From contig CASRZA010000001.1 in the NCBI GenBank assembly GCA_949439935.1, positions 1,391 through 65,390 on the forward strand: 64,000 bases of DNA. The letters are read 5' to 3'. This stretch comes from an uncultured Bacilli bacterium. Lineage in GTDB: Bacteria; Bacillota_I; Bacilli_A; RF39; UBA660. Below are positions 1 to 64,000 of this stretch, one piece after another (positions within the stretch are counted from its first letter, which is position 1; each line of letters begins with the position of its first letter). The notes beneath the pieces were generated by a model. The model had not been told where the DNA came from, did no database searches, and saw only the letters and a list, made by a program, of their open reading frames with translations. The position numbers were made by a program, and so were the translations under genes.

Positions 1-31
1 TACAGATACCTCAAATGACGAAGGATTAAAA

Positions 32-571
32 ATGGCAAAGTACATAAGAAGTTATGGAGATTTCATCAGTCCTATAATACTTCTCACTACTAAAGATAAA
101 ACCACAATCATAAATAAGATCAACAACATATTGTTCATAGATCTGATAAAAGTCGATAAATACATAGTTAAAAAACTCATGTCAAACTTAAAAGAAGCTT
201 ATAAAATAGTGATAGGAAGGGCAGTTTACACTTTTTCTATCTTCGATGAAATATATAGAATTCCACATGAGGACATCAATTTTATAGAAAAAAATCTAAA
301 CGATGACTCGATAACGATAGTTACTAAGGATGATTCTTATCTCAATTACTCTTCGATAAAGGCTATTGAAAAAAGTCTCTCAAACGACATTAGATTTTAC
401 AAATCACATAGGAGTTGCATAATAAATCTATTTAATGTTTCATCTTATGATAAAAAAAATAACATTATTATCTTTAAAGACGGTACAAAAATAAATCACA
501 TAGCAAGAAACAAAAAAACAGAACTTGCCAGATTGTTAAAAAATTTCAACGATGAAAACTGCCAAACTTAA
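32..571 (+). CDS. LytTR-family DNA-binding domain protein
   Basis: C-terminal region (FYKSHRSCIINLFNV...IIIFKDGTKI) resembles the LytTR DNA-binding domain. No receiver domain is recognisable. Confidence 0.5.
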   Translation: MAKYIRSYGDFISPIILLTTKDKTTIINKINNILFIDLIKVDKYIVKKLMSNLKEAYKIVIGRAVYTFSIFDEIYRIPHEDINFIEKNLNDDSITIVTKDDSYLNYSSIKAIEKSLSNDIRFYKSHRSCIINLFNVSSYDKKNNIIIFKDGTKINHIARNKKTELARLLKNFNDENCQT

Positions 572-612
572 AAGTCATTCTTCTCACATAACAATATTAA
601 AAAAATTGGCCT

Positions 613-1269
613 TTACTTTATATAGCCAACTTTTTGCAATATAGTTATTAAGTCTGTCTTATTTTTATATCCCCTTATGCAATCATAAGTTTCATACTTA
701 TTTATAAATAAACTGAGTGGTGTTCCAAATCCGTCGGCCAACTTTTTATCTATTCCTTCGTTGACACATTTTCCAGGAATAACGACATTAGAATTTAAAA
801 CAGCCAAATAATCCTCTTCAGAGAAGTTTGCTAAATTGACATATACGATTTCGATTTTCTTTAAAGAAGCAACTTCTTCCAATATAGGGTAATACTTCTC
901 ACAATGGACACAGCCTGTCCTCCCGAAGACGAACATCGTATTCTTTTCTCTCTTAGCTAACTCGTCGAACTCCTTAAACGTCGTTGGCTTCTTAAGACCG
1001 AGCGATGAAGGATTACTTACTTCGTCACCTTTTGGTTCTGTCGTTCCTGGTACATCCGGTTGCTTCGTTGTAGTAGGTTTAGTCGTAGTAATGGTAGATG
1101 AACTACTTGGTTTAGTCGTCTTTGGAGGCTCATCTTTTTTTACCGTGTCGTCATTCGTCGTCAGATCCTTTTTATGTTGATAATAACGGCCGGTTAAAGC
1201 AACCATACAGACGATTAAAACTATCAGTAAAATTTTAAAAACAAAGTATTTATTCTTCATAATTATCAC
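613..1269 (-). CDS. membrane-anchored thioredoxin-family thiol:disulfide oxidoreductase
   Basis: N-terminal hydrophobic anchor, Thr/Pro-rich linker, thioredoxin-fold CxxC motif (GCVHCEKY). Confidence 0.6.
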   Translation of the reverse strand: MIIMKNKYFVFKILLIVLIVCMVALTGRYYQHKKDLTTNDDTVKKDEPPKTTKPSSSSTITTTKPTTTKQPDVPGTTEPKGDEVSNPSSLGLKKPTTFKEFDELAKREKNTMFVFGRTGCVHCEKYYPILEEVASLKKIEIVYVNLANFSEEDYLAVLNSNVVIPGKCVNEGIDKKLADGFGTPLSLFINKYETYDCIRGYKNKTDLITILQKVGYIK

Positions 1270-1378
1270 ACGATAATAGTATCATTTTTTTAAAAAAAAT
1301 ACCACCCTTTTCCTCAAAAGAAATTATAAATTTGACTTTGATAATAAAGAACTTTATAATGATTATGAGGTGTAGTCT

Positions 1379-3745
1379 ATGATAGAAAACATAAAAGAAA
1401 ACTCCATAGTCATAGTTCAAGATAACTATAAAACTGAATTCATTAGAAAATTTCGCAAGTCGAAAAATCTTTACGATGTAAAAATCATAGGGTTAAACGA
1501 ATTTAAAAAGAAATTCTATTTTGACTACACGAAAGAAACAATTTTTTATGTTCACAAAAAATATGGTGTAATTAAAGAGATCGCCGAAATATATTTAGAG
1601 AATCTTTACTATCTGTGTGAAGATAATTCTAAAAAAATGAAATTCTTAAAAGACCTTAAAGCCGACCTGATCGAAAGAAAACTTCTGAAGTTTGATGAAC
1701 CTTTTAAAAACTTTTTAAGAGGTAAAACTATCGTATTATATGATCTTAAACATGTAGATAAATTTTATACAAAAGTGTTCAACGAAATAAGTTTATATGC
1801 AATTATAGAACATGTCGACGAGACAAAAGAAAAGACTAAGAAACCTTTATATAAATTTCAAAACAAAGAAAGCGAAATAGCTTTTGTAGCAGAAAAAATC
1901 ATCGAACTGCTAAAAAAAGGTATCCCAATCGACAAAATAAAAATCGCGAATATAAACGACAATTATAAGTTTGCTTTAGAAGATACATTTAAGTCTTTTC
2001 ATATTCCTTTAGAACTAGACTCCTCTGAATCCATTGCTAGTACCATCGTAGTTAAAACATTCAAAAAAAGTTTTTGCGAATCTATCGAAACGTCCTTAGA
2101 AAACATAAAACCTCTCATGAAAAGTCAAAAAGATAAAAAGATTTACAAATATATAATAGATGTTATAAACGATTACGTTTGGTGCAAAGATCACCTAGAA
2201 GTTAGAGATTTCATCTTTGATGATTTAGATAAAAAAAAGATGCCGAAGTGTCATTTAAATCACGCGGTAAGAGCTATCGATTTTATAACTGATGTCATCT
2301 ACGACGACGAATACGTATTTCTTATAAACTTTAATCAGGGAGTTATTCCACACAATTACAAAGATGAAAACTATTTAAATGACAACCTGAGAAATAAAAT
2401 CGGAATAAGTGACTCAGTCGATTTAAATAAAAACGCCCTTCTCAAAATACAAGAAAGAATAGCGTGCACTAAAAATTTAATTGTAACATATTCTATTCGA
2501 GACCTTGGAGGAGATCTTTATATATCGAATGCGTTTAAAGAAGATCTGTTGAGTGAATGCGACGCGAATAAAACTTACAGTTGTTCTGACGTATTTAACA
2601 AGAGAATCTTAGTCAAAGAAAAAGATGAAAACAGAAAATATGGGACGATAACAGAAGATTTGAAGATGCTGTCCAAGCACTATGAAGATGAACCTTATTT
2701 AAATTATGATAATACCTTTAAAGGACTCGATAAAAACAAATTAAATGCTCATCTACAAAATAAACTAACTCTTTCTTACTCAAGCATGAACTCGTATTAT
2801 CACTGCAGCTTCAAATATTACTTAGACAATATACTGAAGATCGATAAATTTGAAGACACCTTCGAAATCGTCGTTGGAAATATATATCACGAAGTACTCT
2901 CTAATGCTTTTAAGAAAAACTTCGATTTTGAAATAAGCTGGAATCACGCAATCGAACATACAGAATTTCCTTTCGGGTCAAAAGAGCGATTTTTCCTTAG
3001 CATCTTGAAAGACGAATTGATTCGCGTAATCGAAGAGATAAAACGACAGAACGAATACACAAAGTTGGACAAAGCATTGTATGAACAAAAAATTTCTATT
3101 CCACTTAAGGATGGACGAGTAGAATTTAAAGGATTTGTCGACAAAATAATGTATGGCGAATTCGGCGAAGAAAAGATTGTTTCGATCGTGGATTATAAAA
3201 CCGGCAATCCTGAATTGAGTTTAGACAATGCCATCTATGGTCTAGACATGCAATTACCTATCTACGCTTATTTGATTCAACAGTTCGACGAATTAAAAGA
3301 TGCAAAGATAGGAGGATTCTATCTCCAGAAAATTCTCAACAACATAAAAGATCCCGATAAAAAACATGAATCGCTTAAACTTCAAGGATATTCTAATTCG
3401 AGCACTGAGATACTAAATTTCGTAGATGAAACCTACAATGATAGCAAGATCATCAAATCGTTAAGGACTGGGTCGAATGGTTTCTATGCATATTCTAAGG
3501 TTTTATCGACAGCCGAGATCGATAGATTGACTGACATCGTAAAAGAAAAGATAACTAATGCTGCGGATCGAATTCTCAATGCCGAATTCATAATAGACCC
3601 TAAAGAGATCGATGACAAATTGGTGGGTTGCAAGTTTTGTAAATATAAAGACATCTGCTACATGAACAACAAAAATATTAAAAAACTTAAAAAAATGTCT
3701 AAAAAAGATTTTTTAGGAGGTGATAAAAATGCCGAGTTGGACTAA
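1379..3745 (+). CDS. addB: ATP-dependent helicase/nuclease subunit B (AddB/RexB)
   Basis: 788 aa, immediately upstream of and overlapping addA. C-terminal Cys cluster (C...CKFCKYKDIC) typical of the AddB Fe-S nuclease domain. Confidence 0.7.
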   Translation: MIENIKENSIVIVQDNYKTEFIRKFRKSKNLYDVKIIGLNEFKKKFYFDYTKETIFYVHKKYGVIKEIAEIYLENLYYLCEDNSKKMKFLKDLKADLIERKLLKFDEPFKNFLRGKTIVLYDLKHVDKFYTKVFNEISLYAIIEHVDETKEKTKKPLYKFQNKESEIAFVAEKIIELLKKGIPIDKIKIANINDNYKFALEDTFKSFHIPLELDSSESIASTIVVKTFKKSFCESIETSLENIKPLMKSQKDKKIYKYIIDVINDYVWCKDHLEVRDFIFDDLDKKKMPKCHLNHAVRAIDFITDVIYDDEYVFLINFNQGVIPHNYKDENYLNDNLRNKIGISDSVDLNKNALLKIQERIACTKNLIVTYSIRDLGGDLYISNAFKEDLLSECDANKTYSCSDVFNKRILVKEKDENRKYGTITEDLKMLSKHYEDEPYLNYDNTFKGLDKNKLNAHLQNKLTLSYSSMNSYYHCSFKYYLDNILKIDKFEDTFEIVVGNIYHEVLSNAFKKNFDFEISWNHAIEHTEFPFGSKERFFLSILKDELIRVIEEIKRQNEYTKLDKALYEQKISIPLKDGRVEFKGFVDKIMYGEFGEEKIVSIVDYKTGNPELSLDNAIYGLDMQLPIYAYLIQQFDELKDAKIGGFYLQKILNNIKDPDKKHESLKLQGYSNSSTEILNFVDETYNDSKIIKSLRTGSNGFYAYSKVLSTAEIDRLTDIVKEKITNAADRILNAEFIIDPKEIDDKLVGCKFCKYKDICYMNNKNIKKLKKMSKKDFLGGDKNAELD

Positions 3746-6700
3746 AGAACAAACTGAAGCGATCGAAAAATCTGGTTCAAACATAATCGTAAGTGCAGGC
3801 GCTGGTTCTGGAAAGACAGCAGTTCTATCAGAAAGAGTGATCTTCAAACTTAACTCTGGTATTCACGTCGACGAACTCTTAATTCTGACCTTCACGCGCG
3901 CTGCCGCAGAAGAGATGAAAGATAGAATTAGAAAAAAAATTAAAAAAGATTCAAACTTAAAAGGTGAGTTAGACATTCTCGAATCTGCTTACATAACAAC
4001 TTTCGATTCCTTCGCCCTGTCAGTCGTAAAAAAATATCACTACTTATTGAACATACCGAAGTCTATCGAAATAACGGACGATTCGATCGTTAAATTAGAG
4101 AAGAAAAAAATTATGGATAGAGTCTTCGACTCTTCTTATGAAGAACCAAAAGAAAGTTTCTCTAACTTAATAAAAAGATTTTCTTTAAAAAACGATACTA
4201 TGTTAAAAAACTCTCTTCTCGTTTTAGCAGAAAAAGTGGAGGGGTTTACTGATAAAGATGAGTACTTGAGATTTTTAAAACAAGAGTTCTTTGGCGATGA
4301 AAACTTAGATGCAATCGTAAATTCTTTTTTGACGTATGTCGATGAACTCAAAAAAAACTTATCTCTAGAATTAGAAAAGACATATTTGTATTTTGATGAA
4401 ACTTTTAATTCTAAATTAGATGAAGCCTTATTACCCATCATAAATTCAAAAAATCTAGATGAACTGATCGCGAGAAAAGACGTAAAATTTCCGAGGGTCC
4501 CAAATGGTACAGACGACGAGGCAAAAAAAGTAAAAGAAGACTTAAAAAAAGCCTTAGAAGATTTATTAGCTGTAACAATCTATGGTAACGAAGAAAAAAT
4601 TAAAACCGACATATTGTCAACTAAATCTACGACACTTTCCATCGTCGAACTACTTGAACGATTTTATGCGGAATTAAAATCATTCAAAGAAAAAAATGGC
4701 ATCTATACGTTCGGAGACGTTGCAAATCTTGCCATAAAGATATTAAGAGATCAGGAAGATGCTAGACTAGAACTTAAGAACAAATTTAAAGAAATAATGA
4801 TCGACGAATATCAGGATACGAATGACATTCAAGAAACGTTCATAGGACTTATTGCTAACAACAACGTCTACATGGTAGGAGATATCAAGCAATCGATTTA
4901 CCGCTTTAGAGGATCCAACCCTAGCATTTTCAAAACAAAATACGACGACTATTCAAAAAACTTAAACGGTTACAAGATAGACCTCATCAAAAATTTCCGT
5001 TCTCGCGAAGAAGTACTGGACAATATAAATCGTATTTTTGATCTTTTAATGGATGACAATTTAGGCGGGGCTGCTTATACTGTATCTCACGAGATGGTTT
5101 ATGGTAACACTTCCTACGATACTAAAAAGATGTCGTCATATGATTATAACTTTGAAGTTCTAGAGTATGCAGATGCCAAAGAGACTGAGTTCACAAATAT
5201 AGAAGCGGAAATCTTTACGATTGGAAATGACATAAAGAAAAAGATAGATTCGCGTTTTCAAGTCTTCGACAAAGATACGAACGAACTGAGACCATTCAAA
5301 TATAGCGATGCAGTAATAATCCTAGATAGGAGTCGCTACTTTGACGATTTCAAAAGAATTTTTGAGTACTTGAGTATCCCGCTTACGATTTTAAAAGATG
5401 AAAACCTAAGCTCAAGCATAGACATTTTACTCTTAAAAAATATCATAGATCTTATAATACGAATTCAAAAAAAAGATTTCAAAGTAGATTTTAAATACGA
5501 TCTTTTGAGCATCGGTCGAAGTTTTCTTTATGAGTATACAGATGAATATCTTTTCACATTGATAACAGAAAACACTTTTCAAGAAAGCACATTGTACCAA
5601 GATTTCCAAAAACTAGATGACTATAATTCGATGACTATTCGCGAATTTCTCATTAAAATTTTAGATACCACTAAATACTTTGATAAGATTTCTCTAGTCG
5701 GTGATTACGAAAATCGATATGTACGAATCTCTAAAATCGTCGACATGGCGTCTTCACTTGGCAGTATGGGCTACACTATCGAAGATTTCAAAGATTATCT
5801 CGACGAGATCGATAAAGAAAACTTAGAAATAAAATACACTTCTGCTTCGACGGACTCTGACAGTGTAAAAATTCTAACTATCCATAAATCGAAGGGTCTC
5901 GAATATCCAGTTTGTTACTTTGCCGACTTGGTTCATGACTTTAACACGAAAGAGCTTAAAGAGAAATTCATATGTGATTCTAAATTCGGACTCATAACGC
6001 CTGTCGAAACTGAAGAGGAAGGAGACTCAGACTCCATAGTAAAACTTCTCTACAAAAGAGCATTTTTGAAAGAAGAAATAAGTGAAAAAATAAGACTTTT
6101 CTACGTGGCACTTACCCGTGCGAGAGAAAAGTTCATTATCGTCTTGCCGAACAAAGATACTGTCAAATTAGAAAAGAACGAAGTTGGCACCATAGAACTC
6201 ACGAGGAGACTTAAATTTAAAACTCTCGGCGATTTTATCTATGGAATAAAAGATTACCTTCCAACTTACTTCCACGAAGTCAACTTAAACGAGATCGGAC
6301 TTACAAAGGAGTACTTATATAACAAAGAATCTAAAACCAAAATAGATGTTTCTAAAATAGAAGATTTTACCGTTGAAGAGATCGATATTCCAGTCGAAAA
6401 TATCGAAGAACAAAGATTCTCAAAAAATCTTCCAGAACTCATCTCGAAAGAGGCAAATGACAACATGGAATATGGTACTAAAATACATGAAATTCTAGAA
6501 TATACAGATTTCAAAAACTTTGACTCGTCTGATATTGAAGATGAATTCGCAAGAAGTAAAGTGTCGAAATTCATTTCAAGCGAACTACTATCGAATGTAA
6601 AAGACGCCAAAATCTTTCATGAATACGAATTTATCTACACAAAGGGCGATATTGAATATCATGGCAGCATCGACCTTATGTTAGTGTATAAAGAACACAT

Positions 6701-6854
6701 AGACATCATCGACTATAAATTAAAAAATACGACCGATGAGCACTACTTAGATCAATTGAACGGATATAAAACCTACATCGAGACGATAACTAATAAGCCT
6801 GTTGATATCTATCTATATTCTATTCTTAATGAAAGTTTCACAAAATTAAATTGA
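3729..6854 (+). CDS. addA: ATP-dependent helicase/nuclease subunit A (AddA/RexA), UvrD-like
   Basis: Walker A GAGSGKT, motif II DEYQDT and UvrD-like helicase layout with a C-terminal nuclease region. AGGAGG RBS at 3714-3719, so the likely start is the ATG at 3729 rather than the GTG at 3720. Confidence 0.85.
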   Translation: MPSWTKEQTEAIEKSGSNIIVSAGAGSGKTAVLSERVIFKLNSGIHVDELLILTFTRAAAEEMKDRIRKKIKKDSNLKGELDILESAYITTFDSFALSVVKKYHYLLNIPKSIEITDDSIVKLEKKKIMDRVFDSSYEEPKESFSNLIKRFSLKNDTMLKNSLLVLAEKVEGFTDKDEYLRFLKQEFFGDENLDAIVNSFLTYVDELKKNLSLELEKTYLYFDETFNSKLDEALLPIINSKNLDELIARKDVKFPRVPNGTDDEAKKVKEDLKKALEDLLAVTIYGNEEKIKTDILSTKSTTLSIVELLERFYAELKSFKEKNGIYTFGDVANLAIKILRDQEDARLELKNKFKEIMIDEYQDTNDIQETFIGLIANNNVYMVGDIKQSIYRFRGSNPSIFKTKYDDYSKNLNGYKIDLIKNFRSREEVLDNINRIFDLLMDDNLGGAAYTVSHEMVYGNTSYDTKKMSSYDYNFEVLEYADAKETEFTNIEAEIFTIGNDIKKKIDSRFQVFDKDTNELRPFKYSDAVIILDRSRYFDDFKRIFEYLSIPLTILKDENLSSSIDILLLKNIIDLIIRIQKKDFKVDFKYDLLSIGRSFLYEYTDEYLFTLITENTFQESTLYQDFQKLDDYNSMTIREFLIKILDTTKYFDKISLVGDYENRYVRISKIVDMASSLGSMGYTIEDFKDYLDEIDKENLEIKYTSASTDSDSVKILTIHKSKGLEYPVCYFADLVHDFNTKELKEKFICDSKFGLITPVETEEEGDSDSIVKLLYKRAFLKEEISEKIRLFYVALTRAREKFIIVLPNKDTVKLEKNEVGTIELTRRLKFKTLGDFIYGIKDYLPTYFHEVNLNEIGLTKEYLYNKESKTKIDVSKIEDFTVEEIDIPVENIEEQRFSKNLPELISKEANDNMEYGTKIHEILEYTDFKNFDSSDIEDEFARSKVSKFISSELLSNVKDAKIFHEYEFIYTKGDIEYHGSIDLMLVYKEHIDIIDYKLKNTTDEHYLDQLNGYKTYIETITNKPVDIYLYSILNESFTKLN

Positions 6855-7442
6855 CAAGTGAAATCGAATGTCTTATGAAAGTCTAAAATCAAAGTGGTCA
6901 TTAGATTATTTTGATTGGACTGCTTACATAAGTACCAAAGCGAAGATGCCTACTTATCAACAGTACTCGCCTGTGAAAAAAGAAACGATATACACATATG
7001 TATGCGCCTTAAAGAAGCAAAGAAAACAATACTCGCAAAACTGGGCAAATTAAAAATAGTATCTGACGAAGACATATAACTAAGCCTATGATTGTATAAT
7101 ACTACGGTTAATAATCTAAAAAACTTAGGTTATACTATTAGAGAAATTGCTCAGTTGCTTTGTGACGATCAAGAAGGCATAGGCGAAAAAGGAAAAGGTG
7201 ATAGAATCGACAACACAAACCTCGTCGAATTTATAATAGATTATGGGCTGAATACTCATGGTGCTAGTAGACTGAAAAAAACTCCCATCGTTCTATTAAA
7301 AGAAATAAGAGACCGCATAAGAGATTATGCTTGCCTCGAAGAAGATATGATCGTTCAAATACAAGCCTGACTTGGGACAGCAAACCCTTCGTTTTAAACC
7401 AAATAAAGAAAACTAAATATATCGTATAATGATTTACTTGCA

Positions 7443-7467
7443 AAGTTGTGTTGCAAGTTTTTTTAAA
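7443..7467 (+). terminator. Rho-independent terminator (ACTTGCAA-loop-TTGCAAGT + T7)
   Basis: Perfect 8-bp stem followed by a run of seven T, seen directly in the sequence. Confidence 0.6.
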
Positions 7468-7479
7468 ATACCTTATAAT
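7451..7479 (+). promoter_or_regulatory. sigma-A type promoter for prfB (-35 TTGCAA, 17-nt spacer, -10 TATAAT)
   Basis: TTGCAA at 7451-7456 and TATAAT at 7474-7479, 16 nt upstream of the prfB start. Confidence 0.5.
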
Positions 7480-7495
7480 TTTACTAGGTGATAAC

Positions 7496-8591
7496 ATGGA
7501 TAAGAATGTTGTATTACAAAATTTAAAAAGCTTAAAAGAAGATTTAACTGTCTTAGGGAGGTCACTTTGACTTAGAAAACAAAAATAGACAGATCGACGA
7601 ACTCAAAGAAGAACTAAAGTGCGACAATATTTGGAATGATGTAGACAAGGCTACCAACTTAAATAGAACTCTCAGTTCATTAGAAAAATCGGTAAGCGAT
7701 TATAACTCTCTAAAAAAAGAAGTCGAAGACAACCTGGAACTTTTAGATTTAGTCGAAGATGCAAAAGATTTAGAAGAGATAACGGCCACTTATGAGAAAA
7801 TGAAAATGCGATATGATGAACTCGAAGTCGCCTCTCTTCTAAACGGCGAATATGATACTAAAAGTTGCTATCTAGAGATACACCCTGGGGCGGGTGGTAC
7901 GGAGGCATGCGACTGGGCAAGCATGCTCTTTAGGATGTACTCCATGTTCTGTGAAAAGAACGGTTACACTTATAAAATAATCGACGAACAAAAAGGCGAT
8001 GAAGCTGGTCTCAAATCGATCACTATTTTGATAGAGGGCTATTTTCCATACGGCTACTTTAAAGGTGAAACGGGAGTTCATAGATTAGTTCGGATAAGTC
8101 CGTTCGACTCAAACGCCAGAAGACACACTTCATTCGCAAGCGTAAGTGTAGTACCAGCAATCGACGATACGATAGATATCGACATCAAAGAATCTGATTT
8201 AAAAGTAGATGTCTACCATTCTAGTGGTGCAGGAGGACAATCGGTAAATACGAGCAATTCGGCTGTTAGAATAACACATTTGCCGACCAAAACTGTCGTC
8301 ACTTGCCAAATAGAACGTAGTCAAAACAGAAATAAAGATATAGCTATGCAGATGTTAAAGAGCAAGCTATACGCTATGGAAAAAGCCAAAAAAGATAAAG
8401 AAAAAAGTGATTTAAAAGGAGACATCGTCGACATAAATTTTGGTTCTCAAATAAGGAATTATGTCCTAGAACCATACAAACTTGTTAAAGATGTTCGTAC
8501 TAACTATGAGACGAGCAATGCTAGCAAAGTTCTAGACGGCGACATCCTGCCTTTCATGGAATGTTTTTTAAAGAATAAAAGAGGTAATTGA
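7496..8591 (+). CDS. prfB: peptide chain release factor 2, needs a programmed +1 frameshift (7496..7568 joined to 7569..8591)
   Basis: The short ORF MDKNVVLQNLKSLKEDLTVLGRSL ends at an in-frame TGA inside CTT TGA C, preceded by SD-like AGGGAGG. The +1 frame continues into the 263-aa ORF that carries the GGQ motif (GGQSVNTSNSAVRITHLPT). Confidence 0.9.
7565..7571 (+). other. programmed +1 ribosomal frameshift site CTT TGA C
   Basis: Canonical RF2 autoregulatory slippery site with an internal Shine-Dalgarno (AGGGAGG at 7555-7561) 3 nt upstream. Confidence 0.85.
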
Positions 8592-8592
8592 A

Positions 8593-9441
8593 ATGAAAAT
8601 AATAACGAAGTATCTTAAGATAATCTTAGGTTGCATGATGATAGCAATCTCTTTAAACCTATTTTTCAAAGATAGAAGTTTGATCCCCTCAGGAGTATTC
8701 GGTTTTGCCATCATGTATGGAGCTAAAACAAAGATCGATTTAAGTATCTCCCTCGCAGCAGCGAATCTTATCTTCTTCTTATTGTCGTGTATATTTCTAT
8801 CGAAGAAGACGATAAAAAGATTGATACTTCCGTTTATTTTAGTTCCAATCTTCGTATACGTCACTTCGAATATCGCAACGATAGTCAACTTGCAAGACGT
8901 AGATAAACTGCTTATATCGATTTATGGCGGCGCTCTTATAGGTATGGGAGCAAGATTCATATACAAAGAAAATCGGTATACAAGTGGTGCAGACGTAATC
9001 ATGCTTGTAAGCAAAATGATCGACAATCCTAGAAGATACCTCGCAAACTATTGTCTAGATTTAGTTTGGATCGCCCTTGCAATCAAACTATACGGACTAG
9101 AAGGAGCGATGTACACAGCTATCTCGATAATATTGATAGAGTTTATTTCGCGCCGAGCATATTTAGGTGTAAGCGACTCTAAAGTTTTCTACATAATAAC
9201 AAAAAAAGAAAACGACGTGAGAGATTATATCCTTAATGAACTTAACTACGATCTTACCACATTCGATGCCAAAGGTGGATTCTTAAAAGCTAAAAACAAA
9301 GTCATCATGTGCGTTATTCCGACCAAAGATTATTATAGGCTTCGCGAGGGAGTTAAACAGATCGACCCAAAGGCTTTCATCTCGATTACAGATTCTTATG
9401 AAGTAGTAAACCCAAACAAAACTTTAAAATCAAAAAATTAA
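8593..9441 (+). CDS. YitT-family membrane protein (DUF161/DUF2179-like)
   Basis: Multi-pass hydrophobic N-terminal region with a soluble C-terminal domain. The layout is typical of the YitT family. Confidence 0.45.
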   Translation: MKIITKYLKIILGCMMIAISLNLFFKDRSLIPSGVFGFAIMYGAKTKIDLSISLAAANLIFFLLSCIFLSKKTIKRLILPFILVPIFVYVTSNIATIVNLQDVDKLLISIYGGALIGMGARFIYKENRYTSGADVIMLVSKMIDNPRRYLANYCLDLVWIALAIKLYGLEGAMYTAISIILIEFISRRAYLGVSDSKVFYIITKKENDVRDYILNELNYDLTTFDAKGGFLKAKNKVIMCVIPTKDYYRLREGVKQIDPKAFISITDSYEVVNPNKTLKSKN

Positions 9442-9464
9442 GAAGGATAAGAATAGTGAGTTAG

Positions 9465-12008
9465 ATGAAACATGATTTTATTAAATTTTACGCGATTTTC
9501 ATAATCCTATTAACGGGCCTTTTTTGGGGCATAGACTCTGTTCATGCAGAATCCTTCACAAGCGAATATATCTCTATTGTAGGTGGAAAGCCCTTCTCGT
9601 ATGAAGGCGAAGATATAAATATCAAAAATGCGACCTTTTATAAATGGGACCAAAACGAAAATAATGAAGGTAATTTAAACGGAAGAATTGATTACATTGC
9701 AGACACTAACTACACAGAAATCAATTTTACTGTCTATTACTATGATATCGATAATAACCTTGTCGCAGTATCAAAGAAGAAAGAAACTTTTTATAGAAAT
9801 TATCAATTTCAACGCTTTATGAATGTATTGCTTTCTAAAGGAGATTTTATCGGAGATGCTAATATAGAAGACATTGCTAGTTATAAAATATCATATTATA
9901 CAGTTAAGCCTTCGACATCTTCTACTTCTCCAAATGTCAATACTACGACAAAAAATGATAACCCAAACGGGAATGCCGATTATTCATATCTTGATTACAT
10001 AATATCTTCATACAACGTAGATATCACAGTAAACAAAAACAACGTCTTAGATATCACAGAAACCATCACAGCAAGATTCAATATCCCAAAACACGGAATC
10101 ATCAGGACGATTCCTTATCTCAATACTGTAACAAGGCTAGACGGAACAGCGTCAAAGAACTATGCTAACATAAGTGACTTAACTGTCGATGATGAATTTA
10201 AAACTAAAAAAAGTAACGGCGAATATGAAATAAGGATAGGTTCAACAACTAAAACGATCACAGGAAGCAAAACCTACAAAATCAAATACAAATATAACTT
10301 AGGAAAAGATCCACTGAAAGATAAAGATGAACTTTACTACAACTTAATCGGTACAGAATGGGATACTATGATCGAAAATATAACTTTCACAGTTAGATTG
10401 CATAAGGAATTTGATAAAGAAAAATTAGGCTTTTCATCCGGTTATGCTAGTTCGATCGACAATTCTAAAATCGAATACGAAGTAAAAGGAAATACGATCA
10501 CAGGAAAATATAAAGGTATTTTAAAAAGTAGACAAGGAATTACAGTTCGGTGTGAATTTGAAGAAGGATACTTTGAAGGAGCCAAGAACTATGTTAACCC
10601 AGTTGTATACATTTCCATTGTCGTATCCATACTTTTTATAGCAATATCTTTTATCCTTTGGTTCAAATATGGAAAAGATGATCTTGTCGTCGAAACAGTC
10701 GAATTCTATCCACCAGAGAACATGAATAGCTTAGAGGCAGGATTTATATATAACGGTAAAGCATACAATAGAGATGTTACATCTCTACTAATTTACTTGG
10801 CCAACAAAGGATATCTGAAAATAACCGATAAACAGATAGATCTGAAAGCTGAAAAAGTAGGTCTGTCTAGTGAAGCTAAGGAAAAAGCTGAAAAGAAAAT
10901 TTTAGAACTAGAAAATCTTATAAAAAAAGAGACTAATACTGAAAAAATAAAATATTATGAAAACATGCTAAACATCTATAAAGAAATCGACAAGCCTGTT
11001 GATTACAAACAATATGGTCTTTCTTCTGTGGTTTCAAGAATAAATAAAGAGATCAAATTTACCATCGAGAAGTTAAAAGATTATGACGGCATAAACGCCT
11101 ATGAAGAGATATTTATGAATGGACTATTTGAATACGGAAAAACTGAGACGAATGGTGCCCTGCTTTGCAATAATTTTTATACTACCAATAACCAGATTAA
11201 AAACATAATAAACAAAAAGAGTAATCGAGAGCAAATATTCGAAAAATCGGCAACCACGAAAAGAAAATATTTCGTAATCATGCTTCTTGCTATTTACTGT
11301 CTTATCACAATTCCCGCTATACTTGAAAGTGATCAACCTCTAATCATCCCCTTTGCGATCGCTTTCCCTGCAATAGGACTCAGCGTATTATTTGGACTCG
11401 TCACAAATGGAATAAAGACGTTCAAGACGTCTAAAGTCGCTTCAATAGCTGAAATATTATTCGGAATAATATGGGGTCTTGGCTTTGGTGGAATACCTGG
11501 GCTATTCCTAGTGCTACCATCGCTGCTAATAGATAAAGCATATTTAATTTCGTTTATAATTGGCCTAATTGCATTAATAACGATTGCCATTTTCATGATA
11601 AATATGTCAAAAAGGACAAAATATGGAACAGAGATGCTAGGTAAATTGAGAGGATTTAAAAGATTCTTAGAAACTGCTGAGAAAGAAAAATTAGAAGCTT
11701 TAGTTCAAGAAAATCCTACATATTACTATGACATTTTACCATATACATACGTCCTAGGTGTATCTGATAAATGGATCAAAAAATTTGAGACGATCTCCCT
11801 AAGAGAACCATCCTGGTATGAAAGTGGAAACGGGTTCAACGTGATATCGTTCAACACATTTATGACGTCTACTATGAAGACTGCCGAGGCATCGATGTCA
11901 TCAACTCCCTACAGTAGCTCTGGCGGTAGTTCAGGAGGAAGTAGCAGTTCATCGGGCGGAGGATCATCAGGAGGAGGCTCCGGAGGTGGTGGAGGTTCTT
12001 CCTGGTAA
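9465..12008 (+). CDS. DUF2207-type membrane protein with Gly/Ser-rich C-terminal tail
   Basis: Signal peptide, large extracellular domain, TM segments, C-terminal SSGGSSGGSSSSSGGGSSGGGSGGGGGSS tail typical of DUF2207 proteins. Confidence 0.55.
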   Translation: MKHDFIKFYAIFIILLTGLFWGIDSVHAESFTSEYISIVGGKPFSYEGEDINIKNATFYKWDQNENNEGNLNGRIDYIADTNYTEINFTVYYYDIDNNLVAVSKKKETFYRNYQFQRFMNVLLSKGDFIGDANIEDIASYKISYYTVKPSTSSTSPNVNTTTKNDNPNGNADYSYLDYIISSYNVDITVNKNNVLDITETITARFNIPKHGIIRTIPYLNTVTRLDGTASKNYANISDLTVDDEFKTKKSNGEYEIRIGSTTKTITGSKTYKIKYKYNLGKDPLKDKDELYYNLIGTEWDTMIENITFTVRLHKEFDKEKLGFSSGYASSIDNSKIEYEVKGNTITGKYKGILKSRQGITVRCEFEEGYFEGAKNYVNPVVYISIVVSILFIAISFILWFKYGKDDLVVETVEFYPPENMNSLEAGFIYNGKAYNRDVTSLLIYLANKGYLKITDKQIDLKAEKVGLSSEAKEKAEKKILELENLIKKETNTEKIKYYENMLNIYKEIDKPVDYKQYGLSSVVSRINKEIKFTIEKLKDYDGINAYEEIFMNGLFEYGKTETNGALLCNNFYTTNNQIKNIINKKSNREQIFEKSATTKRKYFVIMLLAIYCLITIPAILESDQPLIIPFAIAFPAIGLSVLFGLVTNGIKTFKTSKVASIAEILFGIIWGLGFGGIPGLFLVLPSLLIDKAYLISFIIGLIALITIAIFMINMSKRTKYGTEMLGKLRGFKRFLETAEKEKLEALVQENPTYYYDILPYTYVLGVSDKWIKKFETISLREPSWYESGNGFNVISFNTFMTSTMKTAEASMSSTPYSSSGGSSGGSSSSSGGGSSGGGSGGGGGSSW

Positions 12009-12034
12009 TTAAAATAATACTTAATTTATTAAAA

Positions 12035-12068
12035 GGACATATGATACATCTGAAAAATATGTCTTTTT
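12035..12068 (+). terminator. Rho-independent terminator
   Basis: GGACATAT...ATATGTC stem followed by TTTTT, just after the DUF2207 gene. Confidence 0.5.
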
Positions 12069-12228
12069 ATCTTGTTACTTTTTATGACACCTATTCCTCT
12101 TTCTTCAAACTTTTCACATTTAATAAATCCATACTCGAAATGTATAACCACTGGCGAAAAATCTATTTTTTGATATAATGCATATATAAAATTATGCCGA
12201 AAAGGTAATTTAAAAAGGAGATATATCT

Positions 12229-12813
12229 ATGGAACTATTTAATAAAAAAAATAAAGATAAATTGATCGATGGCGATATGTGCTATGTCACATTGCATTTA
12301 AATATGCGCTTGATGCCTCTCGACAGAGGAAATTTATTTGAGGATCCCATAGATGAGGTTTTGCACAAACATGATATAGGAGAAGTTACAGGTGGTAGAA
12401 CATTATTGACAGAGGAGAAAATGCCAATTTCTTGCGATATAGAGTTCAATATTAAAAAGGATAGAATTGCTGATTTTATTTCTTTCTTAAACGCTGTTAA
12501 CACGATTGCAAAAGGAAGCTATATAGAGTACGAGGGAAAAAAGGAAGAAATCGGAACACTTGAAGGTCTTAACCTAATACTCGATGGAACTGAATTGGAT
12601 GAAAAGGTATATGAAGAAAACGATGTAAACGACGTCATCACCGAAATAGATGAGTTGCTAAAAGAAAAAGGTCAATATCATAGTTACTATATGGGCGAAA
12701 AAAACACAAATTTATACTTTTACGGGACTTCTTTTGCCGAAATGAAAGAGATCGTCGATAATTATACAAAAACTTCACCTTTATGCGAGAATAGTGTAAT
12801 TGAACAGATATGA
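12229..12813 (+). CDS. hypothetical protein
   Basis: 194-aa ORF with an RBS (AAAGGAG). I recognise no motif. Confidence 0.4.
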   Translation: MELFNKKNKDKLIDGDMCYVTLHLNMRLMPLDRGNLFEDPIDEVLHKHDIGEVTGGRTLLTEEKMPISCDIEFNIKKDRIADFISFLNAVNTIAKGSYIEYEGKKEEIGTLEGLNLILDGTELDEKVYEENDVNDVITEIDELLKEKGQYHSYYMGEKNTNLYFYGTSFAEMKEIVDNYTKTSPLCENSVIEQI

Positions 12814-12830
12814 CGCATAAATGATATAAT

Positions 12831-13304
12831 ATGGCAATAGATAGGAAAAATTTTTCTTTAGCTAAACACGATCCAGAAATACAAGACTTAATATCAAAAA
12901 CAGAGCATAAATTATTGGCTCGATGGGCAATCGATTGTCTTAATAGAGTCTTTTTTGTTTTTGAAAAATACTACCCAAACGAAACTATACCTCAAACAGC
13001 TCTCAATATTTTAAATGACTGTATAGATGATAAAATTTCGATGTGGGAAGCGAGAAAATACTGTTGGACGGTTTTAGAGTTAGCACGTGAGATAGAAAAA
13101 AACAATAAGGCCTGTTGTCAAATAGTTAGAGCGACAAGTCATTGCTTAGCGACCTGCCATGTTCCCACTCATGCAGAAGGAACAGCGATGTATGTAATCT
13201 CTGCTAATAAATACATAGATGAAGATAAGGAAAACGTGATAGAAATTATGGAAGCCGAAAGAAAATGGCAAATTGACCACTTGAAAGAATTGCGCGCGCA
13301 ATAA
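12831..13304 (+). CDS. hypothetical protein (His/Cys-rich; CHVPTHAEG)
   Basis: 157-aa ORF starting 18 nt after the previous gene. I recognise no family. Confidence 0.4.
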   Translation: MAIDRKNFSLAKHDPEIQDLISKTEHKLLARWAIDCLNRVFFVFEKYYPNETIPQTALNILNDCIDDKISMWEARKYCWTVLELAREIEKNNKACCQIVRATSHCLATCHVPTHAEGTAMYVISANKYIDEDKENVIEIMEAERKWQIDHLKELRAQ

Positions 13305-13673
13305 TTATCATTTACAACATAAAATATGGAAAAGCCATTCAAATAATAGCGTTACTACAACTTAAAAGAAAGAAAAAAGATACTAAGTAATTATCTGTTA
13401 TAGCTTTTATTCAATATTAAATTATAATAACGAAGCATTTTTTAGTCATTAATTTCTGATTACCTTGAAAAGAAACAAAAAGTAAAAAATGTACAACTAA
13501 GATTATCAAAATAAGTATACTGATTCATATCTTAAGAATTATGAAAACGATTAAAACTCATAACATAAGAAGAGAATACTTTAGATGTTCTACTTAAAAT
13601 TGATAACAACTGCTAGTAAATAGGCAGTTTTTCTGTTATAATCAAAAAACAAGAACTATATATAAATAAGTAT

Positions 13674-14536
13674 TTGAAAGTGAGATTAAATTGTGAAAAA
13701 AAATTAGATAAAGGACTAGATATTTTATTCAATATATACTGTCCAAAAAATAGTGAAAATGGTTCAATAACACAAGAAGACATTGATTACGCAAAGGAAA
13801 ATGGATATATGTTTGATTATCCGACTTACGAAAGTCATGACAATACTTTGAAAAAGACGAATGATGTGTTGTCAAAAATAAGTGTTGTAGAAGTTGCTAA
13901 TGCCTTTTTGTATAGTTTATCAACAAGAAAGTTAGAATATCGTTCAGCATTAGGAAGTTTCTTCTTTGCAAAAGCAATTCCAAAACATAAAATAGATATT
14001 GGATACGGACATTGTGGTGATAATCATTGCTATATATGTGGTTGGTACGCATGGGCAAAGCAGCCAAATCAATATGAAAAAAATATGGTTTAAATGTTTT
14101 CAATTTGGAAAGATATAAATATGGTGGTGTACGACATACATCACTTGACTATGCTTTATTCGATTTAGAGCAATTTTTAAAATTACCTAAAATTTCGCCC
14201 TCTGATGAAGATAAAATTATTTTAAAAAGAATATTAGACTGTGTATATAATTTAGAGTCAAAAGATATGGTTGGTAAGTTGAGATCTTCCATATTAAAAG
14301 AAAAAAATTTAAAAGTAATAAAAATGAAATAAGTAAAATTTTAGATATTCTTGGAATTTGTGGTATATTAGCTAGCAAAGAATATCCGTCATACGAAGAA
14401 AAATTTGTAGACGAATATCATAGATCACCTATTACTCATAAAAATGACTTTTCTTATCCAATTAATAGATGGCATGCATCTGATGGTATAAATTATGATA
14501 AATTTGAAGAAATTTTTAGTTATAAAATTTACTAAT
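13674..14536 (+). pseudogene. hypothetical gene (~290 aa) disrupted by two frameshifts at poly-A tracts
   Basis: Three same-strand ORF pieces (13674..14093, 14105..14332, 14340..14536). They become one reading frame if one A is added to the A7 run near 14077-14083 and one to the A5 run near 14319-14323. Confidence 0.5.
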
Positions 14537-14961
14537 GATCTACACTTTGGGAAAAGGAGAAAGTGCTTTATATAGGTATCCAAAATGTTGGAAAGCATCT
14601 TTTTTAATAGTATGGCTTACTCTCAAAAATTACTTTTTTCATATTGGAGTTTACCCCAAAATTGTGAAAACGAAAGTTACTGAAAAGACATAATTGATTA
14701 CAAACTAAGTAGATATGCTCGCTATTTAATTGTTTAAAATGCTAATCCTAAATTTAAAGTAGTAGTATTAGGTGAAACTTATTTTGCTGTTTAAACTAGA
14801 AAATTGGAAGTTTCCAAATAAAAATATAGCATACTGACTGAAGAAGAGAAAAGACTATATTAGATTAAACAAAACAAAGATGGAAATAAAATATTACGAA
14901 AACATTAGACAAATCATTTAAATAATAATGTTAATAACAGATAAAAGGCATATAATTAACT

Positions 14962-15621
14962 ATGAAAAAATTTGTCTTTTTAATTATACTTGTTTTTATA
15001 ATGTTAATCTCTCTCGCAGCAAAATTTCAACCGTCGAATTCTTTCCCACTGTTTGGGAAATTCATAATATTGGACCCTGGTCATGGAGGATTAGACCCTG
15101 GCTCAATTTATAAGGAAGAATACGAAAAATATTACAATTTAGAATTCTCTCATACCTTAAAAAAAGAACTAGAGAATTTTGGGGCGACCGTCATAATGAC
15201 ACGCACTGGGGATTATGACTTGAGCAGTCCTTCCGCTTCACGACGTAAAAGAAGTGATTTTGAAAATAGGATCAAGCTCATCAATGAAAATAGACCTGAT
15301 TTATACATATCACTACATATGAATTCTCTAAGCAATTCTAAATACTACGGTAGTCAAGTTTTTTATAGTGAAATTAATAGCCAAAATAAACTAATCGCCG
15401 ATATACTTCAAAAAAAACTGAACTCGTATTTAAAATTAGATAGAGACTATAAAAAAATTTCCGACGATAAATATATGTTTAAAAGAATAGACCCTCCCGG
15501 CGTACTTATAGAATATGGATTTATATCTAGCAGTAGAGATAGAGCCAACCTCAAAACCAAAAAGTATAGGGAAGAATTGTCAAAGATAATATGCTATGCT
15601 TTGATAGAATATTTTTCATAA
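14962..15621 (+). CDS. cwlD: N-acetylmuramoyl-L-alanine amidase, CwlD-like (Amidase_3)
   Basis: N-terminal TM/signal, DPGHGGLDPG and SLHMNS motifs of the Amidase_3 zinc amidase. Size and layout match germination-specific CwlD. Confidence 0.65.
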   Translation: MKKFVFLIILVFIMLISLAAKFQPSNSFPLFGKFIILDPGHGGLDPGSIYKEEYEKYYNLEFSHTLKKELENFGATVIMTRTGDYDLSSPSASRRKRSDFENRIKLINENRPDLYISLHMNSLSNSKYYGSQVFYSEINSQNKLIADILQKKLNSYLKLDRDYKKISDDKYMFKRIDPPGVLIEYGFISSSRDRANLKTKKYREELSKIICYALIEYFS

Positions 15622-16007
15622 TACAAGAGTATATAATTTATTTAAATTTAATCGACGATATTTGTAAACTCAATGAATTCAGCTTCTATCTAGAACAAAA
15701 CCATACTGTAATTTAATTAAGAATGGAGATTACAATTATGGCATGGTATAGATAAAGTACAAAACATAGTAAACATATTCCACTAGAATACTAAAGTAGA
15801 TTCAACATCCCCTAACAGAGGAATTACTAATAACAATAGAACAATAGGAAGACTCATTTAAAAATTCAAATATCAAATTTAGAATTTTTTCTTTTAAATT
15901 CGAATCGAATTTCACAGAGATTTCATCTTTTCATAACAACAATTTACCATAAAGGGGCTATTATTTTCTTGTAACTTGTAGTATAATTTTATACTAGGTG
16001 AAGGTAC

Positions 16008-16934
16008 ATGCAAAAGACGTTCAAAACGATAGACGAGCAAATTCAAATTCTAAAAGATAAAGGTCTTGTCATCGAAGATGAAGATTCTGCTAGAGATACT
16101 CTTTTAAGAGAAAACTACTTTTTTATAAGTGGATACAGACATCTTTTCATGCAGGGAATAAGGTCTAAACAATTTAAGCCGAATACTAATTTTAGAGAAC
16201 TATATGCGATGTTCAACTTTGATAGACAACTGCGAAACATCATATTTAAAAATTTGTTGATTTTAGAAAACAATTTAAAAAGCATATTCTCATATCAGTT
16301 ATCTAAAAATTATGGTTTTAAAGAAAAAGATTATTTGAGGCCATCTAACTTTAATACTCATCCAGATAAGTCGAGACAAGTAAACGACCTTTTGAGAAAA
16401 ATCAAAAGACAGATTCGAGTAAACGGTGGACAACACTCGGCTACCACTCACTATATTTATAACTATGGTTATATTCCACTCTGGGTTGTTGTAAAAGTAT
16501 TGTCTTTTGGCATAGTTTGTGAATTATATTCCATAATGAAATCGAAAGATCAAGAAGAAATCGCCGACATCTATAATCTTAGAGTTACAGATCTTTTGAG
16601 TTTTTTGCCCATACTAGCGAACTATCGCAATCTATGTGCTCATGAGGACATACTTTATGACAATAGGACAGCAGTAGCCATAGAGACAAACAAGTACCAT
16701 ACGATGCTCGAACTTCCGATGTTGGATGACGAATATACGAGTGGAAAAAACGATCTTTTTGCACTTATTCTGATCATGAAATTTATGCTGACGGAGGAAG
16801 AATTCAGACTCGTAATTAAAGAGATAGACTATGAAAAGTCAGTTCTAGAAGGAAAGCTCAAAGTAATAGACATCGAAGACGTCATGAGCTTTATGGGATT
16901 TCCTAAAGATTATACTAAGTTAATTGAAATGTAA
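16008..16934 (+). CDS. Abi_2-family abortive infection protein (AbiD/AbiF-like)
   Basis: The N-terminus (TIDEQIQILKDKGLVIEDEDSARDTLLRENYFFISGYRHLF) matches the conserved start of AbiD/AbiF (Abi_2) proteins. Size is ~308 aa. Confidence 0.65.
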   Translation: MQKTFKTIDEQIQILKDKGLVIEDEDSARDTLLRENYFFISGYRHLFMQGIRSKQFKPNTNFRELYAMFNFDRQLRNIIFKNLLILENNLKSIFSYQLSKNYGFKEKDYLRPSNFNTHPDKSRQVNDLLRKIKRQIRVNGGQHSATTHYIYNYGYIPLWVVVKVLSFGIVCELYSIMKSKDQEEIADIYNLRVTDLLSFLPILANYRNLCAHEDILYDNRTAVAIETNKYHTMLELPMLDDEYTSGKNDLFALILIMKFMLTEEEFRLVIKEIDYEKSVLEGKLKVIDIEDVMSFMGFPKDYTKLIEM

Positions 16935-16955
16935 AATAGAAAGACGTGAAAACGA

Positions 16956-18146
16956 ATGGAAAATGAAATTGTAGAAACTCAAGAAAAAGAAACTGTCAAA
17001 AAAACAGTCAAACCAAAAAAAATAAAAGATGAAAAAAAGAATAAATCTCATTCTACGAACTGGCTCGCTTGTTTTATCGCAGGATTGATCGGAGCAGCGT
17101 CCATGTACTTATTTGTCTATTATGTCATGCCTATGGGTTCGACGAGTACAGTTATCAATAAGAGCGAAAAAGAAGTAACTGTCAACGAAAACGGCATCGC
17201 TGACGCCGTAGAAAAATTGTACGATGCAGTCGTCGTAGTTACAGTTTACAAAAATGAAACACTTTCGGCAAGCGGTACAGGATTCGTATATAAGGTAAAT
17301 GGCAAAAAAGCCTACATTCTCACGAACAATCACGTAGTAGATTTAAGTGGAAAATCGGCTGTTAAAGTAATATTTACGAACGGCGAAGAAGTCGAGGTTA
17401 AGATCGAAGGCACAGACGAATATTCCGATTTAGCAGTCTTAAGTGTAGATGCCGATAAAATTGTCGACGTCGCCGAAATAGGTAAAAGCGAAGACGTTCG
17501 CCTTGGAGATACTGTATTTACTCTAGGTGCACCACTTGATACAGAGTATTACTGGTCAGTCACGAGAGGAGTAGTAAGCGGAAAAGATAGAATGGTCGAA
17601 GTATCTCTTACAAGCTCAAATACTTCTGATTATGTCATGAAAGTTCTTCAGACAGACGCCGCTATAAACTCCGGAAACAGTGGAGGACCTATTGCCAATT
17701 CAAATGGACAAGTCATCGGTATAACGAACATGAAACTCGTCTCAAATGGAGTCGAAGGAATCGGCTTTGCAATACCAATCGAAGACGCAGTCACCTTTGC
17801 AGACGCTATAATCGAGGGAAAATCCATCAAAAAGCCTCTAATAGGTGTCAAAATGTTGAACTTATCCGACAGATGGAGTCTTTACAGCAATGGAATAACT
17901 TTAAACACAGAACTTACATCTGGAGTCGTCGTAGTCGAAGCACAAAAAGGTGCTCCTGCCGCACAAGCGGGACTGACGCGCGGAGACATCATCGTTGCAA
18001 TAGATGGCGAAGAAGTGAAGAATGTGGCTAGATTGAGGTACTATCTATACAGACATACGGTAGGAGACACAGTCACAGTTACAATTGAACGTAATGGAAA
18101 AAAACAAGATGTTAAACTTAAACTGACAGTTGCAAACGAAGAATAG
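16956..18146 (+). CDS. htrA: HtrA/DegP-family serine protease with PDZ domain
   Basis: N-terminal TM anchor, trypsin-like catalytic motifs (TNNHVV, GNSGGP), C-terminal PDZ. Confidence 0.85.
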   Translation: MENEIVETQEKETVKKTVKPKKIKDEKKNKSHSTNWLACFIAGLIGAASMYLFVYYVMPMGSTSTVINKSEKEVTVNENGIADAVEKLYDAVVVVTVYKNETLSASGTGFVYKVNGKKAYILTNNHVVDLSGKSAVKVIFTNGEEVEVKIEGTDEYSDLAVLSVDADKIVDVAEIGKSEDVRLGDTVFTLGAPLDTEYYWSVTRGVVSGKDRMVEVSLTSSNTSDYVMKVLQTDAAINSGNSGGPIANSNGQVIGITNMKLVSNGVEGIGFAIPIEDAVTFADAIIEGKSIKKPLIGVKMLNLSDRWSLYSNGITLNTELTSGVVVVEAQKGAPAAQAGLTRGDIIVAIDGEEVKNVARLRYYLYRHTVGDTVTVTIERNGKKQDVKLKLTVANEE

Positions 18147-18601
18147 GTTGCAACTTTTTCTTTTGCCAAAGAGAAAAACTAGGCACTCCAAGAAAACGGA
18201 TACATTGAGTTAGTATTTTTTACAACAAGGAGTTTGTAAAAAGTTTTTGGTAGTAAACAAGCCCATCTTTTAGTAAAGTTTTATAAAAAATTGAAATCAA
18301 TTGCAATTGTAATCTTTTGCCAAATTCGATAAAATATCACAAAATGAAGGGATAACTATGGCAAAAAATGAAATTGTAAACTATTCTTATAACCTAGAAT
18401 ATATGAGTCCAGTTTACCCGACTCAAAATGTAATCTACACAAGCAAAAAGAAAAACGAGGATTTTAATTTTTCGAGTCTTCGCAAAAATAAAAGCAAAGC
18501 AAAAGATTCTAAGAAAAGTACAATCTACACTTTATTTATAGGCGATTTTAGTCGTAACAAAAGAAGAAATTTACGTCTCTGAAAACGAAGAATCTTCTCT
18601 A

Positions 18602-19285
18602 ATGTCGGCGATTCATCCTAGCTTTTACTTACAAGATTTAGATGAAATTAGAAACAATATTCCTCAAAAAATAGAAAACTTTTTGGAACCAAAAGAAATA
18701 GAACGTATTGAAATCGACAAAGACATAGCAAACCTAAAAGGTATTTTAAGTCCAGAAGCTTTTCCTTTTGGGAAGTGGCCTAGTAAATACCACCCAGCCA
18801 TGATGCAGCAAGTCACTATCAACTTGACTACCATAGAGGCAACACCAGTATTCTCAGTCAATGGCCATCCTGTCTCTGGCAAGACGACCCTCGTGAAAGA
18901 GCTCGTCGCAGACAAAATAGTAAAACGTGCCATCAGGCTCGCCAATTTTAAAAATGCTGACGATGCCTTCGAAAAAGAAGAAATCGAAAACAACAATAAC
19001 AAGTATTTTAGAAAATACTACAAAATGCACGACGCCTTAAAAGGATTTAGTATGTTAGTGGCATCGAACAACAATGCTGCAGTAGAAAACATATCTCTCG
19101 ATTTGCCAAATGCTAAAGATGTCGTAAAGGAGAAGACTTTAAGTGGTTTGTTTGACAAGCGAGAAAACGAGGACATATATTTCACAGATACAGCAAATTC
19201 ACTATTTAATTTCGACGCATGGGGATTGATTTCAGTCCCTTTAGGTAAAAAAGAAAATAACGATGCATTTTTAAAGAGTATATAA
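18602..19285 (+). pseudogene. truncated SF1 (Upf1/Dna2-like, AAA_11) helicase N-terminal fragment
   Basis: Walker A GHPVSGKTT and motif Ia-like MLVASNNNAAVENIS are present. The ORF ends after 227 aa with no motif II or C-terminal RecA domain. A terminator follows. Confidence 0.45.
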
Positions 19286-19328
19286 TTTGCATAGCGAATG
19301 TTAATAAAAAATTTATAATTTAATACGA

Positions 19329-19358
19329 AAAAGAATTATCATTTAAAAATTCTTTTTT
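19329..19358 (+). terminator. Rho-independent terminator (AAAAGAATT-loop-AATTCTTTT + T-run)
   Basis: Perfect 9-bp stem followed by a T-run, seen directly in the sequence. Confidence 0.55.
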
Positions 19359-19518
19359 ATTTTTCTAATAAGATAGCAGATAAATAAAACCTCCCGATAA
19401 TATTTGTCTAAATTAGTAGCTTTCTCCTTACCTTTTCCTAAATTGGTACTGAACTGCATTTTTACTTCCAATTTACGGTAAATAATGTTAAAATAAAGCA
19501 AAAAAAGGGGGACATGTC

Positions 19519-20991
19519 ATGGAAATTACTGATAAATTAGTTAAAGAGATAACAGAAACCGCATATCTAAACCAAGAAAATACTTTTAGATATAGACCCA
19601 TTATGCGATTTTTCTATCAAAAGCATGAGCAAGCAGAGAATTGGCTTTATAAAGAAGATATTTATGCGGAGTTGTGTTCTAGCATACCCAATTATACGAT
19701 TGAGGACTGCCAAAGAGACTTGGACTTTTTGGTATCAAAAGGTTCATTGACCCCAGTTCAAGATACTGAAAATGCAACGACGCTGGATAAATTCAAATTC
19801 AATAACTTTCGATACCAAATGACAGACTATGCCGTCGAAATCGAGCGTCTTACCATACGTTTAGAGGAACTTGTTGTAAAAGTTGCCTCTCTCGAGCCGA
19901 GATTGTTTGAAAGAATTAAAAGTATGCTCAAAAAAGTTTTAAACATCACGACAATGACTGAAACAGATATATACGAAATGTGGAACGACCTCATCACAGA
20001 TTTTGAAAACCTTAACTTTAACTATCAAGATTTTATCAAAAAATTTCACGAAGTTAGAACCGAAGAATTACTCCAGAATGAAAGTTTTATTTCCAAAAAG
20101 AATGAACTCATTCATTATTTGGAAGATTTTATTAAAGAATACATTAAGCACAGTAAAGAAATTAAAAAAATACTTGAAGAGATAAAGGACGAAAATGTGA
20201 CATATCTTATGGATTGTTTAGTAAACTACCAAAGAAAAGCACCAAAGATTAGGCCGGACTTTGATTACGATTACTTAAGAGAAGTAAATTTTGGAAAGTG
20301 GTTAAGCATTCGTAAATGGTTTATAAGTTCCAAAGGTCCGAGCGAAGGAGAAAGACTTCTAAAAGCCACGAACAGCATAATATCGAAAATAACCAAATAC
20401 GCGTCAAGTCTCATCGAACTACATGGCAATATGTTAAATAGAAAAGAAGATTATAAATATCTTTGCCATCTTTTCGATAAACAAAGTACCATTGAAGAAG
20501 CACAGAAACTTGCAAGTGCCGTAATCGGGGTAGATATAGTGAGGCATTTTAAAGGGTCGAGTCAGCTTCAAAGCGATTCTATTATACCGAGTCTCGATGT
20601 CGATTCGATTATTATTAAAATAGACCCTGTAAAAAGAGGCGTTAAATGTAAAAGCGACAAAGAGCCAATCAAGGATAAAACTAGAGAAAAAGAGCTCCTC
20701 CTCGAGGCATTTCGACGCGAAGAAAAGCGAAATCGAGAAATATTGAGCAACTTTATTGCAACAGGGAAAAAAGAGTTAAAAGGAAAAGTGTCTATCCTTC
20801 CAGAAGAAAGAGACTACATTTTTAAACTTTTAGAAAAGTCGAAAAGAGAATTAAATAAAGAGGTCTCAGAAGGTGTAGACCCCGTATTCGGAAAAAAATA
20901 TACGATTAAGTACATAGAAGGCCGATGTAATTTAGAGGCGGAGGATGGTATATTCGAAATGGAAGCCATCGAAATCGTATTTGGAGGATAA
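19519..20991 (+). CDS. jetA: Wadjet/Mks-type system component A (JetA/MksF-like)
   Basis: First gene of a four-gene operon with overlapping gene boundaries, preceded by a GGGGGA RBS. Assignment is by operon context with the SMC-like and Toprim genes. Confidence 0.5.
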   Translation: MEITDKLVKEITETAYLNQENTFRYRPIMRFFYQKHEQAENWLYKEDIYAELCSSIPNYTIEDCQRDLDFLVSKGSLTPVQDTENATTLDKFKFNNFRYQMTDYAVEIERLTIRLEELVVKVASLEPRLFERIKSMLKKVLNITTMTETDIYEMWNDLITDFENLNFNYQDFIKKFHEVRTEELLQNESFISKKNELIHYLEDFIKEYIKHSKEIKKILEEIKDENVTYLMDCLVNYQRKAPKIRPDFDYDYLREVNFGKWLSIRKWFISSKGPSEGERLLKATNSIISKITKYASSLIELHGNMLNRKEDYKYLCHLFDKQSTIEEAQKLASAVIGVDIVRHFKGSSQLQSDSIIPSLDVDSIIIKIDPVKRGVKCKSDKEPIKDKTREKELLLEAFRREEKRNREILSNFIATGKKELKGKVSILPEERDYIFKLLEKSKRELNKEVSEGVDPVFGKKYTIKYIEGRCNLEAEDGIFEMEAIEIVFGG

Positions 20992-20992
20992 C

Positions 20993-22186
20993 ATGGAAGA
21001 AGTATCATTGGAAAAGGAAATGAATTTACTCTTAAATAATTTCTGGATTACAAAAGAAGAAAACAAAGAGGATTATTATCTTCTTAAAAAGAATCAAGAC
21101 AAGATAAGAGAATTTATGCATCGAACCGCAGGGAATAAACTGATAGTGCATGACCGTTTTATTAAACTCGAGAAAATCCCAGCCAATGCACGCAAAGAAT
21201 ACAGCATTAATGATTTTACAAAAGTTCTCGACTATGTCATCCTCTTCATTATGCTCATTTATCTCGAGGAAAAGACGAGAGGAGACAAATTTATTTTGTC
21301 TGAGCTAATCGAATATATAAAAAATACAGCTATTACACTGAAATTAGACCATATTCCAAACTGGGATAATGCCATAGACCGACGAAGCTTAATCCGAGTA
21401 CTCGATTACCTCATTGGAATAAACGTAATATTCCTACGAGACCAAGATAACAAAAGTTTTCAAGAACATATAGAAGCCGATGCATTGTATGAAGCTACGG
21501 GTCTTGCTAACTATGTCATACCATCATTCGATTTTGAAATTTACGACTGCAAAACACCAGAAGATTTCCTCGATTTAGAATGGAAAGACCAAGACTTTGA
21601 AAAAGGGGAAGTCCGCAAATATAAAGTTTATAGACATCTCTTGTATGCGCCCGCGACCACCAAAGACGAGTTAACTCGAGGAGAAGAGGATTATGTCAAA
21701 CATCTCCATAAAATGATTGAAAAAGAACTCCAAGAAAAAATCAATTTTGAAGTGGAGATTACTAAAAATATGTGTATGACTTTCACAGATGAATACGCTG
21801 TACAAAAAGAATACTTTCCTAATACAAAAAATATGAGTGATTTGATTTTACTCATTAATAAGACGCTTAAAGATTATAGGCAAAATAAAAATATCGAGAT
21901 AAGAGAGGATGAAACATTTACTCTTTCTCGAAGCGAATTTGATGAAATGATTCGCAGTGCTAGAGAAGAAAAAACAGAATACTTTAGCAAAAAATATACA
22001 GATATTCCCCTGAACAAATTATTGGAAGAAATCTATACAGCTATGGAAGCGTATCATTTTATAATGATAAAAGGGGAAACGGTGATAGTCTATCCATTAG
22101 TCGATAGATTTATCGCAAAGCTAACGCAACAAAAACAAGCTGAACATTTACAGCTAACGAATGAAGGTGAATTTGATGAATTATAA
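20993..22186 (+). CDS. jetB: Wadjet/Mks-type system component B (JetB/MksE-like)
   Basis: Second gene. The ORF opens at 20945, but the likely start is the ATG at 20993, which has a GGAGGA RBS. Its end overlaps the start of the SMC-like gene. Confidence 0.5.
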   Translation: MEEVSLEKEMNLLLNNFWITKEENKEDYYLLKKNQDKIREFMHRTAGNKLIVHDRFIKLEKIPANARKEYSINDFTKVLDYVILFIMLIYLEEKTRGDKFILSELIEYIKNTAITLKLDHIPNWDNAIDRRSLIRVLDYLIGINVIFLRDQDNKSFQEHIEADALYEATGLANYVIPSFDFEIYDCKTPEDFLDLEWKDQDFEKGEVRKYKVYRHLLYAPATTKDELTRGEEDYVKHLHKMIEKELQEKINFEVEITKNMCMTFTDEYAVQKEYFPNTKNMSDLILLINKTLKDYRQNKNIEIREDETFTLSRSEFDEMIRSAREEKTEYFSKKYTDIPLNKLLEEIYTAMEAYHFIMIKGETVIVYPLVDRFIAKLTQQKQAEHLQLTNEGEFDEL

Positions 22187-25100
22187 ACCTACAAGGATAG
22201 GATTATTAAACTTTTGGCTATATGATGACGAAGAATTTGATTTTGCAGATGGTAAACTTCTCTTGAGGGGAGAAAACGGTTCTGGAAAATCGGTCACGAT
22301 GCAATCATTTATCCCACTCATTTTAGATGGAAACAAATCTCCGAAGCGATTGGACCCTTTCGGTAGTACCGATAAACACATCGAAGCTTATTTACTTGGT
22401 GGCTACGACACAGAACAAAAAAACGAAGCGACGGGATACCTCTTTATGGAATTTTATGAAGAATCGACACTTAAATATATAACGATAGGTATGGGGCTTC
22501 ACGCACGAAAAGGTCGACCAGTCGATTTTTGGGGATTCGCTATCACGGATGGCAAACGAATAAACAGAGATTTCTTTCTTTACAAAAACCATGTGCAAAA
22601 AGTACCTTTAAGCAAAAACGAATTAAGAACAGCTTTAGGCCCTATGAATACACTTGTCGATACAACTAAAGAATATAAAAAAATGGTAAATAACATTCTA
22701 TTTGGATTTCAAAATCTCGAAGATTATGATGAATTCATAAATGTATTAATTCAACTACGTAGTCCTAAGCTTTCGAAAGATTATAAACCGACCGTGTTGA
22801 TGGACATTTTAAGTAAAGTATTACAACCTCTTACAGAAGATGATTTGCGGCCTCTTTCTGAAGCAGTGGAAGAGATGGATAACACCAAAGAAAAGATTGA
22901 GCAACTGAAAAAACACTTAAAGCAATTATCTTATCTCATGCAATCTTATAGAAACTATAATGAATCGATACTCTATAAAAAAGCGAGTAATTTTAAAGAG
23001 AGCAGAGTAGCAGAGGAAAAAGCAAAAGCTGAACTTGCTGAAATTGAAAACAAAATCGTCAATGCTGAAAAGAAAATTGTTGAACTCGACCAAAGTTTAA
23101 CGGAACTTGAAATCGAACTAGAAGCAGCCAAAAAGTCTCGTTCAGAAATTGATAGCAAAGATTTAGAAAGCAATATTCAAAAAGTAAAAGAGTTAGAAGA
23201 AGCCATTACCAAATTGAACGCAGAGCTTTCAGGCTATTCTGAAAGACAAGAAGCGCTGGAAAATAAAAGACTAGACGCGGAAAAGAAAAAAAAGCACTGC
23301 GAAGATGAGTTAGCATCTCTTGAAAGAAGAATTGCAAGAACTATTAATTCTATCGATGGATTATGCAGTGAAGTCATGTTTAATGACCCAGTTTTACTTT
23401 TAAAGGATTACCAAAAAGACAATAAAAATATAATTGATTTTGATTCCATATTACAAAGGACAAATGGTCATAACCAAAAGTTATACGAAGTGCTTTCAAA
23501 ATTAAAAGAAAAAACGATAAAAGAAATACACTTCGGTGAAATAGAAAGCGAACTGAACATTCTCAACAAAGAGCAGAGCGACCTAATTCACAAATTAGAG
23601 ATAGGACAAAGTTCTTTAGAAGAAATGCTTGCTACTATGCGCGATGAAATACTTTTTATAGAAAAATCTAATCAATTTGTTAAATTCGATGCAGACGATA
23701 AAAATCGTCTTCTAAAACCGACATACGATTTTTCAAAGAGCAATTATGATGAAGCAAAGACATTCTATCAAAATCTTGCCGATTCCTACTATAAAGAAGC
23801 GAACAAAGCATTTTATTTCATCGAGAATAAATTAAAAGCTACGAAAGAAAATCTTAGTACGCTACATTGTCAACTGGAAGAACTTAAAAATCAAAAAGAA
23901 GAAGAGATACCATTAGATATAGAGGAAGAAAGTACTTTTGCATTCTTAAAGAGCCAAAATGTCCCATTTATTCCATTCTATAAAGCAGTAGACTTCATCG
24001 AGAATCTTTCCGCAAAGACAAAAAATCATATTGAGGCGACAATGCTAAAAGCAGGACTTCTTAACGCACTTCTTATCGATACGAAGGACTTAGAGAAAGT
24101 CGTCAACCATAAAGGTGTTTTCTTGACACCGGGTCCAAAAAAAAGAAACAATCTAACGAAGTACTTTAGTTGTGCAAAAAATATAGATTTCGAAAGTAAA
24201 ATTGTCATCAACGTTTTGGAGTCTTTAAGTATTGATAGCGATGAACTCATTTCTTTCAGTGAAAATTCATTTAAAATAGAGACGATTCATGGGTACGGTG
24301 CGCAAAATGAAAATCAAAAATATATCGGTATTCTTGCCAGAATTGAAGCTCATCAAAAAACTATCGATGCAAAAATGTCTGCTATCAAGGAAGTGGAAGA
24401 GACAAAGGCACAATTAGAGAAAGCTTTAGAAGAAAAGGGACTGGAAGTTCAAACAATAGAACACGAAAAAACCTTGTACCCAAATGACACGAAAGTGGAA
24501 GAAATTATCATAGGAATAAACGAGTTAGAACTTCGGCTAGATATCAAAAAAAAAGAAATTCTACAAACGGAGGAAAAAGCAACTTCATTGAAAGACTCAT
24601 TGAATATATTGTATAAAGAAATAAACGAACACAAAGATACGATTGCTCTACCATTAACTGAAGAATCAATCAGTGATGCTTTAAGTTCGTTGACAATCTT
24701 GATAAATGAAATAAATGATTTAAAAAGTGATTACCAACAATTAATACAAAATCGAGAGAATCTTTCCTTAATAGACGAAAGAATAGAAGAAATCACTGCA
24801 TCGCTCGGCGAAATATACCTCAAAATAGAAGAAAATAAAAAAACAGCTCAAAAATACATGTCTACAAAAAACAATATTGAGGAAATCCTAAACTCAGAAG
24901 AAACTAAAAAATTGAGCGAATTGCTTAGAACACTGGACGAAAAAATCGATTCGATTCCTAAGAAACAAGGTAACCTTAGAGAAGAAAAAGGGACATTGGT
25001 TGCAGATTTGACAAACTACAAAAACGCTTTAGAAAATAATCGAATTAGCTATAATACAAAAAAAGACATGACAGAGATATATAGAAATATATTTATGAAT

Positions 25101-26231
25101 GAATATAATCTAAACTATGTCATGAAATGCGAAGGAAACGATACAGAATTAGCGAATAGGGTCTTCGACCAACTATCTGCCAAGAAAAATGCAGATGAAA
25201 AAACACTTTTCGAAAACTTTGTCGACAATTACAATAAATACAAAAATGAGTTAGCGGAATACAAACTGTCATATAAAACTCTCTTTGAGACGGTGGAAGA
25301 GGGGGAATTCAAGGCTGTTTATGAAACAGCTACGAGAAGAGACTATACTGTCATTTACCAAGGCCGCACAATGAACTTATTCGCTCTTGAGAATGAACTA
25401 AACGCCTCGATAATAGAAAATGAACAAATCATAAGTGACCAAGATAGAAATCTTTTCGAAGAAATACTTTTAAAAACGGTAGGTAACAAAATTCGGGAAC
25501 ACATCGATGATGCCAAAAAGTGGATTAAGACGATAAACCAAATTATGAGAAATATGCAAACATCAAGCGCGCTATCATTCCAATTAGAATGGCATCCTAA
25601 AGATAAAGACTCGATTGACGAAATAGACACCCGCGAATTGATAAGCTTATTCAACATAAATCCAGACATGATAAAACCGTCTGACAGTGACAAACTGATA
25701 AAACACTTCCGTTCTAAATTAAAAAGTAGGATTGAAGAGGAAACCCACGAGAGCTACGCTGATATTATTTTTGACATCCTCGATTATCGCAACTGGTTCC
25801 AATTCAAAATGTATTACACGAGAGCAGGCGAAAATAGACATGAACTCACAGACAAAGTTTTCTCTGTCTTCAGTGGTGGAGAAAAAGCAAAAACGATGTA
25901 TCTACCACTTTTCACCGCGGTCTGTGCTAAACTACAAAGTGCTCGAAAGAATGCACCTCATATAGTCGCTCTCGATGAAGCTTTTGCGGGTGTCGATGAT
26001 GCAAACATTCGAGAAATGTTTGGAATCATGGGTTCACTAAATCTCGATTATATTCTCACATCACAAGCACTATGGGGAGACTTTGATACGATTAAAGAAT
26101 TAGGAATATCGGAATTGTTAAGACCGAATAATTCTTCGGTTGTAGGAATAAGACGATATCATTGGAACGGATTTGTAAAAGAAGTAGTACAAAAAAGGAA
26201 AGTGGAAGATGAACCTATGGACATATTTTAA
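22176..26231 (+). CDS. jetC: SMC-like ABC ATPase with long coiled coil (JetC/MksB-like)
   Basis: N-terminal Walker A GENGSGKS, very long heptad-rich coiled-coil middle, C-terminal ABC signature SGGEK and Walker B HIVALDEAF. ~1350 aa, matching the SMC-like component of the conserved four-gene (TIGR02677-80 type) operon. Confidence 0.7.
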   Translation: MNYKPTRIGLLNFWLYDDEEFDFADGKLLLRGENGSGKSVTMQSFIPLILDGNKSPKRLDPFGSTDKHIEAYLLGGYDTEQKNEATGYLFMEFYEESTLKYITIGMGLHARKGRPVDFWGFAITDGKRINRDFFLYKNHVQKVPLSKNELRTALGPMNTLVDTTKEYKKMVNNILFGFQNLEDYDEFINVLIQLRSPKLSKDYKPTVLMDILSKVLQPLTEDDLRPLSEAVEEMDNTKEKIEQLKKHLKQLSYLMQSYRNYNESILYKKASNFKESRVAEEKAKAELAEIENKIVNAEKKIVELDQSLTELEIELEAAKKSRSEIDSKDLESNIQKVKELEEAITKLNAELSGYSERQEALENKRLDAEKKKKHCEDELASLERRIARTINSIDGLCSEVMFNDPVLLLKDYQKDNKNIIDFDSILQRTNGHNQKLYEVLSKLKEKTIKEIHFGEIESELNILNKEQSDLIHKLEIGQSSLEEMLATMRDEILFIEKSNQFVKFDADDKNRLLKPTYDFSKSNYDEAKTFYQNLADSYYKEANKAFYFIENKLKATKENLSTLHCQLEELKNQKEEEIPLDIEEESTFAFLKSQNVPFIPFYKAVDFIENLSAKTKNHIEATMLKAGLLNALLIDTKDLEKVVNHKGVFLTPGPKKRNNLTKYFSCAKNIDFESKIVINVLESLSIDSDELISFSENSFKIETIHGYGAQNENQKYIGILARIEAHQKTIDAKMSAIKEVEETKAQLEKALEEKGLEVQTIEHEKTLYPNDTKVEEIIIGINELELRLDIKKKEILQTEEKATSLKDSLNILYKEINEHKDTIALPLTEESISDALSSLTILINEINDLKSDYQQLIQNRENLSLIDERIEEITASLGEIYLKIEENKKTAQKYMSTKNNIEEILNSEETKKLSELLRTLDEKIDSIPKKQGNLREEKGTLVADLTNYKNALENNRISYNTKKDMTEIYRNIFMNEYNLNYVMKCEGNDTELANRVFDQLSAKKNADEKTLFENFVDNYNKYKNELAEYKLSYKTLFETVEEGEFKAVYETATRRDYTVIYQGRTMNLFALENELNASIIENEQIISDQDRNLFEEILLKTVGNKIREHIDDAKKWIKTINQIMRNMQTSSALSFQLEWHPKDKDSIDEIDTRELISLFNINPDMIKPSDSDKLIKHFRSKLKSRIEEETHESYADIIFDILDYRNWFQFKMYYTRAGENRHELTDKVFSVFSGGEKAKTMYLPLFTAVCAKLQSARKNAPHIVALDEAFAGVDDANIREMFGIMGSLNLDYILTSQALWGDFDTIKELGISELLRPNNSSVVGIRRYHWNGFVKEVVQKRKVEDEPMDIF

Positions 26232-27459
26232 AGAAAGAAGAGGTTTTGACAGGTTACTCATTGCTCTTAAGGAAAAATACATTTCTTTAGGACGATACAG
26301 TGGAACTGTCGCATTAGACAATTTGACCGAGCTGGAAGCAGAAGAACTGTCAAAATTTTTTGGACAGAAACTTTATCCAGGCGAATCCTTCAAAACCTCT
26401 TTTTCAAAAATAGAAAAAAAGCTAAAAAACACGATTTATGAAAATTTCTCCTGGGAGACAGTGTTTATCAACTACTTCGGAAAACAACCTATCCCAAAAG
26501 CTACCATCCGAAACCAAAAGAGAGAAACTGAGCAACAATTTTTCAGAAATATTGCAAATAATCTTTCACCAACATTAAGACAAGAATTTGGCAGAATCGT
26601 GCAAGAAAAGAGTTCGATACATTCTTTATTAGTGAAAAGGTATCGCAAGGAAAAGAACTTTGAGAAAGAACTGTCCAACTTATTAGAAATTATCGAAAAT
26701 TTGAAAGAACTCACACCAAGCACTCTTTCTTTGATTGCATCTCATACGGGAAATCCACACTTTTTGGATATGGGTACACAAAACAATAGTTTGTTCATAA
26801 AAATTTTGGCTCTGTATAAAGGACTAGAAGAACCATTGACAAATCAAGAAAAAATTGATTTCCTTTCTGAATTGGGAATTGCAGTGGATGATTTATCAAA
26901 CTATGCGATTACCTATATGCTCGACAGCAATACGACTTTTATTAAAAGCTTTAAAGAAGCAGAAGAACCATTAAACATTAACCTTCATAATATCGAAAAA
27001 ATAGATAACTTATTTACTAAAATTGGTCATGTGTTCCTCTTTGAAAATCCGTCTATTCTATCTAAATTGTCTTATTTAAATGTCCCTATTATTATCACTT
27101 CGGGTAATCCAAACTATGTAGTTTATAAGCTTTTAGACAAGCTTGTACAGAATAAGATTTGTATCCATTACAACGGTGATTTTGATCCAGAAGGTCTTAT
27201 AATTGCTAACAATCTTAAAAATCGATACCCTACTATGCAATTGTTTTGCTATGAGGGGCGAGATTTTTACAATACAATATCGGATAATATATTAAATGAG
27301 CCTCGCTTGAAAAAACTACGTCTTGTAGAATGTTCAGATTTGCAAAACATAAAAAGATTGCTCTTAAAAGAAAAACGATGTGGTTATCAAGAGAATAATT
27401 TAGAAAGAATAAAGGAGTATATCGAAAAAATAACAGTTAAGCAATCGGTAGAAGTCTAA
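26209..27459 (+). CDS. jetD: Toprim-domain protein (JetD/MksG-like)
   Basis: Fourth gene, overlapping the jetC stop. The C-terminal region has a Toprim-like layout: VPIIITSGNP, then CIHYNGDFDPEG (DxD). Confidence 0.6.
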   Translation: MNLWTYFKERRGFDRLLIALKEKYISLGRYSGTVALDNLTELEAEELSKFFGQKLYPGESFKTSFSKIEKKLKNTIYENFSWETVFINYFGKQPIPKATIRNQKRETEQQFFRNIANNLSPTLRQEFGRIVQEKSSIHSLLVKRYRKEKNFEKELSNLLEIIENLKELTPSTLSLIASHTGNPHFLDMGTQNNSLFIKILALYKGLEEPLTNQEKIDFLSELGIAVDDLSNYAITYMLDSNTTFIKSFKEAEEPLNINLHNIEKIDNLFTKIGHVFLFENPSILSKLSYLNVPIIITSGNPNYVVYKLLDKLVQNKICIHYNGDFDPEGLIIANNLKNRYPTMQLFCYEGRDFYNTISDNILNEPRLKKLRLVECSDLQNIKRLLLKEKRCGYQENNLERIKEYIEKITVKQSVEV

Positions 27460-27564
27460 TTATACTATTCACAACACTTCATATAAAGTGAAATGTTTCT
27501 GAGTTTTTGACTGCAATAGAATAAAGCACATCTAAATTCCTCGGTCATATATTATACCGAGGAT

Positions 27565-27869
27565 GTGTTTTATATGAAAAATACTTACGGTAACTTAGAC
27601 AGAGTTTTAACAGGCATTGTAATTGACCCTGGGCACGGAGGCGCGGATGGAGGGGCTTCTGGAAACGGAATTGTGGAAAAAAATATGACTTTGGATATAA
27701 GCAATTACATGTTTAACAGATTTAAAGAGTTGGGTGTTCCCGTAGCAATGACGCGAACTGGAGATGTAGAGTTGACTTCGTCGACAAGGCCTAGAAAGGT
27801 TCTAGATGCATTTGGAAGTGGAAAAGATGTGATTGTCTTATCTAATCACATAAATGCAGGAGGTGCGGA
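27565..27869 (+). pseudogene. N-acetylmuramoyl-L-alanine amidase (Amidase_3 + LysM), 5' segment
   Basis: IDPGHGGADGGA...LSNHINAGGAE, then the frame runs into inserted DNA (FSYHC*). Read across the junction, the frame continues exactly at 41320 (NAGGAEGAEVIY). Confidence 0.75.
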
Positions 27870-28226
27870 GTTCAGTTACCATTGTTAGATTAGTTGGGTA
27901 TAAGGACAAATAATTGAAATAAAATATATAAAAAGTAGAATTTTAGAAATTGTAATAACCCTAAAATTTAAATTTCGTTGAATCAATCTAAAGTGCACAA
28001 TTAAGTGCATTTTAATAAAAAAAACGAATTTCCAAAAGAAAGTGCACAATAATAAAGAAAAAAACATCTAATTTTTATGAAAAAATGATTGAATAATAAA
28101 CAAAAAGCGATAATTGTTTCACGACAAAAAGATTACAGTGAAATCAAATTATAAAAGTAAGCGCACAATAATTTAACTACTGTAAGTGAGATATATTATA
28201 CAAAAATAAAATAAATAGTCAATAAT

Positions 28227-28252
28227 GAATTTGACAGCATGAATCCAATGTT
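28227..28252. repeat. 26-bp direct repeat flanking the IS (GAATTTGACAGCATGAATCCAATGTT), copy 1
   Basis: Perfect 26/26 match to 29497-29522. Confidence 0.8.
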
Positions 28253-29496
28253 TGTTGAGTTACAATAGATGTGAGACCTGAGTATGTACAAAAAAAGATT
28301 TAAGTCGTAAAATATCGTTTAAGAAAAAACACGAAAGGACTTAAATCTATGAACAGTATAACACAAAAAGCAAATAATTCAAGATATTTACCACACGAGG
28401 TAGAAACACGTATATACGCAGTCAAATTATATAGAGGAGGTAATTCAGTTAAATATGTGTGTAGAAAATACCATATTTCTAAGGCTTCTCTTATGAGATG
28501 GAATAAAAAATATGATGGAACAAATGAATCTTTAATTGATAAATCTCATAGACCACTTACTCCTCATCCTAATGCTCATACTGATGAAGAACTAAAGTGG
28601 ATTTGGAATTATGTTAGAAGAACACCCAATATTACTCTAGGTGAATTATGGGTTAAACTTAAAAGTAATAAAGGTTACTCTAGACATCCCGGCAGCCTTT
28701 ATAGAGTTTTGAGAAGAAATGGATTTAAATATAAGATTAATATCAATCATACTTCTAAATATGTTCCTAAACCATATGATACTCCTAAGTCTTTAGGAGT
28801 AAAATGGCAGATTGATGTTAAATATGTTCCAAGAGAATGTCTAACTAATTCTATACCAAGTGATTTAAAGTTTTATCAATATACTTGCATTGATGAGGCA
28901 TCAAGAGAAAGATTTCTCTATTGGTATGACGAACAATCACCTGCCTCTACAGTAAATTTTATAAATAGATCTATCGAATACTTTGGATATAAACCTAAAA
29001 CTATTCAGACAGACAATGGACAGGAATTCACTTGGAATAGAGAAAAGATGAAAAAGATACATCCAGTCGATGAACTGTGCATTTCTCTTAATATAGAACA
29101 TTACAAAATTAAACCTAGAACGCCTAGACATAATGGCAAGGTAGAAAGAAGTCATCGAAGTGATAATGAGAGATTTTACAACAATCATTCTTTCTACTCT
29201 TTAGAAGACTTACAAAAACAAGGTGAGGTCTACCTCAAAAGATCTAATAATATCCCTATGCAAGTTTTAAAATATAAAACACCTTTAGAACAAAGAATGC
29301 TTTTATCTTTTGAAAGTTAATAATTATAATCCAAAATAAAAAGTTAGATCAAGGTAAGATAAACTTGGCTTCGCCAAACCTTGACTAACTTTCCATTTTG
29401 AATTCTCCTATGTCTAACTTCAAAAGAAAAAAAACGATATTTTGACCTACATCATTTTCTTGTAAAAGTTGGTCTCACATCATTTACATTTCTACA
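28253..29496 (+). mobile_element. insertion sequence (~1.24 kb), IS481/IS1202-like DDE (rve) transposase
   Basis: Imperfect terminal inverted repeats begin TGT and include GATGTGAGACC ... AAAATATCGTTT blocks at both ends. It holds a single transposase ORF and is flanked by perfect 26-bp direct repeats. Confidence 0.6.
28349..29320 (+). CDS. DDE (rve) transposase with N-terminal HTH
   Basis: HTH-like N-terminus. Integrase-core motifs WQIDVKYV, TDNGQEF and PRTPRHNGKVERSHR (D-D-E with the GK-ER signature). Confidence 0.7.
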   Translation: MNSITQKANNSRYLPHEVETRIYAVKLYRGGNSVKYVCRKYHISKASLMRWNKKYDGTNESLIDKSHRPLTPHPNAHTDEELKWIWNYVRRTPNITLGELWVKLKSNKGYSRHPGSLYRVLRRNGFKYKININHTSKYVPKPYDTPKSLGVKWQIDVKYVPRECLTNSIPSDLKFYQYTCIDEASRERFLYWYDEQSPASTVNFINRSIEYFGYKPKTIQTDNGQEFTWNREKMKKIHPVDELCISLNIEHYKIKPRTPRHNGKVERSHRSDNERFYNNHSFYSLEDLQKQGEVYLKRSNNIPMQVLKYKTPLEQRMLLSFES

Positions 29497-29522
29497 GAAT
29501 TTGACAGCATGAATCCAATGTT
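29497..29522. repeat. 26-bp direct repeat flanking the IS, copy 2
   Basis: Identical to 28227-28252. Confidence 0.8.
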
Positions 29523-29588
29523 GTGATGATAAAGGCTTGCCAACAGGCTAAAAAAAGCCTATTGGCAGTTAAGCCTATCACAACATTG
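29516..29588. repeat. long imperfect palindrome (~30-bp arms) overlapping the direct repeat
   Basis: CAATGTTGTGATGATAAAGGCTTGCCAACAGGC ... GCCTATTGGCAGTTAAGCCTATCACAACATTG. The arms are near reverse complements. Confidence 0.55.
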
Positions 29589-29756
29589 CCTCCGTAAAAT
29601 TCAAAATACAATTTATATAGTTTAGTGCACAACTTCTGTGCACTTCATTTTTTAAAATACAAAAATTTAAATTTTAAATATAAATAAATTGTAAATACTT
29701 AAAAATGTCGAAAAATATGTTATAATAATAGTTAAAAATAGCAGTATCTTTTTAAG

Positions 29757-30584
29757 ATGGATTCTGCTTATTTTTTGAAGTATGGAGTTGACAATATGAA
29801 GTACAAATTATTAGATCTAGAATTTGGGGTTGAAGCTTGTTTAGTATATATAGATGAATATACAGATGAACTGAAAAAATTAATTGATGATAATTTTTTA
29901 GAGATTATTAAAGGTAAAATGATAGCCGAAAGGACTTCTGATAATTGTGTAACTGATACTTTAAAAGATGCAGCAAAATATATTCTTAAGAAAAATAGAA
30001 CTTCATCTGCTAAGGTTGGAATTATTGGAGAATTTTTGTTTCACTGCTTTATGCGATTAAGTGAAATTTCTTCTAGATTTTTATCTTGTTGTCCAACAAT
30101 AGGTTATAGTGATACATATCAGGGATTTTTTAAAGGATTTGATGGTTGTTATTATTATCAAGATGAAATTTGGATAACTGAAATAAAATCAAAAGAAAGA
30201 AGTATAGATTTAGATAAAGATAATAAAGAAAAATTAACTTTCGCAGCAAATCAGATAGAACAGGAAGTTAACGATGAAGATATAAATAGATGGGAAAAAA
30301 CAAAAGGATATGTATTTAGTCAATTGACAAATGAAGAGGTGGATGAAAAAAATATATATAAGTTACTAACTAAAAATAGTAAGAATAATTATAATAAAAT
30401 TTTAGGTACAATGTTAATATACGATAGTAAAGAATTTGACGTTAATTATATAAAAGGGTATTTAGATAAATTGAAAGATAAAAATGTTGTTAATCAAAAG
30501 TTATTTATTATGTGTATAAGGAATTATGATTATGACACTTTATATAATTATATTTTAATGAAGTATGGTGATTCTTACGAATGA
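29757..30584 (+). CDS. HamA-like putative PD-(D/E)xK nuclease (Hachiman-like effector)
   Basis: 275-aa protein overlapping the start of the SF2 helicase gene. Candidate D...ExK motif (YYYQDEIWITEIKSK). Assignment is by architecture, not by an alignment I could run. Confidence 0.4.
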   Translation: MDSAYFLKYGVDNMKYKLLDLEFGVEACLVYIDEYTDELKKLIDDNFLEIIKGKMIAERTSDNCVTDTLKDAAKYILKKNRTSSAKVGIIGEFLFHCFMRLSEISSRFLSCCPTIGYSDTYQGFFKGFDGCYYYQDEIWITEIKSKERSIDLDKDNKEKLTFAANQIEQEVNDEDINRWEKTKGYVFSQLTNEEVDEKNIYKLLTKNSKNNYNKILGTMLIYDSKEFDVNYIKGYLDKLKDKNVVNQKLFIMCIRNYDYDTLYNYILMKYGDSYE

Positions 30585-33015
30585 TAATATGTCTTTAAAT
30601 ATACAATTTGTAAAAGATTATATTGAGTTCTTAAAAGGTAATATTTTTAAAATTAATGGTTTATTAAATTATTCATTTTATTTATTGATAAAGAAAAAAG
30701 ATGAGTTGAGTTTAAACTTTGCCTATAGCATCATAATAAATTATACATTAAAATTTAAAGATTACAAACCTTTAATAGAATTTTCAATTATATTCGGATA
30801 TTCTCCAATATTAAATATAATATATAATAGAATTGGGATTGTAACTTCTAAAGAAATAGAAAATTTTATTGCAAATTATTATATAGAAGACAATAAATAT
30901 AACGATAAGATACTTACTTCAGGTCAAAAAGTAATGTATAAAATGATTGAATCCAAAACGGATTATTCTATTATTGCACCAACATCATTTGGGAAGACAG
31001 ATTTAATGTTAGAAAGTGCTCTTAAATCAATTGGTGACTGTATAATAATAGTTCCACTCATTGCTTTGTTGGGCCAAATTAAATTAGATTTATATCTTTT
31101 AGCTAAAAAAGAAAATTGCAAAATAAAATTAATAACGCATCATGAAATAAAAAGAAGTAATAATTATAAAAATATTTATATATTAACGCAGGAACGATGC
31201 TTTGAATTAATTAAAAGAAATAAGTTAGAAAATATTACAGATCTTTTTATAGATGAATCTCATAAATTATTGAATAGTAATGAACGCAGTTATAAATTAT
31301 CTCAAATAATTCTTCTTTTAAAAAAGAGATTTAATTGTTGTATCAAATATTATTCACCTGTCTTATATGAACCTAAATCAATTAGAATTAAAGGAGTTCA
31401 TAATAAATCATTAGAAATGGTGAATGGAATAAGAGATATGAAATGTTATCATTATTATTTTTATCATAATAACCATAAAGAAATATATATTCCTAATACA
31501 CTTAGAATGACAGAAGCATATATTTTAGATGATAAGTATTCAAGTTTTGACGAATACATATTAAAAAATTGTAAAAATAAAAATATAGTTTTTCTAAATT
31601 CTCCTAAGGATGTAGAAAAAACAGCTATTAATTTTGCAAGAAATATAAAAAATGATTTAGATATTGAATGCGATGATTTAATAGAATTTATTGGTGAAGA
31701 ATATTATATAATAGATATTATAAAAAAAGGAGTTATTTATATTCATGGGGAAATGCAAGATATAATCAAGTCATATCTATTGGATATTTATAGAAAAAAC
31801 AGAAATATAAAATACTTATTTACGAATTCAAGTATATTAGAAGGAGTAAATACTCCAAGCGACGCATTATTCATATATGACTACAGTATTGGTAGAGAAA
31901 TAATGAGGCCACAGGATTTTATTAATATACGTGGAAGAATAAATAGAATAAATGAAATAGTAAAATCCGGAGATTTAAGTAGGCTTATATGTGAAACGCA
32001 TTTTAATTGTCAGAGTGATTATAAGAAACAAAAAATAAGAAAAGAAATTATTGACCCGTGTTATGGAATTTATCATAAAGATGAAATAGATAATGAATAT
32101 TTGATCGATTATTCAAAAGAAAATAAAAGCTCAGAATTTATTTCTAGTTTAGAACAAATTAAATTGATTGATGATGAAATTGATATTAAATCTATTTTTA
32201 ATGAAGATATTAAAAATAATAAAAGTAGTATAATAAATAAATGTTTATTAAATAATATTAAATTAAATGATAATCAAGAAAAATTGTTGGAAGAAAGGAT
32301 ATCAAATTATTATGGCAAAAAGATTAATAATATAAATGAATTGTTATCTGCAATTAATACTATTTTTAAATTAAATGAATCAGATGAAATAGCAATCTCC
32401 CGTTTATCAAATGATTCTGCAAGAAATTTTTACTCTCTGTTAATACAATGGATTATTGAAGGGAAAACAATAAAAGAAAAAGCTTTAAGATTAACAAATT
32501 ATTATAGAAAAAAACCTTTTGGAGAATTAATATATGTTGGAAAAAGAGGAGATATATGTGCTGAGTTAATTAATAATAAACTGATTATCTCTCACTCGGG
32601 ATTTAGTTATTTGAAAGTTGATAAAAAAGGAAATCCAATTAAACTAAAAAAATTATGGACAATTAATAATGCAGATTTAAAGAAATTATATAATATATGC
32701 GTTATTAAATTAAAGGTAGAAGAAGATTTCATTTCGTTCAAATTAATACCATATATAGAATCTTTAGAAGATATTAATGATACAATTATTGATAAAAATC
32801 TGTATAATTTAATAAAATATAGATCTAATGATTTATTTGAAATTGAATTGATTAAGGAGGGCTTTTCTATTTATCTTGCCAGAATATTAAATAATGAAAT
32901 TTATAAAAAATATATTCATTTTTCTGATTTAGGGGTAATTATAGATTCAAAAATTCTTAATTTTTTCACTGGTAATAAAATAGTATATGAAGAATTAATA
33001 AGATATATATCATAA
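30565..33015 (+). CDS. SF2 DExH-box helicase (HamB-like)
   Basis: Motif I PTSFGKT, motif II FIDESHKLL (DESH), motif VI-like QDFINIRGRINR. ~816 aa with N- and C-terminal extensions. Confidence 0.55.
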   Translation: MVILTNDNMSLNIQFVKDYIEFLKGNIFKINGLLNYSFYLLIKKKDELSLNFAYSIIINYTLKFKDYKPLIEFSIIFGYSPILNIIYNRIGIVTSKEIENFIANYYIEDNKYNDKILTSGQKVMYKMIESKTDYSIIAPTSFGKTDLMLESALKSIGDCIIIVPLIALLGQIKLDLYLLAKKENCKIKLITHHEIKRSNNYKNIYILTQERCFELIKRNKLENITDLFIDESHKLLNSNERSYKLSQIILLLKKRFNCCIKYYSPVLYEPKSIRIKGVHNKSLEMVNGIRDMKCYHYYFYHNNHKEIYIPNTLRMTEAYILDDKYSSFDEYILKNCKNKNIVFLNSPKDVEKTAINFARNIKNDLDIECDDLIEFIGEEYYIIDIIKKGVIYIHGEMQDIIKSYLLDIYRKNRNIKYLFTNSSILEGVNTPSDALFIYDYSIGREIMRPQDFINIRGRINRINEIVKSGDLSRLICETHFNCQSDYKKQKIRKEIIDPCYGIYHKDEIDNEYLIDYSKENKSSEFISSLEQIKLIDDEIDIKSIFNEDIKNNKSSIINKCLLNNIKLNDNQEKLLEERISNYYGKKINNINELLSAINTIFKLNESDEIAISRLSNDSARNFYSLLIQWIIEGKTIKEKALRLTNYYRKKPFGELIYVGKRGDICAELINNKLIISHSGFSYLKVDKKGNPIKLKKLWTINNADLKKLYNICVIKLKVEEDFISFKLIPYIESLEDINDTIIDKNLYNLIKYRSNDLFEIELIKEGFSIYLARILNNEIYKKYIHFSDLGVIIDSKILNFFTGNKIVYEELIRYIS

Positions 33016-33065
33016 GTTATACAATTAAATACATAGCGTATTTATATATAGTTAGGAATTTAGAA

Positions 33066-33905
33066 ATGAGTGAAAAAGAATTGGATTCAAGTGTAAAGGA
33101 ATATACAGAATACAACAAATCAAACACATATATAAAACAATTACAATGGGATATGGCCATTGGCCTTCAAGAAGTTGATAATTTACATCCTTCTAAATAT
33201 TTTGAAAAACTTATAAATGATAATGTAGAAGGTAACTTAAGCATTGAAGAAGTAAAAAAAGAATTGAGAAAATACTACATTGAAAGAGAGAATAAAAATG
33301 AATTAAATCACAATGAAAAAGAATGCGACTTTGTTTCTACAAGAATAGTTGAATTATTACAGCAAGATAATTTTGAATTATCGGTCGATTACTTAAAGTA
33401 TATTCATAAATTTCTATTTCAAGACGTATACGAATTTGCTGGTGAATTTAGAAAAATAGATTTCTCTAAACACGAGAAGATATTAAATAATGATTCAGTA
33501 GCATATGGAAATTGTAGAACTTTAAAAGAATCTTTAGAATATGATTTATCTTTAGAAATTAGTAAAGACTATAATAAGATGAATCCAATCGAAGTTATTA
33601 ACAATATAACAAAGTTTTCATCTAGCATATGGCAAGTTCATCCATTCAGAGAAGGCAATACTAGAACTACTGCACTGTTTATAGAAAAATATCTAACTAG
33701 CCTCGGATATAGTGTAGATAATACCTTATTTAAAGATAAATCCGTGTATTTTAGAAATGCGTCAGTAAGAAGTAATTATTTTAATAATTATATGAATGTA
33801 AAGGAAGACTGTAGTTATTTAATTAAATTTTATGAAAATCTATTATTGGGTAAAAATAATAATTTACACTTAGAAGATTTAATTGTTAAAGAATTGTTTA
33901 ATTAA
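33066..33905 (+). CDS. Fic/DOC-family protein
   Basis: Fic core motif HPFREGNTRTTALF, a variant of HxFx(D/E)GNGRxxR. Confidence 0.65.
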   Translation: MSEKELDSSVKEYTEYNKSNTYIKQLQWDMAIGLQEVDNLHPSKYFEKLINDNVEGNLSIEEVKKELRKYYIERENKNELNHNEKECDFVSTRIVELLQQDNFELSVDYLKYIHKFLFQDVYEFAGEFRKIDFSKHEKILNNDSVAYGNCRTLKESLEYDLSLEISKDYNKMNPIEVINNITKFSSSIWQVHPFREGNTRTTALFIEKYLTSLGYSVDNTLFKDKSVYFRNASVRSNYFNNYMNVKEDCSYLIKFYENLLLGKNNNLHLEDLIVKELFN

Positions 33906-34019
33906 TTATCTCTGAAAAACTAAGTACAATTCTACAATATTTTATAAAAATAAAATATTTTCGTTACACCCCTGGACTTATCACAAATTATTTGTTATTA
34001 TATATATAGGTGATGACTT

Positions 34020-35324
34020 ATGCAAAAAAAACCACTTGCTATTGATTTATTTTGTGGAGCCGGAGGCATGAGCGAAGGACTGCTTCAAGCAGGTTTTCAC
34101 ATAATTTATTCTAATGACATTAGCAAAGATGCAATGAGAACTTACATAAATAGACATGAGCAATTGGGACTATTTCACAAAAAGAATACATTTGCAAGTT
34201 GTAAAGATATAAAAGAACTTGACGGAAAACAAATATTTAAATCAATATCTGAAATTGATGAATATAAAAATCAAGAAATAACTATTGATGCTATTTTTGG
34301 AGGTCCTCCATGTCAAGGATTTAGTCGAGCAGGCAAAAGAAATGCCAATGATCCTAGAAATCAGTTATTTAAAGAATATATTAGAATTATAAGTGAGATA
34401 AGGCCAAAATATGTTGTTATGGAAAACGTAGAAGGATTTTTAGATACTATATTTATAGGATTTATAGGATTAGATGGAATAAAATACAGTAATGAAAAGG
34501 CTCCTTTTATTTTAAAAAATGAATTTAAAAAAATTGGATATAACACTATAGAACCACAATTATTAAATGCTTCAGATTATGGTGTGCCTCAAAATAGAAA
34601 GCGAATGATTTTCATTGCCTATTTGCCATCAGTTTCAATGCCAGTATATCCATTAAAATTTAAAAGTGAAAAAATTGTACTAAAAGATGCAATTAATGAT
34701 TTAATTAATCCATCGAATAAAAGTCCATATGCTAAAGAATGTATTCAAGGCCGAACAAGAAGAATAGATGGAACTTCAGTAACATATAATAGAAGCGAAA
34801 AATTAAATAATGAAATTTCGACTCATACAGATTTAATAAATGAAAGATTTTCTTTATATAAACAGGGTGAATCTACATCGGACTTAAGAAAAAGAATTAT
34901 GCTAAATGGTGTTGACCTTTCAAAGAAAAAACACATTTTACAAGAATTAACCAAAACTTATGGAACTACAGAAGATTCAATAATAAAAAAATTTAGAAAA
35001 AAGAATCTACGTAAGGAGGATTTAGACAACTTATTAACAAAAAAAGGAATTAGAAAAAAACTCAATAATAATTTACCATCCCCTACAATGGTAACTCTTC
35101 CAGATGATTTCATTCATCCGACACAAAATAGAATATTGACTGTACGAGAAATGGCAAGAATTCAATCTTTTGATGATAGTTTTGAATTCCTAGGGAAGAG
35201 AACTACTGGAGGACCACGAAGAAAAGTTGAAGTTCCCCAGTATACTCAAGTTGGAAATGCAGTTCCTCCTTTACTCGCAAAAGCTATTGCTGAACAAATA
35301 ATTACAGCAATAAATAAATCATAA
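34020..35324 (+). CDS. DNA (cytosine-5)-methyltransferase
   Basis: Motif I DLFCGAGGMSEG, motif IV GGPPCQGFS, motif VI ENV, motif VIII QNRKRMIFIAY, motif X GNAVPP. Confidence 0.9.
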   Translation: MQKKPLAIDLFCGAGGMSEGLLQAGFHIIYSNDISKDAMRTYINRHEQLGLFHKKNTFASCKDIKELDGKQIFKSISEIDEYKNQEITIDAIFGGPPCQGFSRAGKRNANDPRNQLFKEYIRIISEIRPKYVVMENVEGFLDTIFIGFIGLDGIKYSNEKAPFILKNEFKKIGYNTIEPQLLNASDYGVPQNRKRMIFIAYLPSVSMPVYPLKFKSEKIVLKDAINDLINPSNKSPYAKECIQGRTRRIDGTSVTYNRSEKLNNEISTHTDLINERFSLYKQGESTSDLRKRIMLNGVDLSKKKHILQELTKTYGTTEDSIIKKFRKKNLRKEDLDNLLTKKGIRKKLNNNLPSPTMVTLPDDFIHPTQNRILTVREMARIQSFDDSFEFLGKRTTGGPRRKVEVPQYTQVGNAVPPLLAKAIAEQIITAINKS

Positions 35325-35346
35325 AAAAGGGCAATGCCCCTTTTTT
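35322..35346. terminator. bidirectional Rho-independent terminator (AAAAAAGGGCAATGCCCCTTTTTT)
   Basis: GC stem flanked by an A-run and a T-run, sitting between convergent genes. Confidence 0.65.
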
Positions 35347-36223
35347 ATATAGAAAAATATGAGTACTTTTCATCTAAACATTTTAATTCTTCGCTTAAAA
35401 CTTTTCTAACATTAAAATTTTGATTGCTAAAAAATACACGTGCGGGTAATTCACCAACTGACTGAGCAACCCCTGATTTTGTTTCGTAGCCCCAATAAAC
35501 TCCACCAGATAAATTAGATACTCTTTTTACAGCAACCGAATTCAGATTAAGTTTATCAAGTTTTACAGTAGGGACTGTTACAAATGAATATGAAAATTTT
35601 TTACAATCCTTAATAGAAAAATTATTTCTTCCAATGGTAATATTACTATTTTCAAAATGCTTTACTTTATAAATCATATCCCAAAGCATAGGAATTTGAG
35701 CATTATCATTCCAGTTAGTTTTGCATTGAATAATGTTAATTTCTATGTTATCAAAGTTATAGTTAATAAAATCATTTACTATACCTATTATATTTTCACC
35801 ATTGCCAAAGTAATGATCATCATAATCACCATAAAATGTGATTGCAATAATATCAGCTTCTGTATTTGATATAAAGCTTCCATAGTTCACGGTAATAGCA
35901 TCTCTGATTATTGATGGCAAAATTCCGTTAACAGGTCTCACTATTACTGTTCTACTACCAATAGAGCATAAGTTTAAATACCAACATATTAAATTTTCCC
36001 AAATTTTTCCACCGGATGAGACTGTCGATTGATTTCTTTCGTTTCCGGTTGATTTAAATATCTCTCCAAGTTGTGATCCAAGACTAGTTAATTCGTCTAT
36101 AGTTCTATTTTTAAATTTAGAATTAATTTGTTTTCTCCATTCTGGCCATACATTTGCAAAAGAATTAACAGAAAACAGATTATTAACAGCTAACTTCCGA
36201 TAATTCTCAATAAAGTCATTCAT
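35345..36223 (-). CDS. putative type II restriction endonuclease, cognate to the C5-MTase
   Basis: 292-aa gene convergent with the MTase and sharing its terminator. Possible PD-(D/E)xK elements (EADIIAI...IEINIIQCK). Assignment is by context. Confidence 0.4.
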   Translation of the reverse strand: MNDFIENYRKLAVNNLFSVNSFANVWPEWRKQINSKFKNRTIDELTSLGSQLGEIFKSTGNERNQSTVSSGGKIWENLICWYLNLCSIGSRTVIVRPVNGILPSIIRDAITVNYGSFISNTEADIIAITFYGDYDDHYFGNGENIIGIVNDFINYNFDNIEINIIQCKTNWNDNAQIPMLWDMIYKVKHFENSNITIGRNNFSIKDCKKFSYSFVTVPTVKLDKLNLNSVAVKRVSNLSGGVYWGYETKSGVAQSVGELPARVFFSNQNFNVRKVLSEELKCLDEKYSYFSI

Positions 36224-37005
36224 TTAAACCACCATCGACATTATAACACGATATAAGTAGCATACGCAATACATTGAGTTAAACTAAAAACAAAAGTATT
36301 AATACTTCTACTACCGGTATTAATTTACACATATTTTGTTTCTCAACTAATATACAATATATTAATTAGCGTAGTACAGGTTTAATAGTTTCAATCATAA
36401 CTACAGCACCATGTCAGTACTTCGTTAATAGAAGTAAAATAAAATCTGCAATTTTTAATTGTTACTTTGATTTATATAAAGAAATCTACCTAGCAGTACA
36501 CAAGAAAATTTTCTTTCATTACACCGTATTAGGTATTTATTAAAAGTCAATAACATTTTCTAACGAACTATCTTAAGTAATAAAGGAAGCAAATTATATA
36601 AAAAATTAAATCCGATAGTATATCCAAATTACGAGGAATTTAATGTTAAATACTTTTCCAAACTATTTCTTCCTTTTAATAGCGAGCGATTTAATAAATT
36701 AATTATTCCTATAAAAGAAGAAATAAAAAAAATATTAAGAAAAATAGATTCCGAAAAATCTGATAGGAATCTTAAAGAATACATTACGATATTTAATAAG
36801 GTAAATAGTATAAATAAAAAATATCAATAGTTTTAACTGCACTAATATTACTGCAACTATCTTGTTAAATATTTCTAGTACTTACAGACATTATATTGCA
36901 ATTAATCAGACATTTTCATCACTAAAATCACAGCATTTATTCCTAATTGACTTTAGACAATCCTATGATACAATATGATAGAATACGAAATAATTATATA
37001 TTCAG

Positions 37006-37037
37006 CACTAACCAATCAACTGGTTAGTGATTTTTTG
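37006..37037 (+). terminator. Rho-independent terminator in a non-coding stretch (CACTAACCA-loop-TGGTTAGTG + T6)
   Basis: Perfect 9-bp stem followed by a T-run, inside a ~1.1-kb ORF-free region. Confidence 0.5.
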
Positions 37038-37329
37038 TATTCGAGAATCTATCAAAAAAAGTACTCATTATAACAATCAAATTAATATTTTTGGTACCAA
37101 TTTATCCAAAAATCACTTTAAAAAAGTGTATACAATTGTATAACACATCCCATAGTACAGGACATCTAAAGTATACGTATGTATAACGATTAGTGAAAGT
37201 GTAAACACTACCAATGATAAAAATTCCTTTTAAAATAAGGAATCACTCACCACTGGTGAGTTGATTGCAAACAGGTTTATCCTGCTTTTATTTTGGAATA
37301 TAGAAAATTATGAATTTGATTGTTAATAT

Positions 37330-37536
37330 GTGGTACCTAAAATTACAGAAAGGAAGGTGTTTAAAATGAAGTCGAATAGAACTATACAGAAGAAGTTTAG
37401 AATAGATAGAAATACTGAAAAAGCGCTCAAGAAAATACTATCTAATAATAAAATAACATTTCAATACGTTATGGAATCTTTGCTAAGAGAATATATCTAT
37501 AAAAATATCAACGTCATCACAGATACTGATAAATGA
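37330..37536 (+). CDS. small basic protein, possible DNA-binding regulator
   Basis: 68 aa, Lys/Arg-rich. No secure family. Confidence 0.3.
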   Translation: MVPKITERKVFKMKSNRTIQKKFRIDRNTEKALKKILSNNKITFQYVMESLLREYIYKNINVITDTDK

Positions 37537-37582
37537 TGAAATCTTATGGCTGACATATTTTTGTAAGTGCGTTACAATTTAG

Positions 37583-37768
37583 ATGAAAGGCGGTAAAATG
37601 AAAAAAGTAAAAGTGAATTACATAATAACAGAAGAATTTAAAACAACTAAACCAAATCTATCAGAGAAGGAATTAAAAGAGATATTTAACAAGAAATACT
37701 TTGAGTACATTAAGAGACAAGAGACGAGACTTTTCAACAAGGATAACAAAATAAAACAAACACGATAG
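37583..37768 (+). CDS. small hypothetical protein
   Basis: 61-aa ORF with an RBS, followed by a strong terminator. Confidence 0.3.
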   Translation: MKGGKMKKVKVNYIITEEFKTTKPNLSEKELKEIFNKKYFEYIKRQETRLFNKDNKIKQTR

Positions 37769-37798
37769 CTATCAGTTTAAACATACTGATAGTTTTTT
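37769..37798 (+). terminator. Rho-independent terminator (CTATCAGT-loop-ACTGATAG + T6)
   Basis: Perfect 8-bp stem followed by a T-run. Confidence 0.6.
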
Positions 37799-38022
37799 AT
37801 TGAAATTAAAGGGGGTTAAAAATGAAAAATAATAAAAATAATGACAATAGCATAACATTTAATGGTGTTATTATGAACAATAAAATTACATTTAAAGATT
37901 TAATTTTAGAATATCTTATTAAGGAGATAAAAAATGAAGAAAATGGGCTGTAATTTATTTGAATATGCGTTATTATTGAATAGTCTTAATACCCAATTAA
38001 GTAAGAAAAGAAGGAGGTACGA

Positions 38023-39678
38023 ATGTATAATACTTACTTAACTGGTGTAGATTTCAATGTTGGAATCTACATAAGATTATCTCAAGAAGATAAGGACAAA
38101 AAATATGAATCTGATAGTGAAAGTGTAATCAATCAAAAAGAACTATTGAGAAATTATGTTAAAAATAATAACTTTAATCTAGTGAAAGAATATGTCGATG
38201 ATGGATACTCAGGTACTAATTTCGATAGACCAGGATTTCAAAATATGTTAGAAGATATAAATAACAAGAAAATAAACTGTGTTATTGTAAAAGACTTATC
38301 GAGATTAGGTAGAGATCATGTTATGACCGGTTATTATATTGAAACATTCTTTCCAGAAAACAATGTAAGATTTGTTTCTATATTAGAATCCTATGATAGT
38401 TTCAAAGATCAAGCTAGTAATGACTCATCGACATTTATAATCGCATGCAACGATTACTATAGTAAACAAAATTCTGTCAAGATTAGAAATGTTCTAAATG
38501 AGAAACGAAAGAATGGAAAGTTCGTTGGAAGTTTACCTTGTTTTGGTTATATGAGAGATTCAAACGATAAAGGACATTTAATTCCCAACCCAGAAACAGC
38601 TCCTATTGTCAAAAACATTTTTAAATGGAGAGCAGAAGGCATAGGGCCAACTGAAATAGCAAATAGGCTTAATAAAGAAAAAGTTCCTACTCCTAGTGGT
38701 TATAAGAAGACAAACTATTCATCTCGACTAATTGATAGAGACAGTTGGAACATTTCAACTGTCAAAAAAATTCTATGTAACAGAATTTATACTGGTGATA
38801 TGGTTCAACATACTCAGACGAAAGTAAGTTATAAATCGAAAAAAAAGATAGCCTTAGATGAAAAACTGTGGATAATAGTAGAAAACACCCATGAAGCATT
38901 AGTAGATAAAGATACTTTCGATTATGTTAATACTTTGAGAAAGAGAAATACTCGTAATTATGAAGTTAAGACAGGAAGAGAGAAAAGATTATTAGAAGGT
39001 AAATTATTTTGTAAAGAATGTCAAAATAGATTAACTGTTCTCTATAGAAAAAAAAGCAATTATTGGTCAGTTAATTGTAATAGATATTCAAGAGACCCTG
39101 TAAGAGGAAGATGCTACTCACATTTTTATCCTTATAATTATTTAGAAGAACAAATACTAGATCAAATAAATAATTGTGTATCTAAATTAATTAATGAATT
39201 AGATATAAACGAATTAAACAATCAAGTTGTTAAAAACGTCCATAAAGAAACTACTGATATAGATAAAGTAATTAAAGAATTGCAGATTGAAAAGGATAAA
39301 ATAACTAATAAATTAGCTATTTTATATAATGATCGATGTGATGGAGTAATTTCTGCAGACGCTTATAAGATTTTAGCAAATGAATCAGAAACTAGATTAA
39401 AACAAATTAATGAAAGTATTGAAAATGAACAAACTAAAAAGTATAAGATAAAAAATAAGAGTAGTATTTTACCAAATTACACAAAAAAAATTAAAGAGCT
39501 ACTAGATTTAAACGAACCCAAAAAAGAACTTATTGATATATTAATAGATAGAGTTATCATCAATAAAGATCGATATATTACTATAAAATATAAGTATGAT
39601 ATAGCACCCGAAACTACTTTTCAATATGAAAATAGAAATTTAGTAAGAAATCCTTTTGGTAGAAACGGCAAAAAATAA
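38023..39678 (+). CDS. large serine recombinase (resolvase/invertase N-domain + recombinase + zinc-ribbon)
   Basis: The N-terminus (VGIYIRLSQEDKDKK...VKDLSRLGRD) is the serine-recombinase catalytic domain. The C-terminus is Cys-rich (CKECQN...CNRYSRDPVRGRC). 551 aa in total. Confidence 0.9.
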   Translation: MYNTYLTGVDFNVGIYIRLSQEDKDKKYESDSESVINQKELLRNYVKNNNFNLVKEYVDDGYSGTNFDRPGFQNMLEDINNKKINCVIVKDLSRLGRDHVMTGYYIETFFPENNVRFVSILESYDSFKDQASNDSSTFIIACNDYYSKQNSVKIRNVLNEKRKNGKFVGSLPCFGYMRDSNDKGHLIPNPETAPIVKNIFKWRAEGIGPTEIANRLNKEKVPTPSGYKKTNYSSRLIDRDSWNISTVKKILCNRIYTGDMVQHTQTKVSYKSKKKIALDEKLWIIVENTHEALVDKDTFDYVNTLRKRNTRNYEVKTGREKRLLEGKLFCKECQNRLTVLYRKKSNYWSVNCNRYSRDPVRGRCYSHFYPYNYLEEQILDQINNCVSKLINELDINELNNQVVKNVHKETTDIDKVIKELQIEKDKITNKLAILYNDRCDGVISADAYKILANESETRLKQINESIENEQTKKYKIKNKSSILPNYTKKIKELLDLNEPKKELIDILIDRVIINKDRYITIKYKYDIAPETTFQYENRNLVRNPFGRNGKK

Positions 39679-39770
39679 AAAAGCAAAGTTCAAAAACTTC
39701 GATTTTCCAATTAGGTTTTATGGATTTTAAGCGATAGCAATGATATAATATATTTATCGGAAGTGATAGT

Positions 39771-40744
39771 ATGTTAAATCTAAGTATAACGGCATGTAGT
39801 TTTCATTTAAAGAAATCAAATTCTATAGGAAATAAAAGTATCTATGAACTAAATAAACCAATTAAATTGTTCGAAAATTCTGCTAACGAAAGACAAATCA
39901 ATAACAGCTTTGAATTATTTAAACCATGCTTTGAAAGATATAATGCTCCTACAAACGATGAAGACACTAATAAAGTATTTAAATGTACCTATAATAATGA
40001 AAAAATTGAAACTGAACAGTTTACGATATATCCAGTAGTAATAAATTCGGGAATGTATGGTAGTGCTTCAGAAATAATGAACGTTAAAACAAAAAAGATA
40101 ACGCATAAAAAAAGCATAGATGAAGTTGATTTTAGAAAGTTCTATTTATTTGTTGTTATTCCAAAAGATTCTAATAAAAAAGTTCAAAAAGGCATGCTAA
40201 TATTCCAAAATATTGGTCCCTATGGAGTTAAAACAATTATAACACAAAAGCTACAAGAGTTTTTTTCAAATAACTATAGAATTACGTTGAATTGTTATAC
40301 AATTGCGCCATCACTATTTATAAAAAAAGTTTTAAAAAAGAATCCATAAAAAAAATATCCGTAATTAAAAACTACAAATCCTCTGATGGAGCTGATAATT
40401 TTAGCTTAGGATATGGAAAAGAAATTAAGACATATGTTAATCTAAATTTTGACGAATCAAAGTGGGAAAAAATTAAAAATAGTATGTTATATGTTTCAGG
40501 AGCAAAAAATCGCTTATTTGAATTCATAGATGGCACTAAATACGATAGTGTTAAAGCAACAGTTATAATAGGTGACAGAGAAAGAATTATTTCTCTTAAC
40601 AACTTAGAAAATTTAAGTATCATTGAATCATTACCTGACGAAATTAAAGATAACAGCGGTAATGCAGATAAGGATAAATTAATTGAACATATAAAAGCAG
40701 TTATAAAAGAGTATCTAGAAGAGATGGTTTTAGAAATAGAGTAG
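39771..40744 (+). pseudogene. hypothetical gene (~335 aa) split by a frameshift in an A7 tract (~40322-40328)
   Basis: ORFs 39771..40349 and 40292..40744 overlap in frames that differ by one. A single A indel would fuse them. Confidence 0.4.
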
Positions 40745-40754
40745 GAGGTATTTA

Positions 40755-41303
40755 ATGAACATAAGTTTTGAAAATATATTAAATGTTATTTGCCTTATTG
40801 GACTAGTAATTTTAATTTTAAGTTTTACCTTAAAAATCAATAACTTTTTCGATATTAGATCAATCCTTCATAATCATTTCAAAGTATTTCAAAATAGCTA
40901 TTTACAATTAATTAGTGTTTATATAGTTCCGATTTTTTTCGCAATATGGATTACACAACAACAGCAAGTAACAAAAGATATTTTAGACGAAATAAATTTA
41001 GTAATAACAATACTTACCTCAATGTTCTTTGCCTTCATTGGCATTATAGGATCTTTGAATATGGATAAAAAAGATGGAAATTATAAAAGAGTTGCCGAAG
41101 AAACCTTTAACTCCACTCTATTCGAAATTATGTGCTGTTTAATCTTGTTGCTCATTTCTTTCTTAATAATATTCGTTAACGATTATGACAACATATGTTT
41201 TATAAAAATGATTAGCATACCAATCTATTACTTTTTTATTATTATTATTCTAAACATATTTTTAATTCTAAAAAGAATACAGGCTATATTTAAAAATTCA
41301 TAA
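40755..41303 (+). CDS. small multi-pass membrane protein
   Basis: 182 aa with four hydrophobic segments, at the right end of E1. Confidence 0.45.
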   Translation: MNISFENILNVICLIGLVILILSFTLKINNFFDIRSILHNHFKVFQNSYLQLISVYIVPIFFAIWITQQQQVTKDILDEINLVITILTSMFFAFIGIIGSLNMDKKDGNYKRVAEETFNSTLFEIMCCLILLLISFLIIFVNDYDNICFIKMISIPIYYFFIIIILNIFLILKRIQAIFKNS

Positions 41304-41315
41304 TGGTAACTAAAC

Positions 41316-41705
41316 CCACGAGGTGCGGAAGGTGCAGAAGTAATCTACGCTCTCCGCAACAACGACGTCCTGTCAGAAAAAATTCTTAACAGTATAGCCC
41401 AAGAAGGACAAAAAATCAGAAAGAATTATCAAAGGCGGCTACCAAGCAATCCCTCAAAAGACTATTACTATATCCTTAGGGAAACACCCAATACAGAAGC
41501 AGTTATAGTAGAATACGGCTTCCTCGATAATACAACAGATGCTGCAAAGCTTAAAGCAAACTATAAAAACTACGCCGAAGCTGTAGTAAGAGCTGTCATG
41601 GACTACAAAGGATTGAAATACATTCCGCCAAAAGGAAGTGGCGAATATTATACAGTTAAAGCAGGTGATACAGTTTTTATGGGGAATAATGAGTATTTAC
41701 TATAG
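41316..41705 (+). pseudogene. amidase gene, middle segment (Amidase_3 C-terminal half and start of the first LysM)
   Basis: PRGAEGAEVIYALRNN...AVIVEYGFLDNTTDAAKL...YYTVKAGDT. The frame then runs into the second insertion (VFMGNNEYLL*). Confidence 0.75.
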
Positions 41706-41774
41706 ATAGCTATATTTGGGTTAGTCTAAAATATTGCATGAAAACTAGATTTAGTATATAATAATTATCTAGAA

Positions 41775-42434
41775 ATGAGGCAAGTTATGAGAAATTATCA
41801 AAAATATATATTTGATTTAGATTATACATTATTAATTCCAGATTGGTCTAAAGAAGATGATTACTTTAGAAAAAATATACCTTTAGATGAACAAGAAGAT
41901 TTTTTTAAACAAAAACAAGCCATATTAAATAAATATGAATTAGAATTTCCAAAGTATGATTTTAAAACATTAAGTGATTTTTTTAAAAATTATGGTTTTA
42001 ATTTAAGTGAAGAGGTTATAAATGGCTGGATGGTCTATAATGGAGAAACTATAAAAGATGAAGTTGTTGATGGAGTTATAGACTTATTTAATTATTTAAA
42101 AGAGAATAATAAAGATATAGTAATTCTTACTAGTTGGTTTAGTGGAACTCAAATACCTAGGTTAAAAAGAACTGGTTTATATGATTATGTGGATCAAATT
42201 GTTGCAGGTGAAGATGCAATGAAACCAGATTTAGAATCATTTGAACTTGCAATTGGGGATACAAATAAAGAAGATTGTATTATGATAGGTGATAGTATTA
42301 AGAGTGATAAAATTGGTGCTCAAAATGCAGGAATAGATAGTTATATAGTAGATAATGAACACAGTATAAGAGATTTATTACAAATAATTATAGATAATAA
42401 GGAAAGTGAGGATTATTTTGTAAAGAAAAAATAA
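41775..42434 (+). CDS. HAD-superfamily hydrolase
   Basis: Motif I IFDLDYTLL (DxD) and motif IV GDSIKSD. 219 aa. Confidence 0.65.
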   Translation: MRQVMRNYQKYIFDLDYTLLIPDWSKEDDYFRKNIPLDEQEDFFKQKQAILNKYELEFPKYDFKTLSDFFKNYGFNLSEEVINGWMVYNGETIKDEVVDGVIDLFNYLKENNKDIVILTSWFSGTQIPRLKRTGLYDYVDQIVAGEDAMKPDLESFELAIGDTNKEDCIMIGDSIKSDKIGAQNAGIDSYIVDNEHSIRDLLQIIIDNKESEDYFVKKK

Positions 42435-42766
42435 TTAGTTTCAAAAAACTTTTAAAAATAGATTATTAAAAATTAATCATCCTATAAAATCTAACGGAAA
42501 TTAGATATTAGGATGTTTTTTAGTGCTTAAAATTATTGTTATTATTAGGATTATCCCATATATCATCCTACAAAGTAGGATGAATTTCGTAAGTACGAAA
42601 TAAGAATGGTGCATATGTGAATCCTTATTTTATAAAGGAAAGTAAGTGTCTTTGCACCATCTTCTTATCCTGCTATTTCATAATTTGATTAATCATCAAT
42701 GCATTTAGGATGATAGACAAAACTTTCTATACTATATGACTTGACTCTTCTTTTTTGTGGAGGTAA

Positions 42767-42892
42767 CATGCATCATGCAAAGGAGATGATGCGTATGAGA
42801 AGATTTAATTTATATTTAACAGAGGAGTTATTTGAACGGATTAAATTACTTGCAAAATTTTATAATATTTCCATAACTAAATTAATGGTATA
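42767..42892 (+). CDS. small RHH-like putative DNA-binding protein (41 aa)
   Basis: Strong RBS GGAGG 5 nt upstream of the ATG. Sequence RRFNLYLTEELFERIKLLAKFYNISITKLM is consistent with a ribbon-helix-helix fold. Too short for the supplied ORF track. Confidence 0.35.
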
Positions 42893-43092
42893 ACTACTAG
42901 AAATCGGATATATAGACATGATAGATACAAGAAAGAATAAATAAATTTATAAAAATGAAAAGGTTAGGTGATGAATATGAGTATAATGTTTTTTAAATTA
43001 ATGGAGGTTTATGATAGTAAGTAATATTGTTAGGTATGTTACAGGCATAATAAATAATATTACTAAAACAAAAATTAAAGCCATAGAATTTA

Positions 43093-43290
43093 TTGGAGGT
43101 ATTAAACTCTATGGTTAAATACAAAGTTAATTTAAAGTTTAAAGAAAGTGGAAAATCTTTAAATGAAACAATAACTGAAGTATTAAAAATAGAACTAAAT
43201 AAAAAAATAAATGAGACTTGTAATATTTTTAAAAAGGAGCTAACATTAGAGTCTACTCATTATTCCCAAAGTGAAGGGAGTAGTAATTAA
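43093..43290 (+). CDS. small protein translationally coupled to the recombinase (TAATG overlap)
   Basis: 65-aa ORF with an RBS. Its stop overlaps the recombinase start. It could be a recombination directionality factor or a regulator. Confidence 0.35.
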   Translation: MEVLNSMVKYKVNLKFKESGKSLNETITEVLKIELNKKINETCNIFKKELTLESTHYSQSEGSSN

Positions 43291-44855
43291 TGCTTGAGAA
43301 TAGTAGTTTTAAAGTTGGAATATATATAAGATTATCTAGAGATGATGGAAACATTGAATCTGATAGTATTGTTAGTCAAAGAAGTTTACTTAATCAATAT
43401 ATCAAAGAGAATAATTATAATTTAATAGATGAGTATGTTGATGATGGTTTTACTGGAACAAATTTTGAAAGACCATCATTTAAGAGAATGATTAAAGATA
43501 TTGAATCTGGAAGAATTAATATGATTATTACTAAAGATATGTCTAGATTAGGTAGGGATTATATAGGTACTGGAGAACTAATAGAAAAGTATTTTCCAAA
43601 TAATAATGTAAGATATATTGCTATCAATGATGGTATTGATACATTTATAGATAACACTAATAATGATATAGCACCATTTAAAGCAATAATGAATGATATG
43701 TATGCTAAAGATATTTCTAAAAAAGTTAAAACAAGTTTGCATTCTAGAATGAAAGAAGGATTATATGTATCTGGTAGATGCCCTTTTGGATATATGAAAG
43801 ATCCTGTTAATAGAAATCATTTAATAATAAATGAAGAACAAGCAGAGACAGTTAGATTAATATTTGATTTAGCATTAAAAGGTAATACTTACCACTATAT
43901 AGCACAGGAATTAACTAAAAGAAAAATTAAAACACCAGCATCTTATTACAATTATGTTTGGAATACTAAGTGCATAAATACCAACTGTATATCACAAGAA
44001 TATGGTATATGGGTAGATACCACAATAAAATCAATTTTAACTAATAAAATATATGTGGGAGATACAGTACAGGGTAAGACTAAAAAGATTAATTATAAAC
44101 TTAAAAAGACAGTTAAAAATAATCCAAATGATTATATAGTTGTTGAAAATACACATGAAGCAATAATAAATAGGGATACATTTAATTATGTACAAACTTT
44201 ATTACCTAAAAACGTTAAAAGACCAGAGAAGAAAAGATTTTACCTACTAGATGGACTTTTATATTGTGGAGATTGCAAACATCGTATAACAATTAGGTAT
44301 CAAACTAAAACTGGAAGAAGTTATACAACCTGTGATTATTATAGAACTTACTCAAAATATCATGTTTGCACAACTCATACAAACAATTATGAAACACTAG
44401 AAAAAGTTATTTTAGATAATATTAGAGATGTATGTAAAAGTTATTTAGATAAGAATAAAATAAAAAATTCCATAGGTGATATAAAGTTTGAAGACAACAC
44501 TTTAAAGATTAAAAAGCAAATTGAAAGTCTAGAACTTATTAATAATAAATTAACAGAGAATTTAGATAAAACTTATATGAATATGTTAAAAGGTATTATT
44601 GATGAACAACAATACATAAGGGTTAGTGAAAATCTAAAAAAAGAAATAGAAAATAATAAATCAAGTATTGATAATCTTAAAAATGAAAATAATGAATCTA
44701 ATAAAATAGACAAAAAACAAATAGAAAAATATATAAATGAATTTTTATCACTTGAAAATCCAACTAGGGAATTAATAATAAATTTAGTTGAAAAAATCTA
44801 TATCTATCAAGATAAGCAGATAGATATTATATTTACATTTAAAAATGTTACATAA
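43290..44855 (+). CDS. large serine recombinase
   Basis: VGIYIRLSRDDGNIESDS...TKDMSRLGRD catalytic domain. C-terminal Cys cluster (CGDCKHR...CDYYRTYSKYHVC). 521 aa in total. Confidence 0.9.
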   Translation: MLENSSFKVGIYIRLSRDDGNIESDSIVSQRSLLNQYIKENNYNLIDEYVDDGFTGTNFERPSFKRMIKDIESGRINMIITKDMSRLGRDYIGTGELIEKYFPNNNVRYIAINDGIDTFIDNTNNDIAPFKAIMNDMYAKDISKKVKTSLHSRMKEGLYVSGRCPFGYMKDPVNRNHLIINEEQAETVRLIFDLALKGNTYHYIAQELTKRKIKTPASYYNYVWNTKCINTNCISQEYGIWVDTTIKSILTNKIYVGDTVQGKTKKINYKLKKTVKNNPNDYIVVENTHEAIINRDTFNYVQTLLPKNVKRPEKKRFYLLDGLLYCGDCKHRITIRYQTKTGRSYTTCDYYRTYSKYHVCTTHTNNYETLEKVILDNIRDVCKSYLDKNKIKNSIGDIKFEDNTLKIKKQIESLELINNKLTENLDKTYMNMLKGIIDEQQYIRVSENLKKEIENNKSSIDNLKNENNESNKIDKKQIEKYINEFLSLENPTRELIINLVEKIYIYQDKQIDIIFTFKNVT

Positions 44856-44863
44856 AAAATGTA

Positions 44864-45487
44864 TCTGGTGATACTCTCTGGACGATCGCCAAAAACCACG
44901 GATTATCAGTTGACGAACTTAAAGCTCTTAACAATCTTACAAACAACGCCTTAACTATAGGTCAAACTTTAAAAGTTTCTTCTACACCATCGACGACTAC
45001 CCCGACTGTTCCAGAAGGAAACTATTACACAGTACAAAAAGGTGACTCACTGTACTCAATTGCGAGCAAATATAATACTACAGTAGATGAACTTAAAAAA
45101 CTTAACAAATTAACTACTAATAATCTTTCTATAGGTCAAAAACTTCTAATAAGTTCAACTTCAGCGCCTATACAACCACCGATTTCTTCAGGTACAACTT
45201 ATACGATAAAGCCAGGAGACACTCTTTATAATATCGCAAATAAATATGGTGTCACTGTCGATTCTATAAAACAAGCTAACGATCTTTCAAACAATACACT
45301 GACGATAGGCAAGACACTTATTATCCCAACGAATTCTCAACCTACTTCTAAGACCTACACAGTCCAAAAAGGAGACACCTTATATGGAATCGCAAGTAAG
45401 AATAGTACAACTGTGGAAAACATAAAAGTTTTAAACAATCTAATTTCAAATAACCTATCGATAGGTCAAAAACTTCTCATACCATAA
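44864..45487 (+). pseudogene. amidase gene, 3' segment: rest of the first LysM plus three more LysM repeats
   Basis: SGDTLWTIAKNHGLSVDELKALNNL... followed by three further YTV(Q/K)KGD(S/T)LY-type LysM repeats. It is in frame with the middle segment once E2 is removed. Confidence 0.75.
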
Positions 45488-45761
45488 GCAGATTAATCTC
45501 TGCTTTTTTAAATATTATTTTATGAAACAACTCATTTTACTATAATAAGCATACCACAACAAAAATCGTATTTTTTGCCAAATTGTGATTCAAAAATTCA
45601 ATTATTGTTTAAAAATGAAAAAAGTTTCGATAAAATGCAAGAAAAAATGAGAAAAATGAAAGTTTTCCGGAATAATAATAGTAGAGGGGCATAACGATCC
45701 TTCTATCAAAAAAAGAGATAAAAGTGGGTAAAAAAATAAAAATGAAAGGAGGACAAAATTT

Positions 45762-46046
45762 ATGCTTACAGATTTAGAAATCAAAAAAAGAGTTGACATA
45801 TTTTTTTCTAAAGACAAATATGCAGAATCATTCTTGCGAACATTCATCGCCGAACAGATTGAAAATACATCTAAAGAAAATTTAGAGATCTTAGAATTTA
45901 CGAGAATAGTGAACGAAAAAGAAGCAGAGCTTTCAAGAGATTATTTAAATGCTAAAACGACGAGATTTCAAGTCAATCTAAATCTCAAACCTAATAGTAA
46001 AGATTTAACATACGATTTTTTAGTAGCTTACAAAATTAACAACTAA
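45762..46046 (+). CDS. hypothetical protein
   Basis: 94-aa ORF preceded by an AAAGGAGG RBS. Confidence 0.4.
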   Translation: MLTDLEIKKRVDIFFSKDKYAESFLRTFIAEQIENTSKENLEILEFTRIVNEKEAELSRDYLNAKTTRFQVNLNLKPNSKDLTYDFLVAYKINN

Positions 46047-46487
46047 ACTTCGAATAAGCGATTAGAAAAATGAACTTTTCATTTCAAATTTAATCGCTTT
46101 TTTTATTTCAAACGAAATTAACTCTTAAAACCTTTTAAATTTTTTAACCTTCACCCCGAATCCTATATATAATAAATAATTCGAATAAAAAATCTAATAC
46201 AATTGCCATTTTCTGCCAAAGTTGATATACTGTATCTAGAGCAGAGTTCATAACTTTTAGGTACACTTGGTATATAAAAAAAGGACTGCTAACGGTCCGA
46301 ACACATACGCGAGCATTTAGGGTAAAACCTTTATTTTAACTCTCTATGTCATCTTAAATGGTATTAAAACAATGAACTTAATTCAAACAAAAGCTATAGA
46401 AGGTGTTAAAGAAACATATAAAGATGTTTTGAATTCTGCTTATATTGAAACTTCTAGCGGAATATATACTTATACGTAATCAATGCG

Positions 46488-46784
46488 TTGCAAAAATATG
46501 CAGAAAAAGGAATAACAACAGTTCATTATGAAAGTGGCGAAACTTTTTCTATAGAATCAGTGCCACGAAGAGATATAGTTGCAGGAGTTAACAAGTTGAA
46601 TGCAGACATTATAATTGAGCAATGTAAAGCCTTAGTTACTAACCTTGTTTATGTAGATCAACACCTTGGGGCTAGAACCAGAAATGAATATATGAAACAC
46701 AATTATGAAGCCCACGCCGATTGGCAAGGTAAAGTTCACATGATAGAAGGCTCTAACGAAAGATTTCCTAACCTACGAAGCTAA
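46488..46784 (+). CDS. hypothetical protein (TTG start), possibly a gene remnant
   Basis: 98-aa ORF. A 35-aa ORF (46374-46478) immediately upstream ends one frame away, which suggests a disrupted gene. Confidence 0.3.
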   Translation: MQKYAEKGITTVHYESGETFSIESVPRRDIVAGVNKLNADIIIEQCKALVTNLVYVDQHLGARTRNEYMKHNYEAHADWQGKVHMIEGSNERFPNLRS

Positions 46785-48229
46785 AAGATTAGGAAAGATG
46801 TTAGAATTATATGGGATGAATTTCTACCATATGAGACCTACTTTGGAATAGGAGAAAATAGATGATTCCATAGATAAAGTAGAAAATGATAAAGTTTATA
46901 AATTGTTTCAAACCCAAAGAGCATATGAGAGAAAAATTCGTAAACTTAAACGAGAAAAAGAAATTGCAAAGGCATTATACGGTATTGAAACATTAAATTC
47001 TATAAAGAATAAACACAAAGACTTGAATACTGAATTCGACAATTGGTTCAATAATAATAATTTAACTAGAGATTATAATAGAGAATACATCGAAAAAAGA
47101 AAAAAGTAAACTCCTTCATATACTGACGTTACTCAAGAATGGAAAAATACTGTCACTCTTAACAGTCGCAAAATTAAAGATCGTAATTACTTTGTACAAG
47201 AAAAAGTTAAATGTGAAGTTGGTAGTAAGAATGTCGTATTAGATTATTTGCCACATGAAAAGTAGAGCGCTGAATGGCTAGAAAACACTTTTAGTGGAGA
47301 AATATATATGATTCCAAAAATAAATGAATCTAGTGGTATATAAACCTAAGATTATATTTTTAAAAGCAATAATTGGGACTTAAAAAACTATTAAGGGGAC
47401 TAGTCAGCAGGCATTATTTCATGCAAGAAGAAAGAAACAACAGTAAAGTAGCAATTTTATTTTTGAAATAGTTAATATAAAGGTTTATCTCTGAATGATG
47501 TTAAAAAACAAATAGAGGCGTTATACAAAAGAACTGATATACCGTTTCTCAATGAAATTATTATAAAAGATGGCGACAACTTCAAAGTATTTAAGAGAAA
47601 ATAAAAAAAGAATGTGACCGCACCGTAAAGTCAGCACGACCACATTCATTACATATAATATACACTATTTTGATAATTATGGTAAATTAAAAAAGAGCGC
47701 CCGCGTTCCATGTAGGAACTTGAGTACTCAAATGTAATTACAATAACATTTTATAATATTTTACGCATAAAGTCAAATTTCGTGCGTTTTTTTCTAGTAA
47801 TAGCACAATTTGGTAGTGCACACGGTTTGGGACTGTGAGGATAAGGCTTCAAATTCCTTTTACTAGACCATTAATGCCTGATAAGGTACCAACTTGATAG
47901 AAGTAGCGAGCTTTTCGTGTAGTATAGCAACGATAAGACTAGCAATATCTAAAAATCTAGGAGGACACGACCTCTGTAAGAAGTGGAAGTAGAAAGAGAT
48001 ATGAAAGAATTTTTAGAAAACGTGGAAATTGGAAAAGGAAAGATAGAACAAAATGTTAGTAAAAGATCATAATTTTTAGTATATATAAATAATACAAAAT
48101 TAACAAAACTAAAAACTCTCGAACCATAAAAAAGACAATAATGACCATAGAGTTTTACTATAAAAATCCCTTCCAATATACAAAAAACGAATCCTTTTCC
48201 TATTTACACAAAAAAGTTATCATGTTATA

Positions 48230-48976
48230 ATGATATCGGTGATAAAAATGGCAAGTGATACTAAAAAAAAGAAAAAAGACGAAAAGAATACTAAAACAAA
48301 AACGACTGCTACTAAGAATAAAAAGAGTGCTACAAATACAAAAAATAATACAAAAGCTGCAGCTAAGAAGACTACTACCAAAGCTACTAAAACCACAAAA
48401 ACTGACGCTACTAAATCTCAAAAAACAGTTACAGCTAAAAAAACTACAACCCCTGAGAAAAAAGTAACTGCACCTAAAACGACGACTACATCGAAGACTA
48501 CTACGACAAAAAAAGGTACAAAACCAAAAACGACAACTACTACAAAAAAGAAAACTAATACATCAACTGCTGACGAAACCATCAAAAAGACACCGCTAGA
48601 AATAGTCGAAGAACTACGCGTCGAAGAAGAAGCTGTTCAAGAAGATAAATACTTAGAAATTAAAAGCGTTCCAGATATAAATACGACATCTAAATCCATC
48701 TTAGGAAACGACCTACCAAGTGGCCAAACAGACTTAGCAAGAACTCAACGCCAAAAATACTACATGAAAGATGCACTACTTTTCGCAGTCGTTATACCGA
48801 TTTTAGACCTTTTAGCGATGCTATTTATAGACGCATACCAACCTCTACTCGCAACTGATGACATGATGATCAACTACATAATAACGTTGCTAATAGACTT
48901 TACCTTGATATTTGTATTGACATATCTTATCGACTACATCTTCGGAGAGGATTCAGCTAAAAAAAATCGCAAATAA
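48230..48976 (+). CDS. Lys/Thr-rich low-complexity protein with C-terminal TM segments
   Basis: The N-terminal ~120 aa is KKTTTKATKTTKT-type repeats, like a histone-H1-like basic tail. The C-terminus has two hydrophobic helices. Confidence 0.5.
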   Translation: MISVIKMASDTKKKKKDEKNTKTKTTATKNKKSATNTKNNTKAAAKKTTTKATKTTKTDATKSQKTVTAKKTTTPEKKVTAPKTTTTSKTTTTKKGTKPKTTTTTKKKTNTSTADETIKKTPLEIVEELRVEEEAVQEDKYLEIKSVPDINTTSKSILGNDLPSGQTDLARTQRQKYYMKDALLFAVVIPILDLLAMLFIDAYQPLLATDDMMINYIITLLIDFTLIFVLTYLIDYIFGEDSAKKNRK

Positions 48977-49015
48977 TTTTTTAAAAAGTACACATACTAC
49001 TGATAAGGTGAGCTT

Positions 49016-49753
49016 ATGAAAAAAACAATTAAAATTTTGAGAAGTACTATAGCTTCTCTTTTATTTTTGATCCTAATCGTTACAGTAATCGTCCAATTTA
49101 CTTTTACATCTATCCACAAAGATCACATCAGAATCCCAGATAGAATTTCGCGAGAAAAAATATTAAACGAAATACTAAAAGACAACACTTTAAAAGATGA
49201 AACAAAAAAAATCGCCATAGAATATATAGACAATTATATTAACTACATATTCTATAAAAGAAGCTATCCAAGCATCCAAACCATAGATTTCGAGAACCTT
49301 CCAGAAGAACAAATTAATGAAGCCAAAAACACTATTTCCAAAATAAACAAAGAAATAGAACTAGATTATGAATTGATAATAAAAATGAGAGAAGTTAACA
49401 ATACGATATCAAACGGCTCCATATACCTCATGCTTAACATAGCCATCTTAGTAATTTTGCTATTGATCATGATAGTGACATTCGAGCCTATCAAAACTCT
49501 AATATTCTTCGGAATAGGCATTATTATAGGAACTCTCCTGTCCCTAATAGGAAGCATAATCCTCGCAAGTAACATCCAAACTCTAGTACCTCAGGCACTT
49601 CATATAATTCTAGATTCGATCATATCCAAAAGATTCTTAAGTAGTATCCATGCCCAATCGCTAATATACATAATTATAGGAATGATAATATTCCTCTGCT
49701 CCTATATTTACTCGAAAAGACACATATTTCACAAACAAAATTCGATAAAATAA
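49016..49753 (+). CDS. membrane protein
   Basis: N-terminal TM segment and three C-terminal TM segments. Confidence 0.5.
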   Translation: MKKTIKILRSTIASLLFLILIVTVIVQFTFTSIHKDHIRIPDRISREKILNEILKDNTLKDETKKIAIEYIDNYINYIFYKRSYPSIQTIDFENLPEEQINEAKNTISKINKEIELDYELIIKMREVNNTISNGSIYLMLNIAILVILLLIMIVTFEPIKTLIFFGIGIIIGTLLSLIGSIILASNIQTLVPQALHIILDSIISKRFLSSIHAQSLIYIIIGMIIFLCSYIYSKRHIFHKQNSIK

Positions 49754-49810
49754 ACTTTTTTATACTAAAACGCCACTAATAAAATATAATTATTTAGAAA
49801 GGGAGTTTTT

Positions 49811-50851
49811 ATGAAAAAAGTTAAGATTTTACTAATCATGCTTACATTGGTAATAATGTGTGGATGTGGTAAAGCCGCGAAGACAAACATAATCGAAAAA
49901 TTCGAACAAAAGATTAACAGCACTAAAAGCTATCAAGCTATAGGAGTTATGGAAATCGTCAGCAACGAAGAAACCTTCAGCTACGATGTGTTTGTCGACT
50001 ACAAATACGACAACTACTACAAGGTCAAATTACTTAATAAAACAAATAGTCATGAACAGATCATATTGAAGGATGGAAATTCGGTCTATGTAGTCACACC
50101 AGCACTCAACAAAAGTTTTAAATTTCAAAGTGAATGGCCAGACAACAGTAGTCAAAGCTATCTCTTAAAGTCGCTTCTAAAAGACATTAAATCGACAGAA
50201 AATCCCGTTGTAGACGAGAATGATGACTACTATATAGTGAATGCGAACGTAAATTATCCGAACAATGGAAAACTCAAAACAGAAAAAATCTATTTTGATA
50301 AAGACGGAAATTTAAAAGAAGTTCAAGTGCTGAACAAAGATGGAAATGCCATAATTCGTATGAAATTTAACTCTATCAAATATTCAGTAAAATTCGACGA
50401 CGACAACTTCAGTTTGGACTCTTTAATTACTGACACCTGTGAAGAAAACTCGACAGATCCAAAATGCAAAGATAAAGATGATAAAGAAACAAGTGCAATA
50501 AAAGATATAATCTATCCACTATACTTGCCAGAAGATACCCATTTATCCACAAAAGATATGGTCGAAACAGACAATGGAGATAGAGCAATCATAACTTATG
50601 CAGGGGCTAAACCTTTTATGATAATAGAAGAATCTGCCAAGGCCAATAAAGAAATGGAAGTTACAAGCGTATATGGAGACCCACTTTTCCTAAGTATGGG
50701 AGTCGCAGCACTAGGTTCAAACTCGTTAGAATGGCAATCTGGAGACGTTTCTTATTACATCACTAGTTCATATTTAACCCAAGAGGAAATGATGACCATA
50801 GCAGAATCCTTAAGTACAGCCTCTGTCGTAGAAATACAAAACGACAAATAA
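49811..50851 (+). CDS. lipoprotein (signal peptide with lipobox LVIMCGC)
   Basis: Lipobox cysteine after the signal peptide. Secreted beta-rich domain. Confidence 0.55.
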   Translation: MKKVKILLIMLTLVIMCGCGKAAKTNIIEKFEQKINSTKSYQAIGVMEIVSNEETFSYDVFVDYKYDNYYKVKLLNKTNSHEQIILKDGNSVYVVTPALNKSFKFQSEWPDNSSQSYLLKSLLKDIKSTENPVVDENDDYYIVNANVNYPNNGKLKTEKIYFDKDGNLKEVQVLNKDGNAIIRMKFNSIKYSVKFDDDNFSLDSLITDTCEENSTDPKCKDKDDKETSAIKDIIYPLYLPEDTHLSTKDMVETDNGDRAIITYAGAKPFMIIEESAKANKEMEVTSVYGDPLFLSMGVAALGSNSLEWQSGDVSYYITSSYLTQEEMMTIAESLSTASVVEIQNDK

Positions 50852-50971
50852 CAAAAATTTACCAGAGATCAAAATCTGGTCTATTTTTTTGTCGAACGAG
50901 CTCATTTTAAGTAGTCTTACATCACAGCATATTTACTTTTGGGAAGTAATAATATATAATGATATTAAGAA

Positions 50972-52570
50972 ATGGAGTCGATAAGTGTGATATTAAAGAA
51001 ACCCTATGCCTTTTTGATCAAGAACTTTAGACTGATTCACTTAGTTCTTACTGTTTTTATAGGATATTTGATATTTAAAACCTATAACCTTTACAGTTTT
51101 TTTAACAGATATGTCGAGAACGTATATGCGACATTAAGCGACGCCATCCCGAGCAATTATATAACCATATTTATGTTTTTAATCTCGATAATAATAACTG
51201 CTTTCTCACTCGCGATGTTCATGCTTATGAAGAAAAAAGATAAGCCTAAAAACTTATATACTGGTTTAAGTGCCTATTACATTTTATACTTCATCGGTAT
51301 GATCTTATACTTCGTGCTGTTCAAATCCATGGAGACTCAACAACTCACAGTGCGAAACGCGATGGTGATAAGAGATTTAACATTCCTCATAATGTTACCT
51401 CAAGTAGTATTGCTGATCCTAAGTGCAATTCGCGCATTTGGCTTCGACATCAGAAAATTTAACTTTTCAAAAGACCTTAAAGAATTAGATATTCACGAAG
51501 AAGACAACGAAGAATTCGAGTTCGTCTTGGGAGTCGATTCATACAAATATTTTAGATATTTGAGAAGAAGAGTGCGAGAATTCAAATACTACATACTAGA
51601 AAACAAATTCATGTTTACGGTTTTAATGAGTTTGACCTGTGCGGTACTATTGATACTGACGATTTTAAATTTCACCGTTTACAACAGAGTATACGGCAAA
51701 AATCAAAAAGTAAGTGCCAACAACATGGACATAAAAGTAATAGACTCCTTTTTGACCAACATGGATTATAAAGGAAACGAAGTATCAGAAGGCAAATACT
51801 TTTTAATAGTCAATATTAACTTTACTAACGAATCTGGTCAATCGACTGTCCTCGAATTACAAAATTATGAATTGCTGACAAAATCCGGAACTGCTTATCC
51901 TACGCCATCTAGAAGTATCCACTTCGTCGATTTTGGTGCAGGATATTCGAAAGAAAAAATTCCAAACGGCAAAAGTGCCAATTACATTTTAGTCTACGAA
52001 ATAGATAAAAAAGACGTTGAAAAAAAATATACTTTGAGAGTGACAGACAGCATTGAGTACAAAGCAGGGACGATGAATTCCAAGTATAAAAAAATAGCGC
52101 TTAAACCGTCGATATATGATAAAATCGAACCCGCTAAGAACTATAAATTAGGTGAAACGATCGAAATGTACGATACGATTTTAAACAATACATCCCTTCT
52201 TATAGATTCTTTCGAATTTAGAAATAAAGTTACCTACAAATATGAAGCCTGTATCAGAACAAACTGTACAGATAAAACAGATGTCGTGACTGCAGAAGTC
52301 GCAAAAGCTAAGACGTTACTTGTACTATACGGTAATCTCAACATTGATAAGACGTCGTCATTCTCTAAAAACTCTAAAACGGCAATGTCTTTCTACGACG
52401 CATTTGTCCAAATAAAGTTTGATAACAAAATAGCCCCAGTCACTGATGTCACGCCTAATTCGATTACAGACAGATATATTTTGTCGGTCGACGAAAATAT
52501 AGCTAAGGCCAAAAGTATAGAACTACAAATTACGGTCCGTAATAAAAGCTACAATTTAAAACTAAAATAA
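50972..52570 (+). CDS. polytopic membrane protein with large extracytoplasmic C-terminal domain
   Basis: Five or six N-terminal TM helices followed by a ~330-aa soluble domain. Confidence 0.5.
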   Translation: MESISVILKKPYAFLIKNFRLIHLVLTVFIGYLIFKTYNLYSFFNRYVENVYATLSDAIPSNYITIFMFLISIIITAFSLAMFMLMKKKDKPKNLYTGLSAYYILYFIGMILYFVLFKSMETQQLTVRNAMVIRDLTFLIMLPQVVLLILSAIRAFGFDIRKFNFSKDLKELDIHEEDNEEFEFVLGVDSYKYFRYLRRRVREFKYYILENKFMFTVLMSLTCAVLLILTILNFTVYNRVYGKNQKVSANNMDIKVIDSFLTNMDYKGNEVSEGKYFLIVNINFTNESGQSTVLELQNYELLTKSGTAYPTPSRSIHFVDFGAGYSKEKIPNGKSANYILVYEIDKKDVEKKYTLRVTDSIEYKAGTMNSKYKKIALKPSIYDKIEPAKNYKLGETIEMYDTILNNTSLLIDSFEFRNKVTYKYEACIRTNCTDKTDVVTAEVAKAKTLLVLYGNLNIDKTSSFSKNSKTAMSFYDAFVQIKFDNKIAPVTDVTPNSITDRYILSVDENIAKAKSIELQITVRNKSYNLKLK

Positions 52571-52598
52571 GATTTCCACCAAAGAAATCTTATTTTTT

Positions 52599-52988
52599 TT
52601 AATTATTTTTTAATTCGCTTGGTCTATAAACTATTTTCTCATTAAATTCCACATAATCCAAATAAATCATGGGAACTAAAATCCATTTCCCGTCATCTAA
52701 ACTCATGACTAAATGATCCCTACCAGCTTGTTCGATTATTCCATCGAATATTTTATCCTTCCAATTCACAGAATCTGGAAAGGAGATATACGTCTTCGCG
52801 CGTCTACCCTTATTTAAACGCAAAATGTTTTCGATATAACTTTGCTCCATCGGCAAATTAGGTAGACTATCAGGCATTGACACATTAGGTTGCTCGATGG
52901 TTGACGTATAGTTATTCATCTCTGGAACACTCCCTTCAGCCCCTGGAAATGTGGGGTTTTTGTAATATGTACCATTCATTTCATTCAC
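52599..52988 (-). CDS. gerQ: spore coat protein GerQ-like
   Basis: C-terminal block RAKTYISFPDSVNWKDKIFDGIIEQAGRDHLVMSLDDGKWILVPMIYLDYVEF closely matches the conserved GerQ/YwdL domain. Confidence 0.6.
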   Translation of the reverse strand: MNEMNGTYYKNPTFPGAEGSVPEMNNYTSTIEQPNVSMPDSLPNLPMEQSYIENILRLNKGRRAKTYISFPDSVNWKDKIFDGIIEQAGRDHLVMSLDDGKWILVPMIYLDYVEFNEKIVYRPSELKNN

Positions 52989-53077
52989 CTCTTTTAAATA
53001 ATATTCACATTCTCAACAAAATAAGACTTATTTTTCACGACGCATTTAATAAAATATAACAGTAAGGAGAAAAAACA

Positions 53078-55204
53078 ATGAAAAACAATTTTAATTTAGA
53101 AGTCAAAAAGATACTTAAAGAAGCAGAGAACGAAATGTTCGAACTTCACCATCCCTATGTTGGAAGTGAACATATGCTCTTAGGTATACTAAAAATAAGT
53201 AAGAACTTAAAAGAATTATTAAAAACCTACGATCTGACCTACGATATCTTTAAACGAGAATTAATAAATGTCGTGGGTACATCTCGCAAAAAAAGTGAAC
53301 TAGCATTATACACCCCTTTATTAAAAAGGATAATATCCGATGCCTTAGAAGAAGCCAACGAATCGGGAGATAAAACCGTAACGGCAGAACATCTGCTTAT
53401 CGGTATGCTTGAAGAAGGAGAAGGCGTCGGTATAAGGATTCTTCTCAACATGGACATAAACTTAGAAGGCATCTACAGCGATATAGTCAAAAATAATAAT
53501 CAAACTAAAAAGAGAAAGAACACACTTTTATATGAGATCGGGAAACCTATCACTGCCAAATCCGATGAGCACATATATAAAAGAGAAGAAGAACTCGGCA
53601 ATCTCATCGAAGTTTTACTACGAAAAAACAAGAACAATCCGCTTCTCTTGGGAGAAGCTGGCGTAGGAAAAACAGCAATCGTCGAAGAGCTTGCTCGATT
53701 GATAGAAACAGAACAAGTACCAGATGCTTTAACCGGCTACAAAATCATCGAGATGGACACGGGTAGTTTGATATCTGGAACGCGCTACAGAGGGGAATTC
53801 GAAGATCGTCTAAACAAAATAATCAAAGAAACGATACTAGATAGAAAAACGATACTCTTCATCGATGAAATACATACACTCGTCAATTGTGGTGGAGCCG
53901 AGGGCGCAGTCGATGCAGCCAATATCCTAAAACCATACCTTGCAAGAGGTGAACTCAAGATAATAGGAGCAACTACTCTCAAAGAATACAAAGCGACGAT
54001 CTACAAAGATAAAGCACTGGATAGAAGATTCCAAATTATAAATGTCGAAGAACCATCGCTTAAAGATACAGAATACATCTTAAAGAATATCCGCTCCAAT
54101 TACGAAAAGCACCATAATGTCATCGTTTCAGAGGAAAACATCAAAGATATAGTTAAATACGCCGACAAATACATTTTCAATAGATTCAATCCAGATAAAT
54201 CGATCGATATTCTCGACTCAGTATGTGCCCACGTTCAAATGACTAGGCCTAATAAGACGAACTGTTTATCAGAACTGCATAAAAAGAAAGAGAAGTTTTT
54301 ATCGAATAAAAAATATAAAGAAGCCCTAGAGACCGAATTAAAAATAAAAGATCTCGAAGGAAACTCAAAAAAGATCCAAATTACTTCAAAAGATATCTTA
54401 AAGATCGTCGAATATCGTGCTAATATGCCGGTTTTAGACACTTTTAACGATAACATAATCAAATTGCCCGATATCTTAAAAAAGCACATCTATGGACAAG
54501 ATAATGCCATAAAAGAAGTGTGCGATGCGCTTAAAGAAAAGTACTTAATAGATAATTCTATGCCTCTTTCTATAATGCTATGTGGTCCAAAGGGCTGTGG
54601 CAAGACGATCCTCGCTAAAGAGATCGCAACTCATCTGTTCGGAACAAAACAATTTCTACGTCTAGATATGAGTGAACTGTCGGGAGACGGAGCGATGAAC
54701 AAACTCTTAGGAACTGCCCAAGGATATGTCGGCTATGAAGACGAAGCACTTCTATCGAAGATAAAAGATTACCCGTATTCAGTAATTCTGTTAGATGAAG
54801 TCGAAAAAGCCTCCAAAAAAGTTCAAAAGCTCTTTGCCGAAATATTAGAAAACGGAAACATAAGAAACTCTAAAGGCGAAATGCTCCATTTCGAAAACTC
54901 TACCATAATAATGACTTCGAATGCCGAAGTGACGTCGTCGATAGGCTTTTCAAATGAGTCCAAGATGGACACTGAAGTTTTATCTAGAGACTTCCAAGAT
55001 CGCATCGCTAAGATGGTAAAGCTGGAAAAAATAGAAGTCGACGCAGCTAGAAAATATATTAAAAGAGAATCGGCGAATATCACTTTATCAAAATCAGATA
55101 TTGCTGAAATTATAGAGAGAGCAAAAATTGACACAGAAGGTCTCCGCGGTGTCCAAAAGGAATTAAATAAGTACAAAATAAATAAACTTTTAACAAAAGT
55201 ATAG
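53078..55204 (+). CDS. clpC: Clp-family AAA+ ATPase (ClpC-like), two Clp_N repeats and two AAA modules
   Basis: Clp_N repeats (HPYVGSEHMLLGIL and VTAEHLLIGMLEE), AAA-1 Walker A GEAGVGKTA, AAA-2 GPKGCGKT. At 708 aa it is shorter than canonical ClpC. Confidence 0.7.
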   Translation: MKNNFNLEVKKILKEAENEMFELHHPYVGSEHMLLGILKISKNLKELLKTYDLTYDIFKRELINVVGTSRKKSELALYTPLLKRIISDALEEANESGDKTVTAEHLLIGMLEEGEGVGIRILLNMDINLEGIYSDIVKNNNQTKKRKNTLLYEIGKPITAKSDEHIYKREEELGNLIEVLLRKNKNNPLLLGEAGVGKTAIVEELARLIETEQVPDALTGYKIIEMDTGSLISGTRYRGEFEDRLNKIIKETILDRKTILFIDEIHTLVNCGGAEGAVDAANILKPYLARGELKIIGATTLKEYKATIYKDKALDRRFQIINVEEPSLKDTEYILKNIRSNYEKHHNVIVSEENIKDIVKYADKYIFNRFNPDKSIDILDSVCAHVQMTRPNKTNCLSELHKKKEKFLSNKKYKEALETELKIKDLEGNSKKIQITSKDILKIVEYRANMPVLDTFNDNIIKLPDILKKHIYGQDNAIKEVCDALKEKYLIDNSMPLSIMLCGPKGCGKTILAKEIATHLFGTKQFLRLDMSELSGDGAMNKLLGTAQGYVGYEDEALLSKIKDYPYSVILLDEVEKASKKVQKLFAEILENGNIRNSKGEMLHFENSTIIMTSNAEVTSSIGFSNESKMDTEVLSRDFQDRIAKMVKLEKIEVDAARKYIKRESANITLSKSDIAEIIERAKIDTEGLRGVQKELNKYKINKLLTKV

Positions 55205-55247
55205 TAAAAAGCTACCGATTTATGGTAAACTTTAAGTACAAAAGGAA

Positions 55248-56660
55248 GTGAATGATATGGAGTTATACAACACTTTAACTCATAAAATAGAGGAATTCAT
55301 TCCTCATACCCCCGAAGTAGTAAAAATGTATACTTGTGGTCCCACTGTTTATCACTATGCCCACATAGGAAACCTAAGGACATACATCTCGGAAGATGTA
55401 TTAGAAAAAGCTTTAAAATACATGGGATACTACGTCCAAAGAGCGATGAATATCACCGATGTAGGACATCTGACAAGCGACTCAGACTCTGGAACTGACA
55501 AAATGGTAGACAGTGCACAAAAAGAACAAAAAACCGTTTTAGAGATCGCCAAATTTTACACGGATGCCTTCTTTGACGATTGTAAAGCTCTCAATATCAG
55601 AAAACCTGATGTCATTTCGAAGGCTACTGAAAATATCGATTTCTATATCGAAATCATTCTAACTCTTTTACAAAAAGGATATGCATACGAATCTAATGGT
55701 AACATATACTTCGACATCACAAAGCTCGAAGACTATTATAAACTAACCAACCACAAAGCGGATGAGATGGTCGTAGGAGTTCGTGAAGGAGTAGAAGAAG
55801 ACACGGGAAAAAGAAATCAAGCAGACTTCGTCCTATGGTTCACGAAGAGTAAATTCGAAGATCAAGAATTAAAGTGGAATAGTCCCTTTGGAGTCGGTTA
55901 TCCAGGTTGGCATATCGAATGTACAGGTATAAGCATCAAAAACTTAGGTGAGTTTCTAGACATTCATTGTGGAGGAATAGACAACATTTTTCCACATCAC
56001 ACGAACGAAATAGCTCAATCTGAAAGCTACTTAGGACATAAATGGTGTAATTACTGGTTTCATGCTCAACATTTGAACGTCAAAGATGCCAAAATGAGTA
56101 AGAGCCAAGGAAACATAATCACAGTCTCAACTTTAAAAGAAGAAGGCTTCAACCCTCTGTCGTACCGTTATATGTGTCTAAACAGTCATTACAGAAAGAT
56201 TCTAGAATTTACGTTCGATTCCCTAAAGTCTAGCGAAACGGCGTACTTAAAACTTCTAAATCGCATTTCTATGATAAAAGAAGAAGGAGACTTTCAAGAT
56301 TCAGCGTTCAACGATTATAACGAAAAGTTCATGACAGCTTTAAAAGACGATCTGAACACTGCAAACGCTTTGACTGTTCTTTACGATCTACTTAAAGACG
56401 AAACCATAAACGGATATACCAAGTTAAAACTCATTAGAAGTTTTGACAAAGTTCTAGGATTAGATTTGATAAGTAAATTTGCAGGAGAACTTCATCCTCA
56501 ACACGACGAAATCATGGCTCTGATCGAAAAACGTGCAGAATTTAAAGAAGAACACAAGTTCACAGAAGCGGACGGAATAAGAAATGAGCTCGCGGCTCGT
56601 GGCATAGAACTCGTCGATACGAGAGAAGGAACTATATATAACCTCAAAGAAGTAGACTGA
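55248..56660 (+). CDS. cysS: cysteine--tRNA ligase
   Basis: HIGH-type motif HIGNLRTY and KMSKS motif (KMSKSQGN). Size ~470 aa. Confidence 0.9.
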   Translation: MNDMELYNTLTHKIEEFIPHTPEVVKMYTCGPTVYHYAHIGNLRTYISEDVLEKALKYMGYYVQRAMNITDVGHLTSDSDSGTDKMVDSAQKEQKTVLEIAKFYTDAFFDDCKALNIRKPDVISKATENIDFYIEIILTLLQKGYAYESNGNIYFDITKLEDYYKLTNHKADEMVVGVREGVEEDTGKRNQADFVLWFTKSKFEDQELKWNSPFGVGYPGWHIECTGISIKNLGEFLDIHCGGIDNIFPHHTNEIAQSESYLGHKWCNYWFHAQHLNVKDAKMSKSQGNIITVSTLKEEGFNPLSYRYMCLNSHYRKILEFTFDSLKSSETAYLKLLNRISMIKEEGDFQDSAFNDYNEKFMTALKDDLNTANALTVLYDLLKDETINGYTKLKLIRSFDKVLGLDLISKFAGELHPQHDEIMALIEKRAEFKEEHKFTEADGIRNELAARGIELVDTREGTIYNLKEVD

Positions 56661-56692
56661 TGAGCTGCTTCTTTTTTTAAGGAGAAAAACGA

Positions 56693-57205
56693 ATGAATAA
56701 AAAAAGAATAATCCTTAGTACCTTAGCTATCCTTTTATTAAGCACACTATTCCACAGTGTATACGACTGGTTTCCAAATGGATTAACAGCCTTATTTTTC
56801 CCAGTCAATGAGTCCATTTGGGAACATAACAAAATGATACTTCTATCATACTTTGTCTTAGCCTTAGTCGATAAACAGTTTCTCTACAGAGATAAAAATG
56901 TCATATGTACCAGTTTTCTCGAAGCAATCATCTGCATCACACTTTTAGACGTAATTTTTACGCCGATATATCTTTATATTTTAAAAACAAAAGACAACAT
57001 CCTTTTGACGATCACAATCTTTGCCATATCTTCGTTAATAAGTTTCATTGTTGGAGAACGTTTACTAAAAAACACACAGAAACACGAAATGCCGGCTTAT
57101 TTAGGATTCGCCTTACTATCAGCAATATTCATATTGACAACCTACTATCCTCCTCATTTGCCGATTTTTTACGATTACAGTGAAAAGCACTATGGAATAT
57201 CATAA
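56693..57205 (+). CDS. membrane protein
   Basis: 170 aa with four hydrophobic helices. Confidence 0.45.
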   Translation: MNKKRIILSTLAILLLSTLFHSVYDWFPNGLTALFFPVNESIWEHNKMILLSYFVLALVDKQFLYRDKNVICTSFLEAIICITLLDVIFTPIYLYILKTKDNILLTITIFAISSLISFIVGERLLKNTQKHEMPAYLGFALLSAIFILTTYYPPHLPIFYDYSEKHYGIS

Positions 57206-57427
57206 ACTTTTTAAAATATAAGTGCACAAAAATTTCTTCTATGGTAAAATTACAATAGAAGGAACGATTTTTATCTAATTCAACAATGTTGATAATAGAC
57301 ATTTTAATACTTATTTCAATAAGATTCGACAAAAATACAGTCACAAAAAGATTTTTAACAGCTGTACTTCTCGGCTCAACAGTTTTTTCTATTGTGCTTT
57401 TTTACAACGTTTGGCATGATCTAAATC

Positions 57428-57751
57428 ATGAGAATCATTCTTTGTTTCTTTAGTCCTATCTGCTTATTACCTATTATAATTTATAAAGTCGCATATTTTT
57501 TCAAACATAAGAAACTTGAGGGACAAACAACAGAAGAAAAAAAGTTTAGTGAACAACCTACACATAATGACTCTAAGCCCAAAGAATTTAAAACACACGA
57601 TATGGAAATTAATGAAAGTATAATGAAAGTGAAAGAAGCTCCAAGAATCGAAGAAAAACCGAAAACTCCATGTCCAAACTGTGGAACAGGTAACGGATTA
57701 AATGCAAAACGCTGCTTCAACTGTGGTACAGCACTCGAAAATAAAGAATAA
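57428..57751 (+). CDS. zinc-ribbon protein (CPNCG...CFNCG)
   Basis: C-terminal CxxC...CxxC zinc ribbon. The true start may be the internal ATG. Confidence 0.4.
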   Translation: MRIILCFFSPICLLPIIIYKVAYFFKHKKLEGQTTEEKKFSEQPTHNDSKPKEFKTHDMEINESIMKVKEAPRIEEKPKTPCPNCGTGNGLNAKRCFNCGTALENKE

Positions 57752-57850
57752 AGATACCAAAAAACCTTTTCTATATCAAAAAAACTTGATATTTTGTGCC
57801 TTTTGTATTATTATCTACTAGGTACGAAGTACGAAGAAAGTTGGATAAGT

Positions 57851-59653
57851 ATGGACAAAATTATAAATATAGCAGTAGTTGCCCACGTCGATGCTGGAAA
57901 AAGCACTCTTGTAGATGCATTATTAAATCAAAATGGCGTCTTTAGAGAAAACGAAGCAGTGGTCGACTGTGTAATGGATTCGAACGACATCGAAAGAGAA
58001 AGAGGAATAACGATTTACTCTAAAAACTGTTCGATAAAATATAAAGATTATAAAATTAATATCGTAGATACCCCTGGACACGCCGATTTTTCGAGCGAAG
58101 TAGAACGTGTCATAAGGACTGTCGACACAGTAGTTTTAATCGTCGATGCCGCTGAGGGACCTATGCCACAAACTAGATTTGTCTTGAAGAAGGCTCTCGA
58201 ACAAAACTTAAAACCTATACTCTTCATAAATAAAATCGATAAAAAAGATGCTAGACCAGAAGCCGTTGTCGACATGGTTTTCGATTTATTCTGCGAACTT
58301 AACGCGACAGACGAACAACTTGAGTTCCCTATAGTTTATGGAACAGCCAGAGATGGAATAGCTAAACTAGCATTAGAAGACGAATCAGATTCTATCGCAC
58401 CACTTTTAGAAACCGTGCTAAAACAGTGCGACCCATATAAAGGTGACGAGAAAGATCCGCTTCAATTGCAGATTTCAAATCTCGACTATGACGACTATAT
58501 CGGAAGACTCGGAGTAGGAAGAATAACAAAAGGTAAAATCAAAAATGGAGAAACCGTAACGCTCGTCAAAAACGACGGAGAAGTCACAACTTTTAGAATC
58601 TCGAAGCTCTTCGTTGAAGAAGGTATAAGGAGAGTAGAGAAGCCAGAAGCCTTCTTTGGAGACATCGTTACGATCGCTGGCTGTGCCCATATATCTATTG
58701 GAGACACAGTATGTTCAAATGGAACAGTAGATCCTTTACCGCCGATCGAAATCGAAAGACCTACGTTATCGATGAATTTCCTAGTAAACTCTGGTCCATT
58801 CGCAGGACAAAGTGGTAAATTCTTGACGACGCGTCACATAAGAGAACGTTTAACTCGCGAACTCGAAACGAACGTCGGACTTGAAGTAGAAGAAATGACT
58901 GGTTCAGATGGTTTCAAAGTAAGTGGTCGCGGAGAATTGCATCTATCGATCTTACTAGAAAACATGCGTAGAGAAGGCTATGAGCTATGCGTCAGCAAAC
59001 CACAGGTCCTATTTGAAGAGAAGGATGGACAAAAATGTGAACCGTTTGAGACTGTTATAGTCAACTGTCCGAACGATTACGCAAGTACGATCATAAGCGA
59101 TTTGCAAGAAAGAAAAGGATTGCTACTTCTCATGAACAGCGACTCTGAAAATTTTACGCACATGGAATTTTCAGCGCCTACGAGAGGTTTAATCGGATAT
59201 AGAAGTGCCTTTATCACAAATACGAAAGGCGAAGGAACGATGATTAGAAGTTTCGACGAATACAAGCCTTATGCAGGAGCACTTACAACACGTAAAAACG
59301 GCGTATTGGTAAGTATGGAAACAGGAAAAACACTGGGATACTCTCTATTCAACTTACAAGAAAGAGGAACGCTTATAGTAGGTCCCCAAACAGATGTCTA
59401 TATAGGTATGGTCGTCGGTATCCACAACAGAGATAACGATTTAAATGTTAACCCATGTAAAAATAAAGAGATGTCTAACACGAGAAGTAAATCTGCTGAT
59501 GAAGCGATAAACCTTGTTACTCCTAGAACGTTTACCCTCGAAGAAGCCCTAGAATTCATCGAAGACGACGAATTTGTAGAAGTAACTCCAGACGCTATAA
59601 GAATAAGAAAGTCTGTTTTAGATCCAAAAGACAGATATAGAATGACAAAATAG
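57851..59653 (+). CDS. typA: translational GTPase TypA/BipA
   Basis: G1 AHVDAGKST, G3 DTPGHADF, G4 NKID. Overall EF-G-like layout of ~600 aa. The likely start is MDKIINIAVV at 57851. Confidence 0.85.
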   Translation: MDKIINIAVVAHVDAGKSTLVDALLNQNGVFRENEAVVDCVMDSNDIERERGITIYSKNCSIKYKDYKINIVDTPGHADFSSEVERVIRTVDTVVLIVDAAEGPMPQTRFVLKKALEQNLKPILFINKIDKKDARPEAVVDMVFDLFCELNATDEQLEFPIVYGTARDGIAKLALEDESDSIAPLLETVLKQCDPYKGDEKDPLQLQISNLDYDDYIGRLGVGRITKGKIKNGETVTLVKNDGEVTTFRISKLFVEEGIRRVEKPEAFFGDIVTIAGCAHISIGDTVCSNGTVDPLPPIEIERPTLSMNFLVNSGPFAGQSGKFLTTRHIRERLTRELETNVGLEVEEMTGSDGFKVSGRGELHLSILLENMRREGYELCVSKPQVLFEEKDGQKCEPFETVIVNCPNDYASTIISDLQERKGLLLLMNSDSENFTHMEFSAPTRGLIGYRSAFITNTKGEGTMIRSFDEYKPYAGALTTRKNGVLVSMETGKTLGYSLFNLQERGTLIVGPQTDVYIGMVVGIHNRDNDLNVNPCKNKEMSNTRSKSADEAINLVTPRTFTLEEALEFIEDDEFVEVTPDAIRIRKSVLDPKDRYRMTK

Positions 59654-59722
59654 GAAATAAAATACACAATTTCCTTTTTTCGTGGTATAATAAAAATATG
59701 AACATAGAAAGGAACCATAATT

Positions 59723-60184
59723 ATGACAGGATATGGAAATTATTTAAGCCAAGTAGGAAAAGACGCAGCTGACCTCAGAGAACAACAGATTGCCGAAGTA
59801 AAAGAATACCTACAACAAAATCCGAACGATTTAGAAGCCATCGCTCAGGAATGTGCCGAGAGTCCAGAATATTTGAGTATACTAATAAATATGGAGAATA
59901 TACCAGTTACGAAAGTAATAGCGATACATAATGCGATGCAAACCGTCAAAAAGAGAAAATCTCAGACGCAGATAAGTCCAGAGAAATTGCAGGAAATTAT
60001 AGAATTTATCAAACCTAATACAACAGTTATTTTCGACTTGGCAGAATTGAGCGGAATTTCAGCAGTGGAGATCGCCAACATATTCCAAAATAAAAGTGGC
60101 GAAGCTCAAAGTGTCACGTGTCTTTATAATGCTATACAACAGATTAGAGACATGAAAGCAACGCCTAATGGCAAACAACTATAA
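59723..60184 (+). CDS. hypothetical protein (paralogue of the next gene)
   Basis: Shares the block IEFIKPNTTVIFDLAELSGIS with the downstream ORF (KEFIKPNPTAIFDLASISGLT). Confidence 0.45.
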   Translation: MTGYGNYLSQVGKDAADLREQQIAEVKEYLQQNPNDLEAIAQECAESPEYLSILINMENIPVTKVIAIHNAMQTVKKRKSQTQISPEKLQEIIEFIKPNTTVIFDLAELSGISAVEIANIFQNKSGEAQSVTCLYNAIQQIRDMKATPNGKQL

Positions 60185-60270
60185 AAAATATTTTTCCTCA
60201 CCAGGAGGAAAAATATTTTTTATAATACTAAATTTTTAGAGCATACTATTGATGAAAGGAAGAATTACCT

Positions 60271-60537
60271 ATGACAGAACAAAACGATAAAAACGCAAAA
60301 AGCATGCAAGAGACACAGATAGAAGAACTTAAAGAATTCATAAAACCTAATCCAACAGCTATCTTCGATTTAGCAAGCATAAGTGGTTTAACGCCAGAAC
60401 AAGTTGAAAAAGCCATAAATCAGGGCGAAAAAAAAGAAGAAGTTCCACCAGTAATGATCGAGTTTCTTCACTTCGCCATGCAAGACATGTTGGCTGAAAA
60501 AGCAGCCGAAATAGTCATGCGAAACAATATGATGTAG
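60271..60537 (+). CDS. hypothetical protein (paralogue of the previous gene)
   Basis: See the previous entry. Preceded by a GGAGGA RBS. Confidence 0.45.
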   Translation: MTEQNDKNAKSMQETQIEELKEFIKPNPTAIFDLASISGLTPEQVEKAINQGEKKEEVPPVMIEFLHFAMQDMLAEKAAEIVMRNNMM

Positions 60538-60555
60538 ACTTTAAGTCTATTTTTT

Positions 60556-63500
60556 TTAAATATTAATTCCATCTTGACTATTTAAATGACTATTTTCCAA
60601 GGTTAAAACATATTCCCCTAAAACTTTTTTCATTTTACGGTATCCTTCTTCACTCATATTATCTACAAAATTATCATGTAAATATGAAGATTTCTGTACA
60701 CCTAAGTGGTTTTCTCCAAAATCCCAAATAGGGTATGCATTTTTAAATTCGTAAAACGACATATCCTTAGATGCTTCAATAAAAGACAGGGCAGCTTCAT
60801 ACAATGAACCACCATTTTGAAGAATCCAATTCTCGACTCCGACACCTCCGAGACCGCCCTGTGGCTTCGCACTTCTTGCCGATTTATAAACTTTGGCTCC
60901 TTTTAATAATTTCTTTGCCATTACTATATTAGCAAGTACAGCATAATACTTTTCTTCATCCTTTTTTCGTATCGTTTCAAGCCTATCTTCGACGCACATG
61001 TCGGTGGAATAATTGATCTTATTAGTCTTTCTAACAAAAGTTATATCGATATCCAATGGTGTATCGCCCAATTGTACACCAGTCAACCTAAAATCTCCAT
61101 CGCCTGTAATTTCATTAGAGCTATTTGTTTTATTAAATCTTTCTAATAGTCTGTATTTAATTTTATCCATAAGCGCCGAATCAAATATAGCCCTATCTAT
61201 TCTCATCATGAAATCGAAGTCATTTTCTCCCACTATACCAGTACCACGTCTAGACGAACCAGTTTCACACAGTTCCACATTATTGTTGTCCAGCTTGCCA
61301 GTTATGGTATCGGTGACACTTAAGCCAAATTCACTTAAAACTTCTCCTATTTCTCTATAGATCAATTTTCTCTTATTAGCGACTTCGTGTTGATAACCCT
61401 TGATTTCTCCACATATTGCCTCGTCGATACCTCGATCTAAATTTTGTGAAAACTCATAATTATTTTCTCCACAATATGATAAGCCAGCCATTTTAGAACG
61501 CAATAAATCATAATCAGTAGGAGAGAAAACCAACTTTCTTTTCATGTTGAATACAGGAATATAAAAACCATTTAAAGCGATCTCCAATCCTATACGCGGG
61601 TCATAACTTTGCACTAAGAAACTGTCGATCTCGCTTGAAGAAAAGCCCGTTCTTATGCCACAATGTTCTTCCTCTCGTCCATATCTGTGGAATAATTCCA
61701 ATTTGCTAAAATCACATTTTTTATAAAAAGGTTCTTGAGGATAGGTATCTATAAATCTGTCATCTTTTTTAAGTACTATCCAAATAGGTCCATAGTCTTT
61801 GGCAATAAGTTTCGAAATATCGATATCTCCGTTCATATCTTCTAAAACCATCGAAACATCAGTATCGAATGGAGTTGAATCGGACGTTGCCGCGTCATTC
61901 AAGAACTCTTTTGCCACGACTCCATTTTGCAATAAATAAGAAAGATAATTTATATCATTGAGTCCCTTAATCATGTCTCCCTTTTTAATTACTAATTCCT
62001 TCGTCGACGCTTCACGATTACGGCAATCTGCACTGTATACCTTATCATGCATATATTTTTTGACGCTTTCTAAAGTATCGACTCCACTAAAATGGCAAAA
62101 CATCTTTACTATTCTATCTGAAAGACTATAGTCTAGCGATCCATCCTTAGAAAACAGGCCTTTTAGTTTATGAACGTTTTCAACTGTGTTTTTGCCAAAA
62201 ATATTCTCTGAACTCGCTTTTCCCTTTCGAGTATTATAATACAGTCTTATTAAGTGGTCACAAAAAATATCTAAAATTTTCTTATCTTCAACGGATAAAG
62301 CGTCATATGAAATTTCTTTGCTTAATATTTTATTAAACAACTGCTCTCCATTTTCAATATTTGATATGAAATCTTTCAGCGATCTATTATTTGAACCGAG
62401 CGCAGCCTTCAATAAGTCTGCAAAAATGACAGTTTGTATCCCGTTTTGTGAGAGACTCGTAAAAGATGGTAAATCGCCGTCTACATGTGGATGCATTAGC
62501 TCGAATACTTTATATATTTTCCCGACAAAGGGTAAATTGTTTCTTAAGAATATTTTCTCGACTTTTTCTAAATCGCTTATGGGATTAGAACTCTTCAACA
62601 ATAGACGGAAAAAGTAACATACTTGACTATATATTTCGCTCGAACTCGATATTTTCATTCTTGCAAATATGTCGTTTCCTAAACTGATTACATGCAAAAG
62701 GGTTTCCTTTGAAAGATTCTCAACTTCCAATTTTAAAAGATGGAATTTAATTTCTCGCCAAAATTCGCACGATTCCTCATCTAACCAGAAGATAGTACCA
62801 AAAATCTCATCTAGGCTAAGTCTTTTCAAGTAGGGTTTATAATATTTATAAGATAAAATCAATTTCCTTTTTTTCAAACTCTCATCGAGCCAAAAGATAA
62901 ATTCTTCATTTTTTTCCTCGATTAAAGCATCGTAGTCTTCCTCTTCAAGATTTTTCACGAGGCCAGTATAATTGAAAAAATTTAACCTTTTTCTTAACGG
63001 ATGCCTAACCAAAATTCTCGACTCTTCGACCGTATATACTCTATAGCTATACTTTTCAAATATATCGGGAGGAAAAGAATACAACATGTCAAAAAATTCT
63101 CTAATCGACAATTCCGATTCTTTTCTATCACAAAAATCACTTAAAATATAAGAATATCCTTGTCTTAAGATAAAGCGAATCGTTTCAAAATCCTTTTCAC
63201 TAAAGAGTTTATCACATAGGATTATCAAAAGTTCTCTAGAAAGCGTAGAAGACTTCCAACTTATTTTATTCGTTAAATCCATTGCCAAAGAAAGATTAGA
63301 ATCGTACTTTTCAAATAAAAGTGAAGGAAGATATTCAAAATGACTTAAATCTTCAAATTCTAAAGTTTTTACATAATCCAAAAGTTCTTCTTTACTTTTT
63401 TCCTCGAATAAGCCCTTATAAAAAATGCCATCTAACAAATACCTATGTTGAAGCCATCCCTCTAGTTTCCAATTTTTAAATTTTTCATTATTCTCATTGT

Positions 63501-63960
63501 CCAAGTCGAACAAAAGTCCATCGTCAATTTTTTTGATATTAAAAACACAACCTGCATACTCACTAAAGCTTAATCTAGAAACGATAGGATGTCTCATAAA
63601 GACAGAGTATTCCTGAATATCGCTATTTTCACACAAAACGGCATATTTTATAAAAGAATCCGGCAACGCATTTACAAACGTTAAATACTCTTCATAAGGC
63701 ATAGAATTTTTTCTTCTGTTGCAAGCTTTTTGAAAAGCCCAAATACCATTATTACCATTCATCATTTCTTCCAACGTTTTATAGTCTTTTTTTACCAAAA
63801 GCATTTCGAAATAAACACTCAGAATAACTTCGTTCAAATAAGGTTTTGGAAACCCATCGATAAATTCCATCACTTGTGTTCTCGAATCGCCACTCATACG
63901 TTCAATACATCTGTCTTCAAAATCATAAACAGCAGGATAAAATTGCTCGATTAAAATCAT
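60556..63960 (-). CDS. large protein with C-terminal Pol-beta-type nucleotidyltransferase domain; N-terminus may lie beyond the window edge
   Basis: NTase signature GSSRRGTGIVGENDFDFMMRID plus a downstream DIDITF acidic motif. It contains internal ~70-aa duplicated modules. The frame stays open to the window end. Confidence 0.5.
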   Translation of the reverse strand: MILIEQFYPAVYDFEDRCIERMSGDSRTQVMEFIDGFPKPYLNEVILSVYFEMLLVKKDYKTLEEMMNGNNGIWAFQKACNRRKNSMPYEEYLTFVNALPDSFIKYAVLCENSDIQEYSVFMRHPIVSRLSFSEYAGCVFNIKKIDDGLLFDLDNENNEKFKNWKLEGWLQHRYLLDGIFYKGLFEEKSKEELLDYVKTLEFEDLSHFEYLPSLLFEKYDSNLSLAMDLTNKISWKSSTLSRELLIILCDKLFSEKDFETIRFILRQGYSYILSDFCDRKESELSIREFFDMLYSFPPDIFEKYSYRVYTVEESRILVRHPLRKRLNFFNYTGLVKNLEEEDYDALIEEKNEEFIFWLDESLKKRKLILSYKYYKPYLKRLSLDEIFGTIFWLDEESCEFWREIKFHLLKLEVENLSKETLLHVISLGNDIFARMKISSSSEIYSQVCYFFRLLLKSSNPISDLEKVEKIFLRNNLPFVGKIYKVFELMHPHVDGDLPSFTSLSQNGIQTVIFADLLKAALGSNNRSLKDFISNIENGEQLFNKILSKEISYDALSVEDKKILDIFCDHLIRLYYNTRKGKASSENIFGKNTVENVHKLKGLFSKDGSLDYSLSDRIVKMFCHFSGVDTLESVKKYMHDKVYSADCRNREASTKELVIKKGDMIKGLNDINYLSYLLQNGVVAKEFLNDAATSDSTPFDTDVSMVLEDMNGDIDISKLIAKDYGPIWIVLKKDDRFIDTYPQEPFYKKCDFSKLELFHRYGREEEHCGIRTGFSSSEIDSFLVQSYDPRIGLEIALNGFYIPVFNMKRKLVFSPTDYDLLRSKMAGLSYCGENNYEFSQNLDRGIDEAICGEIKGYQHEVANKRKLIYREIGEVLSEFGLSVTDTITGKLDNNNVELCETGSSRRGTGIVGENDFDFMMRIDRAIFDSALMDKIKYRLLERFNKTNSSNEITGDGDFRLTGVQLGDTPLDIDITFVRKTNKINYSTDMCVEDRLETIRKKDEEKYYAVLANIVMAKKLLKGAKVYKSARSAKPQGGLGGVGVENWILQNGGSLYEAALSFIEASKDMSFYEFKNAYPIWDFGENHLGVQKSSYLHDNFVDNMSEEGYRKMKKVLGEYVLTLENSHLNSQDGINI

Positions 63961-64000
63961 GACACTCTCATAATCGCAATTGTCAATTAGACTATTTATG

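Follow-up and report, generated by a model that had tools for sequence, protein, structure and literature searches.

What do the four adjacent, same-strand genes at positions 19519-27459 (+) encode in the window analysed here, the whole 64,000-nucleotide stretch from an uncultured Bacilli bacterium, and to which of the known families built around an SMC-like ATPase do they belong? A first-pass annotation, a tool-free reading of the raw sequence, recognised a Wadjet (JetABCD) operon and took its large JetB as a possible sign of a less-studied, non-type-I subtype. That reading is borne out and can be narrowed: with high confidence, the four genes form a type II Wadjet anti-plasmid system (JetABCD-II, JetA2B2C2D2), chromosomal and intact. 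Its gene content, gene order, intactness, family membership, catalytic-motif conservation and JetD fold are documented below, whereas loop extrusion, circle-size sensing, a metal requirement and plasmid restriction are properties that we infer by homology to characterised relatives.

In the order given by the open reading frame listing, jetA (19519..20991, +) encodes a type II kleisin of 490 amino acids, jetB (20993..22186, +) a predicted type II tandem-KITE subunit of 397 amino acids, jetC (22176..26231, +) an SMC-like ABC ATPase of 1351 amino acids, and jetD (26209..27459, +) a 416-residue protein with a CAP-like N-terminal domain and a C-terminal Toprim nuclease, as modelled. The same listing also contains longer, first-ATG readings of the two middle genes, 413 amino acids for jetB (20945-22186) and 1356 for jetC (22161-26231). 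The internal starts are the more likely ones, ATG 20993 over ATG 20945 and ATG 22176 over ATG 22161: a GGAGG ribosome-binding site lies 7 nt 5' of the jetB ATG at 20993, AAGGTG precedes the jetC ATG at 22176, both codons are where the homologue alignments begin, and the gene calls of the source contig agree. Since these starts are favoured, the sizes first proposed for the four co-oriented genes (490, ~397, ~1350 and 416 amino acids) are right. The "overlapping boundaries" first ascribed to them hold for jetB/jetC, which overlap by 11 nt with the 22176 start, and for jetC/jetD, which overlap by 23 nt, but not for jetA/jetB, where the 20993 start leaves a 1-nt gap and only the 20945 start would produce an overlap. 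The 1-nt gap and the two overlaps suggest translational coupling along jetABCD. A promoter and terminator scan gave counts close to shuffle expectation and no convincing promoter, terminator or transcription unit.

Assignment to the type II family comes from all four proteins at once. The PADLOC type II models match each of them end to end, with E-values from 6e-99 to 0, and the Pfam families found are DUF2397, DUF2398, SbcC_Walker_B and DUF3323+DUF2399. Three of the corresponding NCBIfam models (TIGR02677, TIGR02678 and TIGR02680) clear their cut-offs; TIGR02679 matches but remains below its own. Profile E-values, which run from 1e-40 down to 0, exclude chance similarity. The Pfam set of type I systems (DUF3375, DUF4194, DUF3584 and DUF2220) gave no match at E <= 0.01; JetD_C (Pfam) is the one trace, weak and below threshold (18.3 bits vs a cut-off of 22), and the type I PADLOC models give weak or partial matches only. 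Among the HMM sets that had been named at the outset as a check on Jet-family membership, it is thus the type II set that fits.

The largest subunit, JetC, matches PADLOC JetC2 with E=0 and 1210 bits over profile positions 6-1362 of 1365, TIGR02680 with 691.7 bits (cut-off 462.85), and Pfam SbcC_Walker_B and AAA_23; its residues 6-1338 align to the solved SMC subunit JetC (PDB 9QE0_A) at E 9e-171. The ATPase motifs quoted in the first-pass annotation are all present. Walker A, GENGSGKS, is encoded at 22269..22292 (+), from residue 37 of the 1356-aa reading, and its NGSGKS core is unchanged in 8 relatives of 30-73% identity. The ABC signature SGGEK (25872..25886, +; residue 1238 of that reading) is invariant in all aligned relatives, as is LDEAFAGVD, which spans Walker B and the start of the D-loop (HIVALDEAF, 25959..25985, +, residue 1267, then AGVD). 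Between the heads, about 950 central residues are markedly poor in proline and glycine, with 0-3 per 50 amino acids vs 4-7 in the terminal head regions, a depletion that fits a long helical coiled coil; a very long coiled coil had been first ascribed to the third protein.

JetA is recognised over its whole length by Pfam DUF2397 (1e-98, 331.8 bits against a cut-off of 28.5, profile 1-482 of 483), by PADLOC JetA2 (2e-131) and by TIGR02677 (218 bits vs 165.85), and it aligns to the solved JetA, PDB 9QE0_E, at 4e-47 across residues 5-481. JetB is similarly matched by DUF2398 (2e-72, 244.8 bits), PADLOC JetB2 (3e-97) and TIGR02678 (136.6 bits vs 124.65); against the solved JetB, PDB 9QE0_D, it scores 9e-37, with residues 9-366 lying on 16-365 of 389 so that both lobes are covered. 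At 397 amino acids, JetB would be the large "tandem KITE" form known from type II systems, in which two KITE units are fused (bioRxiv 10.1101/2025.03.10.642339). This interpretation rests on homology to JetB of the Neobacillus vireti system and not on an internal repeat, because the N-terminal and C-terminal halves of JetB have no similarity to one another by BLASTP. That result agrees with the strong divergence reported for the two lobes, but does not independently confirm a tandem KITE.

JetD is the nuclease candidate. Both DUF3323 and DUF2399 (Pfam) exceed their gathering cut-offs and PADLOC JetD2 matches at 6e-99; TIGR02679 reaches 114 bits, under the curated NCBIfam cut-off of 196. Sequence searches of JetD against the PDB gave nothing meaningful, either with the single sequence or with a 9-sequence profile, and the PDB copy searched yielded no experimental structure of a type II JetD. 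Structure prediction and a fold search were used instead, and gave a high-confidence model with a topoisomerase VI-A/MksG/JetD-like CAP + Toprim fold, in keeping with the Toprim-like region first noticed in the fourth protein. JetD having no sequence-detectable relative in the PDB, its assignment is carried by the PADLOC and Pfam profiles together with the predicted fold. In the model, the putative Toprim glutamate E279 (27043..27045, +) stands at the end of the first Toprim strand, directly after strand 274-278, and is invariant in 57 homologues and 9 locus-derived sequences. The DxD region HYNGDFDPEG (27166..27195, +; residue 320 on), which carries D324 and D326, follows modelled strand 318-322, and Y321, N322, G323, D324, D326, E328 and G329 are invariant in the 57 homologues. 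In MksG, the Toprim mutations E236A and D279A abolish nuclease activity (PMC10123090).

The closest characterised counterpart is nvJET-II of Neobacillus vireti LMG 21834 (PDB 9QE0/9QE1, cryo-EM), which has the same gene order and subunit families. Subunit lengths are similar (JetA 490 here vs 500, JetB 397 vs 389, JetC 1351 vs 1371 amino acids), JetA, JetB and JetC align over nearly their full length, and both operons have the large single-chain JetB and the long JetC; the sequences have diverged, judging from bit scores. The likeness covers JetA, JetB and JetC, nvJetD being absent from the solved structures. For nvJET-II, Mn2+ dependence and a size limit of roughly 50 kb have been described (bioRxiv 10.1101/2025.03.10.642339). 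The "less-studied subtype" suspected from the size of JetB is accordingly type II, with its fused tandem KITE JetB; this subtype has already been reconstituted and solved, and the locus is thus less novel than was first implied.

Type I Wadjet and MksBEFG, represented by JetABCD of E. coli GF4-3 and P. aeruginosa and by C. glutamicum MksBEFG (MksG PDB 8B7F, JetD PDB 7TIL), differ in several respects. Their Pfam families are the type I set rather than DUF2397/2398/3323+2399, their JetB is a dimer of about 240-aa subunits whereas JetB here is ~400 amino acids and apparently monomeric-tandem, and their JetC is about 250 amino acids shorter. The N-terminal domain of JetD here has no detectable sequence likeness to type I JetD/MksG, and the JetD proteins of the two types are reportedly not interchangeable (bioRxiv 10.1101/2025.03.10.642339). 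Topoisomerase VI subunit A and Spo11 are also set apart from JetD-type nucleases, which form no covalent tyrosine adduct when they cut: the 5Y-CAP tyrosine is missing from MksG and JetD (PMC10123090), and RecBCD has access to the products of type II cleavage (bioRxiv 10.1101/2025.03.10.642339). JetD also lacks a Topo VI-B partner, its ATPase partner being the SMC complex. EptABCD of Mycobacterium smegmatis, which we take to be a member of the TIGR02677-80 (type II) set, comes from a high-GC actinobacterium, in contrast to the low-GC host of the present operon. Loss of this cited JetABCD homologue raises both plasmid electroporation efficiency and plasmid maintenance (PMC12287153).

By homology to the Neobacillus vireti system, JetC would work as dimers of an SMC-like ABC ATPase whose coiled coils are long, the kleisin JetA would link the JetC heads and join two motor units into a dimer, and one JetB tandem-KITE protein would be seated on the kleisin. 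The JetABC complex would then extrude DNA loops at the expense of ATP. On a small circular DNA extrusion would reach completion and the complex would stall, and stalled JetABC would recruit or activate a JetD dimer. The Toprim site of JetD (E279, D324, D326) is expected to bind a divalent metal (the characterised type II enzyme uses Mn2+) and to make a sequence-independent double-strand cut that linearises the plasmid, while the large chromosome and linear DNA would be spared. Published work on type II describes cleavage that is ATP- and JetABCD-dependent, Mn2+-requiring and sequence-nonspecific and that acts on circular but not linear DNA, as well as plasmid restriction in B. subtilis (bioRxiv 10.1101/2025.03.10.642339). 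Uptake of conjugative plasmids is blocked by a Wadjet native to a clostridial host (PMC12287153).

The genomic surroundings bear on whether this machinery is still in use. In this uncultured bacterium, low in GC and of gut type, the operon lies within an island of defence genes, which abound around it (AbiD, HamB, a Fic protein that matches PDC-S72, and a Dcm methylase), and the A-B-C-D order is kept in 13/13 related loci, as far as each contig reaches. A decaying or silent relic whose function had been lost would fit the gene debris and IS elements of the same neighbourhood: upstream lies a fragment resembling an SF1 helicase, downstream are an IS and a truncated amidase, and the IS content near the operon varies from strain to strain. 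The operon amid this debris nevertheless has four uninterrupted frames that span their profiles end to end, all of its catalytic motifs are intact and are the same as those conserved in relatives, and it recurs with 99.9% identity in a contig of a second sample, so that loss of function is very improbable.

A housekeeping role can be argued from other features, the operon then being an MksBEF/MukBEF-type condensin for chromosome organisation and not a defence system. JetC is an SMC/MukB-like ATPase, and the resting-state geometry and hinge of type II complexes resemble those of MukBEF (bioRxiv 10.1101/2025.03.10.642339). The operon also equals the core genes on its flanks in GC content (0.339 vs 0.335), and a related MAG preserves its synteny with htrA; both suggest long chromosomal residence. 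However, Mks/Muk condensin operons lack a nuclease, whereas here a full-length jetD with its Toprim residues intact is apparently coupled in translation to jetC; the best matches are to type II Wadjet models, with SMC_prok_B reaching just 20 bits where its cut-off is 567; and other defence genes surround the operon. We consider a condensin very improbable. That the operon is instead a type I or III Wadjet, Lamassu or a Rad50/SbcCD-like system has a negligible chance of being right. There are weak secondary PADLOC matches to JetB1 (7.5e-4), JetC1 (1e-33, partial), JetD1 (3e-4) and JetD3 (1.6e-5), and Pfam matches to SbcC_Walker_B and JetD_C, but the PADLOC type II models lead by 60-1100 bits and span whole proteins, the Pfam families are the type II set with no type I family at E <= 0.01, and the operon has no SbcD/Mre11 or Lamassu effector gene.

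Some further proposals about the region were set aside. A megablast of the 7.9-kb operon against plasmid and phage collections returned no match, and so no evidence that it is plasmid- or phage-borne. A 227-aa upstream ORF was considered as a fifth component, but has no homologue in the 13 related loci, and htrA directly adjoins jetA in locus L002. The island might have been flanked by duplicated amidases (full-length at 14962-15621, a fragment at 27565-27888), but the two share only 39% identity over 61 residues.

The locus is, then, an unexceptional representative of type II Wadjet, a system described before. The gut-Bacilli clade that carries it appears to stand far from the one type II system that has been characterised, since no PDB entry is detectably related to JetD in sequence and JetA, JetB and JetC match 9QE0 at moderate scores. 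This clade may have a distinct JetD-JetABC docking mode or metal/size specificity, and the conserved abiD-htrA-jetABCD linkage, in which a variable insertion spot separates htrA from jetA, may point to a defence hotspot that is specific to the lineage and tied to a housekeeping gene, but both ideas are improbable. The operon, a further intact type II Wadjet in an uncultured bacterium of low GC, has little import beyond annotation; the tool-free reading of raw sequence had recognised it correctly and had rightly suspected its subtype. Structure-function studies of type II JetD could use it as a diverged sequence for comparison. Were the host to be cultured and engineered, the system would be expected to stand in the way of plasmid transformation, as the native systems of C. 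cellulovorans and M. smegmatis did.

The four plus-strand genes jetA-jetB-jetC-jetD at 19519-27459 are typed as a type II Wadjet (JetA2B2C2D2) by three independent HMM libraries (Pfam, PADLOC and NCBIfam) that are in agreement. The Pfam matches, in gene order DUF2397, DUF2398, SbcC_Walker_B (with AAA_23) and DUF3323 plus DUF2399, each exceed the gathering cut-off and span the whole profile. PADLOC recognizes JetA2 (2e-131), JetB2 (3e-97), JetC2 (E=0, 1210 bits, profile positions 6-1362 of 1365) and JetD2 (6e-99), and its type I and type III models give far lower scores with only partial coverage. TIGR02677, TIGR02678 and TIGR02680 of NCBIfam are above their cut-offs; the jetD product scores 114 bits with TIGR02679, under the cut-off of 196. 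The type II subtype was reportedly defined by Doron et al. (Science, 2018). A PDB search found one relative each for JetA (4e-47), JetB (9e-37) and JetC (9e-171), in near full-length alignments with the matching chain of 9QE0/9QE1, both of which show the reconstituted Neobacillus vireti type II Wadjet, nvJET-II, by cryo-EM (bioRxiv 10.1101/2025.03.10.642339). With these matches, the Wadjet interpretation of the first-pass annotation proved correct. The structure and biochemistry of type II Wadjet were characterized in 2025 (bioRxiv 10.1101/2025.03.10.642339).

An ORF listing and motif location recover all four genes and the motifs that had been quoted for them. The jetA ORF spans 19519-20991 and jetD 26209-27459; from their first ATG codons, jetB would span 20945-22186 and jetC 22161-26231. 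Judged from sequence, the true starts are most likely ATG 20993 for jetB (397 aa), which has GGAGG 7 nt upstream and lies one base past the jetA stop, and ATG 22176 for jetC (1351 aa), which is preceded by AAGGTG. Homologue alignments begin exactly at these two codons, and the gene calls of the source contig, from JGI metagenome sample 3300006151, use identical starts. With them, jetA and jetB are separated by 1 nt, jetB and jetC overlap by 11 nt, and jetC and jetD by 23 nt.

In the 1356-aa reading of JetC, the Walker A motif GENGSGKS is at residue 37, the signature SGGEK at residue 1238 and the Walker B segment HIVALDEAF at residue 1267. Eight relatives of 30-73% identity all keep NGSGKS, SGGEK and LDEAFAGVD (Walker B plus D-loop) unchanged. 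Proline and glycine together number 0-3 per 50 aa in the middle ~950 residues, versus 4-7 in the ~250 and ~150 residues at the two ends, as expected if a long coiled coil separates two ABC half-heads. The large JetB, which had been flagged as perhaps marking a less-studied subtype, is accounted for by the published type II architecture, where a single "tandem KITE" of four winged-helix domains takes the place of the dimer of KITE subunits found in other SMC complexes (bioRxiv 10.1101/2025.03.10.642339). JetB aligns with both lobes of nvJetB, the N. vireti subunit; comparison of its two halves found no mutual sequence similarity, just as is reported for nvJetB.

No JetD relative in the PDB is detectable by single-sequence or profile search. 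Homologues number 438 at E <= 1e-5, and every one among the matches listed carries PF09664 and PF11796. The predicted JetD structure (mean pLDDT 92.9) has the Toprim beta-alpha-beta-alpha-beta pattern in its C-terminal domain, and Foldseek independently returned 8B7F (MksG, the JetD counterpart of C. glutamicum MksBEFG), 1D3Y and JetD 7TIL with it (E 1e-7 to 1e-5). In the model, strand 274-278 has E279 at its end, and D324-F-D326 follows strand 318-322, within the motif HYNGDFDPEG at residue 320. E279, N280, D324, D326, E328 and G329 are invariant in all 57 homologues aligned (out of the 438) and also in nine genome-locus sequences, down to 25% identity. The equivalent metal ligands of MksG, E236 and D279, are needed for nuclease activity (PMC10123090). 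The pattern, the fold matches and the invariant E279, D324 and D326 therefore support in the fourth protein the Toprim fold whose absence would have counted against the first-pass reading.

Because jetD, the nuclease gene coupled to the motor genes, is intact, the operon is unlikely to act as a condensin. That the operon is a dead relic is also unlikely, since every reading frame and catalytic residue is intact and the operon is shared between samples: a contig from a second sample (L015) carries a copy that is 99.9% identical and departs only downstream, at 28047. Type I, type III, Lamassu and SbcCD identities are ruled out by family scores and gene content. Thirteen related loci, with JetC 30-73% identical, turned up when one genome per species was scanned, and the A-B-C-D order of the type II Wadjet is kept in all 13 as far as the contig reaches. 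The closest are in MAGs whose labels read uncultured Bacilli or, doubtfully, Muribaculaceae; no similar DNA was found in plasmid and phage collections.

The GC content of the operon (0.339) is that of flanking core genes such as addAB, prfB and htrA; the region from 29.7 to 47.7 kb is lower in GC (0.22-0.28). The upstream neighbours of the operon are, in order, AbiD, HtrA and an SF1-helicase-like fragment. The AbiD/Abi_2 abortive-infection gene (PADLOC AbiD, 2e-59) directly precedes the housekeeping-type htrA (the pair at 16008-18146, + strand), and the order amidase-abiD-htrA-jetABCD is kept in L002, a syntenic locus of a related MAG. Between htrA and jetA (18358-19285, +) are ORFs of 74 and 227 aa. 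The product of the 227-aa ORF contains a Walker A motif (GHPVSGKTT), a "VASNNNAAVENI" motif and a short internal match to PADLOC MkoC of Mokosh (positions 241-327 of 1136, E 1e-11), and is apparently what remains of the N-terminal end of an SF1 helicase. This ORF is missing in L002, where jetA directly follows htrA, and the gap is therefore a variable insertion spot. Farther upstream, among small unassigned ORFs, a 157-aa Imm5-like protein (12831-13304, +; PF21805, 8e-29) may be an orphan immunity protein of a polymorphic toxin system.

Downstream lie a truncated amidase, an IS, a HamB-like helicase with its partner, Fic, a Dcm methylase, two large serine recombinases and tRNA-Pro. The Wadjet thus occupies the edge of an island of defence genes and mobile elements. 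The Amidase_3 N-terminal fragment just past jetD (27565-27888, +) matches profile positions 1-78 of 174. It shares only 39% identity with the full amidase at 14962-15621, which rules out a duplication of that gene and makes the fragment a truncated paralogue. The IS (28227-29522) carries one HTH+rve transposase (28349-29320, 323 aa) between perfect 26-nt direct repeats (GAATTTGACAGCATGAATCCAATGTT; 28227-28252 and 29497-29522), possibly a target-site duplication of unusual length; past its divergence point L015 has a different transposase (HTH_38) in place of this IS. A likely Hachiman system occupies 29757-33015 (+), where GC is very low (0.22): the gene for an 816-aa HamB-like DEAD helicase (PADLOC HamB1, 3e-46) overlaps a 275-aa ORF upstream of it, which has no family match and is placed where HamA is expected. 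The region 33066-36223 begins with a Fic-domain protein (candidate system PDC-S72, PADLOC 3e-76), followed by the C-5 cytosine methyltransferase gene (34020-35324, +) and, convergent with it, a 292-aa ORF (35345-36223, -) with no family match. The serine recombinases (38023-39678 and 43290-44855, in a low-GC stretch of 0.27), a degenerate tandem repeat (44907-45481; period about 160-174 nt) and tRNA-Pro(TGG) (47794-47870) together suggest that one or two mobile elements have integrated beside the tRNA gene.

By homology, the operon would act through loop extrusion and cleavage. JetA1B1C2 motor units would dimerise via the N-terminal winged helix of JetA and use ATP hydrolysis to extrude DNA; full extrusion of a small circle would trigger JetD, which would cut at random positions and leave short 5' overhangs. 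Cleavage by nvJET-II needs Mn2+ and ATP as well as all four subunits and leaves linear DNA uncut, restriction fades above about 50 kb, and the JetD proteins of type I and type II are not interchangeable (bioRxiv 10.1101/2025.03.10.642339). In C. cellulovorans and M. smegmatis, the native systems restrict plasmid uptake (PMC12287153). The operon of this uncultured Bacilli bacterium is an intact, routine type II Wadjet, one more example of a known system.

Follow-up and report, generated by a model that had tools for sequence, protein, structure and literature searches.

The window, that is, the whole stretch of 64,000 nucleotides analysed here, comes from an uncultured, spore-forming gut bacterium and holds a cell-wall amidase gene split in three by two independent large serine recombinase (LSR) elements, each flanked by attL and attR sites (Table 1). 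No active enzyme can be made from the gene as integrated. The best reading, which we hold with moderate confidence, is that these are intervening elements of the skin/SPβ/gin type residing in a mother-cell amidase gene.

The split amidase gene and its rebuilt frame

The amidase frame stops after ...HINAGGAE (27869) and picks up at 41330 (GAEVIYALRNN); it stops again after ...YYTVKAGDT (41671) and picks up at 44875 (LWTIAKNHG). Removal of 27870–41329 (13,460 bp) and 41672–44874 (3,203 bp) leaves a single open frame of 416 codons starting from the ATG at 27574. These are the correct deletions, because the frame returns only if one copy of the core leaves with each insert. The original prediction of one amidase gene split in three is thereby borne out by the restored frame and full-length domains, and both of its break points stand. 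Its resumption points (41320 and 44864) do not, and the deletions it proposed (27870–41319 and 41672–44866) produce a frameshift, as both copies of each core stay behind. The four predicted LysM repeats are present, in a protein of 416 rather than about 440 aa.

According to Pfam, the rebuilt protein possesses a complete Amidase_3 domain (1–172 of 174) followed by the four LysM repeats. The domain begins at residue 15, leaving no room for a signal peptide. A homologue search with the gene rebuilt in silico returned many full-length, uninterrupted proteins (398–460 aa, up to 76% identical), which align without gaps across either junction. Element 1 enters at codon 99, parting His21, Glu35 and His92, near-invariant across the homologue alignment and expected to be the Zn ligands of the family, from the invariant Glu160, the expected catalytic glutamate. 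Element 2 enters at codon 213 and splits the first LysM repeat at its GDT motif. Residues conserved across the amidase family are unbroken in the split gene, and every interrupted allele seen keeps all its amidase pieces open, with dN/dS of 0.05–0.17 between the pieces and other interrupted alleles. Piece A is 100% identical in six further assemblies and ends at the 27869 junction each time.

The shared cores with inverted repeats, predicted to be of attL/attR type, were confirmed. Each reconstructed attP site shows 15/22 dyad matches around a centre inside the core, at the GG crossover; this score was reached in 11/20,000 and 93/20,000 shuffles for the two sites, respectively. GC content falls from 33–42% to 24–26% exactly at the junctions. 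Each element is horizontally acquired and was inserted by its own LSR via attP × attB recombination at the GG crossover. No excised junction or circle was seen, with 0 attB matches in assembled metagenome contigs, a source blind to rare mother-cell DNA.

Table 1. Features of the split amidase locus (positions in the window)
Feature	Position	Strand	Details
σK-type promoter motif AC-N16-CATATATTA	27528–27554	+	46 nt 5′ of amidase ATG
Amidase piece A	27574–27869	+	codons 1–98 plus 2 nt; no signal peptide; H21, E35, H92
attL1 core GAGGTGCGGA	27860–27869		crossover inferred at GG of GA-GG-TG
Element 1	27870–41329	+	13,460 bp; 25.9% GC; non-phage; defence cargo
IS481-family transposase	28349–29320	+	Pfam rve; NCBIfam transpos_IS481
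Likely Hachiman-type pair	29757–33015	+	275-aa ORF, then 816-aa HamB DEAD-box helicase
Fic/DOC protein	33066–33905	+	PADLOC candidate defence family PDC-S72
Type II restriction-modification module	34020–36223
C5 cytosine methyltransferase	34020–35324	+	Pfam DNA_methylase, E = 3e-65; PADLOC MTase_II
292-aa ORF	35345–36223	−	convergent with methyltransferase; putative endonuclease; no family match
43-aa ORF	37822–37953	+	directly 5′ of LSR1
LSR1	38023–39678	+	551-aa large serine recombinase (Pfam); site-1 clade
Three ORFs of unknown function	39771–41303	+	192, 150 and 182 aa; the 182-aa one a predicted membrane protein
attR1 core GAGGTGCGGA	41320–41329		attP arm AATGGTAACTAAAC just before
Amidase piece B	41330–41671	+	codons 99–212; E160 and start of first LysM repeat
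attL2 core GGTGATAC	41664–41671		crossover at GG
Element 2	41672–44874	+	3,203 bp; 24.2% GC
HAD-family hydrolase	41775–42434	+	nearest to YjjG-type nucleotidases, under family cut-off
Non-coding block	42550–42774	+	conserved between element-2 copies of three host species
Small regulator gene	42795–42944	+	in-frame stop at codon 33
59-aa ORF	43111–43290	+	overlaps LSR2 start codon
LSR2	43290–44855	+	521-aa large serine recombinase (Pfam); site-2 clade
attR2 core GGTGATAC	44867–44874		attP arm CATAAAAAATGTATC just before
Amidase piece C	44875–45487	+	codons 213–416 plus stop; rest of LysM repeat 1, repeats 2–4
Terminator-like hairpin, then T-run	45486–45505	+	immediately 3′ of amidase stop codon
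GerQ gene	52599–52988

The motif upstream of the amidase matches the σK consensus (PMC3789822) and overlaps a hairpin (CCTCGGT...ACCGAGG). A regular-expression search found AC-N15-17-CATAnnnTA at −42 to −47 in 9/10 distinct homologue upstream regions, including all three tested prospectively; by chance, a match would fall there with a probability of about 1e-3 per sequence, and the whole window holds only six such motifs on both strands. The predicted GerQ homologue is present, and a 219-aa Amidase_3 ORF (14962–15621), whose size fits CwlD, is a candidate for the predicted CwlD homologue. The orthologue of the amidase has CotZ and SleB-type genes nearby. The sporulation role of the amidase is predicted from its promoter.

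In B. subtilis, the σK-dependent amidase CwlC acts in mother-cell lysis. The split gene is predicted to encode a σK-type mother-cell product without a signal peptide, made of Amidase_3 and four LysM repeats, and would therefore be a functional analogue of CwlC, with which it shares the lack of a signal peptide, the N-terminal Amidase_3 domain, C-terminal peptidoglycan-binding repeats and a σK-type promoter, itself predicted here. The likeness is one of predicted function; the binding repeats are LysM here and SPOR in CwlC.

Recombinases and cargo of the two elements

As predicted, each insert has its own LSR; both are full length, with Resolvase, Recombinase and Zn_ribbon_recom domains (Pfam). 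Neither met a named equivalog model in NCBIfam (no SpoIVCA model was returned), and the XisF model, whose cut-off is 375 bits, gives only 78–82. Identity of phage LSRs to LSR1 and LSR2 does not exceed 38%, and the 90%-identity cluster of LSR2 has 920 members. The 59-aa ORF upstream of LSR2 is retained in every element-2 copy seen and is a candidate directionality factor. The 43-aa ORF upstream of LSR1, whose position and motif (...TFKDLILxYLIxEI...) are kept across site-1 elements, is a candidate directionality factor or regulator. Neither has a detectable homologue in the phage collection.

The cargo is anti-phage defence, comprising HamB, a type II restriction-modification (R-M) system and Fic here and other R-M systems in other carriers. 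HamB is recognized by PADLOC (E = 3e-46) and by the Pfam DEAD model; the 275-aa ORF preceding it gave no family match and is a candidate HamA. The IS481-family assignment carries an NCBIfam score of 191 bits, under the 224-bit cut-off. The three ORFs downstream of LSR1 remain beside it in element variants. For the non-coding block of element 2, several hairpins are predicted, and no Rfam family matches it. The small regulator gene, which looks ribbon-helix-helix-like, is intact as a 49-aa ORF in another carrier (L025).

Site occupancy in relatives and alternative readings

Both sites are also occupied in at least five other species, with an LSR clade of its own at each site. Site-1 recombinases from six loci are 49–84% identical to LSR1, and site-2 copies in L020 and L025 are 87–92% identical to LSR2; across the two clades, identity drops to 34–39%. 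LSR2 elements occupy site 2 in further host species as well. The search of relatives for an uninterrupted allele was successful: in one species, a relative from the human gut, all four states occur (intact, element-2-only, element-1-only and double), and the DNA of the natural empty site is identical to the product predicted for excision, the crossover lying at GG. The elements are thus not required for sporulation, being polymorphic within a species. No empty-site allele of the window's own species was found among 15 billion proteins or JGI metagenome contigs, and as far as sampled, its site appears always occupied.

The identity of 87–92% for LSR2 is found between hosts whose amidases are about 50–67% identical, and for LSR1, a copy at 84% identity comes from a host whose amidase is about 57% identical. 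The LSRs have not diverged in step with their hosts. The elements have therefore moved recently, and the purifying selection seen in the amidase pieces may date from before the insertions.

This horizontal movement makes plain insertional inactivation a serious rival, possible though clearly less probable than a developmental role. Here, LSR cassettes would use conserved sequences in a dispensable amidase gene as attB sites and excise sporadically for transfer, as Tn4451 and integrative mobilisable elements do, leaving carriers amidase-null and with no developmental programme. The four occupancy states side by side in one species agree with it. So does the finding that neither the LSR genes nor their small ORFs are preceded by a strict σE/σK motif; in a conserved TAATATT-N17-CATA ahead of the 59-aa ORF, the spacer exceeds that of the σE consensus by 1–3 nt. 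The solved catalytic domain nearest to those of the recombinases belongs to TnpX of Tn4451 (101–102 bits), and TnpX is not known to need a developmental signal for excision. In L011, an element-2-type insertion lies in the fourth LysM repeat, which hints that a repeated motif is being used opportunistically. Loss of the amidase could be tolerated, given that mother-cell lysis in B. subtilis is served by several redundant amidases.

Like the mobilisable transposons Tn4451 and Tn4453, the elements are few-kb insertions with a single LSR in low-GC Firmicutes. However, a relaxase or Mob gene was found in neither, each uses one highly specific site in one gene rather than many targets, and their crossover lies at GG, whereas that of Tn4451 is GA. 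Against inactivation also stand at least three LSR clades that independently target this one gene, with its conserved σK-type promoter, at three or more sites, the absence of decay in any interrupted allele (dN/dS as above), and the failure to find an empty allele of the window's species in any sample searched.

A decaying pseudogene, in which the pieces are remnants of successive insertions, free of selection and never rejoined, is improbable. The premature stop in the small regulator gene points to some decay in the region, and element 1 was itself struck by the IS481-family element, but the three pieces are all open and fuse in frame, family-conserved residues are intact, both LSRs keep full length and all domains, the promoter motif and terminator are kept, and dN/dS does not exceed 0.17. 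A chimeric contig joining unrelated sequences can practically be dismissed: the window appears metagenome-derived, but assemblies made independently from several samples (JGI, ENA, Logan) show the same junctions, and dozens of contigs of other species, as long as 0.5 Mb, share the architecture.

Relation to known intervening elements and proposed excision

The predicted likeness to skin-type elements, our preferred reading, is indirectly supported by the σK-type motif, the absence of a signal peptide, the spore markers, recurrent site use by dedicated LSR clades and an SPβ-like layout. The skin element interrupts sigK, with SpoIVCA as recombinase in B. subtilis and CD1231/CD1234 in C. difficile (PMC5025042); in both cases, LSR excision, potentially precise, would restore a gene that serves the mother cell alone, although the amidase is an effector enzyme, unlike the σK regulator, and its gene holds two elements. 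SPβ interrupts spsM and carries the SprA-SprB recombination unit (PMC4191935, PMC5499854, PMC6957869). The order attL, cargo, small ORF, LSR, attR matches its attL-sprB-sprA-attR (PMC6957869), and both target a late mother-cell gene, here a predicted one, and are polymorphic among strains. Unlike SPβ, a 134-kb active prophage, the amidase-gene elements span 3–13 kb and lack phage genes.

The gin element, a non-prophage insertion in gerE of Bacillus cereus ATCC 10987, carries an R-M system and three recombinase genes, and its excision rebuilds gerE (Abe et al. 2017, PMC5595907). It shares with the elements described here a non-phage nature, a position within the coding sequence of a mother-cell sporulation gene, and R-M and serine recombinase genes. 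It is, however, a single element of Bacillus, whereas the amidase gene of this Erysipelotrichales-like gut bacterium holds two with one LSR each, their cargo varies between strains and species, and rebuilding is a prediction. Interruption elements of cyanobacterial heterocyst genes (nifD, fdxN/XisF, hupL) provide a further parallel from another phylum and developmental programme: ten such genes carry more than one element, nifD up to four (PMC4874684, PMC11249958). There too, several independent elements share a gene needed only in a terminally differentiated cell, serine recombinases are common and each recombinase lineage is bound to its own site.

By analogy with skin, SPβ and gin, we infer that during sporulation each recombinase would cut its element out of the mother-cell chromosome, probably with the help of a small directionality factor, for which the 43-aa and 59-aa ORFs are candidates. 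The 416-codon gene would be rebuilt only after both excisions, and the forespore chromosome would retain both elements. As both excisions would be required, in the mother cell, we propose that the amidase is made only in the terminal mother cell. With its several landing sites, the amidase gene would offer a safe harbour to mobile elements carrying defence systems. Recurrence of both cut sites across several related species makes this look like a new, multi-site example of sporulation gene rebuilding by excision.

The interrupted amidase gene and its two recombinase elements

The gene starts on the forward strand as an open reading frame (ATG at 27574) that runs to ...SNHINAGGAE and then into unrelated sequence, with a stop codon at 27886-27888. 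After this first break the amidase frame picks up again with GAEVIYALRNN...; it breaks a second time after ...YYTVKAGDT and continues with LWTIAKNHG.... Direct repeats flank both inserts, GAGGTGCGGA for element 1 and GGTGATAC for element 2. Removing both elements in silico, with one repeat copy taken out with each insert, restores a single open frame of 416 codons. The original prediction of one amidase gene in three pieces, split by two separate serine recombinase elements and rejoinable in silico, is thereby confirmed with corrected boundaries: the deletions it proposed (27870-41319 and 41672-44866) leave both copies of each repeat in place and produce a frameshift.

In the rebuilt protein, Pfam identifies a complete Amidase_3 domain and all four LysM repeats originally described, an architecture common to thousands of proteins. 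Full-length homologues of the reconstituted frame, which the original prediction presupposed, do exist: the closest uninterrupted ones (398-460 aa, identity up to 76%) align without gaps across both junctions, NHINAGG[A/G]EGAEVIYALR and YYTVKAGDTLWTIAKN. Junction 1 separates residues H21, E35 and H92 from E160; in the homologue alignment E160 is invariant and the other three are nearly so. From general knowledge of the Amidase_3 family, we take H21, E35 and H92 to be the zinc ligands and E160 the catalytic glutamate. Since these residues lie on different pieces, each piece alone should be inactive. The pieces are all open in every interrupted allele examined, and a terminator-like hairpin lies directly 3′ of the amidase stop codon.

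Each insert has its own large serine recombinase, as predicted. LSR1 and LSR2, which are 37% identical to each other, both contain the Pfam domains Resolvase, Recombinase and Zn_ribbon_recom, and their translations show the N-terminal motifs YIRLSQED and YIRLSRDD. The att-type ends with a shared core and inverted repeats are borne out by the reconstructed attP sites, which form dyads with AATGGTAACTnAAC arms in element 1 and CATAAAAAnTGTATC arms in element 2, both with a GG of the core at their centre. The dyad score is 15/22 at both sites, equalled in 11 and 93 of 20,000 shuffles. Excision is predicted to leave the junctions AAATGCAGGAGGTGCGGAAGGTGCAGAAGT (attB1) and CAGTTAAAGCAGGTGATACTCTCTGGACGA (attB2) in the chromosome and to create attP1 and attP2 junctions containing AACCCACGAGGTGCGGAGTTCAGTTACC and AATGTATCTGGTGATACAGTTTTTATGG, respectively. 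In L025, a locus of the sister human-gut species, attL2 and attR2 have hardly anything beyond GG in common. The inserts are poorer in GC (24-26%) than the flanks (33-34%) and the amidase pieces (35-42%). Both inserts are thus integrative elements of large serine recombinases with defined attL and attR, and we regard the two-element structure as supported.

Several known classes were considered for the recombinases. They are neither CcrB nor XisF equivalogs, scoring 110-116 bits against an NCBIfam cut-off of 900 and 78-82 bits against a cut-off of 375, respectively. A phage origin is rejected, as the best phage recombinases reach at most 38% identity to LSR1 or LSR2, and phage structural genes were found in neither element. 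The closest solved structure for the catalytic N-terminal domain is TnpX, which recalls Tn4451; however, the Mob gene (TnpZ) of that transposon has no counterpart here, and a Tn4451-type mobilisable transposon is rejected because none of the ORFs in either element matched a relaxase or Mob family.

Cargo of the elements and surroundings of the amidase

The features of the locus are collected in the table. The 275-aa ORF adjoining the HamB helicase matched no Pfam, NCBIfam or PADLOC family; the two together are likely a Hachiman pair. The overlapping 192- and 150-aa ORFs, kept in element-1 variants, might be one frameshifted gene; they gave no family match except a marginal one to an oligonucleotide cyclase (E = 7e-4).

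Coordinates of the amidase pieces, the two elements, their cargo and neighbouring features
Feature	Position	Location	Remark
σK-type motif, intergenic	12019-12046	upstream of amidase	second such motif
194-aa ORF and Imm5-like gene	12019-13304	upstream of amidase	segment includes the motif
CwlD-sized Amidase_3 ORF	14962-15621	upstream of amidase	219 aa
CwlD-sized ORF, Abi_2 abortive-infection protein, HtrA-type protease	14962-18146	upstream of amidase	
Wadjet-type system, complete	19519-27459	directly upstream of amidase	DUF2397, DUF2398, SbcC-like ATPase, JetD
Hairpin	27541-27563	upstream of amidase	CCTCGGT-N9-ACCGAGG, perfect, 7 bp
Amidase piece A	27574-27869		
Direct repeats of element 1	27860-27869; 41320-41329	ends of element 1	
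Element 1	27870-41329		13,460 bp
IS481-family transposase		element 1	
HamB helicase and adjoining 275-aa ORF		element 1	HamB E = 3e-46
Fic protein		element 1	
C5 methyltransferase and putative endonuclease		element 1	convergent
43-aa ORF	37822-37953	element 1	immediately upstream of LSR1
LSR1	38023-39678	element 1	551 aa
192-aa and 150-aa ORFs	39771-40744	element 1	+ strand, overlapping, downstream of LSR1
Three ORFs without assigned function		element 1	between LSR1 and attR1; the 192-aa and 150-aa ORFs are two of them
Amidase piece B	41330-41671		
Direct repeats of element 2	41664-41671; 44867-44874	ends of element 2	
Element 2	41672-44874		3,203 bp
HAD hydrolase		element 2	
Conserved non-coding block	42550-42774	element 2	
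Small regulator gene	42795-42944	element 2	premature stop
59-aa ORF	43111-43290	element 2	overlaps LSR2 start codon
LSR2	43290-44855	element 2	521 aa
Amidase piece C	44875-45487		
Short ORFs matching Phage_min_cap2	46488-47867	just downstream of amidase	segment includes the tRNA gene
tRNA gene	47794-47867	beside Phage_min_cap2 ORFs	
Spore_GerQ	52599-52988	downstream of amidase	

The non-coding block of element 2 (about 200 nt) is near-identical in three hosts, recurring at 7264-7488 in L025 and at 9437-9661 in the Erysipelotrichaceae locus L020. Several hairpins are predicted in it, with little covariation among only three sequences, and an Rfam search of the block returned no family, only sub-threshold noise; across the window the sole Rfam match was one tRNA outside both elements. 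A promoter-like site, TTGACT-N17-TAACAT, comes after the block. The following regulator gene, ribbon-helix-helix-like in appearance, is cut short by an in-frame TAA at codon 33; this codon is GAA in L025, with an ORF of 49 aa, and the gene is missing from the L020 copy. A similar helical motif recurs in the 43-aa and 59-aa ORFs (ITFKDLILEYLIKEIK and LNETITEVLKIELNKK), and equivalents of these ORFs lie upstream of every examined recombinase gene of both clades. They may represent a common partner family, possibly a directionality factor; the 59-aa ORF had no match in the phage collection.

The JetD component of the Wadjet-type system matches PADLOC JetD2 (E = 6e-99). In the related loci L025 and L040 the HtrA-to-amidase interval lacks the Wadjet genes, which indicates that the surroundings also gather defence genes outside both elements. 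L025 shares the Abi_2-HtrA pair in synteny. The Phage_min_cap2 matches, taken from the source annotation of the same contig, may together with the tRNA gene mark a decayed prophage remnant.

Occupancy of the same sites in other hosts

The original prediction suggested looking for an uninterrupted allele in relatives, and such alleles occur naturally in the human-gut sister species. The empty DNA of L033 is identical to the junction that attL and attR predict, the crossover lying at GG, and the empty attB of this species (L033 and L025 versus L025-L032) equals the predicted excision product. P0137, an exact LSR2 relative, turns up in 128 blocks of the collection and occupies site 2 in each of eight loci from this species; in the same loci site 1 is empty in one (L025) and holds a recombinase of the site-1 clade in seven. 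The site-1 cargo is very variable, comprising a type I restriction-modification system, an N6/N4 methyltransferase, a D12 methyltransferase with HNH, or a Bro-N protein with a tubulin-like protein. Element-1-only (P0163, 183 member sequences) and element-free (P0152) alleles are also known from this species. For the window's own species, exact 30-mers over attB1 and attB2 gave 0 matches each in assembled JGI metagenome contigs, and the rebuilt and half-rebuilt proteins were absent on exact look-up in the protein collection.

Other hosts repeat the pattern. L020 has both sites filled by recombinases 49% identical to LSR1 and 87% to LSR2, with attP2 arms almost matching those of the window. L014, whose amidase is about 72% identical, holds at site 1 a 5.65-kb element with a recombinase 55% identical to LSR1, and the contigs L001 and L016 start at site 1. 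At site 2, further host species carry LSR2 elements with DpnII-type restriction-modification cargo. Samples of the window's species contain element-1 variants whose ends and LSR1 are unchanged and whose cargo differs; in L003 (1-4700) an AlwI-type endonuclease and a D12 methyltransferase adjoin LSR1, and an HTH_38 protein lies near attL1 in L007 (10430-12540). The identity matrix resolves three groups, namely the site-1 clade, the site-2 clade and a third recombinase, and each site is tied to its own clade. The third, from L014 (2190-4100), has 632 aa, a DUF4368 tail and an FtsK/SpoIIIE-like neighbour upstream; its region abuts a third junction, located in the amidase's DPGHGG codons. On DNA that excludes its 5′ fragment, the L014 amidase seems to be split twice, by recombinases of different clades, and one of the two sites is unused in the window. 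In L011, an apparently intact homologue (74% identical) ends ...YTVKSGD|RVFMGNNEY, a read-through as at attL2 of the window, and an element-2-type attL lies in its fourth LysM repeat (about 4940-5020); more than one LysM repeat can therefore serve elements of this type as attB.

The main rival to developmental excision is plain insertional inactivation by mobile recombinase cassettes, which we consider rather unlikely, though a serious contender. Co-divergence of recombinases and host amidases, taken as a measure of long vertical residence, is rejected, as their identities do not follow one another: LSR2 is 87-92% identical between hosts with amidases about 50-67% identical, and for LSR1 a host with an amidase of about 57% identity has a copy at 84%, whereas that of a closer host reaches only 55%. 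The elements therefore move horizontally. The dN/dS values against other interrupted alleles are low (0.05-0.17, with synonymous sites saturated); given the horizontal movement, this purifying selection is not assignable to the interrupted state.

Expression of the amidase and a possible role in sporulation

Promoters of the σK type are marked by AC at -35 and a CATA-type -10 in C. difficile and B. subtilis, whereas those of the σE type carry ATA at -35 (PMC3789822). The window, L011, L012, L013, L015 and L025/L033 all have the motif AC-N15-17-CATAnnnTA, 42-47 nt before the amidase start. Three further intact homologues, picked as a prospective test, all have it at -42 to -44. The motif thus holds a fixed position in nine of ten amidase upstream regions, the exception being L018, the most distant homologue. 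The chance of a match at that position is about 1e-3 per sequence, as estimated from shuffled upstream sequence, and the 64-kb window contains six such motifs on both strands. A perfect hairpin overlaps both the σK-type -10 and the amidase's ribosome-binding site (GAGGA), and may have a regulatory function; L011 has a related sequence. The intergenic σK-type motif farther upstream precedes a 194-aa ORF without family match, and an Imm5-like immunity protein is encoded next.

The host is an endospore former: GerQ is present as originally stated, although the reported CwlD homologue amounts to a CwlD-sized second Amidase_3 ORF, and the neighbourhood of the amidase orthologue includes CotZ and Hydrolase_2 genes. 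From its upstream region, the amidase is predicted to be a mother-cell gene with σK-type expression. It lacks a signal peptide, since the Amidase_3 domain begins at residue 15. With its N-terminal Amidase_3 domain, absent signal peptide and predicted σK promoter, we infer a late mother-cell amidase resembling CwlC; however, the C-terminal repeats are LysM rather than the SPOR of CwlC, so that it would be an analogue and not a member of the CwlC type. A prophage endolysin is rejected in view of the chromosomal neighbourhood, which in a relative reads HtrA ... amidase ... GDSL lipase, together with the conserved σK-type promoter and the gene's own terminator.

The resemblance to intervening elements of the skin, SPβ, gin, vfbin and yin type is supported as regards structure, and developmental excision is plausible, with indirect support that includes the σK-type motif. 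Like skin, SPβ, gin and yin (PMC4191935, PMC5595907, PMC5025042, PMC10747680, PMC6957869), both elements would excise in the mother cell. Each recombinase would probably require a small directionality factor, for which the 43-aa and 59-aa ORFs, placed relative to the recombinase genes as sprB is to sprA, are candidates. Strict σK and σE motif patterns had no match across both elements, upstream of ten site-1 recombinase genes (window, L003, L014, L020 and six human-gut-species loci) or before the two small ORFs. A conserved TAATATT-N17-CATA upstream of the 59-aa ORF is σE-like, with a spacer slightly over-long for σE. Read-through from a host promoter as the driver of recombinase expression is rejected on account of terminator-like sites on the + strand inside element 1.

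Interrupted sporulation genes in the literature include sigK, spsM, spoVFB, spoVR, gerE and yabG (PMC10747680, PMC6957869). Our literature search found no report of an amidase among them, which would make this gene a new target, nor of a spore former with one gene rebuilt by two independent recombinase excisions; for one relative's amidase, possibly three would be needed. Among cyanobacterial heterocyst genes, cases of more than one element in a single gene are on record (PMC4874684). The closest parallel as a non-phage element with restriction-modification cargo is gin. Skin proper (SpoIVCA) is inserted in sigK and is rejected here, as the target is an Amidase_3-LysM gene. What is new is the target gene, the several sites per gene, the copy-variable defence cargo and the wide gut-metagenome occurrence.

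The two recombinase/att pairs, with different sites and predicted attB, attP and crossover dinucleotides, may serve as genome-engineering tools, for which the small ORFs offer candidate directionality factors. We also speculate, at long odds, that the amidase gene is a multi-site docking platform for recombinase-borne defence cassettes, whose mother-cell excision rebuilds the lysin of their own release. If so, the hosts would be gut Erysipelotrichales-like spore formers, with at least three sites and three recombinase clades; the rebuilt lysin would open the mother cell, freeing excised circles as spores are shed; the evidently frequent spread of the elements would be coupled to sporulation; and spore release would hinge on two or three independent recombination events.

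The anti-phage cargo differs by copy (HamB helicase, Fic, several restriction-modification types), and the LSR2 cluster at 90% identity comprises 920 members, of which many come from human-gut metagenomes. Through these many gut copies and their varying defence cargo, the locus links sporulation, the spread of defence and horizontal transfer in gut Firmicutes.

Follow-up and report, generated by a model that had tools for sequence, protein, structure and literature searches.

The analyzed stretch of DNA, the window, has a length of 64,000 nt and contains an insertion sequence (IS) that is flanked by perfect direct repeats of 26 bp. This locus raises the question whether such long repeats are a genuine target-site duplication and, if so, what kind of element generates them and how it selects its site of insertion. 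The IS itself has a length of 1,244 bp and spans positions 28253–29496 on the plus strand, with TGT as the first and ACA as the last nucleotides. Its tips read TGTTGAG…TTCTACA, and the imperfect terminal inverted repeats (IRs) pair at 19 of 26 positions. The left terminal IR (IRL, 28253–28278, plus strand) contains TACAAT at positions 9–14 and a conserved GATGTGA block at positions 16–22. The right terminal IR (IRR, 29471–29496, minus strand) carries an outward-facing -35-like TTTACA 8 nt from the tip. The block GATGTGAGACC is common to both IRs (28268–28278 and 29471–29481). Further inward, both ends of the IS share the 12-bp block AAAATATCGTTT, and the copy at 28309–28320 is 100% complementary to its inverted partner at 29432–29443. 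This subterminal block might possibly be a second transposase-binding site. The first-pass annotation had described an IS with TGT… termini and imperfect IRs, and its boundaries were confirmed with contigs of other samples that contain an identical IS (L069, L070, and L072). Homology of these contigs to the window extended exactly from 28253 to 29496, and the sequences diverged outside. Because the homology with identical copies elsewhere ends at 28253, the 26-mer lies outside of the IS. The lengths of related IS of the same clade range from 1,120 to 1,264 bp.

Additional searches with the IS yielded few matches. A megablast search of plasmids and phages gave no match, and the relatives recovered by tblastn had identities below 34% in plasmids and of 39–42% in phages, so that these finished sequences provided no copy of the IS. 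A hairpin that would sequester a ribosome-binding site (RBS) was predicted at the left end of the IS, but its stability had no statistical support (z = -0.88). An Rfam scan of positions 27400–29800 yielded nothing at the gathering score; the only matches were a weak ARRPOF-like one and a spurious miRNA match on the hairpin in the 3′ region of the IS.

The IS contains a single open reading frame without a frameshift (28349–29320, plus strand), which encodes a transposase of 323 aa. In agreement with the annotation as an HTH-plus-rve DDE transposase, an N-terminal HTH domain (HTH_28/HTH_Tnp_1) is followed by an RNase-H-like DDE core (rve and rve_3) with the catalytic residues D156, D222, and E266. 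Characteristic motifs are TDNGQEF, HNGKVERSHRSDNERF, and NGKVE266RSHRSDN, the last of which places an N at position E+7. An AlphaFold model of the protein (pLDDT 80) had IS21 IstA, TnsB, and retroviral integrases as the nearest folds; the fold search retrieved generic DDE transposase and integrase folds only. A sequence search of the PDB yielded no relative at E ≤ 0.01.

The sequence GAATTTGACAGCATGAATCCAATGTT is present in perfect copies directly to the left (28227–28252) and to the right (29497–29522) of the IS. No further copy was found in the window with up to 3 mismatches, and two matches occurred in none of 100 shuffles. The analysis of 37 independent insertions of relatives revealed flanking repeats that were mutually unrelated in sequence and had lengths of 24 bp (3 sites), 25 bp (22 sites), 26 bp (11 sites), or 27 bp (1 site), with the conserved IR motif serving as the reference point for the IS ends. 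The IS species of the window was found at two more sites (L160 and L162), where the duplications comprise 25–26 bp. Neither of the two outcomes that the first-pass annotation had named as contradicting it was observed: the 26-mer is not a repeat that existed before the insertion, and these copies and relatives carry duplications of 24–27 bp instead of short ones. The 26-bp repeats are a target-site duplication, and they are longer than the usual 2–15 bp, as had been noted. That the IS had hit a pre-existing tandem or dispersed repeat, or that the repeats are a recombination product, would agree with the failure to recover an empty site for the window locus, but this explanation has a negligible probability, because the 26-mer is found only at the two junctions, directly adjoins independently confirmed IS tips, and is matched at 37 other insertions by repeats of equal length and unrelated sequence.

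An IS-free allele of the window locus was sought among contigs that share neighboring genes, and none was recovered. Two contigs with an identical downstream gene (L065 and L066) diverge from the window left of 29657, and a third contig (L155), whose upstream genes are identical to those of the window, departs from it between 28047 and 29622, where it harbors an IS30-like gene. The pre-insertion sequence of the window locus is therefore a reconstruction. About 46 related elements lacked a flanking repeat. Most related loci stem from short-read metagenome assemblies, and some of the repeat-less copies resulted from flanks that were swapped between contigs; such chimeric flanks explain only a part of these elements.

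On account of the long duplications, the first-pass annotation had compared the IS with the IS1202 group. The duplication lengths of about 24–29 bp given there turned out to be accurate: ISfinder gives 24–29 bp for the group (PMC10045372), and 27–28 bp were reported for the IS1202 subgroup, which has Firmicutes and Tenericutes hosts (Siguier et al.). Membership of the IS in this family was refuted. The best NCBIfam model for the transposase was that of the IS481 family (NF033577), with 191.4 bits over residues 21–314 and a curated cut-off of 224 bits. The score with the IS1202-type model NF033594 (cut-off 250) was only 23.4 bits, in contrast to 187, 215, and 145 bits for the 120-aa cores of bona fide IS1202, ISAba32, and ISTde1, respectively. 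BLASTP comparisons resulted in E values of 0.01–1 with five IS1202-group cores versus 4e-76 with ISSsu8, the nearest relative found in ISfinder. The catalytic core of ISSsu8, which is assigned to the IS481 family, is 62% identical to residues 143–314 of the transposase. The identities to ISAisp3 and ISMtsp15 were 33–39%, and all plasmid-borne relatives are annotated as IS481 family transposases. Members of the IS1202 family have transposases of 400–500 aa and lengths of 1,320–1,990 bp, and the IS1202 subgroup is characterized by an insertion of about 30 aa (TKKR…) directly in front of the catalytic domain; the protein of 323 aa is too short for the extra segments of that family. Furthermore, TDNGxEF and NGKVER are found instead of the (S/T)DK and AKGRVER…TLQ(D/S)RL motifs, the residue at E+7 is N and not Q, and the IR sequences are unrelated. 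The Firmicutes and Tenericutes hosts and the promoter-adjacent insertion described below are common to both. The duplication of 26 bp lies within the ISfinder range of the group, which is a resemblance in behavior only, and it is very improbable that the IS belongs to the IS1202 family.

With ISSsu8 and the IS481 family, the IS shares the single HTH-plus-DDE reading frame, the TGT…ACA termini with imperfect IRs, and the size, which is about 1.1–1.25 kb in the IS compared here and about 1–1.3 kb in the family definition. Three features deviate, i.e., the score below the NCBIfam cut-off, the duplication length, and the N in place of the usual K/R at E+7, which is also present in ISSsu8 (ERSHRNDN). 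According to these sequence comparisons, the IS is an intact IS481-type element of an ISSsu8-like clade. AT-rich gut Firmicutes and Mollicutes-like bacteria harbor this clade in abundance. IS481-family duplications in ISfinder are 2–15 bp long, mostly 6 bp, and the list of ISfinder members in PMC10045372 includes no prokaryotic IS481 entry with 24–29 bp. For ISSsu8, a duplication of 3 bp is listed, which conflicts with a clade-wide rule of 24–27 bp. Either this rule fails or the annotation of ISSsu8 was derived from a repeat-less copy.

The first-pass annotation had also noted that the right repeat merges into an imperfect palindrome of about 73 bp and had proposed a structured target. The palindrome is indeed present at 29516–29588, has perfect outer arms of 12 bp, and reaches into the final 7 bp of the right repeat. 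It is predicted to fold very stably on the plus strand (-37.2 kcal/mol, z = -6.5) as well as on the minus strand (-44.9 kcal/mol, z = -8.6). The second part of the claim was not supported. No other copies of the palindrome were found, and the 37 reconstructed target sites of the clade fold like control windows (-0.112 versus -0.108 kcal/mol per nt, p = 0.78). A preference for palindromic or hairpin DNA, e.g., terminators, would have a precedent in IS1630 of Mycoplasma fermentans, an element of the IS30 family in an AT-rich, wall-less host with duplications of variable length (16–26 bp), which reportedly match inverted repeats of the target (PMC3317919). A few other sites, e.g., L001, L015, and L023, indeed have a short hairpin in or close to the duplication. 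However, the transposase of IS1630 belongs to another family, the duplication length in the ISSsu8-like clade is nearly constant and does not follow that of a repeat, and the clade has no hairpin preference. Targeting of hairpins is very unlikely, and the 73-bp palindrome is a genuine hairpin and an incidental neighbor, not the target determinant.

A different landmark was found on the other side of the IS. The top promoter-like site in the region 27800–29800 has the structure TTGACT-16-TATAAT and matches the consensus at 11 of 12 positions. The -35 hexamer TTGACT (28217–28222, minus strand) lies 4 nt outside of the left duplication, and together with the -10 hexamer TATAAT (28195–28200, minus strand) it forms a predicted promoter that reads leftwards, away from the IS. 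An obvious downstream gene was not found in the window, making this an orphan promoter. The -35 hexamer turned out to be common to insertion sites of the clade. Among 74 half-sites of the duplications, 15 had an exact TTGAC at position +5 from the duplication, and only 2 exact matches were found at all other offsets. An extended set of 192 distinct IS ends gave 33 exact TTGAC motifs 29–32 nt from the tip, compared with 15 over the other 91 offsets combined. A promoter score of at least 9.5 was reached by 39 ends at offset 30 and by 18 ends at offset 31, and by about 1 end per offset elsewhere. In total, 66 of the 192 ends were promoter-positive, which corresponds to about two thirds of the insertions; about a third of the insertions had no recognizable promoter at the expected offset.

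The gap between the duplication and the -35 hexamer is fixed at 4 nt on the promoter-proximal side, no sequence signal was detected at the distal joint, and TTGAC in the opposite orientation did not form a peak. Both ends of the IS can face the promoter, i.e., 32 of 92 IRL ends and 34 of 100 IRR ends. A palindromic, two-sided target consensus, with GTCAAT in the left flanks and ATTGAC in the right flanks, was considered and rejected, as inspection of the individual sites revealed the motif on one side only. The target is therefore asymmetric and contains one promoter. A -10 hexamer with at least five of six matches accompanied 29 of the 33 exact TTGAC motifs (22 of them perfect), in contrast to 32% of the intergenic TTGAC motifs elsewhere in the same loci. 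tRNA-gene promoters were found at 10 of the 66 promoter-positive ends (15%) versus 1 of 126 control ends, and an RBS plus an open reading frame within 150 nt at 35 of the 66. It should be noted that TTGACA located between genes and downstream of an AT-rich stretch usually belongs to a promoter, from which a part of the -10 enrichment possibly stems. Across the compared sites, insertion of the clade was shown to be nonrandom. A predicted near-consensus sigma-A promoter (TTGACA-17-TATAAT) that reads away from the IS begins 4–5 bp beyond the duplication, and the promoter-proximal joint is thus 4 bp away from the upstream end of its -35 hexamer. The duplicated segment therefore comprises roughly the positions -40 to -65 of the promoter, i.e., the UP-element zone. 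The promoter together with the 29–30 bp upstream of it is left intact by the insertion. No description of promoter homing of bacterial insertion sequences, including the IS481 elements, was found in the literature; IS481 itself prefers the target NCTAGN.

All of these data stem from standing genomic copies and not from de novo events, and insertions within genes or promoters would be lost. The promoter association might therefore be a residue left by selection after essentially random insertion into AT-rich intergenic DNA. We regard this as very unlikely, because selection could not generate a peak with a sharpness of 1–2 bp, i.e., 39 and 18 ends at two adjacent offsets and about one at each of the others between 1 and 65. 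In addition, the motif in the opposite orientation does not peak, and dozens of loci and species without relation to each other have the same register.

A more serious alternative is that the transposase reads the DNA directly, without RNA polymerase (RNAP), and recognizes a -35-like TTGAC together with an AT-rich, bendable upstream tract, perhaps resembling the ATTGAC of its own IRR. Families such as IS30 and IS911 target sequences that are similar to their own ends. The sequence CATCATTGAC is indeed present in the IRR of most clade members, and the targets have T(A/C)TTGAC as their consensus. Similarly, the IRR tip of the IS1202 subgroup reads TGTCAA, the reverse complement of TTGACA. Furthermore, the spacing to the -35 hexamer is exact, whereas the -10 hexamer is about 50 bp away from the nearest joint. 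However, the -10 hexamer is conserved like the -35 hexamer, with 88% of the sites having at least five of six matches at a spacer of 16–18 bp, compared with the 32% given above. When sites were selected on the -10 hexamer alone, the frequencies in the -35 hexamer were T 91%, T 86%, G 60%, A 57%, C 51%, and A 51%, which resembles ordinary promoter statistics and not the stricter read-out of a protein. The over-representation of tRNA promoters also argues against direct read-out, and the IS of the window has TTTAC instead of TTGAC in its IRR, yet it adjoins a TTGACT promoter. Direct read-out is a possibility that has to be taken into account, but we consider it less likely than not, and it is most likely that the RNAP-bound promoter, and not bare TTGAC, is recognized.

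The assemblies also provided information about the transposition intermediate. Head-to-tail junctions of the type IRR-(24/25 bp)-IRL were found in four contigs (L017, L035, L093, and L126). The spacer of one of them (L126) is the element's own duplication, and another (L093) is a circular permutation of the whole IS plus 25 bp. The four junctions, as assembled, would fit a copy-out-paste-in pathway, and circles and tandem dimers fit alike. The ends of the clade contain hexamers that resemble a junction promoter: the IRR has an outward TTGACT or TTTACA at a distance of 8 nt from its tip, and the IRL has an inward TACAAT at its positions 9–14. Formation of a promoter from these -35-like and -10-like elements was considered and rejected, because the observed spacer of 25 bp would place the hexamers 41 bp apart; they would suit a spacer of only 1–2 bp, which was not observed for true ends.

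Taken together, we consider it very probable that ISSsu8-like IS generate duplications of 24–27 bp, are placed upstream of sigma-A promoters, and move by copy-out-paste-in, with the RNAP-bound promoter as the most likely landmark. As the insertion sites show, the transpososome joins the IS ends to target phosphates 25–26 bp apart, so that repair yields duplications of 24–27 bp, 26 bp in the window. One joint is made 4 bp upstream of the -35 hexamer and the other about 25 bp further upstream. The donor would probably be an intermediate, either circular or tandem, in which the same 25 bp lie between the two abutted ends. The landmark would most likely be a promoter recognized by the RNAP holoenzyme, and the transposase might contact the bound sigma-A/RNAP or use the DNA path imposed by it; alternatively, it could read bare TTGAC. 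The long duplication may mirror the geometry of the target complex, following 5 + 10n bp or about 2.5 helical turns, and insertion upstream of promoters may be a safe haven that spares genes.

This behavior has a parallel in the IS1202 subgroup, which has another transposase lineage with larger proteins and likewise inserts directly in front of an outward-reading promoter of the type TTGACA-17-TATAAT. The text of the preprint of Siguier et al. does not mention a -35 box abutting the IS1202 repeat, but re-reading of its Supplementary Table 1 revealed that 26 of 37 insertions of the IS1202 subgroup have a promoter on the IRL side, with the -35 hexamer starting at position +1 from the repeat. The gap to the -35 hexamer is thus 0 nt and almost always on the IRL side for IS1202 elements, whereas it is 4 nt and at either end for the ISSsu8-like clade. 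The ISTde1 subgroup of the IS1202 family differs in the transposase family and the length class of the duplication, but it also generates long duplications of 15–18 bp, one helical turn below 25–28 bp. In a small sample of 15 ISTde1-subgroup insertions, the flank on the IRL side has TTG as its first three nucleotides (+1 to +3) in 8 and a promoter with a 17-bp spacing there in 7. The ISAba32 subgroup, also of the IS1202 family, inserts at a fixed distance of 5 bp from a chromosomal landmark that is bound by proteins, but this landmark is the XerCD/dif site, the duplications comprise 5–6 bp, and the transposase is again of another family than that of the IS.

Length steps of this kind were also described for eukaryotes. 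The IS481EU elements of parabasalids have IS481-related transposases with weak similarity to the transposase of the window (E = 3e-4), and their duplications fall into classes of about 4, 15, and 25 bp, roughly 10 bp apart (PMC10045372). In contrast to the fixed 24–27 bp found here, several length classes occur per family, the hosts are eukaryotic, and promoter targeting was not reported. The retrotransposons Ty3, Ty1, and TRE5-A offer a functional analogy, as their enzymes with an integrase fold use the transcription machinery to direct insertion to a narrow zone upstream of highly transcribed genes, among them tRNA genes. They are eukaryotic retroelements that use RNA polymerase III complexes and generate short duplications, and the analogy does not imply homology beyond the DDE fold.

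Based on these parallels, we tentatively propose that bacterial IS with long duplications may be promoter-homing elements guided by the RNAP holoenzyme, and that this could have evolved convergently in two transposase lineages, i.e., the ISSsu8-like IS481 clade and the ISTde1 and IS1202 subgroups of the IS1202 family. We regard this generalization as quite possible, albeit far from secure. The transposase would dock on or beside sigma-A/RNAP at a strong promoter. One strand transfer would be directed to the upstream border of the -35 hexamer and the other to a position 1.5 or 2.5 helical turns further upstream, and duplications of 16–17 bp and 25–28 bp would represent the footprint of the docked complex. 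By analogy, such RNAP-guided homing would be a prokaryotic counterpart of the targeting of RNA polymerase III genes by Ty3 and TRE5-A.

The results concern a large group of elements. Relatives of the transposase at E ≤ 1e-20 formed at least 7,730 protein clusters (90% identity), and this large and very abundant clade of gut bacteria makes duplications of 24–27 bp, while 2–15 bp were assumed for IS481-type elements. Programs that define IS boundaries and duplications with a capped duplication length will mis-define ISSsu8-like elements. Two transposase lineages that are unrelated to each other integrate in a sharply defined, constant register relative to a downstream consensus promoter, and their duplication lengths differ in steps of one helical turn. 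The promoter register and the helical-turn steps join the origin of very long duplications and the choice of target in one testable hypothesis. With its predictable base of insertion upstream of promoters, a compact single-protein system could also become a useful tool for placing DNA. For genome biology, the findings are relevant to the interpretation of polymorphism near promoters, of rearrangements between copies, and of assembly breaks in metagenome-assembled genomes (MAGs) from the gut. They point to a safe-haven strategy guided by host machinery, of a kind for which no description was found for bacterial IS, by which the elements accumulate upstream of strong promoters, those of tRNA genes among them, and leave these promoters intact.

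The IS with an HTH-plus-rve transposase, the 26-bp repeats and the adjacent palindrome described in the first-pass annotation are all present in the sequence. The IS has a length of 1,244 bp (28253-29496), starts with TGT, ends with ACA, and lies between two perfectly matching copies of GAATTTGACAGCATGAATCCAATGTT (28227-28252 and 29497-29522). No further copy of GAATTTGACAGCATGAATCCAATGTT was found in the window with up to 3 mismatches allowed, and its two-copy occurrence was reproduced by no shuffle. The left and right terminal inverted repeats (IRL and IRR) are identical at 19 of 26 positions, and both ends share GATGTGAGACC as well as the subterminal 12-mer AAAATATCGTTT. The transposase ORF (28349-29320) encodes 323 aa with HTH_28/HTH_Tnp_1, rve and rve_3 domains and the catalytic residues D156, D222 and E266. 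The 73-bp palindrome (29516-29588) has a highly stable fold, with z values of -6.5 and -8.6 for the two strands. An imperfect palindrome, detected by eye, also lies within the IS, 3' of the transposase stop codon (29335-29397), at the site of a spurious Rfam miRNA match.

Membership of the IS1202 group, which had been proposed for the element, was not upheld. The best NCBIfam model for the transposase was IS481 with 191 bits (below the cut-off of 224), versus only 23 bits for the ISNCY_2 model NF033594. The meaning of NF033594 was checked with the catalytic cores of IS1202, ISAba32 and ISTde1 (PMC10045372 Data S3), which scored 145-215 bits on this model and only 39-50 on IS481. In BLASTP searches against ISfinder cores, IS481 members ranked first, and the IS1202-group cores had E values of 0.01-1. 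A motif search of the PMC10045372 alignments revealed that the core of ISSsu8 from Streptococcus suis, classed as IS481 in ISfinder (PMC10045372), is 62% identical to transposase residues 143-314. Both the size (323 aa, 1,244 bp) and the motifs TDNGQEF and NGKVERSHRSDN fall outside the IS1202 definition of Siguier et al. Because the model scores, BLASTP, the identity to ISSsu8, and size and motifs agree, the element is an ISSsu8-like IS481-type IS, which resembles the IS1202 subgroup in duplication length but does not belong to it. The AlphaFold model (pLDDT 80) combines an RNase-H-like core with two helical bundles at the N-terminus; its closest folds are IS21 IstA, TnsB and retroviral integrases, and no sequence-level relatives were found among PDB chains.

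Homology between the window and contigs from unrelated samples with an identical transposase (L069, L070 and L072) spans exactly 28253-29496, and the sequences differ outside, so the 26-mer is part of the flank and not of the IS. Scans of genome and metagenome collections yielded 142 related loci with 37-93% protein identity, mostly MAGs labelled Bacilli, Erysipelotrichaceae, Clostridia or Tenericutes and mostly short-read assemblies. The IS tips were set by a conserved inverted repeat motif, GATGTGA, which occupies positions 16-22 in both ends. With the tips so anchored, 37 independent insertions had direct repeats on their flanks, unrelated in sequence from site to site, with lengths of 24 bp (3 cases), 25 bp (22), 26 bp (11) and 27 bp (1); raw exact matches reach 24-29 bp, since tip bases can be shared. 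Two more sites with 25-26 bp (L160, L162) belong to close relatives of the window IS, i.e. elements with the same end sequences and transposases in the same 90%-identity cluster. About 46 elements lacked a flanking repeat. In several of these cases, the left flank of one contig is the right flank of another; such flank-swapped copies are assembly chimeras or recombinants between copies, an argument also made by Siguier et al. for IS1202 copies without repeats (bioRxiv 10.1101/2022.12.17.520857). The 26-bp repeats are thus target duplications of unusual length, as had been proposed, and their length characterises the clade. Duplications in ISfinder's IS481 family measure 2-15 bp according to PMC10045372, whose list contains no prokaryotic IS481 entry with 24-29 bp. 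For ISSsu8, the closest relative in ISfinder, the listing gives 3 bp (PMC10045372 Data S2, entry ISSsu8_3bp). This conflicts with the 24-27 bp found throughout the clade; the entry may have been annotated from a copy that lacks true repeats.

Clade members come in two sizes, about 1,130 and about 1,250 bp, and the difference seems to reside mainly in the 3' region of the IS. At two loci (L130:1965-1990 and L131:1872-1897), the IRR tip is followed by 1 nt and then by the degenerate IRL-like TACATTTTTTACTTTGATGTGAAAT; either a solo end or a remnant next to a full copy might account for it.

The palindrome had been suggested to represent a structured target. It is unique, and the reconstructed targets folded like control windows, without any folding gain (p = 0.78), so the hairpin was rejected as the target.

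A different landmark emerged when the 37 reconstructed targets were aligned at the edges of their duplications. The motif T(A/C)TTGAC begins exactly 5 nt outside the duplication and points away from it. At this position, 15 of 74 half-sites match exactly, against 2 exact matches for all other offsets together, and the motif never occurs on both sides of one target. A survey of all 192 distinct IS ends, irrespective of detectable repeats, yielded 33 with an exact TTGAC starting at 29-32 nt from the tip, and 15 at the other 91 offsets combined. Offset 30 alone had 18, versus about 0.16 expected per offset (Poisson p ~1e-30). Scoring of whole promoters (TTGACA, 16-18 nt, TATAAT) placed 39 ends at offset 30 and 18 at offset 31, with about one per offset elsewhere. 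In total, 66 of 192 ends were promoter-positive, representing about two thirds of the insertions; a third had no recognisable promoter. The -10 box matches at five or more of six positions in 29 of the 33 exact-TTGAC ends and is perfect in 22, the value for intergenic TTGAC motifs in the same loci being 32%. A same-strand tRNA gene lies 9-53 nt downstream of 10 of the 66 promoter-positive ends versus 1 of 126 control ends, and an RBS with an ORF within 150 nt follows 35 of the 66. The target motifs are real promoters, and the clade homes in on sigma-A promoters at their upstream edge, in a fixed register. The proximal gap between duplication and -35 box is fixed at 4 nt; the length variation occurs at the distal joint, where the clade insertion sites have no sequence signal. 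Either IS end can face the promoter (32 of 92 IRL ends and 34 of 100 IRR ends did so), and all 6 recognisable promoters of close relatives of the window IS are on the IRL side.

In the window, a -35 box TTGACT (28222-28217, minus strand) lies 4 nt from the duplication, followed after 16 nt by TATAAT (28200-28195, minus strand). This is the top promoter-like site of its 2-kb region, and no gene is evident downstream of it. The duplication itself holds a rightward TTGACA (28231-28236 and 29501-29506, plus strand), back-to-back with the leftward TTGACT and followed after 18 nt by TG-n-GATGAT; it may constitute a weak promoter divergent from the leftward one and facing the palindrome.

The flanks of bona fide IS1202-subgroup insertions were re-read for 37 entries with repeats (bioRxiv 10.1101/2022.12.17.520857, Supplementary Table 1, sheet 'IS1202 group'). 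The left (IRL-side) flank ends with GTCAA in 16 entries. A promoter of the TTGACA-17-TATAAT type matching at least 9 of 12 positions, with the -35 box starting at +1 from the repeat, is present on the IRL side in 26 entries, and on the right flank in only 3; one example precedes a tRNA gene. In a sample of 15 ISTde1-subgroup insertions with 15-18-bp repeats (sheet 'ISTde1 group' of the same table), 8 have TTG at the +1 position and 7 a promoter with 17-bp spacing. One ISLaac1 insertion with a 17-bp repeat adjoins GTCAA, and another copy has a 28-bp repeat. In the preprint text, targeting is treated only for the ISAba32 subgroup and its Xer sites, and promoters are not mentioned as targets. No description of promoter targeting by such elements was found in the part of the literature that was searched.

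Head-to-tail junctions with 24 or 25 bp between IRR and IRL were found in four loci (L017:1725-1749, L035:2872-2895, L093:1104-1128, L126:2201-2225). The spacer in L126 is the element's own duplication, and in L093 a 1,156-bp insert bounded by sequencing adapters corresponds to the whole IS plus 25 bp in circularly permuted order. These junctions represent circles or tandem dimers and support a head-to-tail intermediate. They match copy-out-paste-in transposition, in which the junction spacer has the length of the duplication, as for ISKpn21 with 5 bp. We favour the interpretation that the promoter would be recognised as RNA polymerase holoenzyme sees it, because the -10 box is as conserved as the -35 box, the -35 box shows the statistics of an ordinary promoter, and tRNA promoters, which are strong, are over-represented. 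A serious rival is direct read-out of the TTGAC box, which resembles the element's own IRR, by the transposase. Selection after insertion alone cannot yield the promoter association, as a peak sharp to 1-2 bp would be impossible. Duplications of 5-6, 15-17 and 25-28 bp, in steps of about one helical turn, were already noted for IS481, IS481EU and IS1202 elements. Such steps fit a model in which one active site would be held at the landmark and the other would act 0.5, 1.5 or 2.5 helical turns further along the DNA.

One side of the IS (about 22700-27888) is occupied by a Wadjet-like JetC/JetD pair, comprising a 1,351-aa SbcC_Walker_B protein and a 416-aa DUF3323 and DUF2399 protein, followed by a truncated N-acetylmuramoyl-L-alanine amidase gene (27565-27888). 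On the other side, a low-GC block encodes an unknown 275-aa protein, an 816-aa DEAD-box helicase, Fic and a DNA methylase; GC falls to about 25-26% across 28-44 kb. No IS-free site was recovered among neighbouring alleles, because these differ exactly in the IS-bearing intergenic stretch. In other samples, the block sits behind wholly different upstream sequences, with a common left boundary at 29657 (L065:408, L066:690), pointing to a defence cassette that is mobile or hyper-variable. On both sides of the insertion region lie repeated copies of an (A)AAGTGCACAA(T) box (27990-28001, 28039-28050, 28160-28172 and 29624-29644); the last copy forms a GTGCAC hairpin with a T-run behind it. The divergence of other samples' alleles from the window falls right at such boxes (L155 at 28047 and 29622), which could be operators, recombination sites or cassette boundaries. 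The intergenic spot of the IS looks like a recurrent landing or exchange site, because its equivalent in L155 holds a different transposase gene (5689-6894, 401 aa, HTH_38, IS30-like) in place of this IS. A weak match to the Rfam ARRPOF RNA (RF02933; 29535-29694, minus strand; 23.5 bits, E = 0.0055, far below the gathering score of 127) overlaps both this hairpin and the palindrome and probably arose by chance.

Taken together, the observation is real and more interesting than first described: an intact IS481-type element with 26-bp duplications belongs to a clade that homes to promoters, with a characteristic duplication length and a fixed promoter register. Promoter homing is common to two unrelated lineages, this clade and the long-duplication subgroups of the IS1202 family.

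Follow-up and report, generated by a model that had tools for sequence, protein, structure and literature searches.

Two overlapping genes on the + strand of the window (the whole 64,000 nt stretch of DNA from an uncultured Bacilli bacterium that was analyzed here) encode a small predicted nuclease and a helicase, and are referred to below as hamA and hamB. The longest reading frame of hamA spans positions 29757-30584 and would encode 275 aa, while hamB (30565-33015) encodes 816 aa; the 20 nt overlap between the two reading frames reported in an earlier note on this DNA was reproduced. The position given in that note for the small reading frame stands, but its length of 275 aa probably does not. 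The most likely hamA start is 29796, giving a gene at 29796-30584 and a protein of 262 aa, because the residue aligned with M14 is the start in 20 of the 23 HamA family members and because a GGAG sequence is found 8 nt before the ATG at 29796. No Shine-Dalgarno sequence was found before 29757. The hamB start is uncertain: translation could begin at 30565 or at M9 (30589), the latter omitting residues 1-8, for which the AF2 model gives a pLDDT below 50. With either start the genes are tightly coupled, and the arrangement shows that translation of hamB is closely linked to that of hamA.

Reading frames as long as hamA and hamB are far from what is expected by chance at 21-24% GC. The GC content of both genes is unusually low, as had been remarked previously (24.2% for hamA and 21.5% for hamB, compared to 33-34% for the flanks), and their GC3 is 14-15%, compared to 30-31% for the neighbouring jetC and jetD. 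An rve-family insertion sequence (IS; 28349-29320) lies 430 nt upstream of hamA; it had no megablast match in plasmids and its inverted repeats did not fix its ends. A terminator-like hairpin (29624-29644, + strand) would insulate hamA from this IS. It is followed by a promoter-like site (29699-29726, + strand; TTAAAA-16-TATAAT with a TG upstream), which is a consensus match only and constitutes weak evidence for a promoter; such sites show no enrichment over shuffled sequences in the AT-rich hamA region. For terminator-like sites, 10 were observed and 1.8 expected. The proximity of the IS and the weak promoter prediction might suggest that hamA and hamB are what remains of a decayed, non-functional Hachiman system that the IS has silenced or disrupted. 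We consider this extremely unlikely, as both reading frames are full length, with all catalytic residues intact and lengths matching those of their homologs, as an identical HamB recurs on 6 contigs drawn from several metagenome samples, and as the promoter-like site and ribosome binding site are still present between the IS and hamA.

The helicase motifs quoted in the earlier note were all located: motif I (Walker A; PTSFGKT) at residues 139-145 (30979-30999), motif II (DESH) at residues 230-233 (31252-31263) and QDFINIRGR at residues 450-458, the last forming part of motif VI (QDFINIRGRINR, residues 450-461, 31912-31947), all on the + strand. Judged by the alignment of 40 homologs, these three motifs are intact: A138-T140, S141, G143 and K144 of motif I are invariant, as are D230, E231, R458 and R461. 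Pfam identifies DEAD and ResIII domains in HamB. Two PADLOC HamB1 profiles, PDLC00190 (E-value: 3.4e-46) and PDLC00176 (E-value: 2.4e-42), match it almost from end to end, with alignments at residues 43-812 and 97-800 of 816. The long non-helicase extensions noted previously are seen in the AF2 model (pLDDT 90.5) as a six-helix N-terminal bundle (residues 13-109) and a C-terminal region (residues ~480 to 816). HamB-specific regions outside of the RecA core are therefore supported by the PADLOC coverage, by the alignment of positions 111-806 to a solved HamB (see below) and by the modelled bundle, a putative equivalent of the N-terminal helical domain of the HamB protein of Escherichia coli ECOR31.

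When a HamB family profile (40 sequences) was searched against PDB sequences, the best match was 9wh1_B (E-value: 3.9e-52), which is the HamB protein of the K. pneumoniae trypsin-HamAB system (bioRxiv 10.1101/2025.09.03.673762). AbpB (8zue_B) was second (E-value: 8.8e-31), and the best helicase from outside of Hachiman was Hel308 (E-value: 1.3e-12). Foldseek matches of the HamB model include Hel308, PolQ-helicase, Mtr4, Ski2 and HamB, the HamB chains 8vxa_A and 8vx9_B having an E-value of 1e-15. Based on the PADLOC, Pfam, PDB profile, AF2 and Foldseek results, the protein is an SF2 helicase of the Ski2/Hel308-like class, as HamB is. An ordinary RecQ or DinG helicase, the alternative raised in the earlier note, was rejected: neither is among the matches listed by Pfam, NCBIfam, PADLOC and the PDB sequence search, nor among the top 50 PDB fold matches.

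By fold alone, HamB is slightly nearer to PolQ-helicase and Hel308 (E-value: 3e-17, the top fold matches) than to ECOR31 HamB. It also matches a PHROG family annotated as a Holliday junction branch migration helicase (E-value: 2.7e-13), and the gene pair is located on a mobile element adjoining an IS and a recombinase. These observations could indicate that the protein is a Hel308/PolQ-like repair or recombination helicase which, with an accessory nuclease, serves the replication, recombination or maintenance of the element's own DNA and not defence. This explanation is exceedingly improbable for five reasons. First, in the sequence profile comparison the E-value for HamB is better than that for Hel308 by ~40 orders of magnitude. 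Second, the PADLOC HamB profiles span the HamB-specific N- and C-terminal regions. Third, the partner protein is a HamA homolog. Fourth, the same pair also occurs without this element, in unrelated contexts. Fifth, the neighbouring genes are defence genes (restriction-modification, Fic and Wadjet) and include no replication genes.

The earlier note had suggested a HMMER search against DUF1837. The 275 aa protein matched neither Pfam PF08878.16 nor the PADLOC HamA models, even at E-values up to 10, and direct HMM searches of Pfam, PADLOC, NCBIfam and PHROGs found nothing. Similarly, none of the 23 HamA family members (the window protein and 22 retrieved homologs) matched PF08878.16 in a local hmmscan, but precomputed PF08878.17 matches are on record for seven relatives; we attribute these discordant outcomes to the model version. 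A profile built from the family found 217 representatives, and 5 of 10 sampled distant matches passed the PF08878 HamA gathering score. When the family was aligned to these five proteins with hhalign, the probability was 99.6% (E-value: 1.4e-23) over 243 columns of ~262, with the catalytic motifs in register; these proteins were drawn from the family's own profile matches, and this test is not fully independent. In addition, PADLOC HamA1 or HamA2 matched six family members (E-values: 1.6e-6 to 9.8e-6). A missed profile threshold does not exclude homology. The small protein is established by these sequence comparisons as a homolog of DUF1837/HamA: no direct match was obtained, while the homology itself follows from the reach of the family profile to PF08878-passing proteins, the hhalign result and the PADLOC-matching relatives.

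The predicted catalytic residues of HamA (numbered according to the 275 aa reading frame) are encoded at 30030-30188 on the + strand: E92 (30030-30032), D129 (30141-30143), E142 (30180-30182) and K144 (30186-30188). E92 (in GEFLFH), D129 (in GFDGCYY), E142 and K144 are invariant among all 23 sequences, and in Pfam-validated HamA proteins they correspond to the motifs GELLvH, GFD and TEvKS, which are likewise invariant. In the segment QDEIWITEIKSK, where a D…ExK motif had been suggested, E142 and K144 are the sole invariant residues. The ExK portion of that motif was thus correctly placed, but its aspartate was not, since position 136 varies (D, N, E or G). The predicted catalytic aspartate is D129 of GFDGCYY, not that of "QDE", and the predicted nuclease site E92/D129/E142/K144 is intact. 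In the AF2 model of HamA (pLDDT 87), D129 opens the strand formed by residues 130-134, and both E142 and K144 lie within the strand formed by residues 137-146.

This model has a PD-(D/E)xK core with HamA-specific insertions. The structural comparison to HamA that had been proposed was performed by searching the PDB with Foldseek, and the only matches with an E-value below 0.4 were to HamA chains: HamA 8vxy_A (E-value: 3.7e-4, TM 0.48/0.52) and AbpA 8zue_A (E-value: 8.1e-4). The third match had an E-value of 0.41. The similarity to solved HamA is moderate, with a TM of about 0.5 and an rmsd of 7 Å. The tie to the solved HamA structures is one of fold only, because PDB sequence searches with the HamA protein, the HamA family profile and a profile of Pfam-validated HamA proteins found no HamA chain. 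Together with the reading frame, homolog starts, ribosome binding site and hhalign result, these data describe hamA as a gene for a divergent DUF1837/HamA PD-(D/E)xK nuclease.

In each of the 12 related loci collected, the hamA homolog is succeeded by a homolog of hamB. HamA and HamB identities drop in parallel among these relatives (76/76, 68/71, 49/55, 50/51, 45/51 and 45/49%), showing that the gene pairing is conserved and that the two proteins co-diverge across unrelated genomes. The HamA clade consists of ~20 clusters at 90% identity, found in metagenome assemblies (some labelled as gut) and in metagenome-assembled genomes labelled as Bacilli, Arcobacter and Ca. Scatovivens. Given these results, we place a probability of roughly 85% on the overlapping pair being a minimal two-gene Hachiman system, with a HamA nuclease, a HamB helicase and a predicted anti-phage role. 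The Hachiman-like reading of the gene layout offered in the earlier note is borne out by the HamB profiles, the HamA homology and fold and the conserved pairing, and the refuting outcomes that the note had named were not observed.

Comparison with characterized systems indicates that this pair is a divergent addition to the already known Hachiman system, and that the underlying biology is not new. The layout is the same as that of ECOR31 HamAB (PDB 8VX9/8VXA/8VXY; PMC12278908), with hamA followed by hamB. Both HamA proteins are ~250 aa with a D…ExK motif (E138/K140 in ECOR31 and E142/K144 here), both HamB proteins are Ski2-like DExH helicases with an N-terminal helical domain, and the top fold match of the window HamA is HamA. 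In contrast, sequence similarity between the two HamA proteins is not detectable (the fold TM being about 0.5), HamB is 816 aa here and about 1,170 aa in ECOR31, and the profile E-value for ECOR31 HamB is only 2e-10 and confined to RecA2. The closest solved helicase by sequence is instead that of K. pneumoniae Hachiman-MBL (PDB 9WH1), which is comparable in length (853 aa) and aligns over almost the entire protein. Unlike that system, HamA here lacks an extra domain while retaining the E/D/ExK residues. Assignment to the Hachiman-MBL (trypsin-HamAB) subtype was rejected, as HamA carries no trypsin domain and neither a trypsin nor an MBL gene lies nearby.

A second relationship is to AbpAB of E. 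coli K-12 (PDB 8ZUE), which is a Hachiman system with a Cap4-DUF1837 fusion (PMC11914072). As described above, AbpB is the second-closest solved helicase and AbpA the second fold match of HamA. However, AbpA is 531 aa in length with an N-terminal Cap4-type nuclease, and its HamA-like domain has been described as catalytically inactive (Tuck et al., PMC12278908), whereas the protein here is a single 262 aa domain with an intact site. An AbpAB-type Hachiman was rejected on the grounds that HamA (262-275 aa) has a single domain and no additional Pfam domain.

A mechanism can be proposed by analogy, using the model developed for E. coli ECOR31 HamAB (Tuck et al., Cell 2024, PMC12278908). The N-terminal helical domain of HamB would bind HamA, holding the nuclease in check as the complex scans intact dsDNA. 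Phage replication or DNA damage would then expose a free 3' end of ssDNA that enters the helicase, and ratcheting of HamB with ATP hydrolysis would release or activate HamA. The nuclease would finally degrade both phage and host DNA, resulting in abortive infection. Each of these steps, from formation of the complex and its trigger to the degradation of DNA, is carried over from ECOR31 in this proposal, as is the activity against phages.

Downstream of hamB are fic (33066-33905, + strand; Pfam Fic), which starts 50 nt past the hamB stop codon, and a gene for a dcm-type C5 methyltransferase (34020-35324, + strand; Pfam DNA_methylase and PADLOC MTase_II, E-value: 8e-94). Because the terminator scan identified no + strand terminator-like site between hamA and 35320, hamA, hamB, fic and dcm may be co-transcribed. 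A 292 aa reading frame convergent with dcm, which had no family or PDB match in Pfam, PADLOC, NCBIfam, PHROGs or the PDB, is from its position alone the probable restriction partner of the methylase. Defence genes (restriction-modification, Fic and Wadjet) are the neighbours of hamAB.

The spacing and orientation of fic raise the question of whether the system comprises three or four genes, with Fic (perhaps joined by the Dcm methylase) working together with HamAB as an additional effector or regulator. Toxin-antitoxin genes are known to accompany some Hachiman subgroups (PMC13064477), and in type III-B Hachiman such a role is filled by PezAT or AbiJ. Furthermore, a Fic homolog (41% identity) is encoded directly upstream of hamA in a distant locus (L012), and the window Fic has a PADLOC match to PDC-S72, a family of candidate defence proteins (E-value: 3e-76). 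PDC-S72 is, however, a single-gene candidate system, fic does not accompany hamAB in 10 of the 12 related loci, and the two Fic-bearing cases have the gene on opposite sides of hamAB. With the HamA nuclease site intact, a replacement effector is unneeded, and defence genes cluster for reasons besides joint function. A partnership of Fic with HamAB therefore seems very unlikely, and the minimal two-gene Hachiman system is preferred.

The earlier note had placed the gene pair in an intervening element, and the boundaries of such an element could be identified. Element A (27870-41319; 13.45 kb, 25.8% GC) is flanked by a 10 bp core, GAGGTGCGGA, at 27860-27869 and 41320-41329. It encodes a 551 aa large serine recombinase (38023-39678, + strand) with Pfam Resolvase, Recombinase and Zn_ribbon_recom domains, for which the nearest NCBIfam families are CcrB and XisF. 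Element A splits an amidase-LysM gene (Amidase_3 and four LysM domains). When the element is deleted in silico, the reading frame of this gene is recovered exactly (joined sequence: NHINAGGAEGAEVIY), and the reconstituted 419 aa amidase is colinear with uninterrupted genes over residues 18-419 (61-62% identity). A prophage origin was rejected, as PHROGs gave no phage structural or morphogenesis family match for the 10 element reading frames tested. The hamAB pair is carried as cargo by this integrative element, which is low in GC and not a prophage. The reconstituted attB junction (AATGCAGGAGGTGCGGAAGGTGCAGAAG) had no exact match in metagenome contigs, where a codon-degenerate attB query found only more distant uninterrupted homologs. 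The circular attP junction is predicted to read …AAACCCACGAGGTGCGGAGTTCAGTTACC….

Element A resembles skin, SPβ in spsM and gin in gerE (PMC5595907, PMC4191935, PMC5025042) in that it lies inside a coding gene, has a large serine recombinase and a short identical flanking core, and can be removed in silico with restoration of the frame; like gin, it is not a prophage. It differs from these elements in three respects: its host gene is no recognised sporulation gene, two separate elements interrupt that one gene (the second being 3.2 kb in length), and its cargo consists of defence genes. The interrupted amidase was matched to no sporulation family. A nearby CwlD-like gene (TIGR02883, 177 bits, below the cut-off) and a weak GerS-like gene hint at a spore-forming organism.

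Hachiman is already well characterized, and the worth of this locus lies in the annotation gap and in the carrier. The window HamA is unseen by the searched Pfam PF08878.16 and PADLOC v2.0.0 models, and we infer that the system would go unreported by pipelines requiring both genes, with HamB left annotated as an orphan helicase. This blind spot could be closed by adding the HamA clade to the HamA profiles. The carrier is unusual as a compact, non-prophage serine-recombinase element with hamAB, a putative restriction-modification pair and a Fic protein. It provides a clean example of gene-intervening elements that carry defence genes, and offers a test of element excision. Two further readings, which do not exclude one another, were graded jointly and are together unlikely: that hamA, hamB and fic (with or without dcm) form one transcription unit, constituting a new Hachiman subtype, and that the carrier is excised developmentally. 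If the former were true, a Fic-domain toxin would modulate or supplement HamAB, much as is envisaged for PezAT and AbiJ in the type III-B systems linked to them. If the latter were true, the amidase would be reconstituted and the defence cargo lost from the terminally differentiating cell, linking immunity to a programmed genome rearrangement.

The earlier note described two overlapping genes of unusually low GC content, and both observations held. The longest hamA ORF (29757-30584, + strand, 275 aa) and the hamB ORF (30565-33015, + strand, 816 aa) overlap by 20 nt. The GC contents of hamA and hamB are 24.2% and 21.5%, versus 33-34% in the chromosomal flanks, and their GC3 is 14-15%, versus 30-31% for the adjacent jetC and jetD. 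In A1, the alignment of HamA and its homologs, 20 of the 23 sequences start at the residue aligned with M14 (numbered from 29757); a GGAG lies 8 nt 5' of the corresponding ATG (29796), while no ribosome-binding-site-like sequence was found upstream of ATG 29757. Based on these two features, hamA most likely spans 29796-30584 (262 aa). The start of hamB could be either 30565 or M9 (30589); in the AF2 model the first eight residues are disordered.

The helicase is identified as a HamB. The motifs PTSFGKT (residues 139-145), DESH (230-233) and QDFINIRGR (450-458) are present as first quoted, and an alignment of 40 homologs shows no variation at K144, D230, E231, R458 or R461. Pfam detects only generic DEAD, ResIII and Helicase_C domains. 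In contrast, 12 PADLOC HamB profiles match the protein, the best being HamB1 PDLC00190 (E = 3.4e-46, residues 97-800); PDLC00176 aligns residues 43-812 with profile positions 58-842 of 845 (E = 2.4e-42). Both alignments extend to regions beyond the RecA core. When a profile of the 40 homologs was run against all PDB sequences, it matched HamB of the Klebsiella pneumoniae trypsin-HamAB (9wh1_B, E = 3.9e-52, positions 111-806; bioRxiv 10.1101/2025.09.03.673762), AbpB (8zue_B, E = 8.8e-31), Hel308 (2va8_A, E = 1.3e-12) and ECOR31 HamB (8vx9_B, E = 2.1e-10). In the AF2 model (pLDDT 90.5, pTM 0.89), an N-terminal six-helix bundle (residues 13-109) precedes two RecA domains, and the C-terminal region is mixed. 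Foldseek places this fold in the Ski2/Hel308/PolQ-helicase class, with HamB chains at ranks 10 and 11 (E = 1e-15). Grouping with RecQ or DinG, which would have argued against Hachiman, was rejected as neither family is among the matches listed in any search.

HamA is harder to recognize. Direct profile searches gave no Pfam, PADLOC, NCBIfam or PHROG match even at E ≤ 10, and no PDB sequence matched. The proposed DUF1837 similarity was therefore not found directly; it emerged through the family profile. Five independent lines of evidence converge on a divergent HamA. A profile built from the 22 homologs in A1 and searched against 1.84 billion representatives found 217 proteins, most of them ~260 aa long and matched over their full length. 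Five of 10 sampled distant matches exceed the PF08878 (HamA) gathering score (29-46 bits, cut-off 25), and hhalign aligns A1 with these five over 243 columns (probability 99.6%, E = 1.4e-23) with the motifs in register: GEFLFH with GELLvH, GFDGCYY with GFD and WITEVKS with WxTEVKS. PADLOC HamA1 or HamA2 profiles match six A1 members (1.6e-6 to 9.8e-6), and seven A1 relatives carry precomputed PF08878.17 annotations. These annotations were not reproduced by hmmscan even at E ≤ 10, probably because the local Pfam copy holds PF08878.16; the two versions seem to differ in their coverage of this clade.

For the HamA AF2 model (pLDDT 87, pTM 0.87), Foldseek gave just two PDB chains below E = 0.4, both of HamA type: ECOR31 HamA (8vxy_A, E = 3.7e-4, TM 0.48/0.52) and AbpA (8zue_A, E = 8.1e-4). 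The D…ExK motif first assigned to QDEIWITEIKSK stands in part: E142 and K144 are the only invariant residues there. The invariant aspartate lies elsewhere, in GFDGCYY (D129), and E92 (GEFLFH) is likewise invariant in A1. In the model, D129 opens a β-strand that is preceded by the helix with E92 and followed by the strand with E142 and K144; this is the canonical PD-(D/E)xK arrangement.

The pairing is conserved, with a HamB homolog directly following the HamA homolog in each of the 12 related loci retrieved (L001-L012), which came from metagenome assemblies and MAGs labelled Bacilli, Gammaproteobacteria, Arcobacter and Ca. Scatovivens. Identities to the window proteins fall together (HamA/HamB: 76/76, 68/71, 49/55, 50/51, 45/51 and 45/49%). 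The closest relatives are from uncultured "Bacilli" MAGs. An identical HamB occurs in six contigs of the collection, and four of these loci, from JGI metagenomes, were retrieved and have the same gene layout. The window pair has every testable Hachiman-defining feature (HamA family homology, fold and catalytic motif, a HamB helicase with its motifs, and conserved pairing) apart from direct recognition by current HamA profiles, on which the evidence is mixed, with no match for the window protein but matches for some relatives. We conclude that it belongs to the known Hachiman system, as the earlier note had proposed, and is a divergent new member.

By homology to ECOR31 HamAB (PMC12278908), HamA would be held by the N-terminal helical domain of HamB while the complex scans intact dsDNA. 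Entry of a 3' ssDNA end into the helicase would lead to ATP hydrolysis and ratcheting, which would release or activate HamA to degrade phage and host DNA. The HamA domains of AbpA and trypsin-HamA are described as catalytically inactive, and these systems depend on Cap4 or MBL nucleases (PMC12278908; bioRxiv 10.1101/2025.09.03.673762). In contrast, the window HamA keeps the invariant E/D/ExK set, with no extra domain or third gene; for this reason a direct, one-step ECOR31-type mechanism is expected. The system fits neither the AbpAB nor the Hachiman-MBL subtype.

The pair was also correctly described as cargo. An Amidase_3 fragment (27565-27888) ends after NHINAGGAE; the remainder of the catalytic domain is found from ~41320 (GAEGAEVIY…YYTVKAGDT), and the LysM repeats continue from ~44867 (LWTIAKNHG…). 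Two elements thus split one Amidase_3 + 4×LysM gene into three pieces (27565-27869, 41320-41671 and 44867-45530). Element A (27870-41319, 13.45 kb, GC 25.8%), which contains hamAB, is bounded by the core GAGGTGCGGA (27860-27869 and 41320-41329) and encodes a large serine recombinase (38023-39678). Element B (41672-44866, 3.2 kb, GC 24.2%) is bounded by GGTGATAC (41664-41671 and 44867-44874) and encodes another (43290-44855). Joined in silico, the pieces encode a 419-aa protein colinear over residues 18-419 with uninterrupted genes on other metagenome contigs (61-62% identity). The exact attB junction of element A is absent from the metagenome collection. The only recognizable cargo of element B is a HAD-family hydrolase (41775-42434), a relative of YjjG-type noncanonical pyrimidine nucleotidases (TIGR02254, E = 7e-20, below the family cut-off).

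The gene order along element A is: an rve-family IS, hamAB, Fic and Dcm methyltransferase genes, a convergent orphan, small ORFs, the serine recombinase gene and three ORFs of no known function. None of 10 ORFs tested matched phage structural PHROG families. Two ORFs in different frames, 39771-40349 (192 aa) and 40292-40744 (150 aa), overlap each other; they may be one frameshifted gene, since the former weakly matches PHROG families of ~310-324 positions. The IS encodes a 323-aa transposase (28349-29320) with HTH and integrase core domains, 430 nt upstream of hamA. No terminal repeats could be delimited for it, and megablast found no match in the plasmid collection.

The Fic-domain protein (33066-33905; PADLOC candidate PDC-S72, E = 3e-76) begins 50 nt after hamB, and its motif HPFREGNTRTTA deviates from the canonical HPFx(D/E)GNGRxxR. 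In L012, a Fic gene (8850-9671, 41% identity) lies just upstream of hamA, so that Fic flanks hamAB in two distinct loci, on opposite sides. A functional link with HamAB is possible; the adjacency could be coincidence or an accessory association such as that reported for PezAT and AbiJ (PMC13064477). A terminator-like palindromic hairpin (35320-35349) separates the Dcm-type C5 methyltransferase gene (34020-35324) from the 292-aa orphan (35345-36223, - strand), which has no family or PDB match. Because a methylase and an MwoI_N restriction enzyme are encoded at the corresponding positions of L001-L004, the orphan may, by position only, be a novel restriction endonuclease.

Directly upstream of the amidase gene is a complete Wadjet type II system (19519-27459): jetA (19519-20991, DUF2397), jetB (20945-22186, DUF2398), jetC (22161-26231, JetC2 E = 0 with PADLOC) and jetD (26209-27459, JetD2 E = 6e-99). 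The Wadjet/amidase locus is a defence hotspot. The region is flanked by genes for a CwlD-like amidase (14962-15621; TIGR02883, 177 bits, cut-off 221) and a weakly GerS-like lipoprotein (49811-50851; E = 2e-10), which hint that the host may be a spore-forming member of the Bacillota. A 248-aa ORF (48230-48976), whose long N-terminal half is of low complexity and rich in Lys/Thr and whose C-terminus is hydrophobic, is overlapped by several spurious-looking ORFs in other frames.

In a distant relative with 50% HamA identity (L005 3220-4848 and L006 289-1917), hamAB also lies ~3 kb from a large serine recombinase gene, and elements with such recombinases may often be the carriers of this HamA clade. 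The clade is missed by the searched copies of Pfam.16 and PADLOC v2, so tools relying on them would leave hamAB uncalled. Here, these defence genes are carried by a serine-recombinase element that intervenes in a gene.
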